Source: Mobula hypostoma | Lineage: Eukaryota | Assembly (NCBI RefSeq): GCF_963921235.1 | Contig: NC_086097.1 | Coordinates: 114,082,001 to 114,146,000, forward strand | DNA length: 64,000 nucleotides | Direction of reading: 5' to 3' | Part shown: one piece after another, positions 1 through 64,000 of the stretch | Layout: each line of letters starts with the position of its first letter | Position numbering within the stretch: position 1 is the first letter of the stretch | The notes under the pieces: generated by a model | Seen by the model: only the letters and a program-made list of their open reading frames with translations | The model's database searches: none | Told to the model about the DNA's origin: nothing | Program-made: the position numbers and the translations under genes

Positions 1-204
1 AATTTATTCCCTCTTAGATCTGCAACCAGTACTTTCTGAAAGTCCTGGCTGAATCTTTTTCCATCGTCCTTACAGGTAGTGAGTTTCAATTGATAAGCAT
101 TCTGCGCAAGAAAGCTTTTCTTCACTCTTCTCCTCTCTCCTTTGCCCATCACTTTGCTTCTTGCTTCCCTGGTTCACCAATGACATGCAAAAGGGTATCC
201 TTTC

Positions 205-466
205 TATCATGGAGTTGGAAGACTGTGTGGGTGGGTGGGTGAACGGAAGGGAGGGTGCAAAGGAAGAAAGGGGCTTGTTTTGCTGTTGTTTTGTTGCTTG
301 TTATGTTCCGTGTGGCTCTGCTGAGCATTCGGGGCATGTCACGTGATGCTAGAATGTGTAACAGCACTTGCGAGCTATCCCCACCACGTTCCTAGGTGTG
401 TTGGTTGTTAAGGCAAACAACACAATTCTTTGTATATTTTGATGTACATGTGACAAATAAAGCTAA
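205..466 (+). repeat. Unclassified interspersed SINE-like repeat
   Basis: Homologous copies at about 45450-45680 (-), 49680-49860, 17755-17830 and 58090-58210; ends in gatgtacatgtgacaaataaagctaa. Confidence 0.6.
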
Positions 467-939
467 GTTTTATATTTATCTTTAGACATTGTGATTATTC
501 TACATTTATAATAATTTTTAAATGACCAACAGATCTGAGCTGGAGCGATAGGTCTATAGGAAAGCAAAAATGGATTGTGCAGCATTCAGGATCAATTTAT
601 TTCCTACCTTTGTCTACCAATCCAATATACTACTTTCTATTGCACGTGAAACTCATTCATTTTTAAAGGTAGAATCATTCTGTTCTAGATTAAAGATGGA
701 GTAATATATGTAAAGTTTCTAGGAAGAATTCTTTCCGAGTCAAAGATTTCATTAAATATTGAATGTGAAAGCTGGAGACACGCACACAAATGCATTTGTG
801 AGTCTGACCTAACACTCTGTAGATGGATTCATCTGGGCTCTGTGGGCATTAAAATTTCAAAATAATCGTTATGGATGCCCAGAGAGAAAAATACTGCCAA
901 TGTAACAAATCTACTCTGATCAAGGCAGTCACATCATTG

Positions 940-1290
940 ACCATAGAGCAATACAGCACACTACAGCCCCTTCGGCCTATGATGTTATGCCGACCTTTTA
1001 ACCTACTCTAAGTTCAATCTAACCCTTCCCTCCTATATAACCCTCCATTTTTCTATGTGCCTATCTTAGATGTCCATAATCTATCTGCCTCTATCACCAT
1101 ACCTGGCAGGGTGTTTTACACACGCTCCACTGAATTACCTCTGGCATCCCCCTATACTTGCGCCCATTCACCTTAAAATTATGCTTTCTCCTATTAGCCA
1201 TTTGGCCCTGGGAGAAAGTCTCTGTCTATCCACTTGATCTATGCCTCTTATCATCTTGTGGACCTCTGTCAAGTCACTTTTCAACCTCCT
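940..1290 (-). mobile_element. CR1 LINE 3' fragment
   Basis: Same 3' UTR as the many other CR1 ends in the window (atagagcaatacagcac...cccttcggcc). Confidence 0.65.
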
Positions 1291-1631
1291 TCAGTTTAGA
1301 GGGTTATGGAAAATGTTTGCTCTGTGGTAGCATCTATGATAGTGCAGAAGGCTGGGCTTTGGATCCTTGAGGCTATGGGACCTCTAATGGGGAGACTGAA
1401 ATCTACATAGGCCAGTTAGTTGCACTCCAAGACTAATAACATCATAGAGGATTTTGCTGCTGGTGTCGGGGAGGCTTTACATGAGTTTGGCACTGGGAAA
1501 GGAAATTTAACTATGAAAGGCAAGAGCAAAATAACATGAAAACAGGAGTTTGTAAATGAGCCTGGAAGACAGAGGAATGAATTGGAAAACAGTGAGAAAA
1601 AAGCTGGGAAGAAGCATTTTTTTCCATATTT

Positions 1632-2170
1632 GAGAAGAGGTGAGGGCAGCATCAATGGTAGAGAAAGGGAAACTCCATTCTTTGAAGAAGGAAGACATCT
1701 CAGATGTTCTGGAATGGAAAGTCTCAGCCTGAGAAAAGATGTAACGGAGACAGAGGAATAAAAAAAATACAGAATAGCATTTTTATAAGTGACAGGGTGG
1801 GATGAAGTACAATGAAGATGCTTACCCACAGCTCCTCCATTTCCTGGACATATCTCAACATATACCCTCAACATATCTTCCCGTTGTCATGATATTAATA
1901 GAGTTCCCCTTGTCCTTACCTACCAACACATGAGCCTCAGCATCCAGCACATCATTCTTCATAACTTCCACCATCTTCAGTGGAATCCTACCAATAAGCA
2001 ATCTTTCCCTTCCACCCACCTCCACATTCTCCATTTTCTGCAGGGATCGCTCTTTCCATGACTCCCTTCTTCATACGTCATTCCCCACCGATCTCCCTCC
2101 TGACACTTATCTCTGCAAGCGGGACAAATGCTACACCAGCCCCTATACCTCCTCCCACACCACCATTCAG
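1632..2170. mobile_element. Penelope-like element fragment with internal inversion (minus about 1632-1820, plus about 1821-2170)
   Basis: Minus part translates SSHPVTYKNAI and MSSFFKEWSFPFSTIDAALT, matching the Penelope ORF at 19892-20437; plus part matches the next downstream Penelope segment. Confidence 0.7.
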
Positions 2171-2484
2171 TGTCAGGACTGCACAGGCAGGCACCTCTCA
2201 GTCTCCATCCAGTTAACAGGAATCACCTGGCACTCCTTTCCAACTCATCACCTGCAGCCTATTTAAACCGAGCTCCCACCTACAATCCTTGTTCACTCAA
2301 ATTAAACAACCAGCCTCAACCAGTTGCTCCTAGCTTCTGTTAACCTTGTTGCCTTGCTGTGTTGAGAACCAGTTCTCCCTTGTTTTGTGATCTCTCATAG
2401 CTTATTATTTTGCAGTTTCTTATTAAAGTTATTGCTCACTGCTAAATCACCTCTGCTGCTCTGCATTTGGGTCAAGCCTCGACA
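2171..2484 (+). mobile_element. LTR of a Ty3/Gypsy element
   Basis: TGTCAGG...CGACA termini, TATTTAAA box and ATTAAA signal; followed by gag and protease remnants; a homologous LTR 3' part lies at 60779-60925 (-). Confidence 0.75.
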
Positions 2485-2609
2485 TTAGTTCAGGATCCAG
2501 AAGCAACAGGAAATCATTAACCAGCTTCTCACCATTCTCTTCCAAATCTGTCTTGATACAGAAGTCTCATGACAGTCAATGTCTTCTCTCTAAGCCCTGG
2601 ATTCCAGTG

Positions 2610-3252
2610 CCCAAATGCTTGAAGGATTATCAATGCAATGCTGCATTCTCCGGTCTCAGAGTGTCTTACACTTCGAGCTCCAGTCATCTCTGTATTCTAT
2701 AGACCAAGCCAAGATTGCCTTTGTCACCTCTCTCTCTCACGATGGGATGAGCTCTGACCTGGGCCACTGCTAAAAGGGATAATAAAACCACCATTTCCCA
2801 TAAATAGGAATTTATTGCTGAGATGTGCTGGGTTGTCAACAATTCAGAAAGCGGAAAAGGGCAGCAAATTGGATACTTCACTTGCATTAAAGGAAGGCTG
2901 TGTCCGGGAAATGGCACCATCAGATAAAGATGAGGGGCCTTCTATCTGGTAAGCTCCCTCCAGCGTCTGATTCCAGAACCATAGCCCAACTCACTGTCTA
3001 TGTCCTCCTCCACACCCCGACAGCTCTATATACATAGGAAATTCTGGTGGATTCCCATTCAACTGGTAATTGTCTGGCCCGGATTCTGTATGGGTAGCTT
3101 GGACAGTCTACTAAGCTTATCTCTCACCTCTTCTGCATCACCACCATTAGTGGACATTTCTTGGGGTCTGGGATGGTCAAAGCGCTCGCACCGCCTGTGT
3201 ACATCAGCATTGGAGAGCACCGTGAGTCCATCCAATTCCTCCTGATTGACTC
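2610..3252 (+). pseudogene. Decayed Ty3/Gypsy (Sushi/chromovirus-like) gag and aspartic protease
   Basis: Manual translation gives HFELQSSLYSIDQAKIAFVTSL..ALTWATA and EFIAEM (retrotransposon gag), then EILVDSHSTGNCLARI...SGHFLGSGMV...ISIGEHRESIQFLLIDS (degenerate DSG protease). Confidence 0.75.
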
Positions 3253-4084
3253 TAGGCGAGGCTACAGGACAGAACAAGAGACTCCTGGGCAAGACGAGGG
3301 AACTCCTGGACAGGATGAGAACACGAAGCCTTGACTTGGTACTCAGGAACCTCAAAACCTTGGTAAACTTGGGAGACAGGAACGCAGAACACAGAGCCTT
3401 GGTAATCTTGGGAGACAGGAACGCAGAACACAGAGCCTTGGTAATCTTGTGAGACAGGAACTCAGAGCCTTGGACGAGGACTGGATGCTTGGAGCTTTGG
3501 ACGAGGACTGGATGCTCAGATCCTTGCACTTGAGAGACAGGAACATGGAACACAGAGCCGGGACCCCTCCATGGGAACAGGAATTAGGGCCAGGACTCGT
3601 ACATGGGACACAGAGCCAGGACCCCTCCTTGAGAACAGGACTTGGGGCCGGGGCTCTACACAGAATGCCGAACAAGACGAGACGGTTCTCAACACTAAGT
3701 AGCGGCAAACAGCCGGACCTACCTAGCGAAGGCGTGGACCCAGAGACAGTTCCGAACACTAGGTAGCAGCAAATGGCCAGACCTACCTAGTGAAGGCGTG
3801 AACACAGAGACAGTTCAAAACAATGATAGACAGTTCCTTATTTTGCTCCAGCAGTTGAACTTGACAGCAGTGCAGACGAAGTTTGCAGGTGAGGGTTACA
3901 GGTGAGGCAAGGCTTCAGACACAGGTTGCAGGGCAAGGCTTGAGGAGGAAGGTGAAGGGAGGGGAAGGGAACAGTCCAGCAACTGAAGCTTCTTCTTCCT
4001 CCTTGAGTTTTTATGGCAGTTGGCATCCACACTGTTGCATTACTACCATCTTCAGGATTTATTGTACCTCATTTTCCATTCACT

Positions 4085-7000
4085 TTAAAGTCGTTTTTCC
4101 AGTCCCGTCGCCCTTAAAACACCAAACAACCATTTCCTCCCCTGATCACTCTCCCCACATTCCAATAAACCTTTAACACTGTTCTCTACCAGTCCTATTT
4201 TGCGTAATTGCTGTAACATTTGTTGCCTTTCCTGTGCAAATTTCCTGCATGAAATAGGGATATGCTCTACTGTTTCAGTCTCCTGACATAGATCGCAAAA
4301 ACCTGTTGGATGTTTATTTATGATGGCCAGAGTACCATTAAGGTTGCTGTGCCCAATTCTCAGTCTACTTATGATTACTTGCTCCTTCCGCTTTACTCCC
4401 CTACTTCTTCCCATATCTACTCTGTTCTGAATTGAATGTAAATGTCTTCCTTTTATTGCTCTATCCCAATGCTGCTGCCACTGTTGATTTATCCTTCTCC
4501 ACACTATGCTCTTCCCCTCTGATTTTGATAGCTTAATAATGACTGCTATAGATCCTTTTTTGACTGCTGCTTTTGCCAGCCCATCTGCTGTCTCATTTCC
4601 CATAATACCCAAATGTGCTGGAACCCACATGAATGCGATATTTTTGCCTTGTCTAGCCAGTCTCGAATTTGCAAACAGGATTTCATAAAGCAGATCCTGG
4701 TGACCTCTAGCTGTACCCACCTTAATGCTTGCAAGGGCCGATATAGAATTGCTACATATCACAATATTATTACAATCAACCTGCTCACTCCATTCTAGTT
4801 TAACAATATGGCAAACATTTCAACTGCATATACACTCAAGCAATTAGGTGTTCTCTTGCTAATTTCCACTCGATAACTTGGTACAACAATTGCAGACCCT
4901 ATTGCACCTGTTTCTGGATCCTTTGATCCATCTGTAAAAATCTATATGCCTTTATATTTACATTCCCTATAACTATGATATTCACTGAGTATATCAGCCG
5001 TCTTATTACTGTGTTCAATCTTAAGCAATTCCAAATCTACGGAGGGATTTTCTAATACCGAGAAATGTCTGACAGGCTACACCACACTTGAACAAAACTC
5101 TTTATCGTATACACCCATATCTTTTGCTGTTTGCTCTCCTGTCCAGCCAAAACTTTCTTTTTGTGTCCTCTCCTTCTCCCAGCATGTCTGCAACACCCTT
5201 TCTGTAGGATGGCTATCACCATGCCCTCTTAATTTAATTCAGTAATTAGCCACAGCCCCAATGGCATTTCATTTGCTTCAATCTGGAGTGCACACACTGG
5301 GGAAGTTCTAACCGCTCCCCAGCACACCATTAGAGCCCGAGGTTGCATGATATCCAGTTCTGCTAGCGCAGATTTTGCTGCTGACCCATATACAATACTT
5401 CCATAGTCTAATCTTGATCTTATTAATGCTACATAAATATAATTCAGTGATGCAAAATCGGCACCCCATTCCAATCCAGCAAGACACCTCATGACATTTA
5501 TCACATTTTTACATTTAGTAACTACATATCTAACATGTTCTTTCCATGTTAATCTCAAGTCAACGTGCACTCCCAAAAAACGAAAACTTTCAACTCTCAA
5601 GCAACACACATCAAGGTTGCTGGTGAACGCAGCAGGCCAGGCAGCATCTCCAGCATCCGCAGACTTCCTCGTGTTTGCGAACTTTCAACCCTCTCCAGGT
5701 TACTTTCATACAGATTCAAATTAAGTCCCTGAACGTTTTCCTTGTAAAGAACATGGCTTTTGTCTTCTCCACTGAAAATTTAACACCCCACTTTGTCCCC
5801 CACTCTTCAACTTGATTAATTCTACCTTGCATTTCCGTAACTATATGTTCAATATTTCTCCCTCTTTTCCACAAAGCCCCATCATCTGCAAACAATGACC
5901 TCCCCACTTCCGTTGGAATATTTGTGAATGTATCATTTATCAAAATGAAGAATAAAATTGGACTCACTACACTCCCCTGAGGCATCCCGTTTTCTACAAC
6001 ATACTGGCTTGATAGCTCTGATCCTATCCTCACCTGAATAGTTCTCCCGTTTAAGAAGTCCTTAACCCAATTGAACATCCCCCCCGCCCCGATTCCCATT
6101 AAATGTAGATTGATTAGGAGACCCTCTTTCCATAACGTATCATAAGCTTTCTCAACATCAAAAAAAACTGCAACCACTGTCTCTTTATTTACTTGAGCTT
6201 TTCTTATTTTATCCTCTAGACACAACACTGGATCCATAGTATTCCTTCCTTTCCTGAACCCGCTTTGATACGTAGCCACCATACTTCTACTTTCCAAGAA
6301 GTACACTAACCTCTCATTTATCATACCTTCCATAAGTTTACATACATGTGACATCAAGGTAATTGGCCTGTACTTTCCTAACCTGCTGGCGTCTTTCCCA
6401 GGTTTCCTTATTGGAATAATTATTGCCTCTTTCCAGCTCCCTGGTATTCTCCCTTCATCCCAGACTTTGTTATACAGAAGTAGTAGTTTCTCCAGACTTC
6501 CTTCACTCAAGTGCTTTATCATACCATAACATATTTCATCTTTACCTGGTGCAATCTTTCCTGTTTTAACTAGTGCCTTTCTTAATCTCCCATGCTGGAA
6601 GGGACATCTGGCACACCGTCAAGGTTAGTTTTCCTACATAAAGCCTCCATATTTTCAGCTTTTGTTCTCTCTACCTCTTCTTCCCTTCTCAGACAAATTA
6701 TTGGAACTATGTACCATAACAAAAGTGTTTGCCAACGACTCTGCCTTTTCCTTATTTGTTACTGCAGTTACATTTCCATCAACCAGAATTGGGTACCTCC
6801 ACTCTCTCCTGTCCCCTCCCATCCTTTTTATCATCCCCCACACCTCTCCTACTTGAGTTGTGTTTCCGATTGAATCACAGTACTTTCTCCAGTGCGTCCT
6901 TTTAGCATGTTTTATAGTCCTCCTTACTACTGCCTGAGCTTGTTTGTACTGAATCATATGTTAGAAGTTATGAGTTCTTTTAACCAGTTTAAATGTCTTA

Positions 7001-7915
7001 TTTCTATTTCTCACTGCTTCCTTACAATTATCATCCCACCATGGTATTATTCTCTTCTTTATTCTTCCTTTACTTTTAGGAATGGATTCTAATGCAGCTG
7101 ATATTATACCTTGTTTTAATATGCTGTCAAGTGTTTCTACATCCATTCCATCACTGACCTGACTTATATATCTATCACTTTTTTCCAGAAACTTCTCCCA
7201 ATTGACTTTCTCAAGGATCCATTTCCCACCTGTATTCTCTGTGACCAATGAGGTAGAAATATTTATCTTGCACCAGATTGGGTAATGATCACTCCCTACA
7301 GTTCCTTCTTGGTACACTAACCAATCACACACTGATGCAATGGAGTTTGATACTAATGTAAGATCAAGCACAGATTCTTTACCTGTATTAATATCAATTC
7401 TAGTACTACTGCCATCATTTAGGCACACTAAATAGTTCTCATCTAGCAACTCCTCTATTACCTGACCATTGATGTCTGTTCTGTCACTCCCCCATAATAC
7501 ATTATGTCCATTAAAATCATCACACCAAACAACATTACTTCTATTCAGCCCTTTTATCTCCTCAAGCTTGTTTAACTCTAGTCTTTTGCATGGATTATAA
7601 GAATTCACAATCACCAACTCTTTCGTTTCAGCCCATACTTTTATTACCACTTACTCTTGTTCACTTCCTATACCTAGTATTCTATAAGGAATACCTTGTT
7701 TTATATAAATTGCACATCCTCCTCCTCCCCCCTCTCTCCTGTTTCACCTTACAGCCACATAACCATACAAAACAAAATCCAAATTAGGCTTTAACCAGGT
7801 TTCCTGGATACACACAACATCTGGCTTTTCTCTCCTACTAGCTATAAACTGCTTGAAATCTTGTCCATTAGCAATCAGGCTTCTTGCATTCCACTGAAGT
7901 AGTAAATTTATTAGT
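4085..7915 (-). pseudogene. LINE ORF2: AP endonuclease, reverse transcriptase, RNase H, C-terminal Zn finger; disrupted
   Basis: LQWNARSL/CIQETWL/GSDHYPI (APE); YRPITL, GMPQGSVVSP, LFADD (RT); IFTDGSK near 4940 and WVPAHLGIMGNETADGLAK (RNase H); CDLCQETETVEH..SC. Confidence 0.9.
5599..5679. mobile_element. 81-bp Penelope terminal-repeat-derived insertion inside the LINE RT
   Basis: Flanked by AACTTTCAACTCTC (5585-5598) and AACTTTCAACCCTC (5680-5693); sequence matches Penelope pLTR ends elsewhere in the window. Confidence 0.75.
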
Positions 7916-7919
7916 AATA

Positions 7920-9093
7920 TCAACACACACATACTGCCTCTTGACTTGACTGTACCCTGAGTTCATTGTTTACTTCTTCCCATTTTAATCCTATCATACC
8001 CAAACGGTGCTCTGCAGCTTTCACAATAATCTGAATCCTTTCAGTTTTAGATTTGATCTCATAAGTTGTGTTTACCACTCCTGTTATAAAGGTCACCAAT
8101 TTCTTCTTCTCTATCCATGCATTCTTCTTATCTTGCCTTTCTTTAGCTGCCGCTTGCTCTTTGCGACATCCTCCCTCATTCATTTTCTTCTGTCCTGCCA
8201 ACTTGACTGCCTCAGCATATGAGACTTTTTCCTTCACCCTGATCTGCTGCACCTCCACCTCTTTTTTTCAACACTTCACATCCCCAGTACGCTACACTAT
8301 GTTTACCTCCACAATTACAGCACTTTGGTCTCACTCTGTCTCCACATTTTCCATATTCATGTTCCCCACCACACCTTGCACATCTTCCCTTTCCTTTGCA
8401 CACTTTGGCCACATGCCCAAACTCCTGGCAATTGAAACAGCTCATAGGTTTTGATATATATTCTCTTACAGTGTATCTGAGAAATCCAAAATATAACTCC
8501 TTTGGAGGCACCATATCCTCAAATTCTACCAGAACAGTTTCAGTCTCCCTTTTCTTTGCTCCCCTTGTCATTCTTTTCACACTCTTCACTGAACCATTCC
8601 TCACTCTCAAGTTCTCCACTATCTCCTTCATATTAACACTGAGGGGAACCCCGGAGATCACCCCCTTGCAACTATTGACCCTTTGTGCTCCAAATCTTAC
8701 AACCCTGGACACTTTGACTTTCCCAACATTAGTCACCTTCATTGCCTTCTCCATCTGCTCTTCAGCTTTACATCCTATCAGCAGGTTTCTAACTCCTAAA
8801 ATTCTTGCATGGTTCACTTCCCCTACCTGCCCTCTGATAATTTTTGTCAGCTTAAGCGGGTTGATTTTATTTACTCCCCCTTCCTCCTCAAATCTTACCA
8901 TTACATTTAGCAATTTTGCCCTCGGGCCCTTCTCCTCAACTTCTCTTCCCTCACTTTCCAATCCACCTACCCTAGACCCACCTCCTTTCTTTCTCTTCCA
9001 AACCTTCACCTTCCTGTTCTTAGTCTCTCTCCCCACCCCTTCCTACTCAAACTCCATGCTGTTGCTGTCACCATCAGCCTCCCTCCCTGCCAT
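7920..9093 (-). pseudogene. LINE ORF1 (gag-like, three CCHC-type zinc knuckles); one stop and one frameshift
   Basis: ATG at 9093 is in frame with ORF 8212-9036; CFNCQEFGHVAKVC, CARCGGEHEYGKC, CCNCGGKHSVAYWGC; continues in ORF 7920-8258 (VSYAEAVK). Confidence 0.85.
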
Positions 9094-10039
9094 CTTATCA
9101 GAGTTTGCAAGGAACTGTGTGCGAATATCGTTCCGGACCTATACAGGCCATCAGTCAATATTCCCAAAGGATGTCCCCCACAACACCCCAGCAGTTCCAG
9201 CACCTCAGTCTCATCCAGAAACCATGAGCAGCAACCAGCCAATGTCCAACCGCCAGCCGGAACTCAGCCAGCACTCTGCCAGCCAGCAACTGAAGCTGAA
9301 CCAAGGTGCTATTTGAGTAGCCAGCCCAAAATGTGAATAAACTGCCTCAGTTAGAGCACCCAACAGTAAAAGGGAAAACCAGAAAACCTGGAATAAGGAA
9401 CGATGGACCGGACCATGGACTGGAATCCGGACTTCATGGACCAGGCCATGGACTGGAATCCGGACTTCATGGACCAGACCATGACAGGAATAGAGATAAG
9501 GAGGAATTTCTTTGGTTAGAGGATGGTGACTCTGTGGAATTCATTGCCACAGACGGCTGTGAAGGCCAAGTCACTGAGTATATTTAACGTGGATGTCGAT
9601 AGGTTCTTGATTAGTCAGGGCGTCAAAGGTTTTGGGGGTGAATGCAGCTGAATGGGATTGAGGGGAATAATAAATCAGCCAAATTGGACTGGCAGAGTGG
9701 ACTCGATGGGCTGAATAGCCAAATTCAGATTCAACAGTATGTCTTATGATCTTCCATTCCAGTCTAATGATAGGTCCCAGCCTGCAGCGTTGACTGTTTT
9801 TTTTCTCTTCTCCACAGAGGCTGAGTTCCTCTAGCATCTTGTGTGTGTGGTACACTGCATTTCCAGCATCTGCACAATCTCTTGCATTTAAGAAAGCAAA
9901 AGGTAACTTGAGGTAATGCTGAGTGATACAGGTATTGCAATTAATATGTAATGCATTTTGTATTGCCTGTACGGACTGAATATGCAAAGTAATTAAAGGT
10001 GACCTTGAAAATGCTGGTGTACAGGGGGAACTTCGGGTG

Positions 10040-10512
10040 CAAATGCATGGTTTCCTGAAATTGGCAACACTTGCTGAAAAGGGTAGTGAAGAAAGCGTTT
10101 AGCTTGCTTCTCTTCATATGCAGGGTTATTGAATATAGGAGCCGGGACATAATGTTGCACCTGTGCAAAATATCAGTTACGCCACACTCTGAATATTTTA
10201 GACTCTTCTGGTCACCACACTATAGCAAGTATGTTCTAGTGCTTGAAAGAGTGCAGAAGAGATCCACCAGAATGTAGTCTGGAATGGAGGACTTTAGTTA
10301 CAAGGAGAGATTGGATAGGAGGGAATGGTGCTCACTGGAGCACAGGAGGGTGATGGTTGACCTTATAGAGATTTATAAAACCAAGAGGGCCGTAGACAGT
10401 GTAGATAGTGTTTTTTCAAGGGTAGGAAAGTCTAAAACTAGAGGACATAGTTGTAAGGTGAGAAGGGAAATGCTTCAACAAGGTCTGAGGGGCAATTTTT
10501 CACACAAAGGAT
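10040..10512 (+). mobile_element. CR1 LINE ORF2 3' fragment
   Basis: Translates to LERVQKRSTRM, YKERLDR, DLIEIYK, KTRGHSCKV (CR1 ORF2 C-terminus). Confidence 0.8.
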
Positions 10513-11732
10513 AATGCACCACTATTGGTAAAGGAAGTTGTCCTGGTTTCATGAATCTTTTGCCCATCACCGTTTTACTGAAAGCAAAATAAACATGTTA
10601 ATTGTGATCCAAATAGCAATTAAACAGTGAGAAATATGTCACTGGAGTTGGAGGATTTGATGGTGAAACTGGACTTTTTAATTTTGTTTAAAAGTCTAGA
10701 CATTTTGTTAAAGACTGAAATGACTGCTTCAAAACTCTGTGTATCTAAATCTTTCTTTAAGGGACCTGAAATTAGCCGTAACACCCATCTGTGGCTGACC
10801 AAGACTTTTGTGAAGATTCTGTGCCTTTCTCCATAAATCCTATGTTATCACAATATATCCTGTTACTTTTGAAGATGGCGTGCAAATCCTGTGGAACTGT
10901 GTTATTTAATTCAAATTGTCTCCTCTTGTTTATTCTGTCAAAATATATCATTCAACAATTCTCTTCTCATCCATCTCACAGTTTTAGGCAATTGGCAGAA
11001 GAACTAAAAGAAAGATGACAAGAAAAAATTTGAGACAGGAATCGTCACTACATTTCGAAAGCATCTGGATGAGCAGCTGAAGAGCCCCATTACCCACCAG
11101 GCAATTGGCTGGCAGCTAGGGAATTGAATTAAACTGAACTCTCTTTATGGCAGCATTAACATGATAGGTCAAGTGGCCTCCTGTGCTGCAAATTTCTGTG
11201 ATCCTGTGAGAGTGCTATGGCTATTGTCAACAGGCAAGTGTAATGTTGAATTCATACCAGTGAGGAAAATGAGAAGATTGCTGGAAAAGTTACTGGGGGG
11301 TGCAGGGATGGCTTTAAATGTAAGTGTAGATATGATGCATTGAATGGTTGGATTAAATATAGAAATGTGGAAGCTGAGCACAATAACGAATGCCAGTAAC
11401 ATGATGAAGGATACCAGTCACCCTGCAGCTGGACTATTATCAGGGAGAAGGCTACGTAGCATCCATGTCAGGATCACCAGAGTCAGTTACTTTCCTCAAG
11501 CATTAAGGCCGATCCACTCCTCCACCAACTAACCCACCCCTCCACACCCACCAACCCTACTATGTCATTTCCTGTCAGTCATCTTATGTACAGACACTGC
11601 TGTGTCTTGCATCACTTTATGGGCATACAAGCTATCTTATGTATTTATATTTATTGTGTTTTGTTTATAATTCTTTATCTTATTGTGTTTCTTTTTGTGG
11701 TGCATTGGATCCAGAGTAACAATTATTTTGGT

Positions 11733-12132
11733 CAAAGCAACACACTCAAAATACTGAAGGAATTCAGCAGGTCAGGCGGCATCTATGGAAACAGATAGTT
11801 GATGTTTAGGGCCAAGACCCTTTTTCAGGACTGAGAAAGAAAGAGGAAGATGCTAGAATAAAAACCTGGAAGGGAAGGAACCTAGCTGGAAAGTGATGGG
11901 TGAAGCCAGCTGGGTGGGAAAGGTCAAGGACTAGAGAAGAAGGAATCTGACAGGAGAGGAGAGTGGACAATAGGAGAAAGGGAAGAAGAAGGGAGACCCC
12001 GGGGGAAGTAATAGGCAGGTGAGAAAAGATAAAAGGTCAGAGTGGGGAATAGAGGAAGTGTGAAGTTTGGAAAATTAGGTTAGTGGAAAGAGAAATCAAT
12101 ATTCATGCTTTCAGTTTGGAGGCTACCCAACC
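11733..12132 (-). mobile_element. Penelope pseudo-LTR fragment
   Basis: Homologous to the pLTRs at 18966 and 56105; decayed hammerhead motif at 11796-11833. Confidence 0.75.
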
Positions 12133-12434
12133 GTTAATGCTTGTATGCTGGAAATGACATTAAACAATTTTGAATCTTCAATCTTGGATACTGAGGACAG
12201 GTGATGGAAAGACAAGAAAAAAGTATCAGGAGTCAGAGTCAGTGTCTGGGTGGTAGAAAGATTTAAAGTTAAAGATGGAGCTAGAATTTGGAAGCTGATA
12301 TAGTAACTGAGTTATTAATAGTGAGCACTAGTCATAGTCCACAACCAGTAACTCCTCCTATACATCATTATATATGGACATAAAATTTGAAGAATGGATA
12401 GGAATACATTCAATTAACACAAAGCAATGTTTTA

Positions 12435-12605
<171 letters not shown>

Positions 12606-14686
12606 CTAAAACAGAAGGATGGAGATCAGGAAGTGTTTCCAAAATAATATTCGAAGTAAAAATTAATAATGCAACATATTGTACCTCACTAATGTTTCTC
12701 TTTGATGAAATAAGTTTACTTACACAAATCCCAAAAGGACTGGCAATGCCATTATCAGTCATTAATGCAAAACTCTTCAGTAGCACTCCTCTAATAGGAA
12801 CATTAACACATCAGATTTGCGAATTTGTAATAACATCAAGAAGTTTGACAAAATGTCACATCTGCACAGCAAAGAGTATCCTGACTGGTTGCATCATGGT
12901 CTGGTATGGAAACACCAATGCCCATGAATGGAAAAGCCTACAAAAAGTGGACACAGACCAGTCCATCACGGGCAAAGCCTTCTGCGAGGTCATACTCTCT
13001 TCTCGCTGCTGCCATCAAGAAGCAGGCACAGGAGTAATAATAGGAGGCAAAATTGACATAATTTTTTATGCTATTGGAAGGAAGTATCGGGAGAATGTCA
13101 GAGATAGGTTTTTTACACATTGTGTGTTTGTTGTTTTTGGATAAAGTGCCAGATCAGCAGAGCAGTATCTGGATTCAAATTCAGTTCATGCTTTTTATCT
13201 AAATCCATATAAGAGCATAGAATATGGACCAGTACAGCACAGGAACAAGCCCTTCAGCTCACAATGTTGTGCTGAGTCAGCTAAGAGGTAAATTAAAAAA
13301 ACCCAAAGTCCAATCCCTCCTACCTACATCATGTCCATATCCCTCCATCTTCCTTACATTCATGTACCTGTCTATAGCCTCTAATGTGTTTGCTTCTACC
13401 ACCATACCAGGTAGTGCAGTCCAGGTACCCACCACTCTCTGAGTAAAAAAACTTACCCCTCACATCCCCTTTGAACCTACTCCCTCTCACCTTCAATGCA
13501 TGCTCTTTGGTATTCGAAATTTCCACTCTGGGGAAAAGAAAACACCCTGTCTACTCTATCAATGCCTCTCATAATCTTACAAACCACTAATTTATCCCCG
13601 GTGGAATTCTACTGTCCACCTCTTGGCAAAGTACTTTAGGAATGAAAACATGGTTATGGAGAGGCCAAAGGAAAGATTTGTAATGGTAAGATCCTAAGGG
13701 AGGGTCTCTGCTCAAAATGTGGACTTGTTTTTCATCTCCATAGCTGCTGCCTGACCCACTGAGTTATTTTAGCATTTCGTGTAAGTTGCTAAGGTAGTTT
13801 TAGGAATGGGAATTAATCTATGGAGGTGAAGAACCAGTCCACGTTTTGAGCAGAGAAGCTGGTTTGTTCTCATAACAGTGAAGTGCAAGACATTTGTCAA
13901 CAGTCATGAAAAGAAAACATTTAAAGACTTTACATATTGAAAATCTGTCTCTAGTGCCTATAAGGAGAAAGAGATAAAAGTTTACGTCATTGGCATAAAA
14001 GCCACGTGATACACAGAAATAGTTAGAATATTGTGTGCGGTACCTAATAGTATAGATGATATAAATTCAGTAGTGATATTCAAAAGGCAAGCAATCAATG
14101 AGCCAATTAATCAAATAAATAAATAAAGGGATGGATGAATGAATGAACAAATGAATAGATTACTAAACAAGCGAATGGAGTGAAAGATGCTTGAGATTTA
14201 GGAAAGGAGTAGGGGGAAAGGGGTTAAGTGGATTGCTCTTACTAGAGCAAGTGCAGGCCCAAGAGTTGTGGGACCTGATACTGAGCTGAAATACTTTATA
14301 ATTCAAGATCATTGAACAGTTTGTGAACCTTAGGATCTCTCATTATCAGAGAGCCACTACTTTTTCAGCAAACAGTACCTGAGTCCAAAACCCTTAGTTT
14401 GGTGACCATGACCATGTGTTTTTGCCTTGTTGGATTCTTTTCCTGCTGCGTCTCTAAGTTTCTCAGGCACTTCCCATCCTGGCTACATCTCACTCACCAA
14501 AGGCCAGTGACAAGCCAGCAATATCCCAGTGGTGTTCACTAGTGACAGTAATTCACACGAGAGACTATTTACAAGTTGATGAGTGCGAGTGTACCTGTGC
14601 GTGCATGCATCTGGGGTTGTAGTTTTGTGTTTATGTACCCATGAGTGTGTTTGAATATTTTGTCTGTTTCATTTTGTGTGTATGTA

Positions 14687-15220
14687 CAGTACTGCGGAAA
14701 AGTCTTCGGCACACGTATAAAAATGCCAGAGTGCCTCAGATTTTTTGCACAGTATCATATTTGTCAACGATGAGTGGAGAGCAACTTTGAAAATCTGGCG
14801 AGAGCGAAGGATGTTGGGAATGGTGAGGATGGATTTCCACAGGAGGGTTGTGGGACAGTTGGCAGAGAAGGAGTGTCAGGGGTAGTGGGGTATGGTGGAG
14901 CAGGTACAGATCCACCAGCCCTGAGACACCAGGCAAGGTCAGTTGTTTCCAAACAATTTATTGATCATTGCGAAATGTCTCTCTGATCCTTCCCGCTCCT
15001 TCCCCTTGCCTCAACCATGATTCCCCTCTCCCTGCCCTCTTCCCACTCTCAGTCCACAATAGAGACCCATATCAGAATCAGGTTTATCATCACTCACATA
15101 TGTCATGAAATTTGTTTTTGCAGCAACAGTAATAAAATACTATAATAAAATTATTATAGTATTGTGCAAAAGTCTTAGGCACCCTAGCTATATATGTGCT
15201 AAGATTTTCGCACAGTACTG
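14687..15220. mobile_element. Tc1/mariner-type non-autonomous element with four TIR copies
   Basis: TA|CAGTACTGCGGAAAAGTCTTCGGCAC ... GTGCTAAGATTTTCGCACAGTACTG|TA, with internal TIR copies at about 14731-14755 and 15158-15182. Confidence 0.8.
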
Positions 15221-15829
15221 TATGTGTGTTATTTATGGTGCATATTCATATTGAGCCTATGAGTATGTTTGCATGTGTAACTAAATGATGCTTACTATGC
15301 TTTTTTTTGTATGCCTGTTTTTCTTGTATTTTTGTATATGATTAGTTTTGTGTTTGTGCATGTCTATGTTTTTGTATCCCATTTGTTTTGTGATGTATCT
15401 TTCCACATCATCTTTTTCTGGATGTGGGGATTACTAAAAGACCAGTGTATTGTGTTCATTCCCTCGAGAAGGTGGGGTTGAGTTGCCTTCTTTAACCACT
15501 GCAGTCACTGCGGTAAGATCTGCTATTTGTGCTGGAGGACAGTGATTCCAGGATTTAGATATGGTGATGATGAAGGACTGGCAATTTCCTTCTAAGTCAG
15601 GATGGTGCGTCCCTTGGTGGGGAACCCGCAGATGATGACATTCCCCTGCCCTTTGTCCTTCCTGGGATGGATGGTGCAGGTTTACGAGGTGCTGTTAGAT
15701 TAGGCCGAGCAAGTTAGACCAAAGGGCTTGTATGTGCTGTGGTGTTCTGTGTTCTAGGTAGTTGGTAAACACTGCAGCCATTTTGTGACAGTAGTAGAGG
15801 AGATGAATGTTTATAAGGAAGATAGAATT

Positions 15830-16760
15830 TAAAACAGTACAGCACTGGAACAGCCCTTTCGCCCTTGATGTTATTAAATTACTAATCGAATGCCTGACTA
15901 AAACTAATCCCTTCTGCTTACACAATGTCCATATCCTTCCATTCCCTGCACATTCATGTACCTATCTAAGAGCCTTTTGAATGCCTCTATTGTGTTTGCC
16001 CTCGCCATTGTGCCAGGCGCAGCAATCCAGCCACGCACCACTCACTGTGTAAAATTATTTGTCCCACACATCTCCATCTCTTATGTCAAATGCATGCCTT
16101 TCGGTATTAGGCATTTCAGCCCTGGGGAAAAAAGATGTGGGCTGTCTACTCTGTCAACGTCTTTCATAATCTTATGAGCGTCCATCAGGTCTCCCTTCAG
16201 GCCCTGCTGCTCCAGAGAAAATAACCCGAGGTTGCCCAGCCGCTCCTTGTAGTATATGTCTTCTCATCCATGAGCATCCTGGTAAACCTCCTCTGCACTC
16301 TCTCCAAAGCCTTGACGTCCTTCCTATAATGGTCTGATCAGAACTGAATGTAATACTCCTGATGTGGCCGCACGAGAGTCCTATAAAGATGTAATACCTG
16401 ACTCGTGAACTCAGTTCCATGAGTAATAAAGACAAGCATGCTACTTTCCTTTTTAACCACCCTATCAACCTGTGTTGCCACTTTCGGGGAAATATGAGCT
16501 TGGACTCAATGATCCCTCTGATCATCAATACTGTTAAGGATTTTGCCACTAACAGTGTACTGCCTCTTTACATTTGATCTTCTAATGTGCAACACTTCAT
16601 ACTTGACTGGGTGAAACTCCATCTGCCATTTCTCTGCCCATATTTACAAATGATCTGTATCCCACTGTCAGTCTTCTACACCATCCACAACACCACCAAT
16701 CTTCATATCATCTGCAGATTTACTAACCCACCCATCCATGGTTTCATCCAGCCCATTTGT
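15830..16760 (-). mobile_element. CR1 LINE ORF2/3' fragment
   Basis: WVSKSADDMKIGGVVD (degenerate KFADD) plus CR1 C-terminal motifs. Confidence 0.8.
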
Positions 16761-16995
16761 ATGCAGTATACCACAAACAGCAGAAGTTCCAGTACAGACC
16801 TCCAGCCAGAATAAGTCCCGTTGACTAAATTCACCACCCATCTTGGCATCCAAAGTTTCCCGGCATTGCTTTCCTTCTTACTGGTACCTACCTGTCCTCT
16901 ACTCATAAAGTTGGTTTTTTAAACACCACTCACATGTCAGATATGGACTGGCCAAGAAATGACTGTTTGCAATTAACTCTCCCTAGTTCCTGCCT

Positions 16996-17191
16996 GGGCC
17001 AGCTGGTGGTGTAGTGGCATCAGCACTGGACTTCAAGGCTGAAGGTCCTGAGTTCAAACCCAGCCAGGTCCCAACCTGGGCAACAGCAGTATCTGGGCGG
17101 AAGAAAGGCCTGGCAATCTACTTCTGTATCTTGCCATGAAAACGCTGTGGTCTATGAGGTCACGAAGAGTCGGACACAACTGAGCAACAAA
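16996..17191 (+). mobile_element. tRNA-derived SINE with RTE/Bov-B-like 3' tail
   Basis: A box TGGTGTAGTGG, B box GAGTTCAAACC; tail GGTCACGAAGAGTCGGACACAACTGAGCAACAA; TSD AGTTCCTG(C/T)CT at 16985-16995 and 17192-17202. Confidence 0.8.
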
Positions 17192-18965
17192 AGTTCCTGT
17201 CTAATGCTCTCATAATTTGCCCTGCTCTGATTTACTTCTCTTCCACAAGGTCTATGCTTATCTTTAAAACTTAAAGAGTTCTCACTGTCCTTCCACTTAA
17301 AGGTGGCTCACCTGGTCAGGCTCATTACCCAACATCAGGTCCAGTACAGCCCCCTCCTTTTGTTGGACTATCTATATATTGATTTGAGAAACCCTCCTGG
17401 ATGCACCTAACCAATTCTAACCCATCCAATCCTCTTGCATTAAGGAAATCTCGGTTTATATTAGGAAAACTGGAGTCACCCACCACCATGACCTTTTTGT
17501 TTTAACACCTTTCCCAAAACTATCACATATCTATTCTTCAGTGTCTGTGGACCTCAGGTTGGGAACCCCTGGTTTAGAAAGATTGATGGGGAGCTAATGA
17601 ATTAGACTATTTGTTCTGAACAGCAGAGAGCTTTTTAAAGAATTTAATGGGTAAGTGGGGTGTTTCATTACATTCCTGACTTGTGCACTGTAGATGGAGG
17701 AGAAGCCTTGGGTGAGAGGAGGTGAGTTATTCATCACAACATACCAGAGCCAAGTGACCCTTGAGGGCTGCCCCCAGCACAATCCTCAAAATAACACATT
17801 CACTCTATGTTTCAATATGCATGTGACAAATGAAGGTTTACCTTTGTAAGTGCTGTTTAATAACACTGTCAAATTAACTTCCATAATTTTGCTGATTATT
17901 GCAATAGAGTAATTGGGCAGGAATTAGCCGGATGGGATTTTTCCTGCTACTTGTCAATGGGACAAATTTGTGCAATTTTCTCCATTGTCAGCTAGATGTC
18001 AATACTGTGACTTTATTGCAACAGCTGGGCTAGAGATGCAGCTATTTCTGGAGCTCAGCTCCACAGTAGCAATGTCGCCTGGCCAATGGTCTTTTGTGTG
18101 TCCAGTACTCTCGGACATTTCTTGACATTGCATAGAATAAGGTCATAAGACACAGGAGTAGAATTAGGCCATCTGGCCCATTAGGTCCGCTCCGCCATTC
18201 CATCATGGCTGATCCCTCTCAACTCTATTTTCCTGGACTCTCCCCATAACCTTTAATGCCCTTACTAATCAAGAACCTATCAACTCCTGCTTTAAATATA
18301 CCCAATACCCTGACCTCCATAGCTATCTGTGGCAGTGAGTTCCACAGATTGACCACTCTCTGGCTAAAGAATGTTCTCCTCAGTTCTCTTCTAAAGGATT
18401 GCCTTTCTATTCTGAGGCTGTGCCCACTGGTCCTAGACTCTCCCATAACAGGAAACATCCTCTCTATGTCTACTATATATAGACGTTTTCAATATTTGAC
18501 AGGAATGAATTGAATTAGCTGGAGAATGATTTCTGTGATGGAGAGGACTTCAGATGGAAGATGGATCTCCTGTCTGAAAATGATTGCAAATGCAGCTTTT
18601 CTCAAACAGAGGCTAATCCTAGGTTAAATGTTCAAATAATAGTGACTTTGCTGTTAATTAATATCTAATTAAGTCAATATATTTATTCTTGCTCAAAAAG
18701 GTGTAAGGACTGTTCCTGCTCCTATTTCTCCTGTTCAGTTCAGACACAGCAAAGTGTTGAGTAAATCAAAGCATATGGGAAAAGAAACTAACTTCATAAG
18801 TCTTTATACCCAAGTAAGTAAATTGATTTCTTACAATTTTAAAAGGAAGGTTAGTATTAACTAATACTAAATTATTCAAAGGAAGAAGTTCACACTCTTA
18901 TGAAAGTTAAGTTTATATCCTGAAAACTGACTAAAGCAGGAGAGTAAAGGAAGTATGGAAGGCTG

Positions 18966-20437
18966 TCGCAAACAAGAGAAATCTGCGGATGCTGGAAATC
19001 CAAACAACACACAGAAAATGCTGGAGGAACTCAACAGTCCAGGCAGCATCTATGGAAAAGAGTACAGTCAACGTTTCAGGCCGAGACCCTTCAAGCAGGA
19101 CTGGAGAAAGAAAGATGAGTGAAGTTAAAAAGTGGGGGAGGGGAGGGGTGAAAGGTGAAAGGTGGAACTGGGAGGAGAGGGGTGAAGTAAAGAGCTGGGA
19201 AGTTGATTGGTGAAAGAGATACAGGACTGGAGATGGAGGAATCCAATCGAAGAGGATAGAAGGCCATGGAAGAAAGAAAAGGGGAGAGAAGCGCCAGAGA
19301 GAGGTGATGGGCAGGCGAGGAGATATGGTGAAAGAGGGAAAAGCCGATGGGCAATAGTGAAGGGAGGGTATTACCCGAAGTTTGAGAAATCAATGTTCAT
19401 GCCATCAGGTTGGAGGCTACCCAGGTGGAATATAAGGTGTTGTTCCTCCAACCTGAGTGTGGCCTCATCGCGACAGTGGAGGAGGCCATGGATAGGCATA
19501 TTGGAATGGGAATGGGAAGTGGAGTTAAAATGGGTAGTCACTGGGGGATCCCACTTTTTCTGGCGGATGGAACGTAAGTGCTCAGCGAGCTGGCTTCCAA
19601 ATCTGAATCGGGTGCCACACTGGGAGCACCGGACTCGGTATATGACCCCAACAGAATTACAGGTGAAGTGTCACCTCATCTAGAAGAACTGTTTGGGTCC
19701 CAAAGTGGTAATGAGGAGGAAGTGTACTGGCAGGTGTAGCACTTGTTCTGCTTGCAAGGATAAATGCCAGGAGGGAGGTCAGTGAGGAGGGACGAATGGA
19801 CAAGGGAGTCGCGTAGGAAGCGAACCTTGTGGAAAGCAGGGGGGAGGGAAAGATGTGCTTGGTAGTGGGATCCCATTGGAGATGGCAGAAGTTATGGAGA
19901 ATTATGTGCTGAATGCGGAGGTTGGTGGACTGGTGAGTGAGGGTAAGAGGAAGGGTGGCGGGATGATGGGGTAAGAGCAGATGTGCTTGAAATGGAAGAG
20001 ATGCGGTTGAGGGCTGCGTTGGTGGTGAAGGAAGGAAAGCCCCTCTCTTTGTAGAAGGTGGATATCTCCTTCGTTCTGGAATGAAAAGCCTCATCCTGAG
20101 AACAGATGTGGCAGAGGCGGAGGAATTGAGAGAAGGGGATGGCGCTTTTGCAAGTAATGGGGTGGGAGGAGCTGTAGTCCAGGTAGCTGTGAGAGTCCAT
20201 GGGTTTATAATAGACATCAGTAGATAAGCTATCTTCAGAGATAGAGACAGAAAGATCAAGAAAGGGGAAGGAAATGGACCGGATGAATTTGAGGGCAGGG
20301 TGGAAGCTGGAGGCAAAGTGGATGAAGCCATTGAGTTCTGCATGGGTGCAGAAAGCAGCACCAATGCAATTGTCGATGTCGCGTAGGAGAAGTGGGGGAC
20401 GGCCACCAGTGAAGTCTTGGAACAGAGACTGTTCCAC
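18966..20437 (-). mobile_element. 5'-truncated Penelope-like element (RT C-terminus, GIY-YIG, pLTR)
   Basis: ORF 19892-20437: LLRDIDNCIG (YIDD-derived), FPFLDL, VYYKPMDSHSYLDYSSSHP, AIPFSQFLRL. Confidence 0.9.
19065..19103 (-). ncRNA. Degenerate minimal hammerhead ribozyme motif in Penelope pLTR
   Basis: CAGTC CTGCTTGA AGGGTCTCGGCCT GAAAC GTT GACTG; helix I intact, core box altered. Confidence 0.6.
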
Positions 20438-21285
20438 GTGGAACAGTCCCTACGTGACTCCCTTGTCCATTCGTCCCTCTGCAATAATCTCCCTCCTGGC
20501 ACTTATCCTTGCAAGTGAAACAAGTGCTGCACCTCTATCTCCACACTCACTGCGATTCAGGGCCCCAAACAGTCCTTCCAGGTGAGGTGACACTTCACCT
20601 GTGGGTTTGTTGGGGTCATATACCGTGTCCGGTGCTCCTGGTGTAGCCTCTTGTATATCGGTGAGACCCGACATAGATTGGGAGACAGTTTCACTGAGCA
20701 CCTACACTCCTTCCACCAGGAAAAGCGGGAACTCCCAGTGGCCACCCACTTTAATTCCACTTCTTATTCCCATTCCGATATGTCAATCCATGGCGTCCTT
20801 TACTGTCGCAATGGGGCCACATTCAGGTTAGAGGAACAACACTTTATATTCCAGCAGGGTAGCCTCCAACCTGACGGCACGAACATCAATTTTTCGAACT
20901 TCCAGTAATGATTACCCCCCCACCCTTCACCATTCCCCATCACCTTTTCTCTCTCTCACCTTACCTTCCCATTGCTTCCCTCTGGTGCTCCTCACCCTTT
21001 TTCTTTCCTCCATGCCCTTCTGTCCTGTGCTATTGGATTCCCCCTTCTCCAGCACTGTATCTCCTTCACCAATAAACTTCCCAGCTCTTTATTTCACCCC
21101 TCCCTGTCCCGGTTTCACCTATCACCTTGTGTTTCTCCCTCCCCTCCCCCCACCTTTTAACTCTACTCCTCATCTTTTCTGTTTCTTCAGTCCTACTGAA
21201 GGGTCTCGGTCTGAAACATCAACTATACTTTTTTTTCCATAAATGCTGCCTGGCCTGCTGAGTTCCTCCAGCATCTTGTGTGTGT
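20438..21285 (+). mobile_element. Inverted partner Penelope fragment (GIY-YIG endonuclease plus pLTR)
   Basis: GVIYRVRC...YIGETRHRLGDSFTEH...VATHFN (GIY-YIG), followed by pLTR. Confidence 0.9.
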
Positions 21286-21896
21286 GACCTACTCCTTTCT
21301 GAATTTCCTGTACTTTCTCAAGTGCGTGTGTGCGTATGCATGTGTGTGCTGACATCTGAAATTCAGGAACAAAGGCAACAGTGGGTTATTCAACCCATTG
21401 AGTCTTTCTATTGGATAGTCACTGAGCTGTAATTCCCAGTTCCTTGTCTTAGTTAAATATCTCTCAATATTCTTAGTTAGCAAAGACCCTTCTCATGGCA
21501 ATGGGGAGTTACTTTCAGATATTTGATGAGGTTTATATTCTACTTATGCTGTTTTTCTCACTGATGAGACCATGCTGGAAGAACTTGGCTGGTATCTGAA
21601 CATCAGCAAAGTGAAAAAAAATTTCAGAGCTGATGCAACCTATCTTTTTCTTTTTCTGAAGTTCCATGCTGTGTGATTTTGTCTCCCTTTTTCCCATTTT
21701 AGACACTGAAGCTGGTGTAGATTTCTAGTATATATTGAAAGCGTTTGAGTGTTATGGAAGGTTAATTTAGTGTCATCCAGTTCTTGACAACTGTGCACCT
21801 CAAATTTATGATATTGATATGTGCATTTATAAACACGGAAAACATGAACCTGTCTTTTTAATGCTGTTATTTTCTGTTCCCACGCACACAATTTAC

Positions 21897-22592
21897 CGTT
21901 AGGTCAGCCCTGATGGCAAAGTTCTCTGGCTTGATGTCACAGAGATGGAGCTGGTGGGAAAAGTCATTCTCAAAATGCCTAGCTAGATCTAGGAAGCTAA
22001 CTGCGATCCCATTAGCTGCCTGCCACAAGGCCTTGCTGCTGCTGCCTCGCCAGGAGTGGGCGCCCAGCTCTTCCAGGGCAAAAAGGTTGTGATGCCAAGC
22101 ATGTCCAGCTGTGAGGTACTCAACGGCGTAGAAATGACCGCAGGAGCCCACCATTTTGAGAACATGTTTACTGAGATCCTGCAGTAACTGGAAAAAGACA
22201 TATTCTTCCTGCTGTAGGAGAGACCACATGCTGGCTAGCTCTGCCCTTGAGAAAGAGCTCCTCCTGTTTTTTAAATGCTTGGTCCATAGCTGTGGTACTG
22301 TAACATTCTTCACATCCAGACCCAAAGAGTGTTTGATTTCCAAGGCAGTAAAGACCAGGATGTCAATATCTAGAATGGATCCGCTCTCTTGCTCATCCAG
22401 CAGGTAAAAGCTGTCATAGCTTAAAAAGTCTTCTAGTTTGGATTTCAGAATTATAGGCCGCCCATTCCAATCAGCCTGTATAACTTTCTTCCCTTTGTCA
22501 TAGTACAGACATCGTTTATAAACCATTGTCTGTGTGACACACAAGTCCTCGCACAGGTTCCCTGTCAGCAATCCCTGCCGATAGTCACGACA
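21897..22592 (-). CDS. DIPK1C: DIPK1C/FAM69C-type kinase, coding exon 2 (232 codons)
   Basis: Acceptor tttattacag|TGT and donor ACG|GTAAAT; encodes CRDYRQGLLTGNLCEDLC, IILKSK, LWSLLQQEE-like MWSLLQQEEYVFF, GSCGHFYAVEYL and HLCDIKPENFAI, all FAM69-family motifs. Confidence 0.95.
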
Positions 22593-23249
22593 CTGTAATA
22601 AACATAGAAACCCACAATCAGCTCTATTGCATTCAATCGAAGCAAGCAACACCAAAATATAAGCATCTGGTATATGTGAAGTTAAATCAAGCAAAATAAA
22701 ACTATGCAGGAAAACTTAACATTAGGTTTGAAATATCATAGAGCAAGGAATAGTTCTCACATGTCTGTGAATGGGATTTGTGGTTTACAAACTCAGCACT
22801 GTCCTCCCCAGCATCAAGGCCATCTTCAAAAGGAAGACGTGCTCCCTTCTCATTACTACCATCAGAGAGGAGGTACAGGGGCCTTGAAACACACACTCAT
22901 TGTCTTAATCAGCCAATGCTCTGCAACTTTACAACACCATCTCTTTCAGTTCCATAACGAAATGAAAGAAATTCATGATTTTATTTCACTTCTTTCAAAT
23001 CAATCCATGCATCCACTGCATGCTCTGGTGTTAAATGACTCAATGGAGGCATGGAAATTTAAAACCATACTGATGCTTAAATGTTCACTGAGAACTCACA
23101 CATAATTTTCCCTCAGATAAACTTCAGCAAATACATTCAAGCAATAATAGAATCTGTGGTGATATTTGTTTTCTTTGATGTCCAAGTGATTGTTACTAGT
23201 ATAATGTTCTAAAGGTCATTCAAAAGATAGTTGCTCATTAATGCAACTA

Positions 23250-23995
23250 TCTAATCAGCCAATCATGTGGTAGCAACTCAATTCAGACATGATCATGTCC
23301 AGACCAAAGATCAGAATGGGGAAGAAACATGATCTAAGTGACTTTAACCATGGAATGATTTTTGGTGCCAGAAGGGGTGGTTTGAGTATCTCAGAAACTG
23401 CTGATCTCCACGGATTTTCACACACATCCGTCTCTAGAGTTACACACACACAATGCTGTAGGAAGTCAGCAGGTCAGACAGCATCTATGGAAATGAATAA
23501 ACAGTCAATATTTCAGACTGACACCCTTCTTCAGGACTGAGAAGGAAAGGGGAAAATGCCAGAATAAAAAAGTGGGGGTAGGGGTAGGAGACTAGATGGA
23601 AGGTGATAAGTGGGTGGGGAAGGTCAAGGGATGGAGAAGAAAGAATCTGATAGGAGAGGAAAGTCGACCATAGGAGAAAGGAAAGGAAAAAGGGAAGGAG
23701 GTAGGGACCCGGGAGGAAGAGATAGGCAGGTGAGAAGGGGTAAAATGTCAGAGGAGGAATCGAGTAAGGGGGGGGGAGAAAAGTTTTTTATCAGATGGAG
23801 AAATCTATATTTATTATTATTATGTTTCGATATTCACTCCAGAGTTTACAGAGAATGGAGTGAGTAGCATTTCTCTGGGCGTAATCACTTTGGTATTGCG
23901 AGAGGTCAGAGGTCTCACTTTGAAGTGAAAGGGCCACCGTAGTAGATGACCGCACTGGGTTCCACTCCCGTGCCTAATAAAGTGGCCACTGAGTG
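23250..23995 (+). mobile_element. Internally deleted Tc1-like transposon, interrupted by a Penelope pLTR (about 23443-23806, -)
   Basis: MGKKHDLSDFNHGMIFGARRGGLSISETADLHGFSHTSVSRV...YREW (Tc1 HTH); right end AATAAAGTGGCCACTGAGTG|TA. Confidence 0.8.
23502..23539 (-). ncRNA. Minimal hammerhead ribozyme motif (both core boxes present, weak helix II)
   Basis: CAGTC CTGAAGA AGGGTGTCAGTCT GAAAT ATT GACTG. Confidence 0.6.
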
Positions 23996-24019
23996 TATTT
24001 TGGAATGAGACAGGAATTT

Positions 24020-24510
24020 ACTAGATAGATAGGCAGATAGATACTTTATTGATCCCAAAGGAAATTACAGTGTCACAGTAGCATTACAAGTGCAGAAATA
24101 TAAATATTAGAAGAGAAGTAGTAAGAATAAAAAACAATTTACCACAAAGAGTCTACAGGAGGAGGTCATTGCTTCCCTGGCTATAGGTTAACTCATCATG
24201 GGGCCTAATTGCTAAGGGTAAGAATGACCTCATATAGAGCTCTTTAGAGCGGCGCATTGTCTTAGTCTATTACTAAAAGTGCTCCTCTGTTCAGCCAAGG
24301 TGGCATGCAGAGGGTGAGAAACATTGTCCAGAATTGCCACAGCCTCCAGTGTGTCTGGTTTGACTATTATAATAGAGCCAGCCTTTCTAATCAGTTTATT
24401 GAGCCTGTTAGCATCACCTGGTTTGATGCTATTGCCGAACGCATCACCACATGGAAGATTGTACTGTACTGGCAACAACAGACTGGTAGAGCATGTGAAG
24501 GAGAGTCATT
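24020..24510 (-). mobile_element. Rex1/Babar- or L2-group LINE 3' fragment
   Basis: DANRLNKLIRKAGSII...ILDNVSHPLH motif; ctat/atct-type tail. Confidence 0.7.
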
Positions 24511-24618
24511 AACAGGAGAATCATTAAAAGGCTGCTGGACTAGTGTGACTTTCTAAAAACTGGCAATCATTTTCATAAGGAAGAGTTTTTAGCTGGAGTG
24601 CTAGACAATGCTATAAAA

Positions 24619-25713
24619 CAGTGGTGGGCAACCCGCGGAGGTATTTTGACCGGCCCGCGAGCGACTTTTCCTCAGCGTGAGTGTTTCACATGACCGCACT
24701 GATGGACATGCATGGCGTCTTGTTACACTGGCCCCAGGTTCCGTTTTGTTCCAAACCAAACACTGGTATATACGAAAGACGGGAAGGCAGACTACCTTAT
24801 TACTATGTATTAGATACTCTCCGTGCACGCACAGGTTTTCAGATGGGATCGTTCAAATTTGTCAACAGAAACCGCGTCACTGTGTTTTAACAAGAAATCC
24901 ACGCTAAATATACAGATATTTACATGTGCTACGATACTTGTTGAATAACTCGCGTTTCGAAATAAAATCAAAGAAAAACATTCTAGTGGCAATGAATGCA
25001 AAACGCAGGAAGGTAGACGCTTAGTACCGAAAAAGCAGTGAAAATGAAGGAAATTCCCGTGGCAGCTACGAAGTCTCAAAACGTATTGCAGAAAAGATGA
25101 AGCCTTTTACAGATGGAGAGTTTGTCAAAGAATGTTTACTGGCAGTGGTGGATATTGTTTGTCCTGAAAAGAAATCTTTATTTGCATCTGCAGTATCAGC
25201 CTGTCAGCACACGGCGAGTTGAAGAAACGGCAGCAGATGTTAAAAGGATGCTTAAAGGATGCTTAACGGATGCCTGCAACGAATTGCATTTTTTTTCATT
25301 TGCGCCTGCTGAGAGTACAGACTTGAGAGACACTGCTTAACTTTCAGTGTTTGCGTGAGGAATGACCTCAACTTTTCAAATTTTCGAAGAGTTTATTCAA
25401 TTAATTCCTATTAAGGACACGGTTACTGGGGCAGATATTTTTGAAGCTTTGCTGAAAATGATGTCAGAAATGAAACTTAATGTGTCGAAGCTAATTGGGC
25501 ACCAGCAATGGTGGGACAAAAAAACTAAACTGAGTTCTATGATTACTAATTGGCATCCTCGGTTAAGCACAAATGATTTTCTAGCATGTGTTACTCATTA
25601 ATTTGAGACAAAACATAACTAGATGTATTTAAATGTATAATTCCCATATTTCAGTTTTAATACTCATTAATACGCGATCCGATCCACAGAGGCGAAAAGG
25701 TTGCCGACCCCTG
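24619..25713 (+). mobile_element. hAT/Charlie DNA transposon, internally deleted
   Basis: TIRs CAGTGGTGGGCAACC / GGTTGCCGACCCCTG; perfect 8-bp TSD CTATAAAA (24611-24618, 25714-25721); transposase remnants KPFTDGEFVKECLL, ESTDLRDTA, TVTGADIFEAL. Confidence 0.92.
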
Positions 25714-27269
25714 CTATAAAATAAGAGGGATTTTCTTGTTTATTAATTCAGAGTGCATTGTTGTTGTTGGCAATGCTACCATGTATTATCCATCCCACAC
25801 TGTCTCTGAAACTGAGGAGACAACAGAAATTTAAAGGCATAATGCCCTGTCATTTTAAGGGTTGTATCAATTTCTTCATACTTTTGCATGTAGAATTACA
25901 CATTCCCACATACTGCAGACATGAAGACTGCCAACGACAGGCCTCTTCACTCATGAAGAAGTAATAAAGAAACTTGGTAAATGGTGTATTGCTCCCCGAA
26001 TAAATTTCTATGGAAAATCATTATTACTCTGGGTAATTTCCAGGGACAGCAAAGAAATGAGTTTAAACAAATCATAAAACAAAGCATGCCAGGTTCACTT
26101 GTAGACTTCAATTGAATCCCCAGTTTGGTAATGATGCTTAATATCTTTAACAGAGTTTCTCAATGTTTTATGTAAAGCAATGGGGACACTTGTGAAACGA
26201 ACTGGTAAAGCTTCAATATTTCAGATTCTTTGGAGTAGTCAGCAGTAGTAAATCAAGATCTTATTATTTATCAGCCAGTCACCATCTCCCAAAATGAGGA
26301 GAAACTTTCTAGCGTCTAGACCTGTACTCTTTCATTTGTCCCCCCATCTCCCCCATCCCTCTCTTAGTTTGTTTCCCAATATATACTTAAACACACTTCT
26401 AATAATCGGTAATTAAAATAGCTTGAATTGTTTCAAAATTTTATTCTTTCAGACGATATGTACAGCATGTCGATGACAATGCTCCTATTCTTTGTCCACC
26501 CCTGAACTGATGTGGCAATTATGAGTTAACAATATCAGTATGCCTCAAGTCACTTATGTCAGACTAAGTAAGAATAATGAATTTGCTTCTCTGGAGTATT
26601 TCAAAACTGTTGCCAGGTCTTGTCTAAAAATCCAACCCAGACACAGACACTTTAACCAAATGTGCTTTTCAGCTACGAGGGTTAATATTGAAATAATGAA
26701 ATACAGGCATACAGCACTTGATAACTACTGTATATAATGAAGTAATTCCATGATAGCATATTTTATTTATTATGCTTATAGAAGATATTTTTTCAGGGAA
26801 AGGTTAAAGGTTCAGGTTTTGCTTGGCTGTTTTAGTTTAAAGAACTTAAGACCTTCGAGAATTGTATTGTCATTTGTGAATGTGGACCTTATTGATGAGG
26901 CCAGCATTTACTGAACCAGTTTAACCATTATTATTGAGTAGGCAGTGGTGAATTACCATCTTGAACTGTTTCAGCTTATGCAATGAAAACACTTCCATTT
27001 CTGTTAGATCTGGAATAGCAAGATTCCATAAAGATGAAGAATAGCAAACTCTTTTCAAATCAGAACAAGATGTCAATTGAAGACAGCTTACAGTAGTGGT
27101 ACCCCTATGTACCTACTGTCCTGTCCATGAAAGTGTCACAAGTCATAGTCATAGGATGCACTGGTGAATAAACCATAGCAAGTGCTTCTTTTAGATGGTG
27201 AACATTGCAGCCAGCGAGAGTGACTAAAATGAGTAGATGATTAAAATGGCAAATGGGAAGCTGGTCCCT

Positions 27270-28750
27270 CTTTCAGCTCCTCCCACTTTCTCCAGACTCA
27301 AGGGGTAGCCATGGGCCCCAGCTATGCCTGGCTCTTTGTTGTCTATGTAGATCAGTCCACGTTTCAAGCCTCCCCCAGTAATGCTCCCCAGCTCTTCCTC
27401 CGCTGCATTGATGACTGCATTGGTGCTGCTTCATGCACACATGCTGAACTCCTCAATTTCATCAACTTTGCCTTTAACTTCCACTCTGCCCTGTAATTCA
27501 ATAGGTCCATTTCTGACATCTCCCTACCCTTTCTCAATTTTTCTGTCTCCATCTCTGGAGGCAAACTGCTGACTGACATCTTTAATAAACCTACTGATAC
27601 CCATGGTTATCTTGACTATACCCCTTCCCAGCCTACCTCCTGTAAAAATGCTATCTCTTTTGTCAGCTCCTTCACCTCTGTTCCCAGGATGTGGCTTTCC
27701 TTTCTAGGACATCAGAGATGTCTTCCTTCTTCAAAGAATAGGGCTTCCTATCTTCCACCATTACTGCTGCCTTCACCTGCAACTCCTCCTTTTCCCAAAC
27801 ATCTACACTCACCCCAGCCTCTGGCCTAACAGTGATAGAGTTCTTCTTGTACTTATGTATGACGCCATGAGCCTCCACATCCACCATCACCAAAGAGATC
27901 CCACCACTATCTTTACCTCCCCCCTCCACCTTCTGCTTTCCACAGGGATTGCTTCCTCCATGATTCCCTTGTCCATTCATCCCTTCACACTAATTTCCCT
28001 CCTGGTATTTATTCCTGCAAGCGGCCCAAGTGCTACACCTGTCCCTACACCTCCTCCCTCAGCTCAATTAAAGGTCCAAACAGTCCTTCCAGGTGAGGCA
28101 ACACTTCACTTACGAATCTGCAGGGTTCGTCTATTGTGTCCGGTGCTCCTGATAGGGCCTCCTCTACATTGGTGGGACCAGTTGTAAATTAGAGGAGCGT
28201 TTCATTGAGCACTTCTGCTCCATCCACCAAAAACAGAACTTTCCAGTGGCCAAATGCTTTAATTTCGATTCCCATTCCTGTTCCAACACGTCAGTCCTTG
28301 ACTTCCGCTTGTGCCAAGATGAGGCCACTCTCAGGGTGGAGGAGCAAAACCTTATATTCCATCTGTGCAGCCTCTGACCTGTTGAAATGAATATTCATTT
28401 CTCCTTCCAGTAAAAAAATCCCTTCTCTTCCCTTCTTCTCCTATTCCGAATTCTGACCTCTTACCTTTTCTCACCTGCATATCACCCCGTACCCCCCCCC
28501 ACGGGCTATCATCCCCCTTCCCTTTCTCCTGTGGTTCTCTCTCCTCTCCTGTCAGATTCCTTCCTTTCCAGCCCTTTATCTTTCCAACTCTTCTGGCTTC
28601 AGTTTCTAGCTATCCTTCTTTCCCTCCTCCTGGCACCTCCCCCCTCCTCTACAGTCCAGAAGAAGGGTCTCAGCCCACACCATCAACTGTTTATTCATTT
28701 CTCTAGATGCTGCCTGACCTCCTGAGTTCCTCCAGCATCCTTAAATGTGT
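27270..28750 (+). mobile_element. Penelope-like element (RT, GIY-YIG, pLTR), decayed
   Basis: MGPSYAWLFV...FLRCIDDCIGAASCTHAEL; downstream GIY-YIG remnant and pLTR. Confidence 0.88.
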
Positions 28751-29212
28751 GGAGCTGGTGAAATAAGTTGCTTTGTGATGAGTACTAGTGAGAAGTTTGC
28801 ATGCTGCTGGACCCATCCCAGCAAGTGGACTGTGTTCCACAGTGCACCGGAATTGTACTTTGTAGCTGTTTAAAAGGCTTGGGGCATCACAAGGTGAGCC
28901 AGTCATTGCAAATGCTCAATATCTAACCCCACAGTGTTTTTGTGGGTGGGGCCGTTCCCCCAACCCCTCCCAGACAGTCAATAATGAAGGATTCACTGAC
29001 AACAGTGCTGTTGTATGTCAAAAGAGGGCAAATAAACCCCCTTTTGATGGTCACTCACTGGAAATATGTGGTGTGAACTTTACTTTTCTTTTACCAGTCC
29101 ATGTCTGAATGTTATCGGGTCTTAAAATGTGTGGCCTGTTATCTGATGTACTTCAACTGTACTGAACGCAATCTTGAAGGAATGATCTCGGACTGAAGAA
29201 GGCTGTTGATGG

Positions 29213-29482
29213 GTGCCATGGTAATGTAGCGGCTCGTGTGACACTATTAACACTTGGGGCGCTCCTGAATTCGAAGTTCGTTGCCAGTGCGTTTGCAAGG
29301 AGTTTGTATGTTCTCCCCATGGACCGCATGGGTTTCCTCTGGGTGCTCCTGTTTCCTCGCACTGTCCAAGGGTGTTCCAGTTAGCAGGTTAGTTGGTCAT
29401 TGTAACTTGTCCTGTAATTAATCTAGTGTTAAATAGGTGAGCTGCTGGGCATCGCAGCTCAATGTGTCAGAAGAGCCTGTTC
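29213..29482 (+). mobile_element. V-domain tRNA-derived SINE
   Basis: V-core GGAGTTTGTATGTTCTCCCC...GGGTTTCCTCTGGGTGCTCC..TTTCCTC; related copies at about 41737-42022 (-), 45095-45310 (-), 52335-52470 (-) and 62790-63000 (-). Confidence 0.75.
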
Positions 29483-29489
29483 AGGGCCC

Positions 29490-29852
29490 CTGGTCCCTCT
29501 CTCATGTTACCTCCTTGCCCATCCATTGCCTCCCTCTGGTGCTCCTCCCCACCCACCCCCCACCCCCACTTTTTTCTTTCTCCCATGGCCTTCTGTCTCT
29601 TTCACCAATCAACTTCCTAGCTCTTTGCTTCATCCCTCCTCCTCCAAGTTTCACCTATCGCCTGATGTTTCTCTCTCCCCTCCCCCACCTTTCAAATCTA
29701 CTCCTCAGCTTTTTTTCTCCCGTCCTGCCAAAGGGTTTCGGCCTGAAACATCGACTGTACTTTTTTCCATAGATGCTGCCTGGCCCGCTGAGTTCCTCCA
29801 GCATTTTGTGTGTGTTGCTCGGATTTCCAGCATCTGCAGATTTTCTCTTGTT
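29490..29852 (+). mobile_element. Penelope pseudo-LTR
   Basis: Pyrimidine-rich body, hammerhead-like motif at 29720-29757 and the GATGCTG...CAGCATC terminal hairpin. Confidence 0.8.
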
Positions 29853-30164
29853 TTTGCAGCATCTGGAGAAAGTTCACCAAAGTATTGCAGTAAGGAATTC
29901 CTGCAATCTTATACCAGGGTGAGATCACAAGACACCCACAGCAAAACTCTACTTGCTATTGCTTTCCTTCACTGGGATCACTGATAGCAGCTGACATTTC
30001 GCCAAAGACCCTTCTTCAGACATTGCAAGCTTTCTCTCAATTAAGTTGTCTGATTTTGCTCTAACTGTGTGGTTGTAATCCAGACAACATGATTTTGTCT
30101 CATTTTGTGAAAAAACTGTGTATAGGGAGGAGCATTCAATCACACAGCTATTTAGAAGATAGAA

Positions 30165-31040
30165 CAGAGAACAGAGGATAGTATAGCACAGTACAGGCCA
30201 CTCAGCCCACAATGTTGTGCTGACCCTTAAACCCTGCCTCCTATATAACCCCTCAAGTTAAATTCCTCCATATACCTGTCTAGTAGTCTCTTAAATTTCA
30301 CTAGTGTATCTGCCTCCACCACTGACTCAGGCAGTGCATTCCACACACCAACCACTCTCTTGAATAAAAAACCTTTCTCTAATATCCCCCTTGAACTTCC
30401 CACCCCTTACCTTAAAGCCATGTCCTCTTGTATTGAGCAGTGGTGCCCGGGGGAAGAGGTGCTGACTGTCCACTCTATCTATTCCTGTTAATATCTTGTA
30501 CACCTCTATCATGTCTCCTCTCATCCTCCTTCTCTTGAAAGAGTAAAGCCCTAGCTCCCTTAATCTCTAATCATAATGCATACTCTCTAAACCAGGCAAC
30601 ATCCTGGTAAATCTCCTCTGTACCCTTTCCAATGCTTCCACTTCCTTCCTCATCCTTCCTATAGTGAGGCAACCTGAACTGGACACAGTACTCCAAGTGT
30701 GGCTTAACCAGAGTTTTATAGACCTGATCATTACCTCACGACTCTTAAACTCTATCCCTCGACTTATGAAAGCTAACACTCCATAAACTTTCTTAACTAC
30801 CCTATCTACCTGTGAGGCAACTTTCAGGGATCTGTGGATATGTACCCCAGATCCCTCTGCCCCTCCACACTACCAAGTATCCTGCCATTTACTTTGTACT
30901 CTGCCTTGGAGTTTGTCCTTCCAATGTGTACCACCTCACACTTCTCTGGGTTGAACTCCATCTGCCACTTCTCAGCCCACTTCTGTATCCTATCAATGTC
31001 TCTCTGCAATCTTCGACAATCCTCCACACTATCTACAATC
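30165..31040 (-). mobile_element. CR1 LINE ORF2/3' fragment
   Basis: LQRDIDRIQKWAEKWQMEFNPEKCEVVH; LERVQRRFTRMLPG; RGDMIEVYKI. Confidence 0.9.
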
Positions 31041-31362
31041 TGGATCACAACCATACAGTGCAGGTTAATAAATCTGCTGAGACATAAGTTAGTTATGATC
31101 CTACTTTCAATGGCTAAAGACTGAGGAAACTTCTATTCAGATAAAGAAGAATCTTGTTGGATTATCACGAAAGAGGCAACATGTTCCCAATGCAAATAGT
31201 AACATTGCTCACTTCATTCGAAAGGAAAACAATCTTAGCTGGAAATTTGATTTACTGAATCTTACCGAAAGTGACATCATCACTGTGTGATGGCAGTGGG
31301 TTTGCTGTCCATGAAGCTCTGAACTCAAATGAAGATCTTAAGCCCTATCAGATATAGATAGC

Positions 31363-32367
31363 TGTGGGCACCCTCGCTAAACGGGGGTTATACTGTAGCC
31401 ACCTGCGCTTCAAAGGCTCGATCACATTCCTGTTTATCCTCCATGGCAAGTTTAGCAGCCTATACCCACTATTTGAGCAGTGGGCCTTCCCTCCCTACCA
31501 AGAAGATGATACTTTCAGCTAACAAAATAATCTAAGTATAGTTCTTTTATTTTTGGTGATACACATTTAAATATAGATACAATTCTTAAAACAGATTTAA
31601 AACTAACAAAGGATTTCAATCTTATATAAAGTGTCCAAACTACAAACAATTTCTAAAACACAAGGGATTTCCAAAACACAGGTACAATTCTTATAACTAA
31701 AAAGACATAAAAAGAATGAGTCATCTATCACAGAAATTGTAGACAAAGGAATGGATTCTAGTCACCTTGTCTTTCTGTCATTCTTCCTGTTAATCCTTGA
31801 CTATTCCTAACAAGCGTGACTGCTCTCTGATATTTATACTGCTTTTTTTTTGCTTCTTATTTTTTCTGATACCTTTGCTGGGAAATTCATATGGATGGTC
31901 TAAAATCTCTTGGGGATCAGAGATCCCAGACACCCAAAAGGAATGCTCTAACAGCTGACTCCCTGAGTATATAAATCTCCCAACCATTGATAGATCAGCT
32001 ATTTCATCTGCTAGGTGATTGTATCAGTCTGGTCAGCAATCTTCCTCGAACTAGAGTAAATAACTTAGCCAGGCCCAGTTAACACTACCCCTTTATCTTA
32101 CACTGTATCTCTTGAGCACCTAGCCTCATGCTGTGCAGGCATCCTGTGCTCTATGGACCGTGCTGTATATTTACAAAGTTGTCCTTTTAACTTCAGACTG
32201 ATTATTGCTCGCAGTTTATACTAAGAATTAAAAACTGATTCTTGTTTGCAACAAGAAGCTGAGCAAGGAGTATTTGTTGGGAGTTTGACTTACTCAAAAG
32301 CAACTCTTTGGTCCCTGGAAGAATCAGCTGCTGTGTTAGAAAGCTGAGCTTGGCAAAAAGGCCCCCA
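31363..32367 (-). mobile_element. Possible solo LTR (about 1 kb)
   Basis: TG...CA termini with imperfect inverted ends (TGTGGGCA / GGCCCCCA); minus-strand TATAAATA near 31836 and AATAAA near 31548; no clear TSD. Confidence 0.4.
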
Positions 32368-32369
32368 GG

Positions 32370-33355
32370 TGTCATGGTCTGGTCCGTGAAGTCTGTATTC
32401 TGGTTCACAGTCCGGTCCATCGACCCTTGCTCCAGGTTTTCCTGTCTACCCTGTTTCCGTTCTTGTTGAGCTCTAATTGAGGCAGATGATGCTCGTTGGG
32501 GCTGGCTGCATAAATACCTTCAGAGACCAGGGCGTGGCTACTGGATTGTTCTTGTCCTTACTCCTTGTATCCCTTCCTCTGCCTTCTGATTCCTCGCCTG
32601 AAGCCTTGCCCGGTAACTCTCGCCTCACCTGAAGCTCTCATTCCACCTTGCAATGCCTGAAGCCCTGCCTTGTCTTGCCAGTAACTCTCGCCTCACCTGA
32701 AGTTCTGTCTTGCCTTGTTTTGCTGTCTTGTGCTGGAGCCACCCTGTACCTAGCTCCCTTCCTGTCCCTTGCTTCCGTCGGGTAAGCCAGGCCGTCTTGC
32801 CATTACCTGCTGTTGGTTCTGTCCCTTCCTGTCCCTTGCCTCCGTTGGGTGGAGATCCACACCCTGCCCAGGAGGAGCTTCCAGTCTCAAGTCTCCAGCC
32901 TCCTGCCAAGCCTCACCTCAAGTCTCAAGTCTCCAGCCTCCTGCCAAGCCTCACCTCAAGTCTCAAGTCTCCAGCCTCCTGCCAAGCCTCACCTCAAGTC
33001 TCAAGTCTCCAGCCTCCTGTCAAGCCTCACCTCAAGTCTCAAGTCTCCAGCCTCCTGCCAAGCCTTGCCTCAAGTCTCTAGACTCTAGCCTCAAGCCTGA
33101 AGACTCCAGCTTCCTGCCTAGCCTCAAGCCTGAAGACTCCAGCCTCCTGCCAAGCCTCGCCTCAAGCCTCTAGCCTCTAGCCTCAAGCCTGAAGACTCCA
33201 GCCTCGTCCTGCCTGCCAGCCAAGCCTCGTCCTTGCCTAGTTCTGGGGTCCGAGCCAGAAGCAAGACCCAGGTACTGGGTCCTTGTCCAGTCTCTGGCTC
33301 GGAGTCCAAGCCCGGGCTCCTAGCTCTCTTGTCCAGTCCTGCCGGCGTGTATGAC
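32370..33355 (+). mobile_element. LTR-like element (family B)
   Basis: TGTCAT...ATGAC termini; CATAAATA box; homologous to the split element at 3253-9486. Confidence 0.7.
32886..33075 (+). repeat. 38-bp tandem repeat, 5 copies
   Basis: Unit CTCAAGTCTCCAGCCTCCTGCCAAGCCTCACCTCAAGT, near-identical and with no spacers. Confidence 0.92.
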
Positions 33356-34592
33356 CAGCGGGACTAATGGAATGGAACGAAGGATTCCAAATAAATTGTG
33401 CGTTGCAAATATTTATGTTTCTGTGGCGTCCATTAATATAGACTGCGGTTTCAATCGGGAAAGAATGGCGCAATTCTATTTTAATATTTCACATCGTCGT
33501 GCGTGTTAATCAATAATGTAAAACAAAAAAAATATATATAGTTGAGTAACTTCTGTGGTAAAAAGCGGTAAATGTCTCTGTGATTACACTACGTGACCAG
33601 CCTGATCTCGAATACAGAATGTATCTATTAAGTGAAGGGAGTGAGGGAAATGTCTTTTATTGAACACAACAAGGTTTTAAAGTTGCAAACTAGAGGTTCT
33701 GTAAATGCACACCATTTCTCAGTGGAAGCAAGAGAATCAAGCAGCAAATGTTTCGAGAATTTTTTATAATTCGATTCCAAGTGGAAGGCTGGTTTTTATT
33801 TAACAATTTCAAACCTTGAAGAGGTTGTTGCACATTATCGAGTGTTCGTTGCCTGTGCTAATAATTGTTGGGCGCACAGCAATGAAACCAGGCTGTGTCG
33901 CTCCCGTTACTGTATTTAGTAGCTGGGTGAACTGCGAATTGACGTTATCGTCGGCTGAAGGTGCTCATCCCGTCCCCCCGGCACAGGCAATTAATCATCC
34001 ACACTGGTGAGAATCAATTGACCAGATCGAGCTTCTAGCTGGCTAAAAGCGTGGCCAGAGGATGAAGCCCGTTTATAATAGCGCTGGGTGCGTGGAAAAG
34101 TCACGTCTGAAGTCTGACTTCATCTTCGCAATACTTTTAAATCGTCCTCACCGTAGGCAGACAAGCACTAAATAAAATGCAACTTCTTCAAGGTTTGGAG
34201 ATGTTAATTGCATACTAAACTCTCACTTTCAATGATTCATGCAAATAACACGAATAATTTGCTATTTAATTCTTTTGCTTCCTATGAGAAATGGTGAGCA
34301 TTTATTTTTACGGGAAATAATATAACTCTTCTCCAGTTAGAAACACCCGATCGACATCTGGCTACAAAGGTCAAAATATATTTTTAAATGGTTACCAAAT
34401 TAAACTCGAACAATATTCGTAAGAAAAACAGCTTGCTATTTATAAATTATATATATAAAGAACCTTGAAATAAAGCTTGTCTAAGGAGCAAGTCCCGTCA
34501 ATAGAAATCCGGAACCATCACATCAGTCACTAGTGACTAAGCAGTAATATTTCGCACATCTGCACTTAGTACTATCTCGTAAAATTCCTTAC

Positions 34593-34778
34593 CAATCGTC
34601 CGAGAATTCTTTTACTTTTCTGGTCGGTGCAATATTCGGCGAAGATATTCTTGTGGATGAAGACTGACATGTTTACAAGAAGCCAGCAGGCGATCCATAA
34701 GAGGAGGCAGACCAGAGCAGATTTCCTAATGGTCTTCGGTTTCAAGTGCCGACAGCCTACACTCCCGAAGGCTGGCAT
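34593..34778 (-). CDS. DIPK1C: DIPK1C/FAM69C-type divergent kinase, coding exon 1 (62 codons: basic N-terminus plus TM/signal anchor)
   Basis: ATG at 34778 (GCGATGC); translates MPAFGS...ALVCLLLWIACWLLVNM...EYCTDQKSKRILGRL, resembling the 'CTDEKSRRILAAL' motif of FAM69C; donor TTG|GTAAGG at 34593, phase 0. Confidence 0.9.
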
Positions 34779-35520
34779 CGCGGAGGTCACTTGTCCGCCT
34801 CCCGTCCTGGGAACCGAATAAACAGGAGGATCGAAGCCGAGTCTCCGGCTCTGCTGACTGTCCCGACATCTCTCTGGGAGCGGCTTCAGCCTCCACAGAG
34901 ACTCGCTCTCGAGCCCGGGTCTCGCCTGTGATGCGCCAAAATGAAGCAAGAACGAGTTCCCCTGGTGTGCGAAACCACACAAACGTCTGACAGTTCGATC
35001 TTTCCTTCGTTCAGCCAATACTTCTGGTAAAATGTGCGCATACACGAAATATTCTCTAACAAGAAGACAGACTTATGCCGAAGCCTTTCTTTTCACAGAG
35101 GTTCTCTCAGTTTAATGTTTAAGCCACGTGCTTCCGCATTTCTCCTGCTGTCACTGGCTGAGTGCCACAACCATGGAGCGGGAACTTTGACTGATGTGAC
35201 CCCGGGCTGCCCCCGTGGAATGTTGCTCGCCATTTCAAGTTTATTTTTTTTAGTTAGGAGACAAAGAGAGAGAAGGGCATGAACTCAATTGATCACAATT
35301 GCCACACAGCGGCGGGGGGACGCGTTGCCTGGGAAATAACTGCGCCTGTGCGGAGCTGAATACGATCGGCTGGTGAAATAGAACTAAGCCTACATCCTAG
35401 GGAATAAACTAAAGCAGTATGTATGGGGGCGGGGGGGGGGTGTTCGGGATGTGGTGTGGCGCGACTGATTTCACTCTGTGAAACACTGGGGCGCACTGGT
35501 GCCACGTAACATGCAGTCTA
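34700..35520 (-). promoter_or_regulatory. CpG-rich 5'UTR/promoter region of the DIPK1C-type gene
   Basis: Non-repetitive and visibly CpG-retaining compared with the CpG-depleted window; G-rich GC-box-like tracts near 35310 and 35425-35440; directly upstream of exon 1. Confidence 0.65.
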
Positions 35521-35537
35521 ACCCATCGCTCTCTATG

Positions 35538-35560
35538 CACACACACACACACACACACAC
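35538..35560. repeat. (CA)n microsatellite
   Basis: cacacacacacacacacacacac, 23 bp. Confidence 0.95.
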
Positions 35561-36118
35561 TGTTCCTACAAGTTCGCCTCAAAAATCATGAACTTTTGCG
35601 TCTGTTCTTATCCTGACGCATTCCTCAATTGCATGGTGGAAACGAAAGCCGGCTGTACACCGTCCCTGTTCTCAATGCCAACAGACACTTCTGTGGTTCT
35701 TCCCGCTCTGGTCAAGCGGCTGTACGCTTAATTCTTCCGCTCTTTCACAGCCTGACCGAGATGAGTCTTGGTGTCTGTAACTCTTTCCCCCGAATTTCGA
35801 TCATGTGCTTAAGGAATAGTCCTCCCTGCAACATCGGAAAGGGTCATTTGTCCTCACCCCTTCATCTCTCCATTACACCCCGTCCTCCCTCCTCACATCG
35901 CCCTGCTTAGGCAGTAAAGGTGTTGCGATACCTTCTGTCTGTTCTGTATCAAACATGTGCCCGTTCTTCAAGTTTCTAAATACTGACCCGCTTCTTCGTC
36001 AACCCCACCTCCTTGCCCACCACCCCCTCACCTGGCTTCACCTATCTCTTGCCAGCTCGTACTCTTTCCCCTCCCCCTCCCCCAGTTTCCATGTTCCGAT
36101 TTCTTCCCCCTTCCTTTC

Positions 36119-36147
36119 CAGTCCTGATGAAGCTGAAACGTCAACTG
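36119..36147 (+). ncRNA. Hammerhead ribozyme motif with canonical core but helix II reduced to 4 nt, in a Penelope pLTR (about 36000-36243)
   Basis: CAGTC CTGATGA AGCT GAAAC GTC AACTG. Confidence 0.6.
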
Positions 36148-39100
36148 TTCAATCCCCTCCACAGATGCTGCCTGATCTGCCGACTTCCTGCAGTACTTAG
36201 TGTGTGTTGCTCAGGATTTCTAGCATCTGCTGAAGCTCTTGTGGTTAGTTAAGCGGTTGTCCACATGGGGCACTTACCGCTAATTCCAAGCGGTAAATTC
36301 CATGACCTTCATCTGAATCTCACTAGTGTGTAAAGCACTAGATCATACTCTAAACAATCACTGTAAGCCAAAGTTACAATGCCATTTGGCCCACAACCTC
36401 CACTGCTCACTCTTTGTAATACAGTCGCTGTCCAATTAGTCCCATGCCTAACTCCTTCCACACAACCGAGTATTTTCTTTTATTTGGACAATGGACCGCA
36501 TTCTTCCACGCACTTTTATTTTAATGAAAGCCAATCGGGAAAAAAATACGATCCAAACAACATTTTCAACTACCTACCCACATGAAGTCATAGTCTGGGC
36601 CTCTTTTTATTAGAAGCAGTTTGGAGAATGAAAGGTGACAAAGGGGTTCAAGTTATGACTGACCTATTTGTATATAAAATAACGTAGGCCTGGATACAGT
36701 AAATGGGAAGGGCTTACTTCCATCAATCGGAAATCAAAATTTTGGGACGTAGACAGAAGGATTAGTGGATGATGATAACTGGAAATTCAGTTATTATTGC
36801 CATGTGTACTGAGACACACTGAAACACGATGTTTGTATGTCATCCAGACAGGTCATAGACCATGGAACAGTACAGCACAGTGACGGCTCTTCAGTCTGCG
36901 AAGTTGTTCCGACCTTCTAACCTTCTCCAATATCAATCCAAATCTTCCCTCCATTTTTCTTCCATCCATCTGCCTATTGAAGAGTTTTTTAAATACCCCT
37001 AGTGTATCAGCCTCTACCACCACCTCTGGCATATATCACTCTCTGTATAAAAAACTACCTCTGACATCTCCCCTAAACTTTTCTCTGATTGTCTTAAGAG
37101 GATGTCCTCTGCTATTAGCTACTACCGCACCGGGGATAAGGCATTGGCTCTCCATTTTATCTTCGCTCTTATCATCTTATACACCTCTATCCAGATGCCT
37201 CTCATCCTCCCTTGCTCCAAAGAGAAAAGCCCTAGCAACACTTTACCTTTCCTCATAAGACTCGCTCTCTAATACAGGCAGCATAGAACATAAAACATAG
37301 AACATAGAATAGTACAGCACTTTACAGGCCCTTCTGCCTACAATGTTGTGTTGACCCTCAAACGTTGCCTCCTATATAACCCCCCACCTTAAATTCCTCC
37401 ATATACCTGTCTAGTATATGGACAATCTACTTAAATTGTTTATCCTGATTGACCTACCTACATTTTGGATTCTTGGATATGAGAAATTTAATAATCTTTG
37501 CTAAAAATGAAATGTTTTGTAGTTTGATTTTAAAAAGAGTTATATCAGCTTCCCACCAGCTTTTCCTGACTGAAAACAAGACCAATTCATTTCAATACAA
37601 CTCCAATTTTTGCCGGTTTCATTTTTGCTCTGCATTGTCAATGTGCTGAGCTTTTTTAAAAAAACACATCCACCTGAAGTCCATGCCTACAAGCAGTAAG
37701 ACCACAAGACACAGGAGCAGAATTAGACCATTCGGCCTATTGAGTCTGCTCCGACATTTCATCATGGCTGATCCATTGCCCTTTCAACCCCATTTCTCCT
37801 GCCTTCTCCACGTAACCTTTCATGCCCTGACTAATCAAAAGCCCATCAACTTACGCCTTAAATACACCCAATGACCTGGCCTTCACAGCCTCATGTGGCA
37901 ACAAATTCCAGATTCACTACCCACTGACTAAAGAAATTCCTCATCTCCATTCTAATTGGACGTCCCTCTATTTATTACCTTCCATCCATCAGGCTCTTAA
38001 ACATGGACAACTTCACTCACAACACTTAACTAATCACTGACCACAACCTATGGATCATTTTCAAGGACTCAATAACTCATGTTCTCGGTATTACTTATTT
38101 GTTATTACAGTATCTGTTTTTATGTATTTGCACAGTTTCTCTGCTTTTGCACATTGGTTGTTCATCAGTCTTTGTGTGCAGATCTTCACATCCTGGTAAA
38201 TCTCCTCTGCACCCTCTCTAAAGCTTCCACCTCCTTCCCATAATGTGGTGACAGAGAATTTTGGTAAATATTGCAAATGTTTCTGCTATAACTTCCACCA
38301 TTTCTTTCCATCAGGATCAGAGGACCAGTCCACCTTTAAGCCCAGTACTTCTATCATCACCACCCCTGTAATGATTTGCAAAGGCAGTGATTGTATCGAG
38401 ATCCTCACTTTCCAACACCTCTATAACATCTCTCTTTGGCCTGTTAGCTGTGTCCTCTGTCGTGAAGACTGAGACAATTTCAGTGTCACTACTGGTAATT
38501 CCAATGACATTACTCTGCGAAAGATGGAGATCTTCTATAGGTAATCCTTTGTTGTTATAGTAATCCTTTGTTTCTTATGCATTTCTGTGCCATCATAATT
38601 CAATGCTACCTGATATATTGTGAGATTACCTACCTCTAGCACCTTCTTGCTTTGCAACCCCTTTTTCTGTGGAGATGGGGGAGAGTTGATTTTCTCTCAT
38701 ATTCCCTACAGCTCTCTCTTACTGGTCACCTTTAATCTATGCCCTTTGGTTTTAGGTTTCTGTTGAGAGAAAGTTTTTTCACTATCCATCCTATCTAGAC
38801 CTTTTACCATTTTGTGCACCTCAGTCAGCCTCTTCAGTCATCTCTGCTGTGAGGAAAGTAAACCCACCCTATCCTGTCCCTTCTCATAACAGAACTGATT
38901 CATCCCAGGCAACATCCTGATAATTTTCCTCTCCACCCTCTCCAGGCCATATACATGTTGCTACGATGTGGCGATCAGAAACATACATCATACTCCACTT
39001 GTAACCTAAAAATCTCCTGAGCTTTAGGGTTATATATTCAATGCCCCATGCGAATGAAGTTCAGTTCTCTGTTTGCCTTCTTCATTACTATGTCCACATA

Positions 39101-39202
39101 AGCTGTCATTGTAGGGATCTATGGATATACACCAAGATCTCTCTACCAGGGCTCTAGCTTTCATAATGGATTTCCCACCCTTATTAGACATCACAAGATT
39201 GG

Positions 39203-40100
39203 ACCATAAGACATGGGAGCAGAATTAGGCCATTCGACCCACCAAGTCTGCTCCGTCATTCCATTATTGTTGATTTATTATCCCTCTCAACTCCATTCTC
39301 CCCATAACCTTTGACATCCTTACTAATCAAGAATTTATCAACTTCTGATTTAAATATATTCAATGACTTGGCCTCCAAAACAGTCTGTGACAATGAATTC
39401 CATAGATTCACTAACCTCTTGCTAAAGAAACTTCTCAACTTCTCTGTTCTAAATGGACGTTCCTCTATTCTGAGGCTATGTCTGTCGTCCTAAACTCCAC
39501 CACTATAGGAAACATCCTCCCCACATTCACTCTGTCTAGGTCTTTTAATATTTTGCTTTTCAATATTTGGTAGGATTCAATGAGATCCCCACTCATTCTT
39601 TTAAACTTCAGCGAGTACAGGCCCAAAGCGATCAAACGCTCATGTTTTAACACTTACATTTCCGGAATCATTCTCGTGATCGTCCTATGAACCCTCTCCA
39701 ATATCAGAACATCTTTCCTTAATAAGAGGACTTAAACTGCTCAAAGCCTTTGGATTACATTCTTGCTTTTGTATTCTAGTCATCTTGAAACAAATGCCAA
39801 TATTGCATTTGCCTTCCTCACCACCAACTCAACCTGCAAGTTAATCTTTAGTGAATCCTATACAGGAACTTCCAAGTCCCTTTGTACCTTTGATTTTTGA
39901 ATATTTTCCCCTTTTATAAAATTATAAAATAGGAATAAGCCTTTATTCCTTCTACTAAAATGCATGACCATACACTTCCCTACCTGTATTCCATCTCCAC
40001 TTCTAGGGCCATTCTCTTAATCTGTCCAAGTCCTTCTGCAGATTCAGAGCTTCTTCAACACTACCTGCCCCTTCACCTATCTTCATATCATCTGCAAACT
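39203..40100 (-). mobile_element. CR1 LINE 3' fragment
   Basis: ERLIALGLYSL...GDLIESYQIL; FFSKRLVNLWNSL. Confidence 0.8.
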
Positions 40101-40114
40101 CAGCTATAATGCAA

Positions 40115-41500
40115 TCCCTTCTCAATTTCCATCAGATTAACTTGTAGCACCAGAAGTTCCAACACATTAGACCACTGTTATACTAAGATAAGGAATGCCT
40201 ACCATTCCGTGCCCAGACCTCATTTTGGGAAATCTGATCATTTGGCTATTCTTCTCCTACATGCATACAGATGGAGGCTAAAGAACAAAGCTCCAGAGAT
40301 TAGGACAACAAAGAGGTGGCTGCATGAGACAGAGAAGCAGCTACAGGATTGTGTCAATTTGGTGGACTTGGCCATGTTCAAGGCCCAGATCTGAATGAAT
40401 ACACCATGATTGTCACAGACTTTATAAAAAGAATTGGAGATGCGTATGTATCCTCAAAACCATTCACAGTCTTTCCCTACCAGAAGCCCTAGATGAACCT
40501 TGAGATCCACAATCTACTAAGAGCCATATCAGAGGTAGGATCTCTGGAAAGCCATCTCACAGGTAAAGTAGCAATTCTGGACTGAACTGAAATAAATGAA
40601 GGATGCTTGACAGTTGTGGCAGGGATCTAATGCATTCACATCTTATAAAGTAAAATCAGGTGACAAAGGTGACAAGAGGGCTTCGTTTAGAGATGAGCTC
40701 AATGCCTGTGCTCACCTTGATCATGAGAACATGGAAGGACCATCACAAAATGCCACAGCCCCCACTGATTTCAGTCTCTGGGGCCAAAGTGCAAACATCC
40801 TTCAGAAGGATGAACGGATGAAAAGCATCCGGTTCAAATGGGGTACCAGACCAAGGTGTAAAGACCTGCACTGATTAGCTGGCTGGACATGTTCATTGAG
40901 ATCTTTAGCTTCTCCCTTCATAAGTCTGAGGCCCCCTTCCTGCTCCAGGAGCAGGTATATCCACAGTGATGATGTGTTTCAAGAAGTTGTTAATGAAACA
41001 TATCAACTCCTCCCTGAGAAATAACTTGGACCCACTTCAGTTTGCCTACCAGAGCAACAGGTCCACAGCGGATACTATCTCATTGTCTCCCTACTCAACC
41101 CTGGAACATCTAGACCACAAAGATACATACATCAGGATGCTCTTTATTGACTACAGCATGGTATTCAATACTATCATCTCCTCAAAGCTAGCCAATAAGC
41201 TTCAATACCTTGGCCTCAATACCTTGTTCAACTGCATCCTTGATTTTCTTACTTGTAGACCCCAGTCAATTGCGATTGGCAACAACATCTCCTCTGTGCT
41301 TTGTGCTTAGCCCCCTGCTCCACTCACTTTACACTTATGACTGTATGGCTAAGCACAGCTCCCATGCCATTTTCAAGTTTGATGGTGACACCACAGTCAC
41401 AGGCCGAACCAAAGGTGGTGATGAGTCAGAATATAGGAGAGAGACCAAAAATCTGGCTAAGCGGTGCCATAAAAACAAGCTCTTACTCAATGTCAGCAAG
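40115..41500 (+). mobile_element. Older Rex1/Babar LINE ORF2 fragment
   Basis: PHFGKSDHL (APE end); LDPLQFAYQSNRSTAD...YIRMLFIDYS; LSPLL..LYTYDC...FKFDGDTT. Confidence 0.85.
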
Positions 41501-43547
41501 GTGAGGATGCCATCATACTCCTAAATTGTGCTTTATAGATTGTGAGAAGGCCTCGGGAATCAAAGATGAGCCACTTGCCACAGTCGTTGAACTGAAGCCT
41601 CTGTATTTATGTGGCTGGTCAGTTATGATTCTGATCAGAAGTAACTTCTAGGCTTTTGATGGTTACTGTACAGGGGAGGGTGACTTGGTAATGGTAATGT
41701 GCTTATGTATCAAGAGCAAATAGATAGACTCTTTTTGATTTATTTATTGAGATACAGCACGGAATAGGCCATTCTAGCCCTTCGAGACTCACCACCCTGC
41801 AATCCTCCAATTTAACCTGAGCCTAATCACAGGGCAATTTATAATGAACAATTAGCCTACCAATCAGTAGGTCTTTGGACTGTAGGAGGAAACCCAAGCA
41901 CCCAGAGGAAACCCATATGGTCACATGGAGAACATACAAACTGCTTACAGGCAGTGGTGGGAATTGAACCCTGGGCTACTGGCGCTGTAAAGTGTTGTGC
42001 TAACCATGATGCCACCCTGCCATCCTATTCTATCTTTGAGATCATCGTTGCCAGGTGTTTATTTCAATGTTGTCTGGGTCTTGCTGCACACTTGTATATT
42101 TGTTAACTTAAAATTAACACATTCATTAAAATTTAAAATTATATTTTAACTTATCATTGTGATGGAATGAAGGTTACTGATGAACCAAATGGAGATGCTG
42201 TACCTTGGATACTACTGAGAAATGGAATGGTTGACATCCCACACCACAACCATGTTCTTTTGTGTGAACACAGCTCCATCTACCGAAGAGTTTTCTCTTT
42301 GGCACTCATTGATGGCAGTCTTAATGGACTGCTTAATACAACAGTCGGTCAAGGACTGCCTTGATGTCCTGTCATTCTCATTCACTTCTGCAATTTAGCT
42401 CTCCAGTCAACATTTCGACCAAGATTGTGATGAGGTCTGCAGCTGAGCAGTTCTGGCAAAAGCTAAATTGGGTATTGTTAGTTGGTGAATACAGTTTGAT
42501 GGCACAACTGCAATACTTTGTAAACACTTGCTGATGTTTGAGAGTAGACTGACATGACTGCAATTTATATCGCTAGTTGAGTAGGACAAACGTGACCTGC
42601 TTCTCTAGAACTGCAAACATATTGATATTAATAAACTTAAATAATTAAGATAACTAAATGATCATACATGCAATTTAAGTTATGTATCACAATGAGGTAG
42701 AACTCTTTTCCCTATGGTCATATGTTTACATTAGTCATAAGTTTAGAAATTTGAATATCAAATAAGATGCTATTTTCCTCAAACAAGAGATCTATGTGTT
42801 TCAGTTAATGAACAGCGAATGTTGCCTTGGCAAAGCTTTTTTCATTTTTACCTCATGCTAGTTTGAAACACTGCTCCCTTGTTGTGTGAGCCTGCTCCCA
42901 GGGTCTTTTCTGCAGTCATTGCTTTGCATGTATTTACAGTGAGGACATTTTCCCCCTTTCAATTTGCTTTAGCTGCCAAAAGTAATTCTCATCAAAATTA
43001 AGAATTAGTTGTGGGAGACCAAGCAGACATAAAGACTTGGTACTCATTTTCCTCTGGATTGGAAGCTCCTCCTAAATTAGCATAGATTTGTTAATGCCTT
43101 TAATGAGTATGTATGTGGACATATCCACTTTTTGAATGCCTCTTACTGCACTGAAAAACTTGTTCAATTGCCGCTTTCTGCGTGATAAATTTTCTCTCAG
43201 ATGACATAATGAATAAATGTGCTGTTATCAAAATTGTGACATAATTTTGCATGAAACCAGTATTAAATACAATATTAATTCTCCATGATCCTAAGACATT
43301 TAGCTTTAAACCTGCTTTTACCACAGAATGGAAAACAGGCGATGCGAGACTGGGTGAAGGGGTTTAAACTTTGCATCATTTTTGTTTCTATTGGCTCTAA
43401 GTGTGTAACCCTAAATGAGAAGCCTAGCAGAGGTAAAAGCAGAAATGGATCTCTAGCCCACTAACTACAATTTTATGTGAAGGTATTTTTTTTGAAGGAC
43501 ATTTCATTGTTTTTCCATGGATCGAATAGGACTGAAAAATTATAAAT

Positions 43548-44220
43548 TTAGATTAGATTAGATTATGAGGACACTCAGTCCTCGTTTATTGTCATTTAGA
43601 AACGCATGTATTAAAAAATGATACAATGTTCCTTCAGAAAGATATCACAGAAACACAGGACAAACCAAGCCTAAAACTGACAAAACCACATAATTATAAC
43701 ATATAGTTACAACCGTGCAAAGCAATACCGTAATTTGATAAAGAGTAGACCATGGGCACGGTAAAAAAAAGTCTCAAGTCCCGATAGCCCCATCATCTCA
43801 CGCAGACGGTAGAAGGGAGAAACTCTCCTTGCCATGAGCTCCAAGCACTGCAAAGTTGCCGATGCATTGGAAGCACCCGACCACAGCCAACTCTGAGTCC
43901 ATCTGAAAATTTCGAGCCCCCGACCAGCTCTCTGATACCGAGCACTGAGCACCATCTCTGCCGAGCACTTCGACCCCGCCCCGGCCGCTGAGCAACAAGC
44001 AAAGCCGAGAACTTGGGGCCTTCCCCTCTGGAGATTCTGGATCACACAATAGCAACGGCAGCGAAGTAGGCATTTCAGAAGTTTCACAGATGTTCCTCCA
44101 TGCTGTCACATCTGTCTCCATCAAATCAGGATTGTGCACGGCACCCTACTTGACAGATAACAGATATCATTCACCGGAGTGGCCGCTGCGAGCTGTGTCG
44201 CGCCGCCATCTTCTCCTCCT
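43548..44220 (-). mobile_element. Non-autonomous LINE-like element (about 670 bp)
   Basis: Minus strand starts GGAGGAGAAGATGGCGGCGCG and ends AATAAA...(TAATC)n tail; CpGs retained; no recognisable coding motif. Confidence 0.6.
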
Positions 44221-44635
44221 GCCTATTATCAAAGACCATAAGAATTAGGCCATTCAGCCCATTGAATCTGTTCTGTCGTTTATCATGGCTAATTTACTGT
44301 CTCTTCCAACCCCATTTTCCTGCCTTCTCTCCATAACCTTTGACATCCTTACTAATGAAGAACCATTCAGATTCCCGCTCCCAATGACTTAACTGCTACA
44401 GATGTCTATGGTAATGAATTCCACAGATTCACTGCTCTCTTGTTGAAGAAATGCCTCCCCATTTCTGTCCTAGACACTCCCAGTATTGGAAAGATTCTCT
44501 TCACATCCACTCTGTCTAGGCTTTTCAATATTGGACAGGTTTCAGCCATAACCACAAGAGTTTCTGCAGATGATGGAAATACAGAGAAACAGACACAAAG
44601 TGCTGGAGGAAGTCAGCAAGTTTATTCCTTTATGG

Positions 44636-44715
44636 CAGGGGTTCCCAACCTGGGATCCATGGGCCCCGTGCTTAATGTTATTGGTCCATGGCATAAAAGC
44701 AGTTGGGAACCCCTG
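44636..44715. mobile_element. 80-bp hAT-type MITE inside a Penelope pLTR
   Basis: Perfect 14-bp TIRs CAGGGGTTCCCAAC / GTTGGGAACCCCTG; a half copy ends near 17571; TSD not recognisable. Confidence 0.8.
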
Positions 44716-46553
44716 TTCTTACGAGAGGAATAACAGTCGACAGTTCATGCCCAGAATCCTTCCATGGATTTTAGAAAGGAAGGGGGAAAAAGCCGGAATA
44801 AGAAGATGGGGTTGGGGAATGAGTACAAACTGGCTGACGATAGGTGAAGCCAGATGAGTGTCCTCTCCTATCAGATTCCTTCTTATTCAGCCTTTTATGT
44901 TTTTGTAACTATCAGCTCCCAGCTTCTCACTCCATTCCCCTCCATCATTCACCCTTCACCTGTCACCTGATAGCTTTTTTTGGCTTCTTCCCCCTGTCCT
45001 GATGAAAGGTCTCACTGACTTTTATTCCTCTCCATAAATGCTGTCTGACCTGCTGAGTTCCCCAGAGTTTTGTGTTTTACCCCAGATTCAATCGCTCACT
45101 CACACACGAGGGACAATTGGTGGCAGCCATTTAACATACTAATGCAAATGCGTTTGGGATGTGGGAGGGGATTGCTGTACCCAGGAGGAATCGGTCACAC
45201 AGTCAGAGGAAGAATGTGTAGACTATGTGGGCAGCACCTTATGCTGGGAGTGAACTACAGTGGCTAGAGCTGTAGCACAGGAACTCTACTAGTTAAACTG
45301 CTAGGCCACCCAACAGAATCTCCCTGCTCGAGTTTTCTGAGCCTTTGGACAATTAAGGCAATGATCCATGCTGAATTTAACCACCTTAACTACCACTCAT
45401 GCCATCCAGGGATTTGTAGACCTACACTCCATTTATTTTATATTTCAGAGATCCAATTATTTATGACGTGCATATCAAAACATACAATAAATGTGTTGTT
45501 TGTGTTAACAACCTAAGGATGTACTGGGGGCAGCCCACAAGTGTTGCTACACATTTGGGCGCCAACAACGCATGCCCACAATTTTCAGCTGAAGCAACGA
45601 AACAACAACAGCAAAACAAGCCCCCATTCCTCCCTCCCTCCCACCTGCATAGACAGTCCTCCAACTCCATGATAGGCCTCTAGGCCCTCAACTCTAGGAT
45701 AGGCCTCTAGGCCTCCCGCTTCCAGTGCACTCACAGAATACAGCCCCCAACTTCCCCACTGAACTCGCAGACTCAGGATTCCAGCAGTTAGGGTCTCAAC
45801 CTTCAGGCATCAATATTTAGTATCAACTGCAGGACTAGCCCATGACATGTCCTCAAACCCCGGACGATGAACTCCGGGCTTACCGATGACGAGACCCCAA
45901 ACTGCAGGCATCAAACTCCAGATTTTCCCATTTACCTACCTCAATGCTCCTTCTGATCAAGTTCCCCTGGGTCCTGTTATACCTCCACACATAGTGTCCA
46001 TTTATTTCTTGAATTACTTGTCCTCCAAAAATCCATGACCATACACTTCTGAAGACCAAATTTAATGTGCCTTTCTTTTGTTCATTCCTATATTCCTGTA
46101 TCCTTGAACAGAGCCAATTTAGCTGCCATTGGCAAAATCCTTAATGAAGGCCCAAATATTTAAGTCTATTATTTATACCAGAAAAGAAATGGAGCTTTAT
46201 ACTGATGCCGGTGGAATCCTACAGAGGCACTTTTTAATTCAACAGTTCCACTTTTTTACATTCTTAGAACATTTTTCTCTGTATGGCTTTGTCAAGTATC
46301 TTGTTAGCCTCCATTTTTACAACATCAAATGCTTTACGCCCACTCATATCATAGTCACCGCCTCAAAAAAATTAAATTGTTAGTCTGATGTGATATATCC
46401 TTAACAAATCTAGCTGACTATCCTTGATTAATCTGCACCTCTTTATATATTTATTTATGACATCCCACAGAAATTGTTCCAACAACATTCCTTTCAGACT
46501 CACTGGCCTATAGTTGAAAAGGCTATTCTTTCTTCCTTTTAAACAATGGTGTA

Positions 46554-46697
46554 CATCAGTAACCTTATGGTCCTCCAAAACTATGCCATCAGTAACCTTA
46601 AGGTCCTCCAACACTCTGCCATCAGTAACCATATGGTCCTCCAATGCTGTCCTCCAGCACTGTGCCAACAGCAACCTTATAGTCTTCTAGCACTATG
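46554..46697. repeat. Degenerate 33-bp tandem repeat (about 4 copies) within a CR1 RT remnant
   Basis: Unit approximately CATCAGTAACCTTATGGTCCTCCAAAACTATGC; adjacent NYRPVSL motif. Confidence 0.7.
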
Positions 46698-46924
46698 TCT
46701 ACAGCCAAAGATAATTGCATAATTTCCAACCTCGCTTCTTTAAAAAGCCTAGGATATTTTTCTCTGGTCTGGTGACTAATCCACTTTTGAATTAGTACCC
46801 TCACTTTCTATGTTTGCCATTACTAAAAATTCATACACTTCCACATTTATGTCAAACTAATTTCATCACACACTGTACAATGTATTCTTCGCTGTTGTTA
46901 AATCTATACTCTAATCTTGTTTCT

Positions 46925-47625
46925 GCCAGAAATTTCCACATGAGGAAAGGAATTATTTTAATGTGTGGCCTCCTCTGCAATGGTGAGACCTTATGTAGAA
47001 TGGGGAACCACTTCGTCAAGCACTGTTGCATCATCCATCACAAAAAGTGGGATTTCCCTATAGCCACCCATTTCAATTTCATTTTCTATATCCATTCTGA
47101 CATGTTATTCCATGGCCTCGGTGAGGACATTCTTATGCTGGAGGAGCAACACTTCATACTCCATCAGGATAGCCTCCAGCCTAATAGCTAGAGTATTGAT
47201 TTCTCCCCCATCTCTCTTATTCCATTTCCCATTCTGGTTCTCCTCCCACCTCCTCACTTCTCCTCACCTGCTTTTCGCCTCCCTCTTGTGCCCCTTCTCC
47301 TTTCCATTCTCCCATGGTCCACTGTCATGTTCTATTGGATTCTTTCTTCTTCAGCCTCTTCCACCTATCACTTCCCAGCTTCTCATTTCAAACCCCATCC
47401 CACCCACCTATCTTTCCCCTTATCTGGTTTTGCCAACTCGTACTCCCCCTCCCCCACCTTCTAATTCTGGTTCCTTTACCTTTCCTTTGCAGTTCCGATG
47501 AAGGATCTTGGCCCGAATTTTCGACTGCTTATTCCCCTCCATAGATGCTTCCTGACTTACAGAGTTCCTGCAGCGTTTCGCGTGTGTTGCTCAAGATTCC
47601 TAGTATCTGCAGAATCTCTTGTGAT
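46925..47625 (+). mobile_element. Penelope GIY-YIG remnant plus pLTR
   Basis: LLCNGETLCRMGNHFVKH...PIATHFN...LEEQHFI; decayed hammerhead at 47490-47527. Confidence 0.8.
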
Positions 47626-50141
47626 TGTTATTTTAATGTGCCCAGTTTTGACTCAAGGATGCATTCACAGCTCACCTTTTCAGTCTGTGTGTCAGATAGA
47701 AAAGTCTGAACAGTTATGTTGTCACATGCTTCAAGCAGCAAGCTTTGCCAGAGTCAGGTCATGGTTACCTATAACCTGCAACGCAGTGCAAAGGTGTACA
47801 GCTTCTCGCTGGTGATTGTTGTACTGTGGGTAATGTGATTTGTAGTTGCTTGGAGAAAGGAGAACTGCTTTTGCACTGGATTTTCTATGAACTCTTCAAC
47901 TGGGACTATTGATTATGTACCACATAATTCAATTATAACCATATGGATTTGCTTTTAATTAAAGAGAGCAAAACAACTAATGCTCTGGTTGGAACCAGAT
48001 TCTGCTGAATACTACAGTGTTCCAAATTCTTATCAGGACATTGAATTAGGACACTGAAATAGGCAGACCTAATTGTAAAACAGCATGGTTTCTGATTTCA
48101 GCCATTCAGAAATTTATTTAAAATGTAAAACTACAAATCTTTCTCATTATACTGAATTTGTGTCTGTTAGCCAGTTTTGATTGCTCGGCCTGTAAACTGA
48201 TTGAAATTAGAAAACGATAGAACAAAGATTGAAAAACCAGTTTAGACCATGTCCTTCAGGTAGTCTTGAAAATTCCAGACCTCGGGGGAAGGGATCCAGC
48301 CAAGTACAGGGGCCTGGTTTCGGGCATAGAACATAGAGCAGTATGGCACAGAAACAGACTCTTCGGCCCACAATGTTGTACTGAACCAATCAAATTAGTG
48401 ATCAAGAGGCCAACTGAACTAATTCCTTCTCCCTACACAATGTCTATATCCTTCCAGTTCCCTCACATTCGTGTGCCTATCTAAATGTCTCCTAAAAGTC
48501 CCTAACGTGTCTGCCTCTACCACCACTCCAGACACCCACAACTCTTTCTGTAAAAAAAACTTGCCCCTCACATCTTTTTTGAACTTACCTCCTCTCACCT
48601 TAAATAAATACCCTCCGGTATGAGGCACTTCAACCCCGGGAAAAAGATACCGTCTGTCTACTCTATCTATGCCTTCATAATCTTATAAACCTCAATTAGT
48701 TCTCCCCTCAGCCTCATGTGAGAAAGACACGTCTGGGGAAAGGATGGGGCCGCAAGCACTGTGAACAAGGCAGAGCTGGGGATGAAGTGTCACTCAGTGA
48801 GCTGTATTGGGCCTGGGCTGAGTAACACTGGAAATCAGGTAAATGACTGCGACAAGCAGGGAGTAGAGATCTAATGGTAGTAAACAGGAGCTGAACGCCT
48901 GGCCTCCATCACGGGCCTTGGGCATTCAGCAATATTGTCTGAGATAAAGAATGTGGGCATCAGGGGTTTAGTGAGGTTGAACTGGAAAACGCCAAGATCA
49001 GTGGGTCAGGTGGGGAGGGTGGATGGTGGCTGTGACGTTGGTGATGTGTAGGTAAAGGGAATGAGATCCCAATCCAGTGCCATAATGTAAATAACCTACT
49101 AGCCCTGTCAGTGGCAATGATGGTCATTTCCTGAAACAACTGGTTTAATTTCTCCAACAATGGTCCAAGTGTACTATTACCCTAGGACTGATGTTGATGC
49201 GTGACTGACCCAGGAATCTCGTCAGGCAGTAATGTTAAAGTACGACAGGAAGTGTCCATTCAGTGCTAAAGTTTGATCCTGAAATAGGCGTGACTGCTTT
49301 TCACTCTGGAAACTGTCAGCTCAGACATGCAGTTCAAGACAAAAAAGTGCCGAGCTGTGATCTCCGTCGAAGTCATGTCTCAGACTTAGCTTTTTCAAGT
49401 TTGTAGGGATGTTTTTAGGGACAAAGAATGGAGTTAGGGGTCAGGTGAAGGTTTAGGGACAGGGATATAGGAGAGTTAACAGTCAGATTAGGGTGGGGAC
49501 AAGGAAGAGTTAGAGGTCTCCACTCCACACTCGCTTTCAAAGACCAGCAGCGTGGACGGATGATGTTCAGAGCCTGTGCCTCTGCTCTGCACTCCAAGCT
49601 CGATGGCCAGCAATGTGCATATGGGACGAAGGACATCCAAAGACTAGGCCTCCTCTCCATGTTTGAAAGCTCTCCTTGTTGTGTTCTGTTTTGATGAGTT
49701 CTCTATTGCTCTGACAAGCATCATGGGGGTGAAATTTTACCGCCAGAATGTCTAGCGACATTTGTGGGCTGCCCCGGCGTATCCTTAGGTTGTGCTGGCT
49801 ATTAACACAAACAAGGCATTTCACAGTATGTTTCCATGTGCAGGTGATAAATAAATAAATGAATTCATCTCATCTGAGTTCTTCAGTTGTAATGTGCTTT
49901 CCATTTAAAATTGTCCGTATCTTTTATCCTTCATGGTTTGAATCATATTGAGATTATTTTCCTTAACTAGCGTTTTTGTTGGTTTGCCCAAACCGCCGTG
50001 TGATTCTGTGATTTGTTTCAGCGTGTGTAACTTGAGTAATTAGCCCCTACAAAAGAAATGAGGAGAAACAAACACACACAGCATCTCATCTACAATCATT
50101 ACACTTTAAATGATAAAGACAACTAAAAGCTAAAATTGAAC

Positions 50142-52335
50142 ATTATGTTTTGTAACTTCAAAAGCTATCAAAGGTAAAAAGGGATACGTGTTTACTTAGC
50201 TTTACTTTCCTCTTCTTTAGTGAGGTGCTCACACATGGCGTGGTGGCGTAATTCTTACATATAACCCATAAGGAATTATGCAAATACAAAAAGAAGGCTT
50301 AATCAAACAGTATTACTCAAGTATTATTGAAATATTAAATACACTACACTGCTCCTTGCTTAGCTATAAACTCCAACTCAATCTAGTGGTTCTGACAGCT
50401 CAAGACACATTGCTTCTGGATGTATTGGCGTGGCTATCTGCTATCTGCTGATCGATCCAAGGCCACCAGAGAAAGCTTCGAGCCAATGCTTTCATGTTGA
50501 CCACACCTAGATGACTAACGTAGCTCCGTCAACACTTTAGCCTTCGTGCTGCTGCTGTTAATGGAACACCCTTCTAGGAATTGAAAATGGACACTCGTGG
50601 TTAATGATCAGTAATGAGGGTAAACTCTCTCCCACAGAAGTAGTTGTTGAAATGTTTTACACCCCAAACCATATTCAAGGCCTCTATGTCGATCTGCGCA
50701 TAATTTTTCTCTACAGCAGTAAGGGAACGTGATGTAAAACTATGGGGCATTCACTTCCATCACTCATAATATGGGACATAACTGCCCCCGTACCATCAGG
50801 CGAGGCATCATAGGCAAGCTTCACTGGATGACGTGGACCACAAAGTGTGAATACAGGGTCTGACCTCACCTTTCTTTCAGAGAGCTGGCTTTGTCCATTG
50901 CTATTTCTTCCCATTCTGTAGTAATGAGCTCAAGAGGTGGAGCGGAGTAGCCGGGTTTGGCAGGAACCTTTTACAGTAGTTGACAAATCCTAAAAAGTAC
51001 CACAACTGTGACAAATCCTTTGGTCTTGGGAAATCCAACACTGCTTGAACTTTCTCAGAACACCTGTGCAAATTCTAGTGCACCAATGGTGCGACCACAG
51101 TAAATGGTGCTTGGTTTGAAGAATTCACACTGATTGCATCATGCTGTGAGCCCATAATCTTCTAATCTTTTTTACACTGTCTTGAGATTTTGGGGATGTT
51201 CCTTGCCATCCTTACCGGTAACAATGATGTCATCTAGGTAACACTGAGTGCCTGGGCAGCCTTGCAGCACCTGGTCCATAGCTTTCTGCACAAATGCAGG
51301 TGCAGATGCAGATGCTTGTCCAAATATAAGCCTATTATAGTGATAAAGCCCTTTGTGAGTGCCTATTGTGAGAAGCACTTTGGACTCTTCTTCTATCTAC
51401 ATCTATAGGTAGGCCTCAGCTAAGTCCATTTTGCTGAAATGTTTTCCTTCAGAAAGGTTTGCAAAGATATCCCCTACCCTGGGCAGAGAGTATTGATCTA
51501 CTTTCAGTACTGGGTTGATGGTGACTTTAAAATCACCACAAATCCTGACAGACCCATTGTTCCTGGCTACTGGGACCACTGGTGTTGCCCATGGGCTCCA
51601 CTCAACCTTGGAAAGAATTCCTTCAGCCTCCTTGCAACCTAGCTCAACAGCTACTCTTTCACAGATGGTATGAAGAAATGGATTGACTTTGTAGAACCTG
51701 GGTGTAGCATTTTTATTTGACACTATTTTATCCTTAATATGTTTGAATTTTCCAAAGCCATCCTAGAACATTGTTGTTGCATCATCCAATAACTTTTTTA
51801 ATTCGCTTTCAGTTGATGCTCTTGCAGGGGGTGTGGCATGCAAGTGGTAGATGGATCTCCAATTGAGTTGTAGTTGTCTGAACCAATCACCATCCCACAA
51901 TGCTATGATTTGACCGTACACAAGCTCAATATTTTAAATATCATTCCCACAGGGGTTATCCTTTCTCCAGCATAAGTTCTTAGTTGGACATCAGCAGACT
52001 TCAGATCAATACCTTTGAAATTACATTCAAACACATTTTGTGGTAGGACTGAAACAGCCAAAACAGTGTCCTTTTAATTAATTTGCCATTCATTTCTGGT
52101 GTAAGCTATACTGCTTGTCTATTGTTAGTTTTCACATTGTAAATCTCTAGGCTCCCAGTCCTGTGTCAATCTCACCATTATAAGATTTCTCATCGACTGC
52201 ATGTGGATTAGTGCTCTTTTTGAAATAGCTTGACTTTTTTTTATCTTTTTCTCTTCCAAGTGCAGTCCACTTATTTTTATGTGGGCCCCTGCCACAGCAG
52301 TAACACAATTTGCTCAGCCATGCAGGTTTCTGTTT
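50142..52335 (-). mobile_element. Ty3/Gypsy element remnant (protease, RT, RNase H) with purine-rich tract and 3' LTR (about 50142-50348)
   Basis: WATPVVPV...GSVRICGDFKVTINP...FSKMDLAEAYL; THKGLYHYNRLIFG; QCYLDDIIVTG; LAYDASPDGTGAVMSH; AGCAAGGAGCAG then TGTAGTG at 50348. Confidence 0.85.
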
Positions 52336-52592
52336 CACACAAGGGAAACACACGTAGTCACATGGGGAGAACATACAAACTCCTGGCGAACAGTGGCAGG
52401 AATTGAACCCCAACGCTGACCACTGGCACTGTAAAGCAATTGCCCAAGCCACTATGCTACTGTGTCGCCCAGTCATCCTCCATCTGCTTCTGATAAACTC
52501 AAACAGACTGATTTGAAGGTTAGTTTCTTTCTCACCCCCAAAGCATTCACTTCGTAGTGACACTTAAAACTAAATGAAGAAAGGTTTCAAAG

Positions 52593-54074
52593 TCACAAAC
52601 AAGAGAAAATCTGCAGATGCTGGAAATCCGAGCAACACACTCAAAATGCTGGAGGAACTCAGCAGGCCAGGCAGCACCTAGGAAAAGAGTACAGTGGACG
52701 TTTTGGGCTGAAACCCTTTGGCAGGACTGGAGAAAAAAGATGAGGAGCAGACTTAAAAGGTGGGAGGAGGGAGAGGGAAACACAAGGTGATAGGCAAAAC
52801 CTGGAGAGGGAAGGGATGAAGTAAAGAGCTGGGAAGTTGACTGGTGAAAGAGGCAGAAGCCCAGACTCTCACAGTTGTCTGAACTAAACCTCGTCCCACC
52901 CTGTTACTTGTAAAAACACGATCCCCTTCTCTCAATTCCTCCATCTCTGCCACATGTGCTCTCAGGATGAGGCTTTTCATTCCAGAATGAAAGAGATGTC
53001 CTCCTTTTTCAAAGAAAGGGGCTTCCCTTCCTCCACCATCAACACTGCCCTCAACTACATCTCTTCTATTTCACACTCATCTGCTCTTACCCCATCCTCC
53101 CGCCACCCTATCAGGGATAGGGCTGTCCTTGTCCTCACCTACCACCCCACCAACCTCTGCATCCAACACATAATTCCCTGAAACCTCTGCCACTTACAAC
53201 AGGATCCCATCAACAAACACATCTTTCCCTCCCCCCCACTTTCTGCTTTCCACAGGAATCACTGCCTACGCAACTCCCTTGTCCATTTGTCGCTCCCCAC
53301 TGATCTTTCTCCTGGCACTTATCCTTGCAAGTGGAACAAATGCTACACCTGCCTCAACACCTCCTCCTCACTACCATTCAGGGCCCCAAACAGTCCTTCC
53401 AGGTGAGGTGACGCTTCTTCTATGAGTCTGTTGGGGTCATATACTCTGTCTGGTGCTCCTGATGTGACCTCCTGTATATCGGTGAGACCCGAAGTAGATT
53501 GGGAGCATCTACACCCCATCCGCCAGAACAAGTGGGATCTCCCAGTGGCCACCTATTTTAATTCCACTTCCTATTCCCATTCCGATATGTCCATCCATGG
53601 CTTCCTCCACTGTCATGATGAGGCTACATTTAGGTTGGAGGAACAACACCTTATATTCTGTCTGGGTAGTCTCCAACCTGATGGCATGAACATCGATTTC
53701 TCAAACCTCCAGTAATGCCTCCATCTCCCCGCCTCCCCCCAACTTCACCATTTCCCTTCCCCTTTTCCCTCTCTCATGTTACCTCCTTGCCCGCCAATTG
53801 CCTCCCCCTGGTTCCCTCTCCCCCCTCCCATTTCTTTCTTCTATGGCCTTCTGTCTCTTTCACCCATCAACTTCCCGGCTCTTTACTTTATCCTTCCCCC
53901 TCCAGGTCTGACCTATCACCTTATGTTTCTCTCCCGCATCACCTCACCTTTTAAATCTACTCCTCAGCTTTTTTTCTCCAGTTCTGCCAGAGGGGTTTGG
54001 AAGACATCGACTGTTCACTCTTTTCCTAGATGCTGCCTGGCCTAGTGAGTTCCTCCAGCATTTTGTGTGTGTTG
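52593..54074. mobile_element. Penelope insertion: inverted pLTR (about 52593-52858, -) joined to a 5'-truncated body (+)
   Basis: CSQDEAFHSRMKEMSSFFKERGFP; GIY-YIG remnant; TSD-like GAAAG(G/A)TTTC at 52579-52588 and 54075-54084. Confidence 0.88.
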
Positions 54075-56104
54075 GAAAGATTTCTAGTTCAAAGTTAGAA
54101 GTAAATTTTATTTACAAATTCCATAATTCATTTTCTTCTGGACATACACAATAAATCTAAGGAACAATAGTCATAACAGAACTAATGAAAGGCCACCCAA
54201 CCAGGGTGCTCAACTAGAGTGCAGAAGAGAACAAACTGTGCAAATACAAAAGGAAGAAATAATAATATAAGCAATAAATATCATGAGATGACGATTCCTT
54301 GAAAGTGAGTCTATTGGTTGTGGGAACAGTTCAACGATGGGGCAAGTGAAGTTGAGTGAAGTTATTCCCTTTGGTTAAAAAACTTAATGGTTGAGGAGTG
54401 GTAACTGTCCCTGAACCTGGTGGTGGTTTCTGATGTAGATAAGTGATTTTTAAAAGTTTTTTTTAACAATTTTGCAATCATGTTTAATGGGCCATAAATC
54501 TCTGGTGAAGCTCATTCATAACTATCTTGTCATTGAATATTGACACATTTGAAGAATATCAGTTTCATTCATATGGATAAAATTCTGCCTAATGGAAATT
54601 GCCAGAATGTTCGCTTTTGTCTTTTAATTGATTACTAGCTAACAAAATGATTCTTAAAAATAGTTAATTTCAATACTGTAAATTCCCAGTGAAGGAGAAG
54701 GTTAAATCCATTACTAATCCTAGCCCTTAAAATGTGTCTGTTAGCAATGTTAGTCAATGAAAAGTATTCCAGCAACAATTTTGTTGATAAGAAGGTAGAA
54801 CAAGTTTGCTTTTATTAGCTCCAGTCATGCAAAGGAGTCAGCCAGAGGGCTGAAAAATAAGGGAGTGAATCAAGTTATAGAGTGTTACTCTTGTTAAAAC
54901 TGGTTATTCTGGGTAGCTTAGTGAGGCAATACTTTGAAAAGCACAGCTCTGATTCAGCTCATTAAATGAAAGACATAAAAATGATTGCCAGAATAAGTAT
55001 TCCAAAATCCAGAAATTCTTGTTAAGAAGAGGTCTTGTGGTCATGGGTTAAGGGTGAAAGGTGAAAAGTTTAAGGGGAACATGACGGGGAAACTCCTTCA
55101 CTCAGAGTGTTGTGTGGGTGTGGAATGAGCTGCCAGCGCAAGTGGAGCATGCGAGCTCAATTTCAATGATTGAGAGAAGTTTGGATAGGTACATGGGTGG
55201 TAGGGTATGAAGGGCTGTGGTTCCAGTGCAGGGTGATGGGAGTAAACAGCTTAAATGGCTCAGCATGGACTAGTTGGGCCCAAGGGCCAGTTTCTGTGCT
55301 GTACTATTCTATGACTCTGTGACTCAAAATGTGGTCAAAATCTCAGGCATAAGACAATAAGAGGCATAAATGAGTGGACAGCCATAGACTCTATCCCAGG
55401 GCGGAAATGGCTAATACAAGGGACTATAATTTTAATGTGATTGGAGAAAAAGTATGGGGGAATGTCAGGGGTAAATTCTCTATGCAGAGACCAGAGAGTG
55501 TGTGGAACACCCTGCCAAGGGTGATGGTCGAGGCGGATATATAACAGGTAATTAAGAAACTCTTAGCTGGGCACATGGATGATAGAACAACGGAAAATTA
55601 AGTCAGAGGGAAGGGTTAGATTGATCTTAGAGTAGGTTAAACAGTTGTCACAACATCGTGGGCTGAAGGGACTGTACTGTGCTGTAGTGTTCAACATTCT
55701 ATGTTCTAAAATTGTTGGTCCATGGTACCAAAGATTACTCCCAAGGTATTGACCTCAACTACGTTTGACTGTTTGTGCGCTAACTGTTTTGTGATTATCA
55801 TTATGTATTGGTTATGAATGCAAGGACAGATTGTCAGAGGGTCTTTGTCCTGCCAGTGTTGAGTGTAGGATCCACACCTTCATATGCATCAGACTTGGAC
55901 CTGACTTCAATGCAATTGTCTATGGACTGCAAGAGGACGTTTAAGGCTGGGTATCCTTGGCTCTGGGGTGCAATACTGTTTGCATTGTTTCTGAAGACCA
56001 GCTACTCCCGAAGAAAGTGTGTTAGGTCAGGAATGAAACGCTGTGGCAAGGAAAAGTTAGAAAGTGTTCTGGCGTCATTGTTTGACCTAGTCTTCACTAA
56101 GAAT

Positions 56105-56535
56105 GCAGCACACACACAATGCTGGAGGAACTCAGCAGGTCAGGCAGCATCTACAGAGAAGAGTAAGCAGTCGACATTTTGGGCCAAGACCCTTCTTCAG
56201 GACTGGAAAGGAAGGGGGAAGATGCCAGAACAAAAAGGTGGGGGGAGGGGAATGAGGCTAACTGGAAGGTGGTAGGTGAAGCCAGGTGGATGCAAAAGGT
56301 CAAGGGCTGGAGAAGAAGGAATCGATAGGAGAGGAGAGTGGACCATAGGAGAAAGGGAAAGAGGAGGGGCCCTGGGGGGAAGTAATAGGCAGGTGAGAAG
56401 AAGTGAAAGTTCAAAGTGGACAATAGAGGAAGGGTGGGAAGGGGAAATTTGTTCACCGGAAGGTGAAATCGATATCGGGGAGGTACCCAGACAGAATATA
56501 TGTTGCTCCTCCTCCCTGAGGGAGGTCTCACTAAG
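56105..56535 (-). mobile_element. Penelope pLTR fragment
   Basis: Homologous to the other pLTRs; LREEEQHIFCLG end of the GIY-YIG ORF. Confidence 0.8.
56168..56205 (-). ncRNA. Minimal hammerhead motif (helices I and II intact; GAAAC decayed to AAAAT)
   Basis: CAGTC CTGAAGA AGGGTCTTGGCCC AAAAT GTC GACTG. Confidence 0.6.
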
Positions 56536-58496
56536 AATGGTTCTGTTGTAGATCCAACGACTATGATCACAATGACTGCGTGACAACACAGTACAAGCAG
56601 AAGTTATGGCCAGATTGTCTTAAGAAGCCAGATCTGAGAATGTAGAACATAGAACAGTGAAACACAGAAACAGACCCTTCAGCCCATTGTGTATCTACTG
56701 ACCAGGATGCCAATCTAAATCATCCCATCTGCCAGCACATGGTCTAAATCCCTTTATTCTCTTCCTAGTTGTTTGCCTTTTTCAATCCCTCTTAAATGTT
56801 ATTTTTAATATCAGTTTCTGCCAATTCCCCTGCTGTGCATGCCAGACACCCACCCTTTTCTGTTAAAAAAAATCCTACCTTGCATATCTCCTTTAAACTT
56901 TACTCCTCTTACCATAATCCCATGGCCATAGTATGTGATGTTTTCATTCCGGCTAAAGGACTCTGACTCTTTGTCTCCCATAACCTGACATACTTGCATT
57001 ATACCACAGCCTGTTCCAGTGGGAGGTCTGCAGGGCGGCTGCCACACAACTCCAGTGATCCACATTCAAAGTTCAAAGTATATTTGTTTTAGAACTATGT
57101 ATACATTATACAACCTTGAGATTTGTTTCCTCACACGCAGCCACAAAGCACAGAAACCCAAAAGAACCCATGGAAAAAAAACAACAAGCACTCAATGCGC
57201 AGAGAGAAAAAAAACTACATCACTCAAACAATAAAAGTAAGGAAATGGCATTTAAAATGAAAGGGAATCCTCAGACACAAAGCCCGGAGCAACCGGAGCA
57301 AGCCCACAGCCTCAGTGCAGCGAGGAGTGGTGTAAACCTCACAGAACAGCGAGCAGAACCAGCCTTGCCTCTGGTCCCAACACCCAGTCTTTTCAATCCA
57401 TTCAGCCCGGTGCTTCACTTCTCCAAACATTGAGTCGTACCTCACTCTAGGACCTGGGTCTTGTTACATTGATATGCTCTGGGCCTGGACCCCACTGCCA
57501 CCTTTCGGCCTGTACCTGACCTTTCCAAATCAGCCTGGTGCTTAGATCAATCAAACCTCGCTCTCGGTTTAGGTGGACGGGCCTCAAATCTGCCTCTCGT
57601 CCGCTCCGACTTTGCCCTGCTCCAGTGGCCCCATCTTTGTGCTTTTACCTCGTCTCTACTTCAGCACACACCCACACGGTCAGTCTTGCCTTCGATCGTC
57701 TCTCCATCATTCGCGGTGATTGCTTACCATAGTTTTTTTTTTAACAGAAAAAGTGTTATTAATAAAGTATTTAGCTGTATTCCTTGTTTTGATAGTAAGC
57801 CACTGGCATTCAGCAGCACCACCTTAAATCAATCCTGACCCTCTGTACTGTCCGTGCACACTTTGCACGTTCTTCCTGTGACTGAGTGGGTTTCCTCTGT
57901 ATGCTCTGGTTTACACTCACATAGCAAAATATGCTGTTTGACTGGTCAGTTGGCTACTGGAAGTCACCCTTCCCTTAACAGGTATGTCACACTAGTGTAG
58001 ATACTAGATTAACAACTTATAGCGCCAGTGATTGGGGTTCAATTTCCATCACTGTCCGTAAGGTACATACACCCCATGGGATTATAACACTGAAAGCATA
58101 GTGACAATTGCGTGCTGGCCCCAACACATCCTCGGACTGTGCTGGTCATTGATGCAAACAATGTTTTTCACTGCATGGTTCAATGTAAATGTGACAACTA
58201 AAGCTAATCTTTGAGCACCTGGGTCTTAAAAGAATTAGGGTGGTGTTCATAGTCATGTGAAAAAGAATAGGTTACATGAATCAAGAAATGTTATTAATGG
58301 GAGCTAGCATACCAGCACTGGGCTGAATGGCCTCCTTTATGACATAAGGAAAGATTAGAAATGTGAGAATAATGGAGTCTAAAGTTTGGTAGGATTGAGA
58401 AAGGTTAAATGTAGAGAAAGAACTAAATCTATGATTCTGTTTAAAGCCTAATGGAACAGTCAGACCTTGAGTGCAGTTAAATCATTCTGGGATTTA

Positions 58497-60450
58497 AGCC
58501 ATGGCTGAATAGGAGGTACGTCGTCCGCTAAAGGCTAGATCTGTGGCATTCAACTCCGGCAACCCAGGCCTGTACCAGAAAACCAGGTATGATTTGTGGA
58601 GGGCTATTTCAAGGGCGAAGAGACAATTTCGAATGAGGTTGGAGGTGATATAAGATGCACTGCAACTCTGGCAGGGACGACAAGACATTACTTCCTGCAA
58701 AGCGAAACCCAATAGTATGAATGGCTGTGATGCTTCACTACTGGATGAACTCAACGCCTTCTATGCACGCTTTGAAAGGGAGAACACAAGTACAGCTGTG
58801 AAGATCCCTGCTGCACCTGAGGACCCTGTGATCTCCGTCTCAGAGGCTGATGTTAGACTGTCTTTAAAGAGAGTGAACCCACGCAAGGCAGAAGGTCCTG
58901 ATGGAGTACCTGGTAAGGCTCTGAAAACCTGTGCCAACCAACTAGCGGGAGTATTCAAGGACATTTTTGACCTCTCACTGCTATGGGCAGAAGTTCCCAC
59001 TTGCTTTAAAAAGGCAACAACTATACCAGTGCCTAAGAAGAATGATGTGGGCTGCCTTAACGACTATCATCCTGTAGCACTCACATTGACAGTGATGAAA
59101 TGCTTTGAGAGGTTGATTATGACTAGACTGAACTCCTGCCTCACCAGGGACCCGGACCCATTGCAATTTGCCTATTGTCACAACAGGTCAATGGCAGACG
59201 CAATCTCCACAGCTCTTCACACTGCTTTAGACCACCTAGACAACACAAACACCTATGTCAGGATGCTGTTCATCGACTATAGCTCAGCATTTAATACCAT
59301 CATTCCCACAATCCTAACTGAGAAGTTGCAGAACCTGGGCTTATGTGCCTCCCTCTGTAACTAGATCCTCAACTTCCTAATCGGAAGACCACAGTCTTTG
59401 CAGATTGGTGATAACATATCCTGTTTGCTGACGATCAACACTGGCGCACCTCAGGGGTGTGTGCTTAGCCCACTGCTCTACTCTCTATATACACATGACT
59501 GTGTGGCTAGGCATAGCTCGAATACCATCTATAAATTTGCTGATGATATAACCATTGTTAGTAGAATCTCAGGTGGTGACGAGAGGGTGTACAGGAGTGA
59601 GATATGCCAACTAGTGGAATGGTGCCACAGCAACAACCTGGTACTCAATGTCAGTAAGACAAAAGAGCTGATTGTGGGCTTCAGGAAGGCTAAGACAAAG
59701 GAACACATACCAATCCTCATAGAGGGATCAGAAGTAGAGAGAGAGATCAGCTTCAAGTTCCTGGATGTCAAGATCTATGAAGATCTAACCTGGTCCCAAC
59801 ATAATGATGTAGTCATAAAGAAGGCAAGACAGTGGCTATACTTTATTAGGAGTTTGAAGCGATTTGGCATGTCAACAAATACACTCAAAAAACTTCTATA
59901 GCTGTACCGTGGAGAGCATTCTGACAGGCTGCATCACTGTCTGATATGGAGAGGCTACTGCACAGGACCGAAAGAAGCTACAGAAGGTTGTAAATCTAGT
60001 CAGCTCCACCTTGGGTACTAGCCTACAAAGTACCCAGGACATCTTTAGGAAATGGTGTCTCAGAAAGGCAGTGTCCATTATTAAGGACCTCCAGCACCCA
60101 GGGCATGCCCTTTTCTCACTGTTACCATCAGGTAGGAGATACAGAAGCCTGAAGTCACACACTCAGTGATTCAGGAACAGCTTCTTCCCCTCTGCCATCT
60201 GATTCCTAAATGGACATTGAAGCTTTGGATACTACCTCACTTTTTTAATATACAGTATTTCTGTTTTTGCATATTTTTTAAATAATCTATTCAATATATG
60301 TAATTGATGTACTTTTTTATTATAATTTATTTTATTTATTATTTTTTTCTCTCCCTCTGCTAGATTATGTATTGTATTGAACTGCTGCTGCTAAAGTTGA
60401 CAAATTTCATGTCACATGCTGGTGATAATAAACCTGATTCTAATTCTGAT
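58497..60450 (+). mobile_element. 5'-truncated Rex1/Babar LINE, well preserved
   Basis: RKAEGPDGVPG, NDYHPVALT, DPLQFAY, RMLFIDYSSAFNTI, GAPQGCVLSPLLYSLYTHDC, KFADD; AATAAA followed by (attct)n tail. Confidence 0.92.
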
Positions 60451-60778
60451 TGTGGATCAGGATAAAAAAAACCTTAACTGAGGAAAGAAAACCAACAAAT
60501 CTGTCAGCCCAACAACATGAAGGAGAAAAATGAAGAAAGGTAAAGTATGCAGGGATATACCCAGACATTTACAGTACTACCATCCAGGCCATGCTCTCTT
60601 CTCACAACTACCAGCTGACAGGAGGCACAGGAGCCTTTGATCCCACACCACCAGGTTCAGGAACAGTTATTACCCTTCAACCACCAGGCTCCTGAACCGA
60701 CGTGGGCAACTTCACTCATCTCGTCACTGAACTGACTCCATAGGCTATAGAAGCACTTTCAAGTACTTTGCAAGTCAT

Positions 60779-60925
60779 TGTCAGGAAATGAGGAGGAGGC
60801 TTGGCCCAAAAGCAGAGCAGTGGAGGCGATTTAGCAGTAAACAATATTTTACTAATAAATTGCAAAATCAAAAGACACGAGGGGTCACAAAACAAAAGAG
60901 AACAGATAATTAACACAACAAGGTA
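60779..60925 (-). mobile_element. 3' part of a Gypsy LTR, same family as 2171-2484
   Basis: Reverse complement matches 2340-2480 and ends CCTGACA, the inverse of TGTCAGG. Confidence 0.75.
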
Positions 60926-61764
60926 TCTGAAGGTTACGAGTAAATGTTTTGTGTACCCTTTTTCTACCCTTGCTTGATAACTGTAAAATAGAAAGCAGTT
61001 AATAGGACTGTGAATTAACACTTAATACTTCTGCCAAAGATCAAAGGAGCAGAGGAAAAGTGATGTCTCACGCATAACTCACATTGACAGAGCTTATTAA
61101 AGTATGTGACCCTGCAACTTTGTTTCACATTAAGTAACACAAAACTTTGCCTTTAGTCACATCCTATTCCTGGTACCTAATCAGTGCTGACAGAGCAAAG
61201 ACTTAACAAATACCTAGTAATCTTTTCACCTCCTTTCTCCCTCCCACATGCACTCTCTCCCTCTGTAAATTTCAAATAAAACAGTTCAAAACTTGGAAAC
61301 CCGAATCCATCATTTAAAAAAAAATCATTCATACATTCTAATTAATCAGAAATTCGCTCTAAATGATTAACCAGAATCAGAAGATGCAATCACACACACT
61401 AACGTTTTAAGGCTTTTGAGCAAAGGAATGCTAGGAGTTACTAACACATATATTAAGACACCCTCACCTTAACCAAACCTCCAAAAGTTTCTAAGACCTC
61501 AAGCTTTATAATCTCAGATCCTACAATTTTGGTCAATGGGCTTGGTCTTGCCATAATTATAAGATGTTGCTGACCTGCTAAGGGGTGGAACAGACAAAAA
61601 GATGCTGGGTCCTTCCACCAGGCTTACAGCTTTCCCTGATTTTGACTTTTAGCCTAGGGCAGTCTGTAAACAGGCTGTATCTTAAGAAAAAATATCTTAC
61701 AAGCAGTTTTATTTTTCCAGTGTCGAGTCTCACCAAGGTGTTTCTGCAACACCTTATAGATAGG

Positions 61765-62510
61765 AACATAGAAACATAGAAAACCTACAGCACAATACAG
61801 GCCCTTTGGCCCACAAAGCTGTGCTGAACATGTCCTTACCTTAGAACTACCTCAGGTTACCCATAGTTCTCTATTTTTCTAAGCTCCGTGTACCTATCCA
61901 GGAGTCTCTTAAAACACCCTTTCGTATCCGCCTCCACCACTGTTGCCAGCAGCCCATTCCATGCACTTACCACTCTCTGTGTAAAAAACGTACCCCTGAC
62001 ACCTGTACCTACTTCCAAGCACTTTAAAACTGTGCCCTCTCGTGCTAGCCATTTCAGCCCTGGGAAAAAGCCTCTGACTACCCACGGGATCAATGCCTCT
62101 CATTATCTTATACACCTCTATCAGGTCACCTCTCATCCTTCATCGCTCCAAGAAAAAAAGGCCGAGTTCACTCAACCTGTCCTCATAAGTTATGTTCCCT
62201 AATCTAGGCAACATCCTTGTAAATCTCCTTTGCACCGTTTCTATGGTTTCCACATCCGTCTCTGTAGTGAGGCGATCAGAACTGAGCACAGTACTCCAAG
62301 TGGGATCTGACCAGGGTTCTATATAGCTGTAACATTACCTCTCGGCTCTTAAACTCAATCCCACGATTGATGAAGGCCAATGCACCGTCTGCCTTCTTAA
62401 CCACAGAGTCAACCTGTGCAGCAGCTTTGAGTGTCCTATGGACTCGAACCTCAAGATCCCTCTGATCCTCCACACTGCCAAGAGTCTTACCATTAATACT
62501 ATATTGTGGA
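61765..62510 (-). mobile_element. CR1 LINE 3' fragment
   Basis: LYRTLVRSHLEYCAQF; RGDLIEVYKIMRG; (tttctatg)n tail. Confidence 0.9.
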
Positions 62511-63029
62511 TGCACAACACGTTGAACTTTGCCGTGGATGAGTATAACAGCAGGTGAGCACAAACATACACTCTGTGATCGCTTCATTAGGTACAAAGGT
62601 ATCTAATACATTGTCCACTGAGTTAATACCACTGGTGTATATCACAGTGGCCTGGGCCTAATGACATTATATTAGCATAATCTCATATTCATGTTGTTTG
62701 CCCATCAAGTTTAATGCCAGTTCTGAATGCAATCCGATCAGTTTCTTCCCCTACCATCCATTCTATCAACTCCACACTGACGCTCCAATCTGCCACTCAC
62801 CCTAAGGGTAATGTACAACTAATTGCTGATTTACCAGCCAAGCAGCAGACCTTTAGAATGAGGGAGGGAAGCACAGCACCTCTGGAAAACCATACCACAA
62901 CATGGAGAACGCACAAATTCCACACAGACAGCACCAGAGGTCGAAATCAAACTCTGCTCACTGGAACCACCAGGCAGCAACACTAGATGCTCTGCCACTT
63001 AATATCTTTTCAGCCTGCGCATAGATTTA

Positions 63030-63780
63030 AGAGTCAGCAGTTTTAAATTCTTCGGCACGATCATTTCAGAGCATCTGCCCTGGGGCCAGCAGAAAGAAGG
63101 CACGGCATCGCCTCTACTTACGTCGAAGTTTACACAGATTTTTGCACGTCATCTAAAACTTCTCTAGATGTACAGTGGAGAGTATCCTGACTGGATGCAT
63201 CATGACCTGGTATGGAAACACCAATGGTCAAGAATAGAAAAGCTTACAAAAATTAATGAATATAGCCCAGTCCATCACTAGAAAAGCTCTCCATATTGAG
63301 CAAATCTACAAGGAGTGCTACCATAAGAAAATAGTACCTACCATCAAGAATCTCTATCATCCAGACCATGCTCTCTTCGCACTGCTGCTACTAAGGAGGA
63401 GGTACAGGACCCTCACGACCCACCCGCCAGGGTCAGGAACAATTATCGCCTTTCAAACTCAAGCTCCTGAACCAGTATGGATAACCTCACTCAACTCAAC
63501 GCTGAACTGATTCCATACCGATGGACTCACTTTCAAGGGCTCTATAATTCATCTTCTCAGTAATATCTATTTACTATTTATTTACTTTTATTATTGCATT
63601 TTTTTATTCGCACAGTTTTGTCTTCTTTTGCACATTGCCTGTTTGCTAGTCTTTGTTGGAGTGTAGTTTTTCATTGATTCTATTGTGTTTCTTTGTTCTA
63701 GCGTGAATGCCAGCAAGAAAATGAATCTCAGGGTAGTATATGGTGACATATACAGTATGTGTTTTGATAATAAATTTGCC
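63030..63780 (+). mobile_element. Rex1/Babar-type LINE 3' fragment
   Basis: CTVESILTGCI.TWYG motif and HPDHALFALL; similar ends at about 12860-13030 and 60570-60770. Confidence 0.75.
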
Positions 63781-64000
63781 TTGGCAATGAATGCAATCAG
63801 TGTGACTCCCCCATCCAGCTTGCACGTCTTATCCTGAACCTGTTTTCCTGTTATCTTGGAAAGATTAATTAAGACACTCCTTTAACTTTGGTGTACGTGC
63901 ACATACACAAGCTTCGTTTTCATACTGTCTTTAAAATTTCCCTGAAGGCATCTTATGTAGATACTCTAAAGAATCCTTTGGGTTTTACCTGTTAATCAAG

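Follow-up and report, generated by a model that had tools for sequence, protein, structure and literature searches.

Minimal type-I hammerheads of metazoan Penelope-like elements lie in the 3' pLTR behind the reverse transcriptase (RT) and GIY-YIG regions, and run in the order stem I, core, one extra base, a G-C-opened stem II, GAAA, a palindromic ACGU, H and stem I again (PMC4209133). A fixed core variant, U3-A8, was described among them (Cervera and de la Pena 2014; PMC4209133) and keeps a base pair, while A6 was present in 56/56 representative hammerheads (Fig. S3 therein), in a search whose descriptor demanded A6 and with no cartilaginous fish listed. An A6C core is found in the hammerhead of phage Bcep176, a single intergenic phage ribozyme that has been assayed and is slow in Mg2+ and Mn2+-preferring (PMC3088659, PMC7151607). 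The Anolis carolinensis element PAc, an EN+ element of the Poseidon clade, has a pLTR hammerhead of canonical core and, downstream of the cut, a tail that marks the insertion end; its engineered hammerhead-dead mutants (C3G/G8C) inserted normally in vitro, so that cleavage was unnecessary there (PMC11167929). Naiad and Chlamys, in which the motif is absent and the endonuclease is N-terminal, reach high copy number without canonical hammerheads, as seen in the proliferation of Naiads (PMC8557442). The function of the hammerhead in Penelope-like elements has been called unclear, and a possible parasite of the element has been raised (PMC8557442).

Here we analysed a stretch of 64,000 nucleotides of Mobula hypostoma (the window), in which a group of Penelope-like copies carries C at position 6 of the hammerhead. 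Their motif shares the placement and layout of the metazoan minimal hammerheads and the core substitution of Bcep176. In contrast to Bcep176, however, it is a putative ribozyme with a minimal fold of the dimer type, carried by a vertebrate retrotransposon lineage of high copy number, and in contrast to the U3-A8 variant the change is uncompensated. Whereas PAc has a canonical core, the present element combines a Neptune/Nematis-type Cys linker with a natural core change that spread, and unlike Naiad and Chlamys it has kept the motif with one core letter changed, A6 sister families being found alongside. The motif does not make a new class of ribozyme, and A6C as such has been published before.

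Identity and architecture of the element

By its sequence features the element is probably a Neptune-type Penelope-like retrotransposon (EN+). Copies a, b and e (Table 1) aligned in order to P0015 (aa 447-820) by tblastn, with broken ORFs, in agreement with an RT followed by a C-terminal GIY-YIG in one ORF. P0015 matched RVT_1 (E 3e-5) and GIY-YIG (E 3e-4), both under the Pfam cut-offs, whereas the RVT_1 match of P0018 passed the cut-off; a Pfam search with the window's own fragments gave 0 family matches. A Cys linker of the form C-X4-C-xx-C was present in copies a and e. As a CX2-5CxxC linker between RT and EN is common to the Neptune and Nematis clades (PMC8557442), Neptune was preferred because it is the one reported in vertebrates. 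A codon-position test for constraint on the ORF was flat (36/148, 35/154 and 40/151), the frame having likely been lost across indels.

The sequence-only reading had counted the five C6 motifs as five copies, but they belong to only three insertions, namely two head-to-head pairs and one single pLTR. Five independent copies were thus ruled out, the motifs given as 19065/21188 and 52692/53979 being the arms of two insertions. Within the pairs a/b and d/e the long tail is on a and d and not on b and e, a trait of EN+ Penelope-like elements, whose 5'-truncated copies are joined to an inverted copy at the 5' terminus and bear the 30-40-bp tail on one side only (PMC8557442). No full-length pLTR-ORF-pLTR unit was found in the window.

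Table 1. Coordinates of the C6 copies, their hammerheads and the A6 comparison copies in the window
Feature	Coordinates	Strand	Description
Copy a	18965..20437	-	Left arm, insertion 1; 5'-truncated; RT core end, thumb, Cys linker, GIY-YIG region, 3' pLTR with long tail; match to P0015 aa 447-818 by tblastn, interrupted by frameshifts and stop codons; blastn
Copy a hammerhead (minimal)	19064..19103	-	C6 at 19095, T7-G8, one extra T inserted
Insertion 1 arm junction	20424..20451		28-bp self-complementary; blastn self-match, 93% over 28 nt
Copy b	20432..21285	+	Right arm, insertion 1; linker, GIY-YIG region, pLTR with short tail; tblastn to P0015 aa 659-818
Copy b hammerhead	21188..21226	+	G5A, C6 at 21196, T7-G8
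Copy c	29487..29856	+	Insertion 2, pLTR only; 37-nt upstream deletion, long tail
Copy c hammerhead	29720..29758	+	C3 at 29725, C6 at 29728, C7-A8
Copy c predicted cut site	29752	+	After C17; numbering by fit to published min-HHR consensus
Copy d	52592..52863	-	Left arm, insertion 3; pLTR, long tail; adjoins copy e at 52863/52864
Copy d hammerhead	52691..52729	-	C6 at 52721, C7-A8
Copy e	52864..54087	+	Right arm, insertion 3; RT thumb, Cys linker, GIY-YIG region, pLTR with short tail; tblastn to P0015 aa 530-820
Copy e hammerhead (degenerate)	53979..54014	+	C6 at 53987, C7-A8, stem II 3-nt deletion
A6 comparison copy h	27269..28739	+	Core CxGAAGA type; RT and endonuclease remnants; 65-67% identity to C6 copies
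A6 comparison copy l	56105..56530	-	
A6 comparison motif	11796-11833	-	
A6 comparison motif	23501-23539	-	
A6 comparison motif	36119-36148	+	
A6 comparison motif	44994-45021	+	
A6 comparison motif	47490-47528	+	
A6 comparison motif	13689-13727	+	

The hammerhead motif and its position 6

All five C6 motifs singled out earlier are present, at the positions of Table 1; the coordinates first given for them refer to the lower-numbered end of each 38-nt motif and not to the core. Fifteen of the 20 motif matches in the window were aligned (two tail-only and three weak or partial matches were left out, with no C6 core in any of the five), and position 6 was C in 5/15, A in 8/15, G in one and a gap in one. 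The canonical core CUGANGA with its A6 is not matched by the C6 copies (C6 in 5/5), while the rest of the Penelope-like minimal hammerhead consensus is matched by the majority states of the five, single copies being eroded: stem I, the extra base after A9, a G10.1-C11.1 stem II, GAAA, the palindromic 15-16 and H17. The core CUGCNGA, which had been proposed to mark the subfamily, is intact in 0/5 copies, owing to one 1-nt insertion, one G5A and three A8. G8 is found in a and b and A8 in c, d and e, where CpG decay can explain it. A register shift that would give A at position 6 was ruled out, as copies a and b each offer a single G that could act as G8, and a further C6/A6 difference listed at 29726 was an artefact of the CpG rule applied. 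The GGGTTT-type helix II held to be shared by three copies proved to be a loop change common to 29720 and 52692 and degenerate in 53979; this loop change accompanies the 37-nt upstream deletion in copies c, d and e. The TACTCTTTTCC-like flank ascribed to the C6 copies is present, and 5/5 extend past the predicted cut site and on into the tail.

Between the C6 and A6 groups stems I and II, C3, U4, G5, A9, the GAAAC-GU-C half and the tail are kept, whereas the upstream flank differs at 13/24 sites, about half of the flank sites. The fold was kept while the flanks diverged, and was therefore under constraint, with a timing relative to A6C that cannot be set. The Rfam covariance models gave 0 matches at E <= 5 across the whole window; since the A6 copies also lack a match, this does not single out C6. 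Motif searches that demand CUGANGA miss whole families such as this one. A pattern scan of metagenome contigs, prokaryote genomes and viral contigs returned 0 further copies.

C6 marks a single branch

In a tree built without the whole hammerhead, the five C6 copies formed one branch against seven A6 copies (98/99), and in a tree built without the core C6 needed one change (branch 98/98); only 5/500 label shuffles did as well as the single C6 branch. Rows 9760, 13700 and 44780 were left out as degenerate from the hammerhead-removed tree and from 2/3 trees on the core-removed question. When all 15 rows were kept, the degenerate copy 9760, which has no position 6, fell inside the C6 branch, with 2 changes and AU p 0.36. 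Eight flank columns (29701, 29703, 29706, 29707, 29714, 29759, 29760 and 29783) co-vary with C6. Neither outcome named beforehand as speaking against a C6 subfamily was thus found, C6 being neither scattered as independent mutations nor separate from other diagnostic sites. Copies c, d and e form a sub-branch (95/95, hammerhead-removed tree) that shares the 37-nt deletion and five other substitutions outside the core, and both subgroups have C6. With only three independent C6 insertions in the window, set against eight A6 copies, the shared C exceeded chance (Fisher p = 0.006).

Position 6 in contigs of four other runs

Among the matches listed, A at 29728 held 48, 47, 11 and 15% of depth in contigs of the runs X2, X5, X10 and X13, and a letter other than A held 52, 53, 89 and 85%. 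Contig depth is not copy number, is biased to the reference letter, carries no linkage between sites and left some differences uncounted; as a measure of the reference bias, where the reference has a decayed CpG its letter accounts for 57-73% of depth. As a control, the reference letter at the private A>C site 29721, 7 nt from position 6, reached at most 2-3% of depth. Non-A6 depth tracked the upstream block of the subfamily (ratio 0.44-0.51 in 4/4 runs), whereas A6 depth did not (0.06-0.41). Non-A6 with G8 held at least 12-28% of depth, which fits a CUGC(C/U)GA source. An A6-C7 family, which may be a sister or a revertant of the C6 subfamily, is enriched in organisms A and B.

The shared C could in principle be a local or chance effect, whether by mutations that arose independently, by local duplication or by gene conversion between neighbouring copies, and as 4/5 C6 motifs are arms of two insertions the window alone offers n = 3. 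However, the A>C background in A-majority columns of these copies is 6/493 letters (1.2%), similarity among the copies is only 79-87% and their ends differ, 0/4 other CpG sites match between arms d and e, and C6 is abundant in the contigs of four organisms against 2-3% for the control, which makes such an effect very improbable. On the sequences of the window copies and of the contigs of the four runs, C6 is inherited from source elements, and it likely had a single origin. The earlier proposal, in which an active source element already had C6 and the change is diagnostic of a subfamily, is thus supported by the single branch, the co-varying flanks and the contigs together.

Probable source state and CpG decay

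The source core was likely CUGCCGA, arisen from CUGACGA, to judge from the aligned copies, and the CTG and CCA forms would likely be products of later CpG decay of a CCG source. CpG sites in these copies (n=76) read CG at 29, CA at 22, TG at 21 and other letters at 4, a decay that had been overlooked as the cause of the CAA and TGA forms. A further loss may be envisaged, in which after A6C the source of c, d and e also acquired G8A (CUGCCAA), breaking the C3-G8 pair, and still spread. Three CA by independent decay have p = 0.024, but about 5 CpG sites could show such a pattern, for an estimate of about 0.2, and the A8 share among non-A6 depth (0.69-0.78) overlaps with, or slightly exceeds, that at two control CpG sites (0.57-0.73); we regard this second step as doubtful. 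If true, the CUGCCAA source would mean that nature had knocked out a Penelope hammerhead in vivo and that amplification across a ray lineage went on all the same, self-cleavage would be unneeded for retrotransposition, and the kept stems would have some other role, for instance binding protein or being cut in trans.

Cleavage and the spread of the C6 lineage

The explanation that we consider probable is that the three old insertions belong to one Neptune-type subfamily in which C6 arose once, slowed cutting and spread anyway through copying of uncut RNA. A6C would likely have arisen once in the source element (CUGACGA to CUGCCGA) and would likely slow self-cleavage. By analogy with two assayed A6C hammerheads, weak cleavage of the C6 motif is likely: the natural C6 ribozyme of Bcep176 cuts at 0.0041 per min at 1 mM Mg2+, and A6C placed in a second hammerhead lowered its rate from 0.3 to 3.55e-6 per min at 0.3 mM Mg2+ (PMC7151607). 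By analogy with the anole element, in which reverse transcription is initiated internally on the RNA, at the tail (PMC11167929), cleavage was likely dispensable for spread. The lineage likely spread despite a weakened ribozyme because uncut RNA would serve as the template, with copying begun in the tail that lies downstream of the cut. It persisted over at least two source forms, among them one that has the 37-nt deletion and one that lacks it. Published data on these related systems thus lean towards weak cleavage that is not needed for copying. Amplification of a subfamily whose core change is uncompensated, in a genome that also has A6 sisters, would amount to a natural paired test of the hammerhead.

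Two features of the anole system count against this reading: its hammerhead is protein-assisted (PMC11167929), so that naked-RNA rates may understate activity, and the element is of the Poseidon clade, not Neptune. The fold kept between the C6 and A6 groups, as a sign of constraint, also weighs against it.

Alternatively, C6 may be a tolerated core variant that cuts at a useful rate in vivo through the element's protein, dimers or Mn2+, with cleavage still part of the cycle. The conservation of the rest of the fold against strongly diverged flanks is consistent with this, the anole hammerhead cuts only with protein (PMC11167929), Bcep176 C6 reaches 0.31 per min in 1 mM Mn2+ and 0.051 per min in 3 mM Mg2+ (PMC7151607), and metazoan minimal hammerheads are slow anyway (PMC4209133), which sets a low bar. 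Yet in one test at 0.3 mM Mg2+ the A6C change lowered the rate by about five orders of magnitude (PMC7151607), A6 was universal among the representative element hammerheads, though that search required it (PMC4209133), and A8 in 3/5 copies would break the C3-G8 pair if it were the source state. We thus hold a tolerated variant to be unlikely.

The C6 lineage could also be a partial parasite, its RNA being cut in trans by A6 partners, perhaps with borrowed protein. Dimer action is the published model (PMC4209133), and in our own reading of that model each core of a double hammerhead would cut the partner strand. C6 RNA keeps stem I, the ACGU palindrome and C17, its stem I and 3' half match the A6 groups, from which, CpG sites aside, it differs in the 5' core box and the stem II loop alone, and A6 families are present in the same genome. 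However, a transcript would usually have C6 in each of its two pLTRs, and copies a, b and e hold ordinary ORF remnants, so that we judge partial parasitism improbable and retain the reading of slowed cutting with copying of uncut RNA. ViennaRNA dimer energies neither support nor separate trans-cutting, as they were equal for all pairings, C6 and A6 included; the double hammerhead was predicted at -19.9 kcal/mol against -21.0 for two monomers and about -28 for other dimers. Folding of copy c with its tail gave z = 0.65, and single motifs folded variably.

C6 motifs and their insertions

All five motifs that the sequence-only reading had reported with C at hammerhead position 6 were present in the window sequence, although the coordinates given there are those of each motif's lower boundary, not of position 6 itself. 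An iterated nhmmer search recovered 20 related stretches in the window, 15 of which span the motif and were aligned; of the five excluded, two matched only the tail and three were weak or partial matches, and none contained a C6 core. Position 6 was C in five aligned copies, A in eight, G in one and a gap in one. The CUGCNGA core proposed for the C6 copies was intact in none of the five, copy a having one inserted base, copy b G5A and copies c, d and e an A at position 8.

Penelope-type copies with C at hammerhead position 6 (window positions)
Copy	Extent	Strand	Position 6	Arrangement
a	18965-20437	-	19095	head to head with b
b	20432-21285	+	21196	head to head with a
c	29487-29856	+	29728	single insertion
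d	52592-52863	-	52721	head to head with e
e	52864-54087	+	53987	head to head with d

The copies are real, but their number as independent events had been overstated, since they represent three insertions, two head-to-head pairs and one single. Copies a and b are joined at a 28-bp self-complementary junction, d and e directly adjoin each other, and only one arm of each pair has the long tail (the stretch downstream of the predicted cut site, after C17), a layout known for Penelope-like elements (PMC8557442). Copies a, b and e match, with stops and frameshifts, the C-terminal region of an RT and GIY-YIG protein of 820 aa, a C-X4-C-xx-C linker of Neptune/Nematis type being kept in a and e; the closest proteins were from Hypanus sabinus and Mobula hypostoma (identity up to 73%), which points to a ray as the likely host. 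The C6 copies are 79-87% alike and only 57-68% alike to two A6 copies, which indicates that they are old and decayed.

Insertions 1 (a/b) and 2 (c) lie in or beside a FAM69/DIPK1-type gene with exons at 21870-22715 (-; PIP49_N and PIP49_C matches) and about 34575-34800 (-). The Hypanus sabinus protein P0008, annotated as DIPK1C isoform X2, consists almost entirely of Penelope RT-EN sequence, and its gene model evidently absorbed an element copy.

C6 as a subfamily mark

Within the window, the proposal that C6 marks a subfamily was borne out, as the five copies share one branch and eight flank columns co-vary with C6, most cleanly 29783 (G in 5/5 C6 copies, A in 9/9 others). With core columns 6-8 removed, support for the C6 branch was 90/88 on the 3' block and 98/98 on the whole pLTR, the terminal repeat carrying the hammerhead (12 rows), and with the entire hammerhead removed it was 98/99; label shuffles matched the grouping in 5/500 cases. 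When all 15 rows were used, a degenerate copy (9760) without any letter at position 6 nested within the C6 branch, and a constraint holding the five C6 copies together was not rejected (AU p 0.36). That C6 is shared through chance or local copying is very improbable; the background A>C rate was 6/493 letters in A-majority columns, and the C6 versus A6 split, counted by insertions, gave a Fisher p of 0.006. Copies c, d and e form a sub-branch (95/95) and have a 37-nt deletion, a changed loop and four other substitutions in common, from which we infer that C6 persisted across at least two source forms.

C6 in contigs of four sequencing runs

Four scans of sequence collections (metagenome contigs, prokaryote genomes and viral contigs) matched no further copies. 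Contigs from four of the 24 listed runs (X2, X5, X10 and X13, from organisms A, B, D and G, respectively) were compared with copy c at 80% likeness. At 29728, A made up 48, 47, 11 and 15% of depth and non-A letters 52, 53, 89 and 85%, in that order; at the control 29721, an A>C change private to copy c, A made up 97-98%. Relative to depth over the subfamily upstream block, non-A6 depth was 0.44-0.51 in all four runs, and A6 depth was 0.41, 0.41, 0.06 and 0.09. These depth shares and the constant non-A6 ratio indicate that C6 is common and goes with the upstream block, and that it likely predates the divergence of the four organisms. Run depth does not equal copy number, the sites are unlinked, seven rows are hidden, some differences are uncounted, and depth is strongly biased towards the letters of the reference, which make up 57-73% at two CpG sites that have decayed, so these shares do not amount to fixation of C6 in the subfamily; among copies that can be aligned, A6 is likely more frequent than depth suggests.

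Organisms A and B evidently hold an extra A6 family, with 29761 T>C at 15 and 13% as against about 1%. This family is probably younger, and it would be either a sister of the C6 lineage or a reversion from it. At 29728-29761, the A6 contigs in excess in X2 and X5 mostly read C7, with C also in the loop of stem II and likely at 29761; D and G had almost none of them.

The source core

Positions 7-8 read T7-G8 in a and b and C7-A8 in c, d and e, which correspond to the two CpG-decay products of C7-G8. The remaining CpG sites of the C6 copies (n=76) read CG at 29, CA at 22, TG at 21 and other at 4, and at least 12-28% of all depth in the runs was non-A6 together with G8. Together these point to a likely source core of CUGCCGA, one transversion away from CUGACGA. 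CA is present in each of the three copies with the deletion (p 0.024 taken singly, about 0.2 across inspectable sites), a hint that the source had also changed at G8 (G8A). The run values do not discriminate here, A8 holding 0.69-0.78 of non-A6 depth versus 0.57-0.73 at controls in reference-biased depth. It is conceivable, if rather doubtful, that this subgroup spread with a doubly broken core (A6C with G8A).

Hammerhead function and the tail

CpG and deletion columns aside, what sets the C6 hammerhead apart from that of the two A6 groups is positions 6 and 7 and a single base of the loop. Its fold agrees with the minimal consensus of PMC4209133, where A6 was present in 56/56 examples and demanded by the descriptor. 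The phage Bcep176 hammerhead with A6C cleaves at under 0.1 per min (PMC3088659), or at 0.0041 per min in 1 mM Mg2+ and 0.31 per min in 1 mM Mn2+ (PMC7151607), and an engineered A6C gave 3.55e-6 versus 0.3 per min at 0.3 mM Mg2+ (PMC7151607). For an anole element, PMC11167929 places the start of reverse transcription inside the RNA, at the tail, and describes dead hammerhead mutants that insert normally in vitro. All five C6 copies, and A6 copies likewise, extend past the predicted cut site and on through the tail, as expected of a template uncut there or re-ligated. The A6C rates, the anole data and this read-through favour a scheme in which A6C would weaken self-cleavage and copying would not need it, and we consider a weakened ribozyme, dispensable for copying, the somewhat probable explanation.

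Cleavage of the anole hammerhead requires the element's own protein (PMC11167929), and adequate cutting of the C6 hammerhead with protein help is an unlikely alternative. Less likely again is cutting of C6 RNA in trans by A6 partners, for which the C6 copies retain stem I, the palindrome and C17; folding energies do not discriminate this reading.

Between the C6 group and the two A6 groups, the upstream flank differed at 13/24 and 12/23 sites and the tail at 1/44 and 3/47, and the tail may be regarded as a candidate protein-binding and priming element. Between subfamilies, the tail at 29769-29820 and its homologues are conserved above any flank (1-3 differences in 41-47 sites).

Penelope-like elements, the hammerhead motif and the A6C substitution are each already known. 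A6C in a Penelope-type hammerhead was not found in literature on hammerheads, Penelope elements, A6C and rays that was screened largely by title and abstract, and the combination is provisionally novel.

Other features of the window

A fold-back insert of ~105 bp at 5589-5695 is built from two pLTR ends that comprise only the tail, in a variant form, and lacks a hammerhead. The stretches 44690-44860 (-) and 44534-44624 (-) are likely the two halves of a single degenerate pLTR copy, which an insertion directly past the hammerhead has divided. A broken, near full-length LINE with an RT (RVT_1) occupies 4085-9042 (-), its zinc-knuckle ORF, endonuclease-like and RNase H-like segments being labelled by eye, and an RT ORF from a different LINE, with one internal stop, lies at 58654-59901 (+). 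A 38-bp tandem repeat of about 8-10 units spans 32842-33227.
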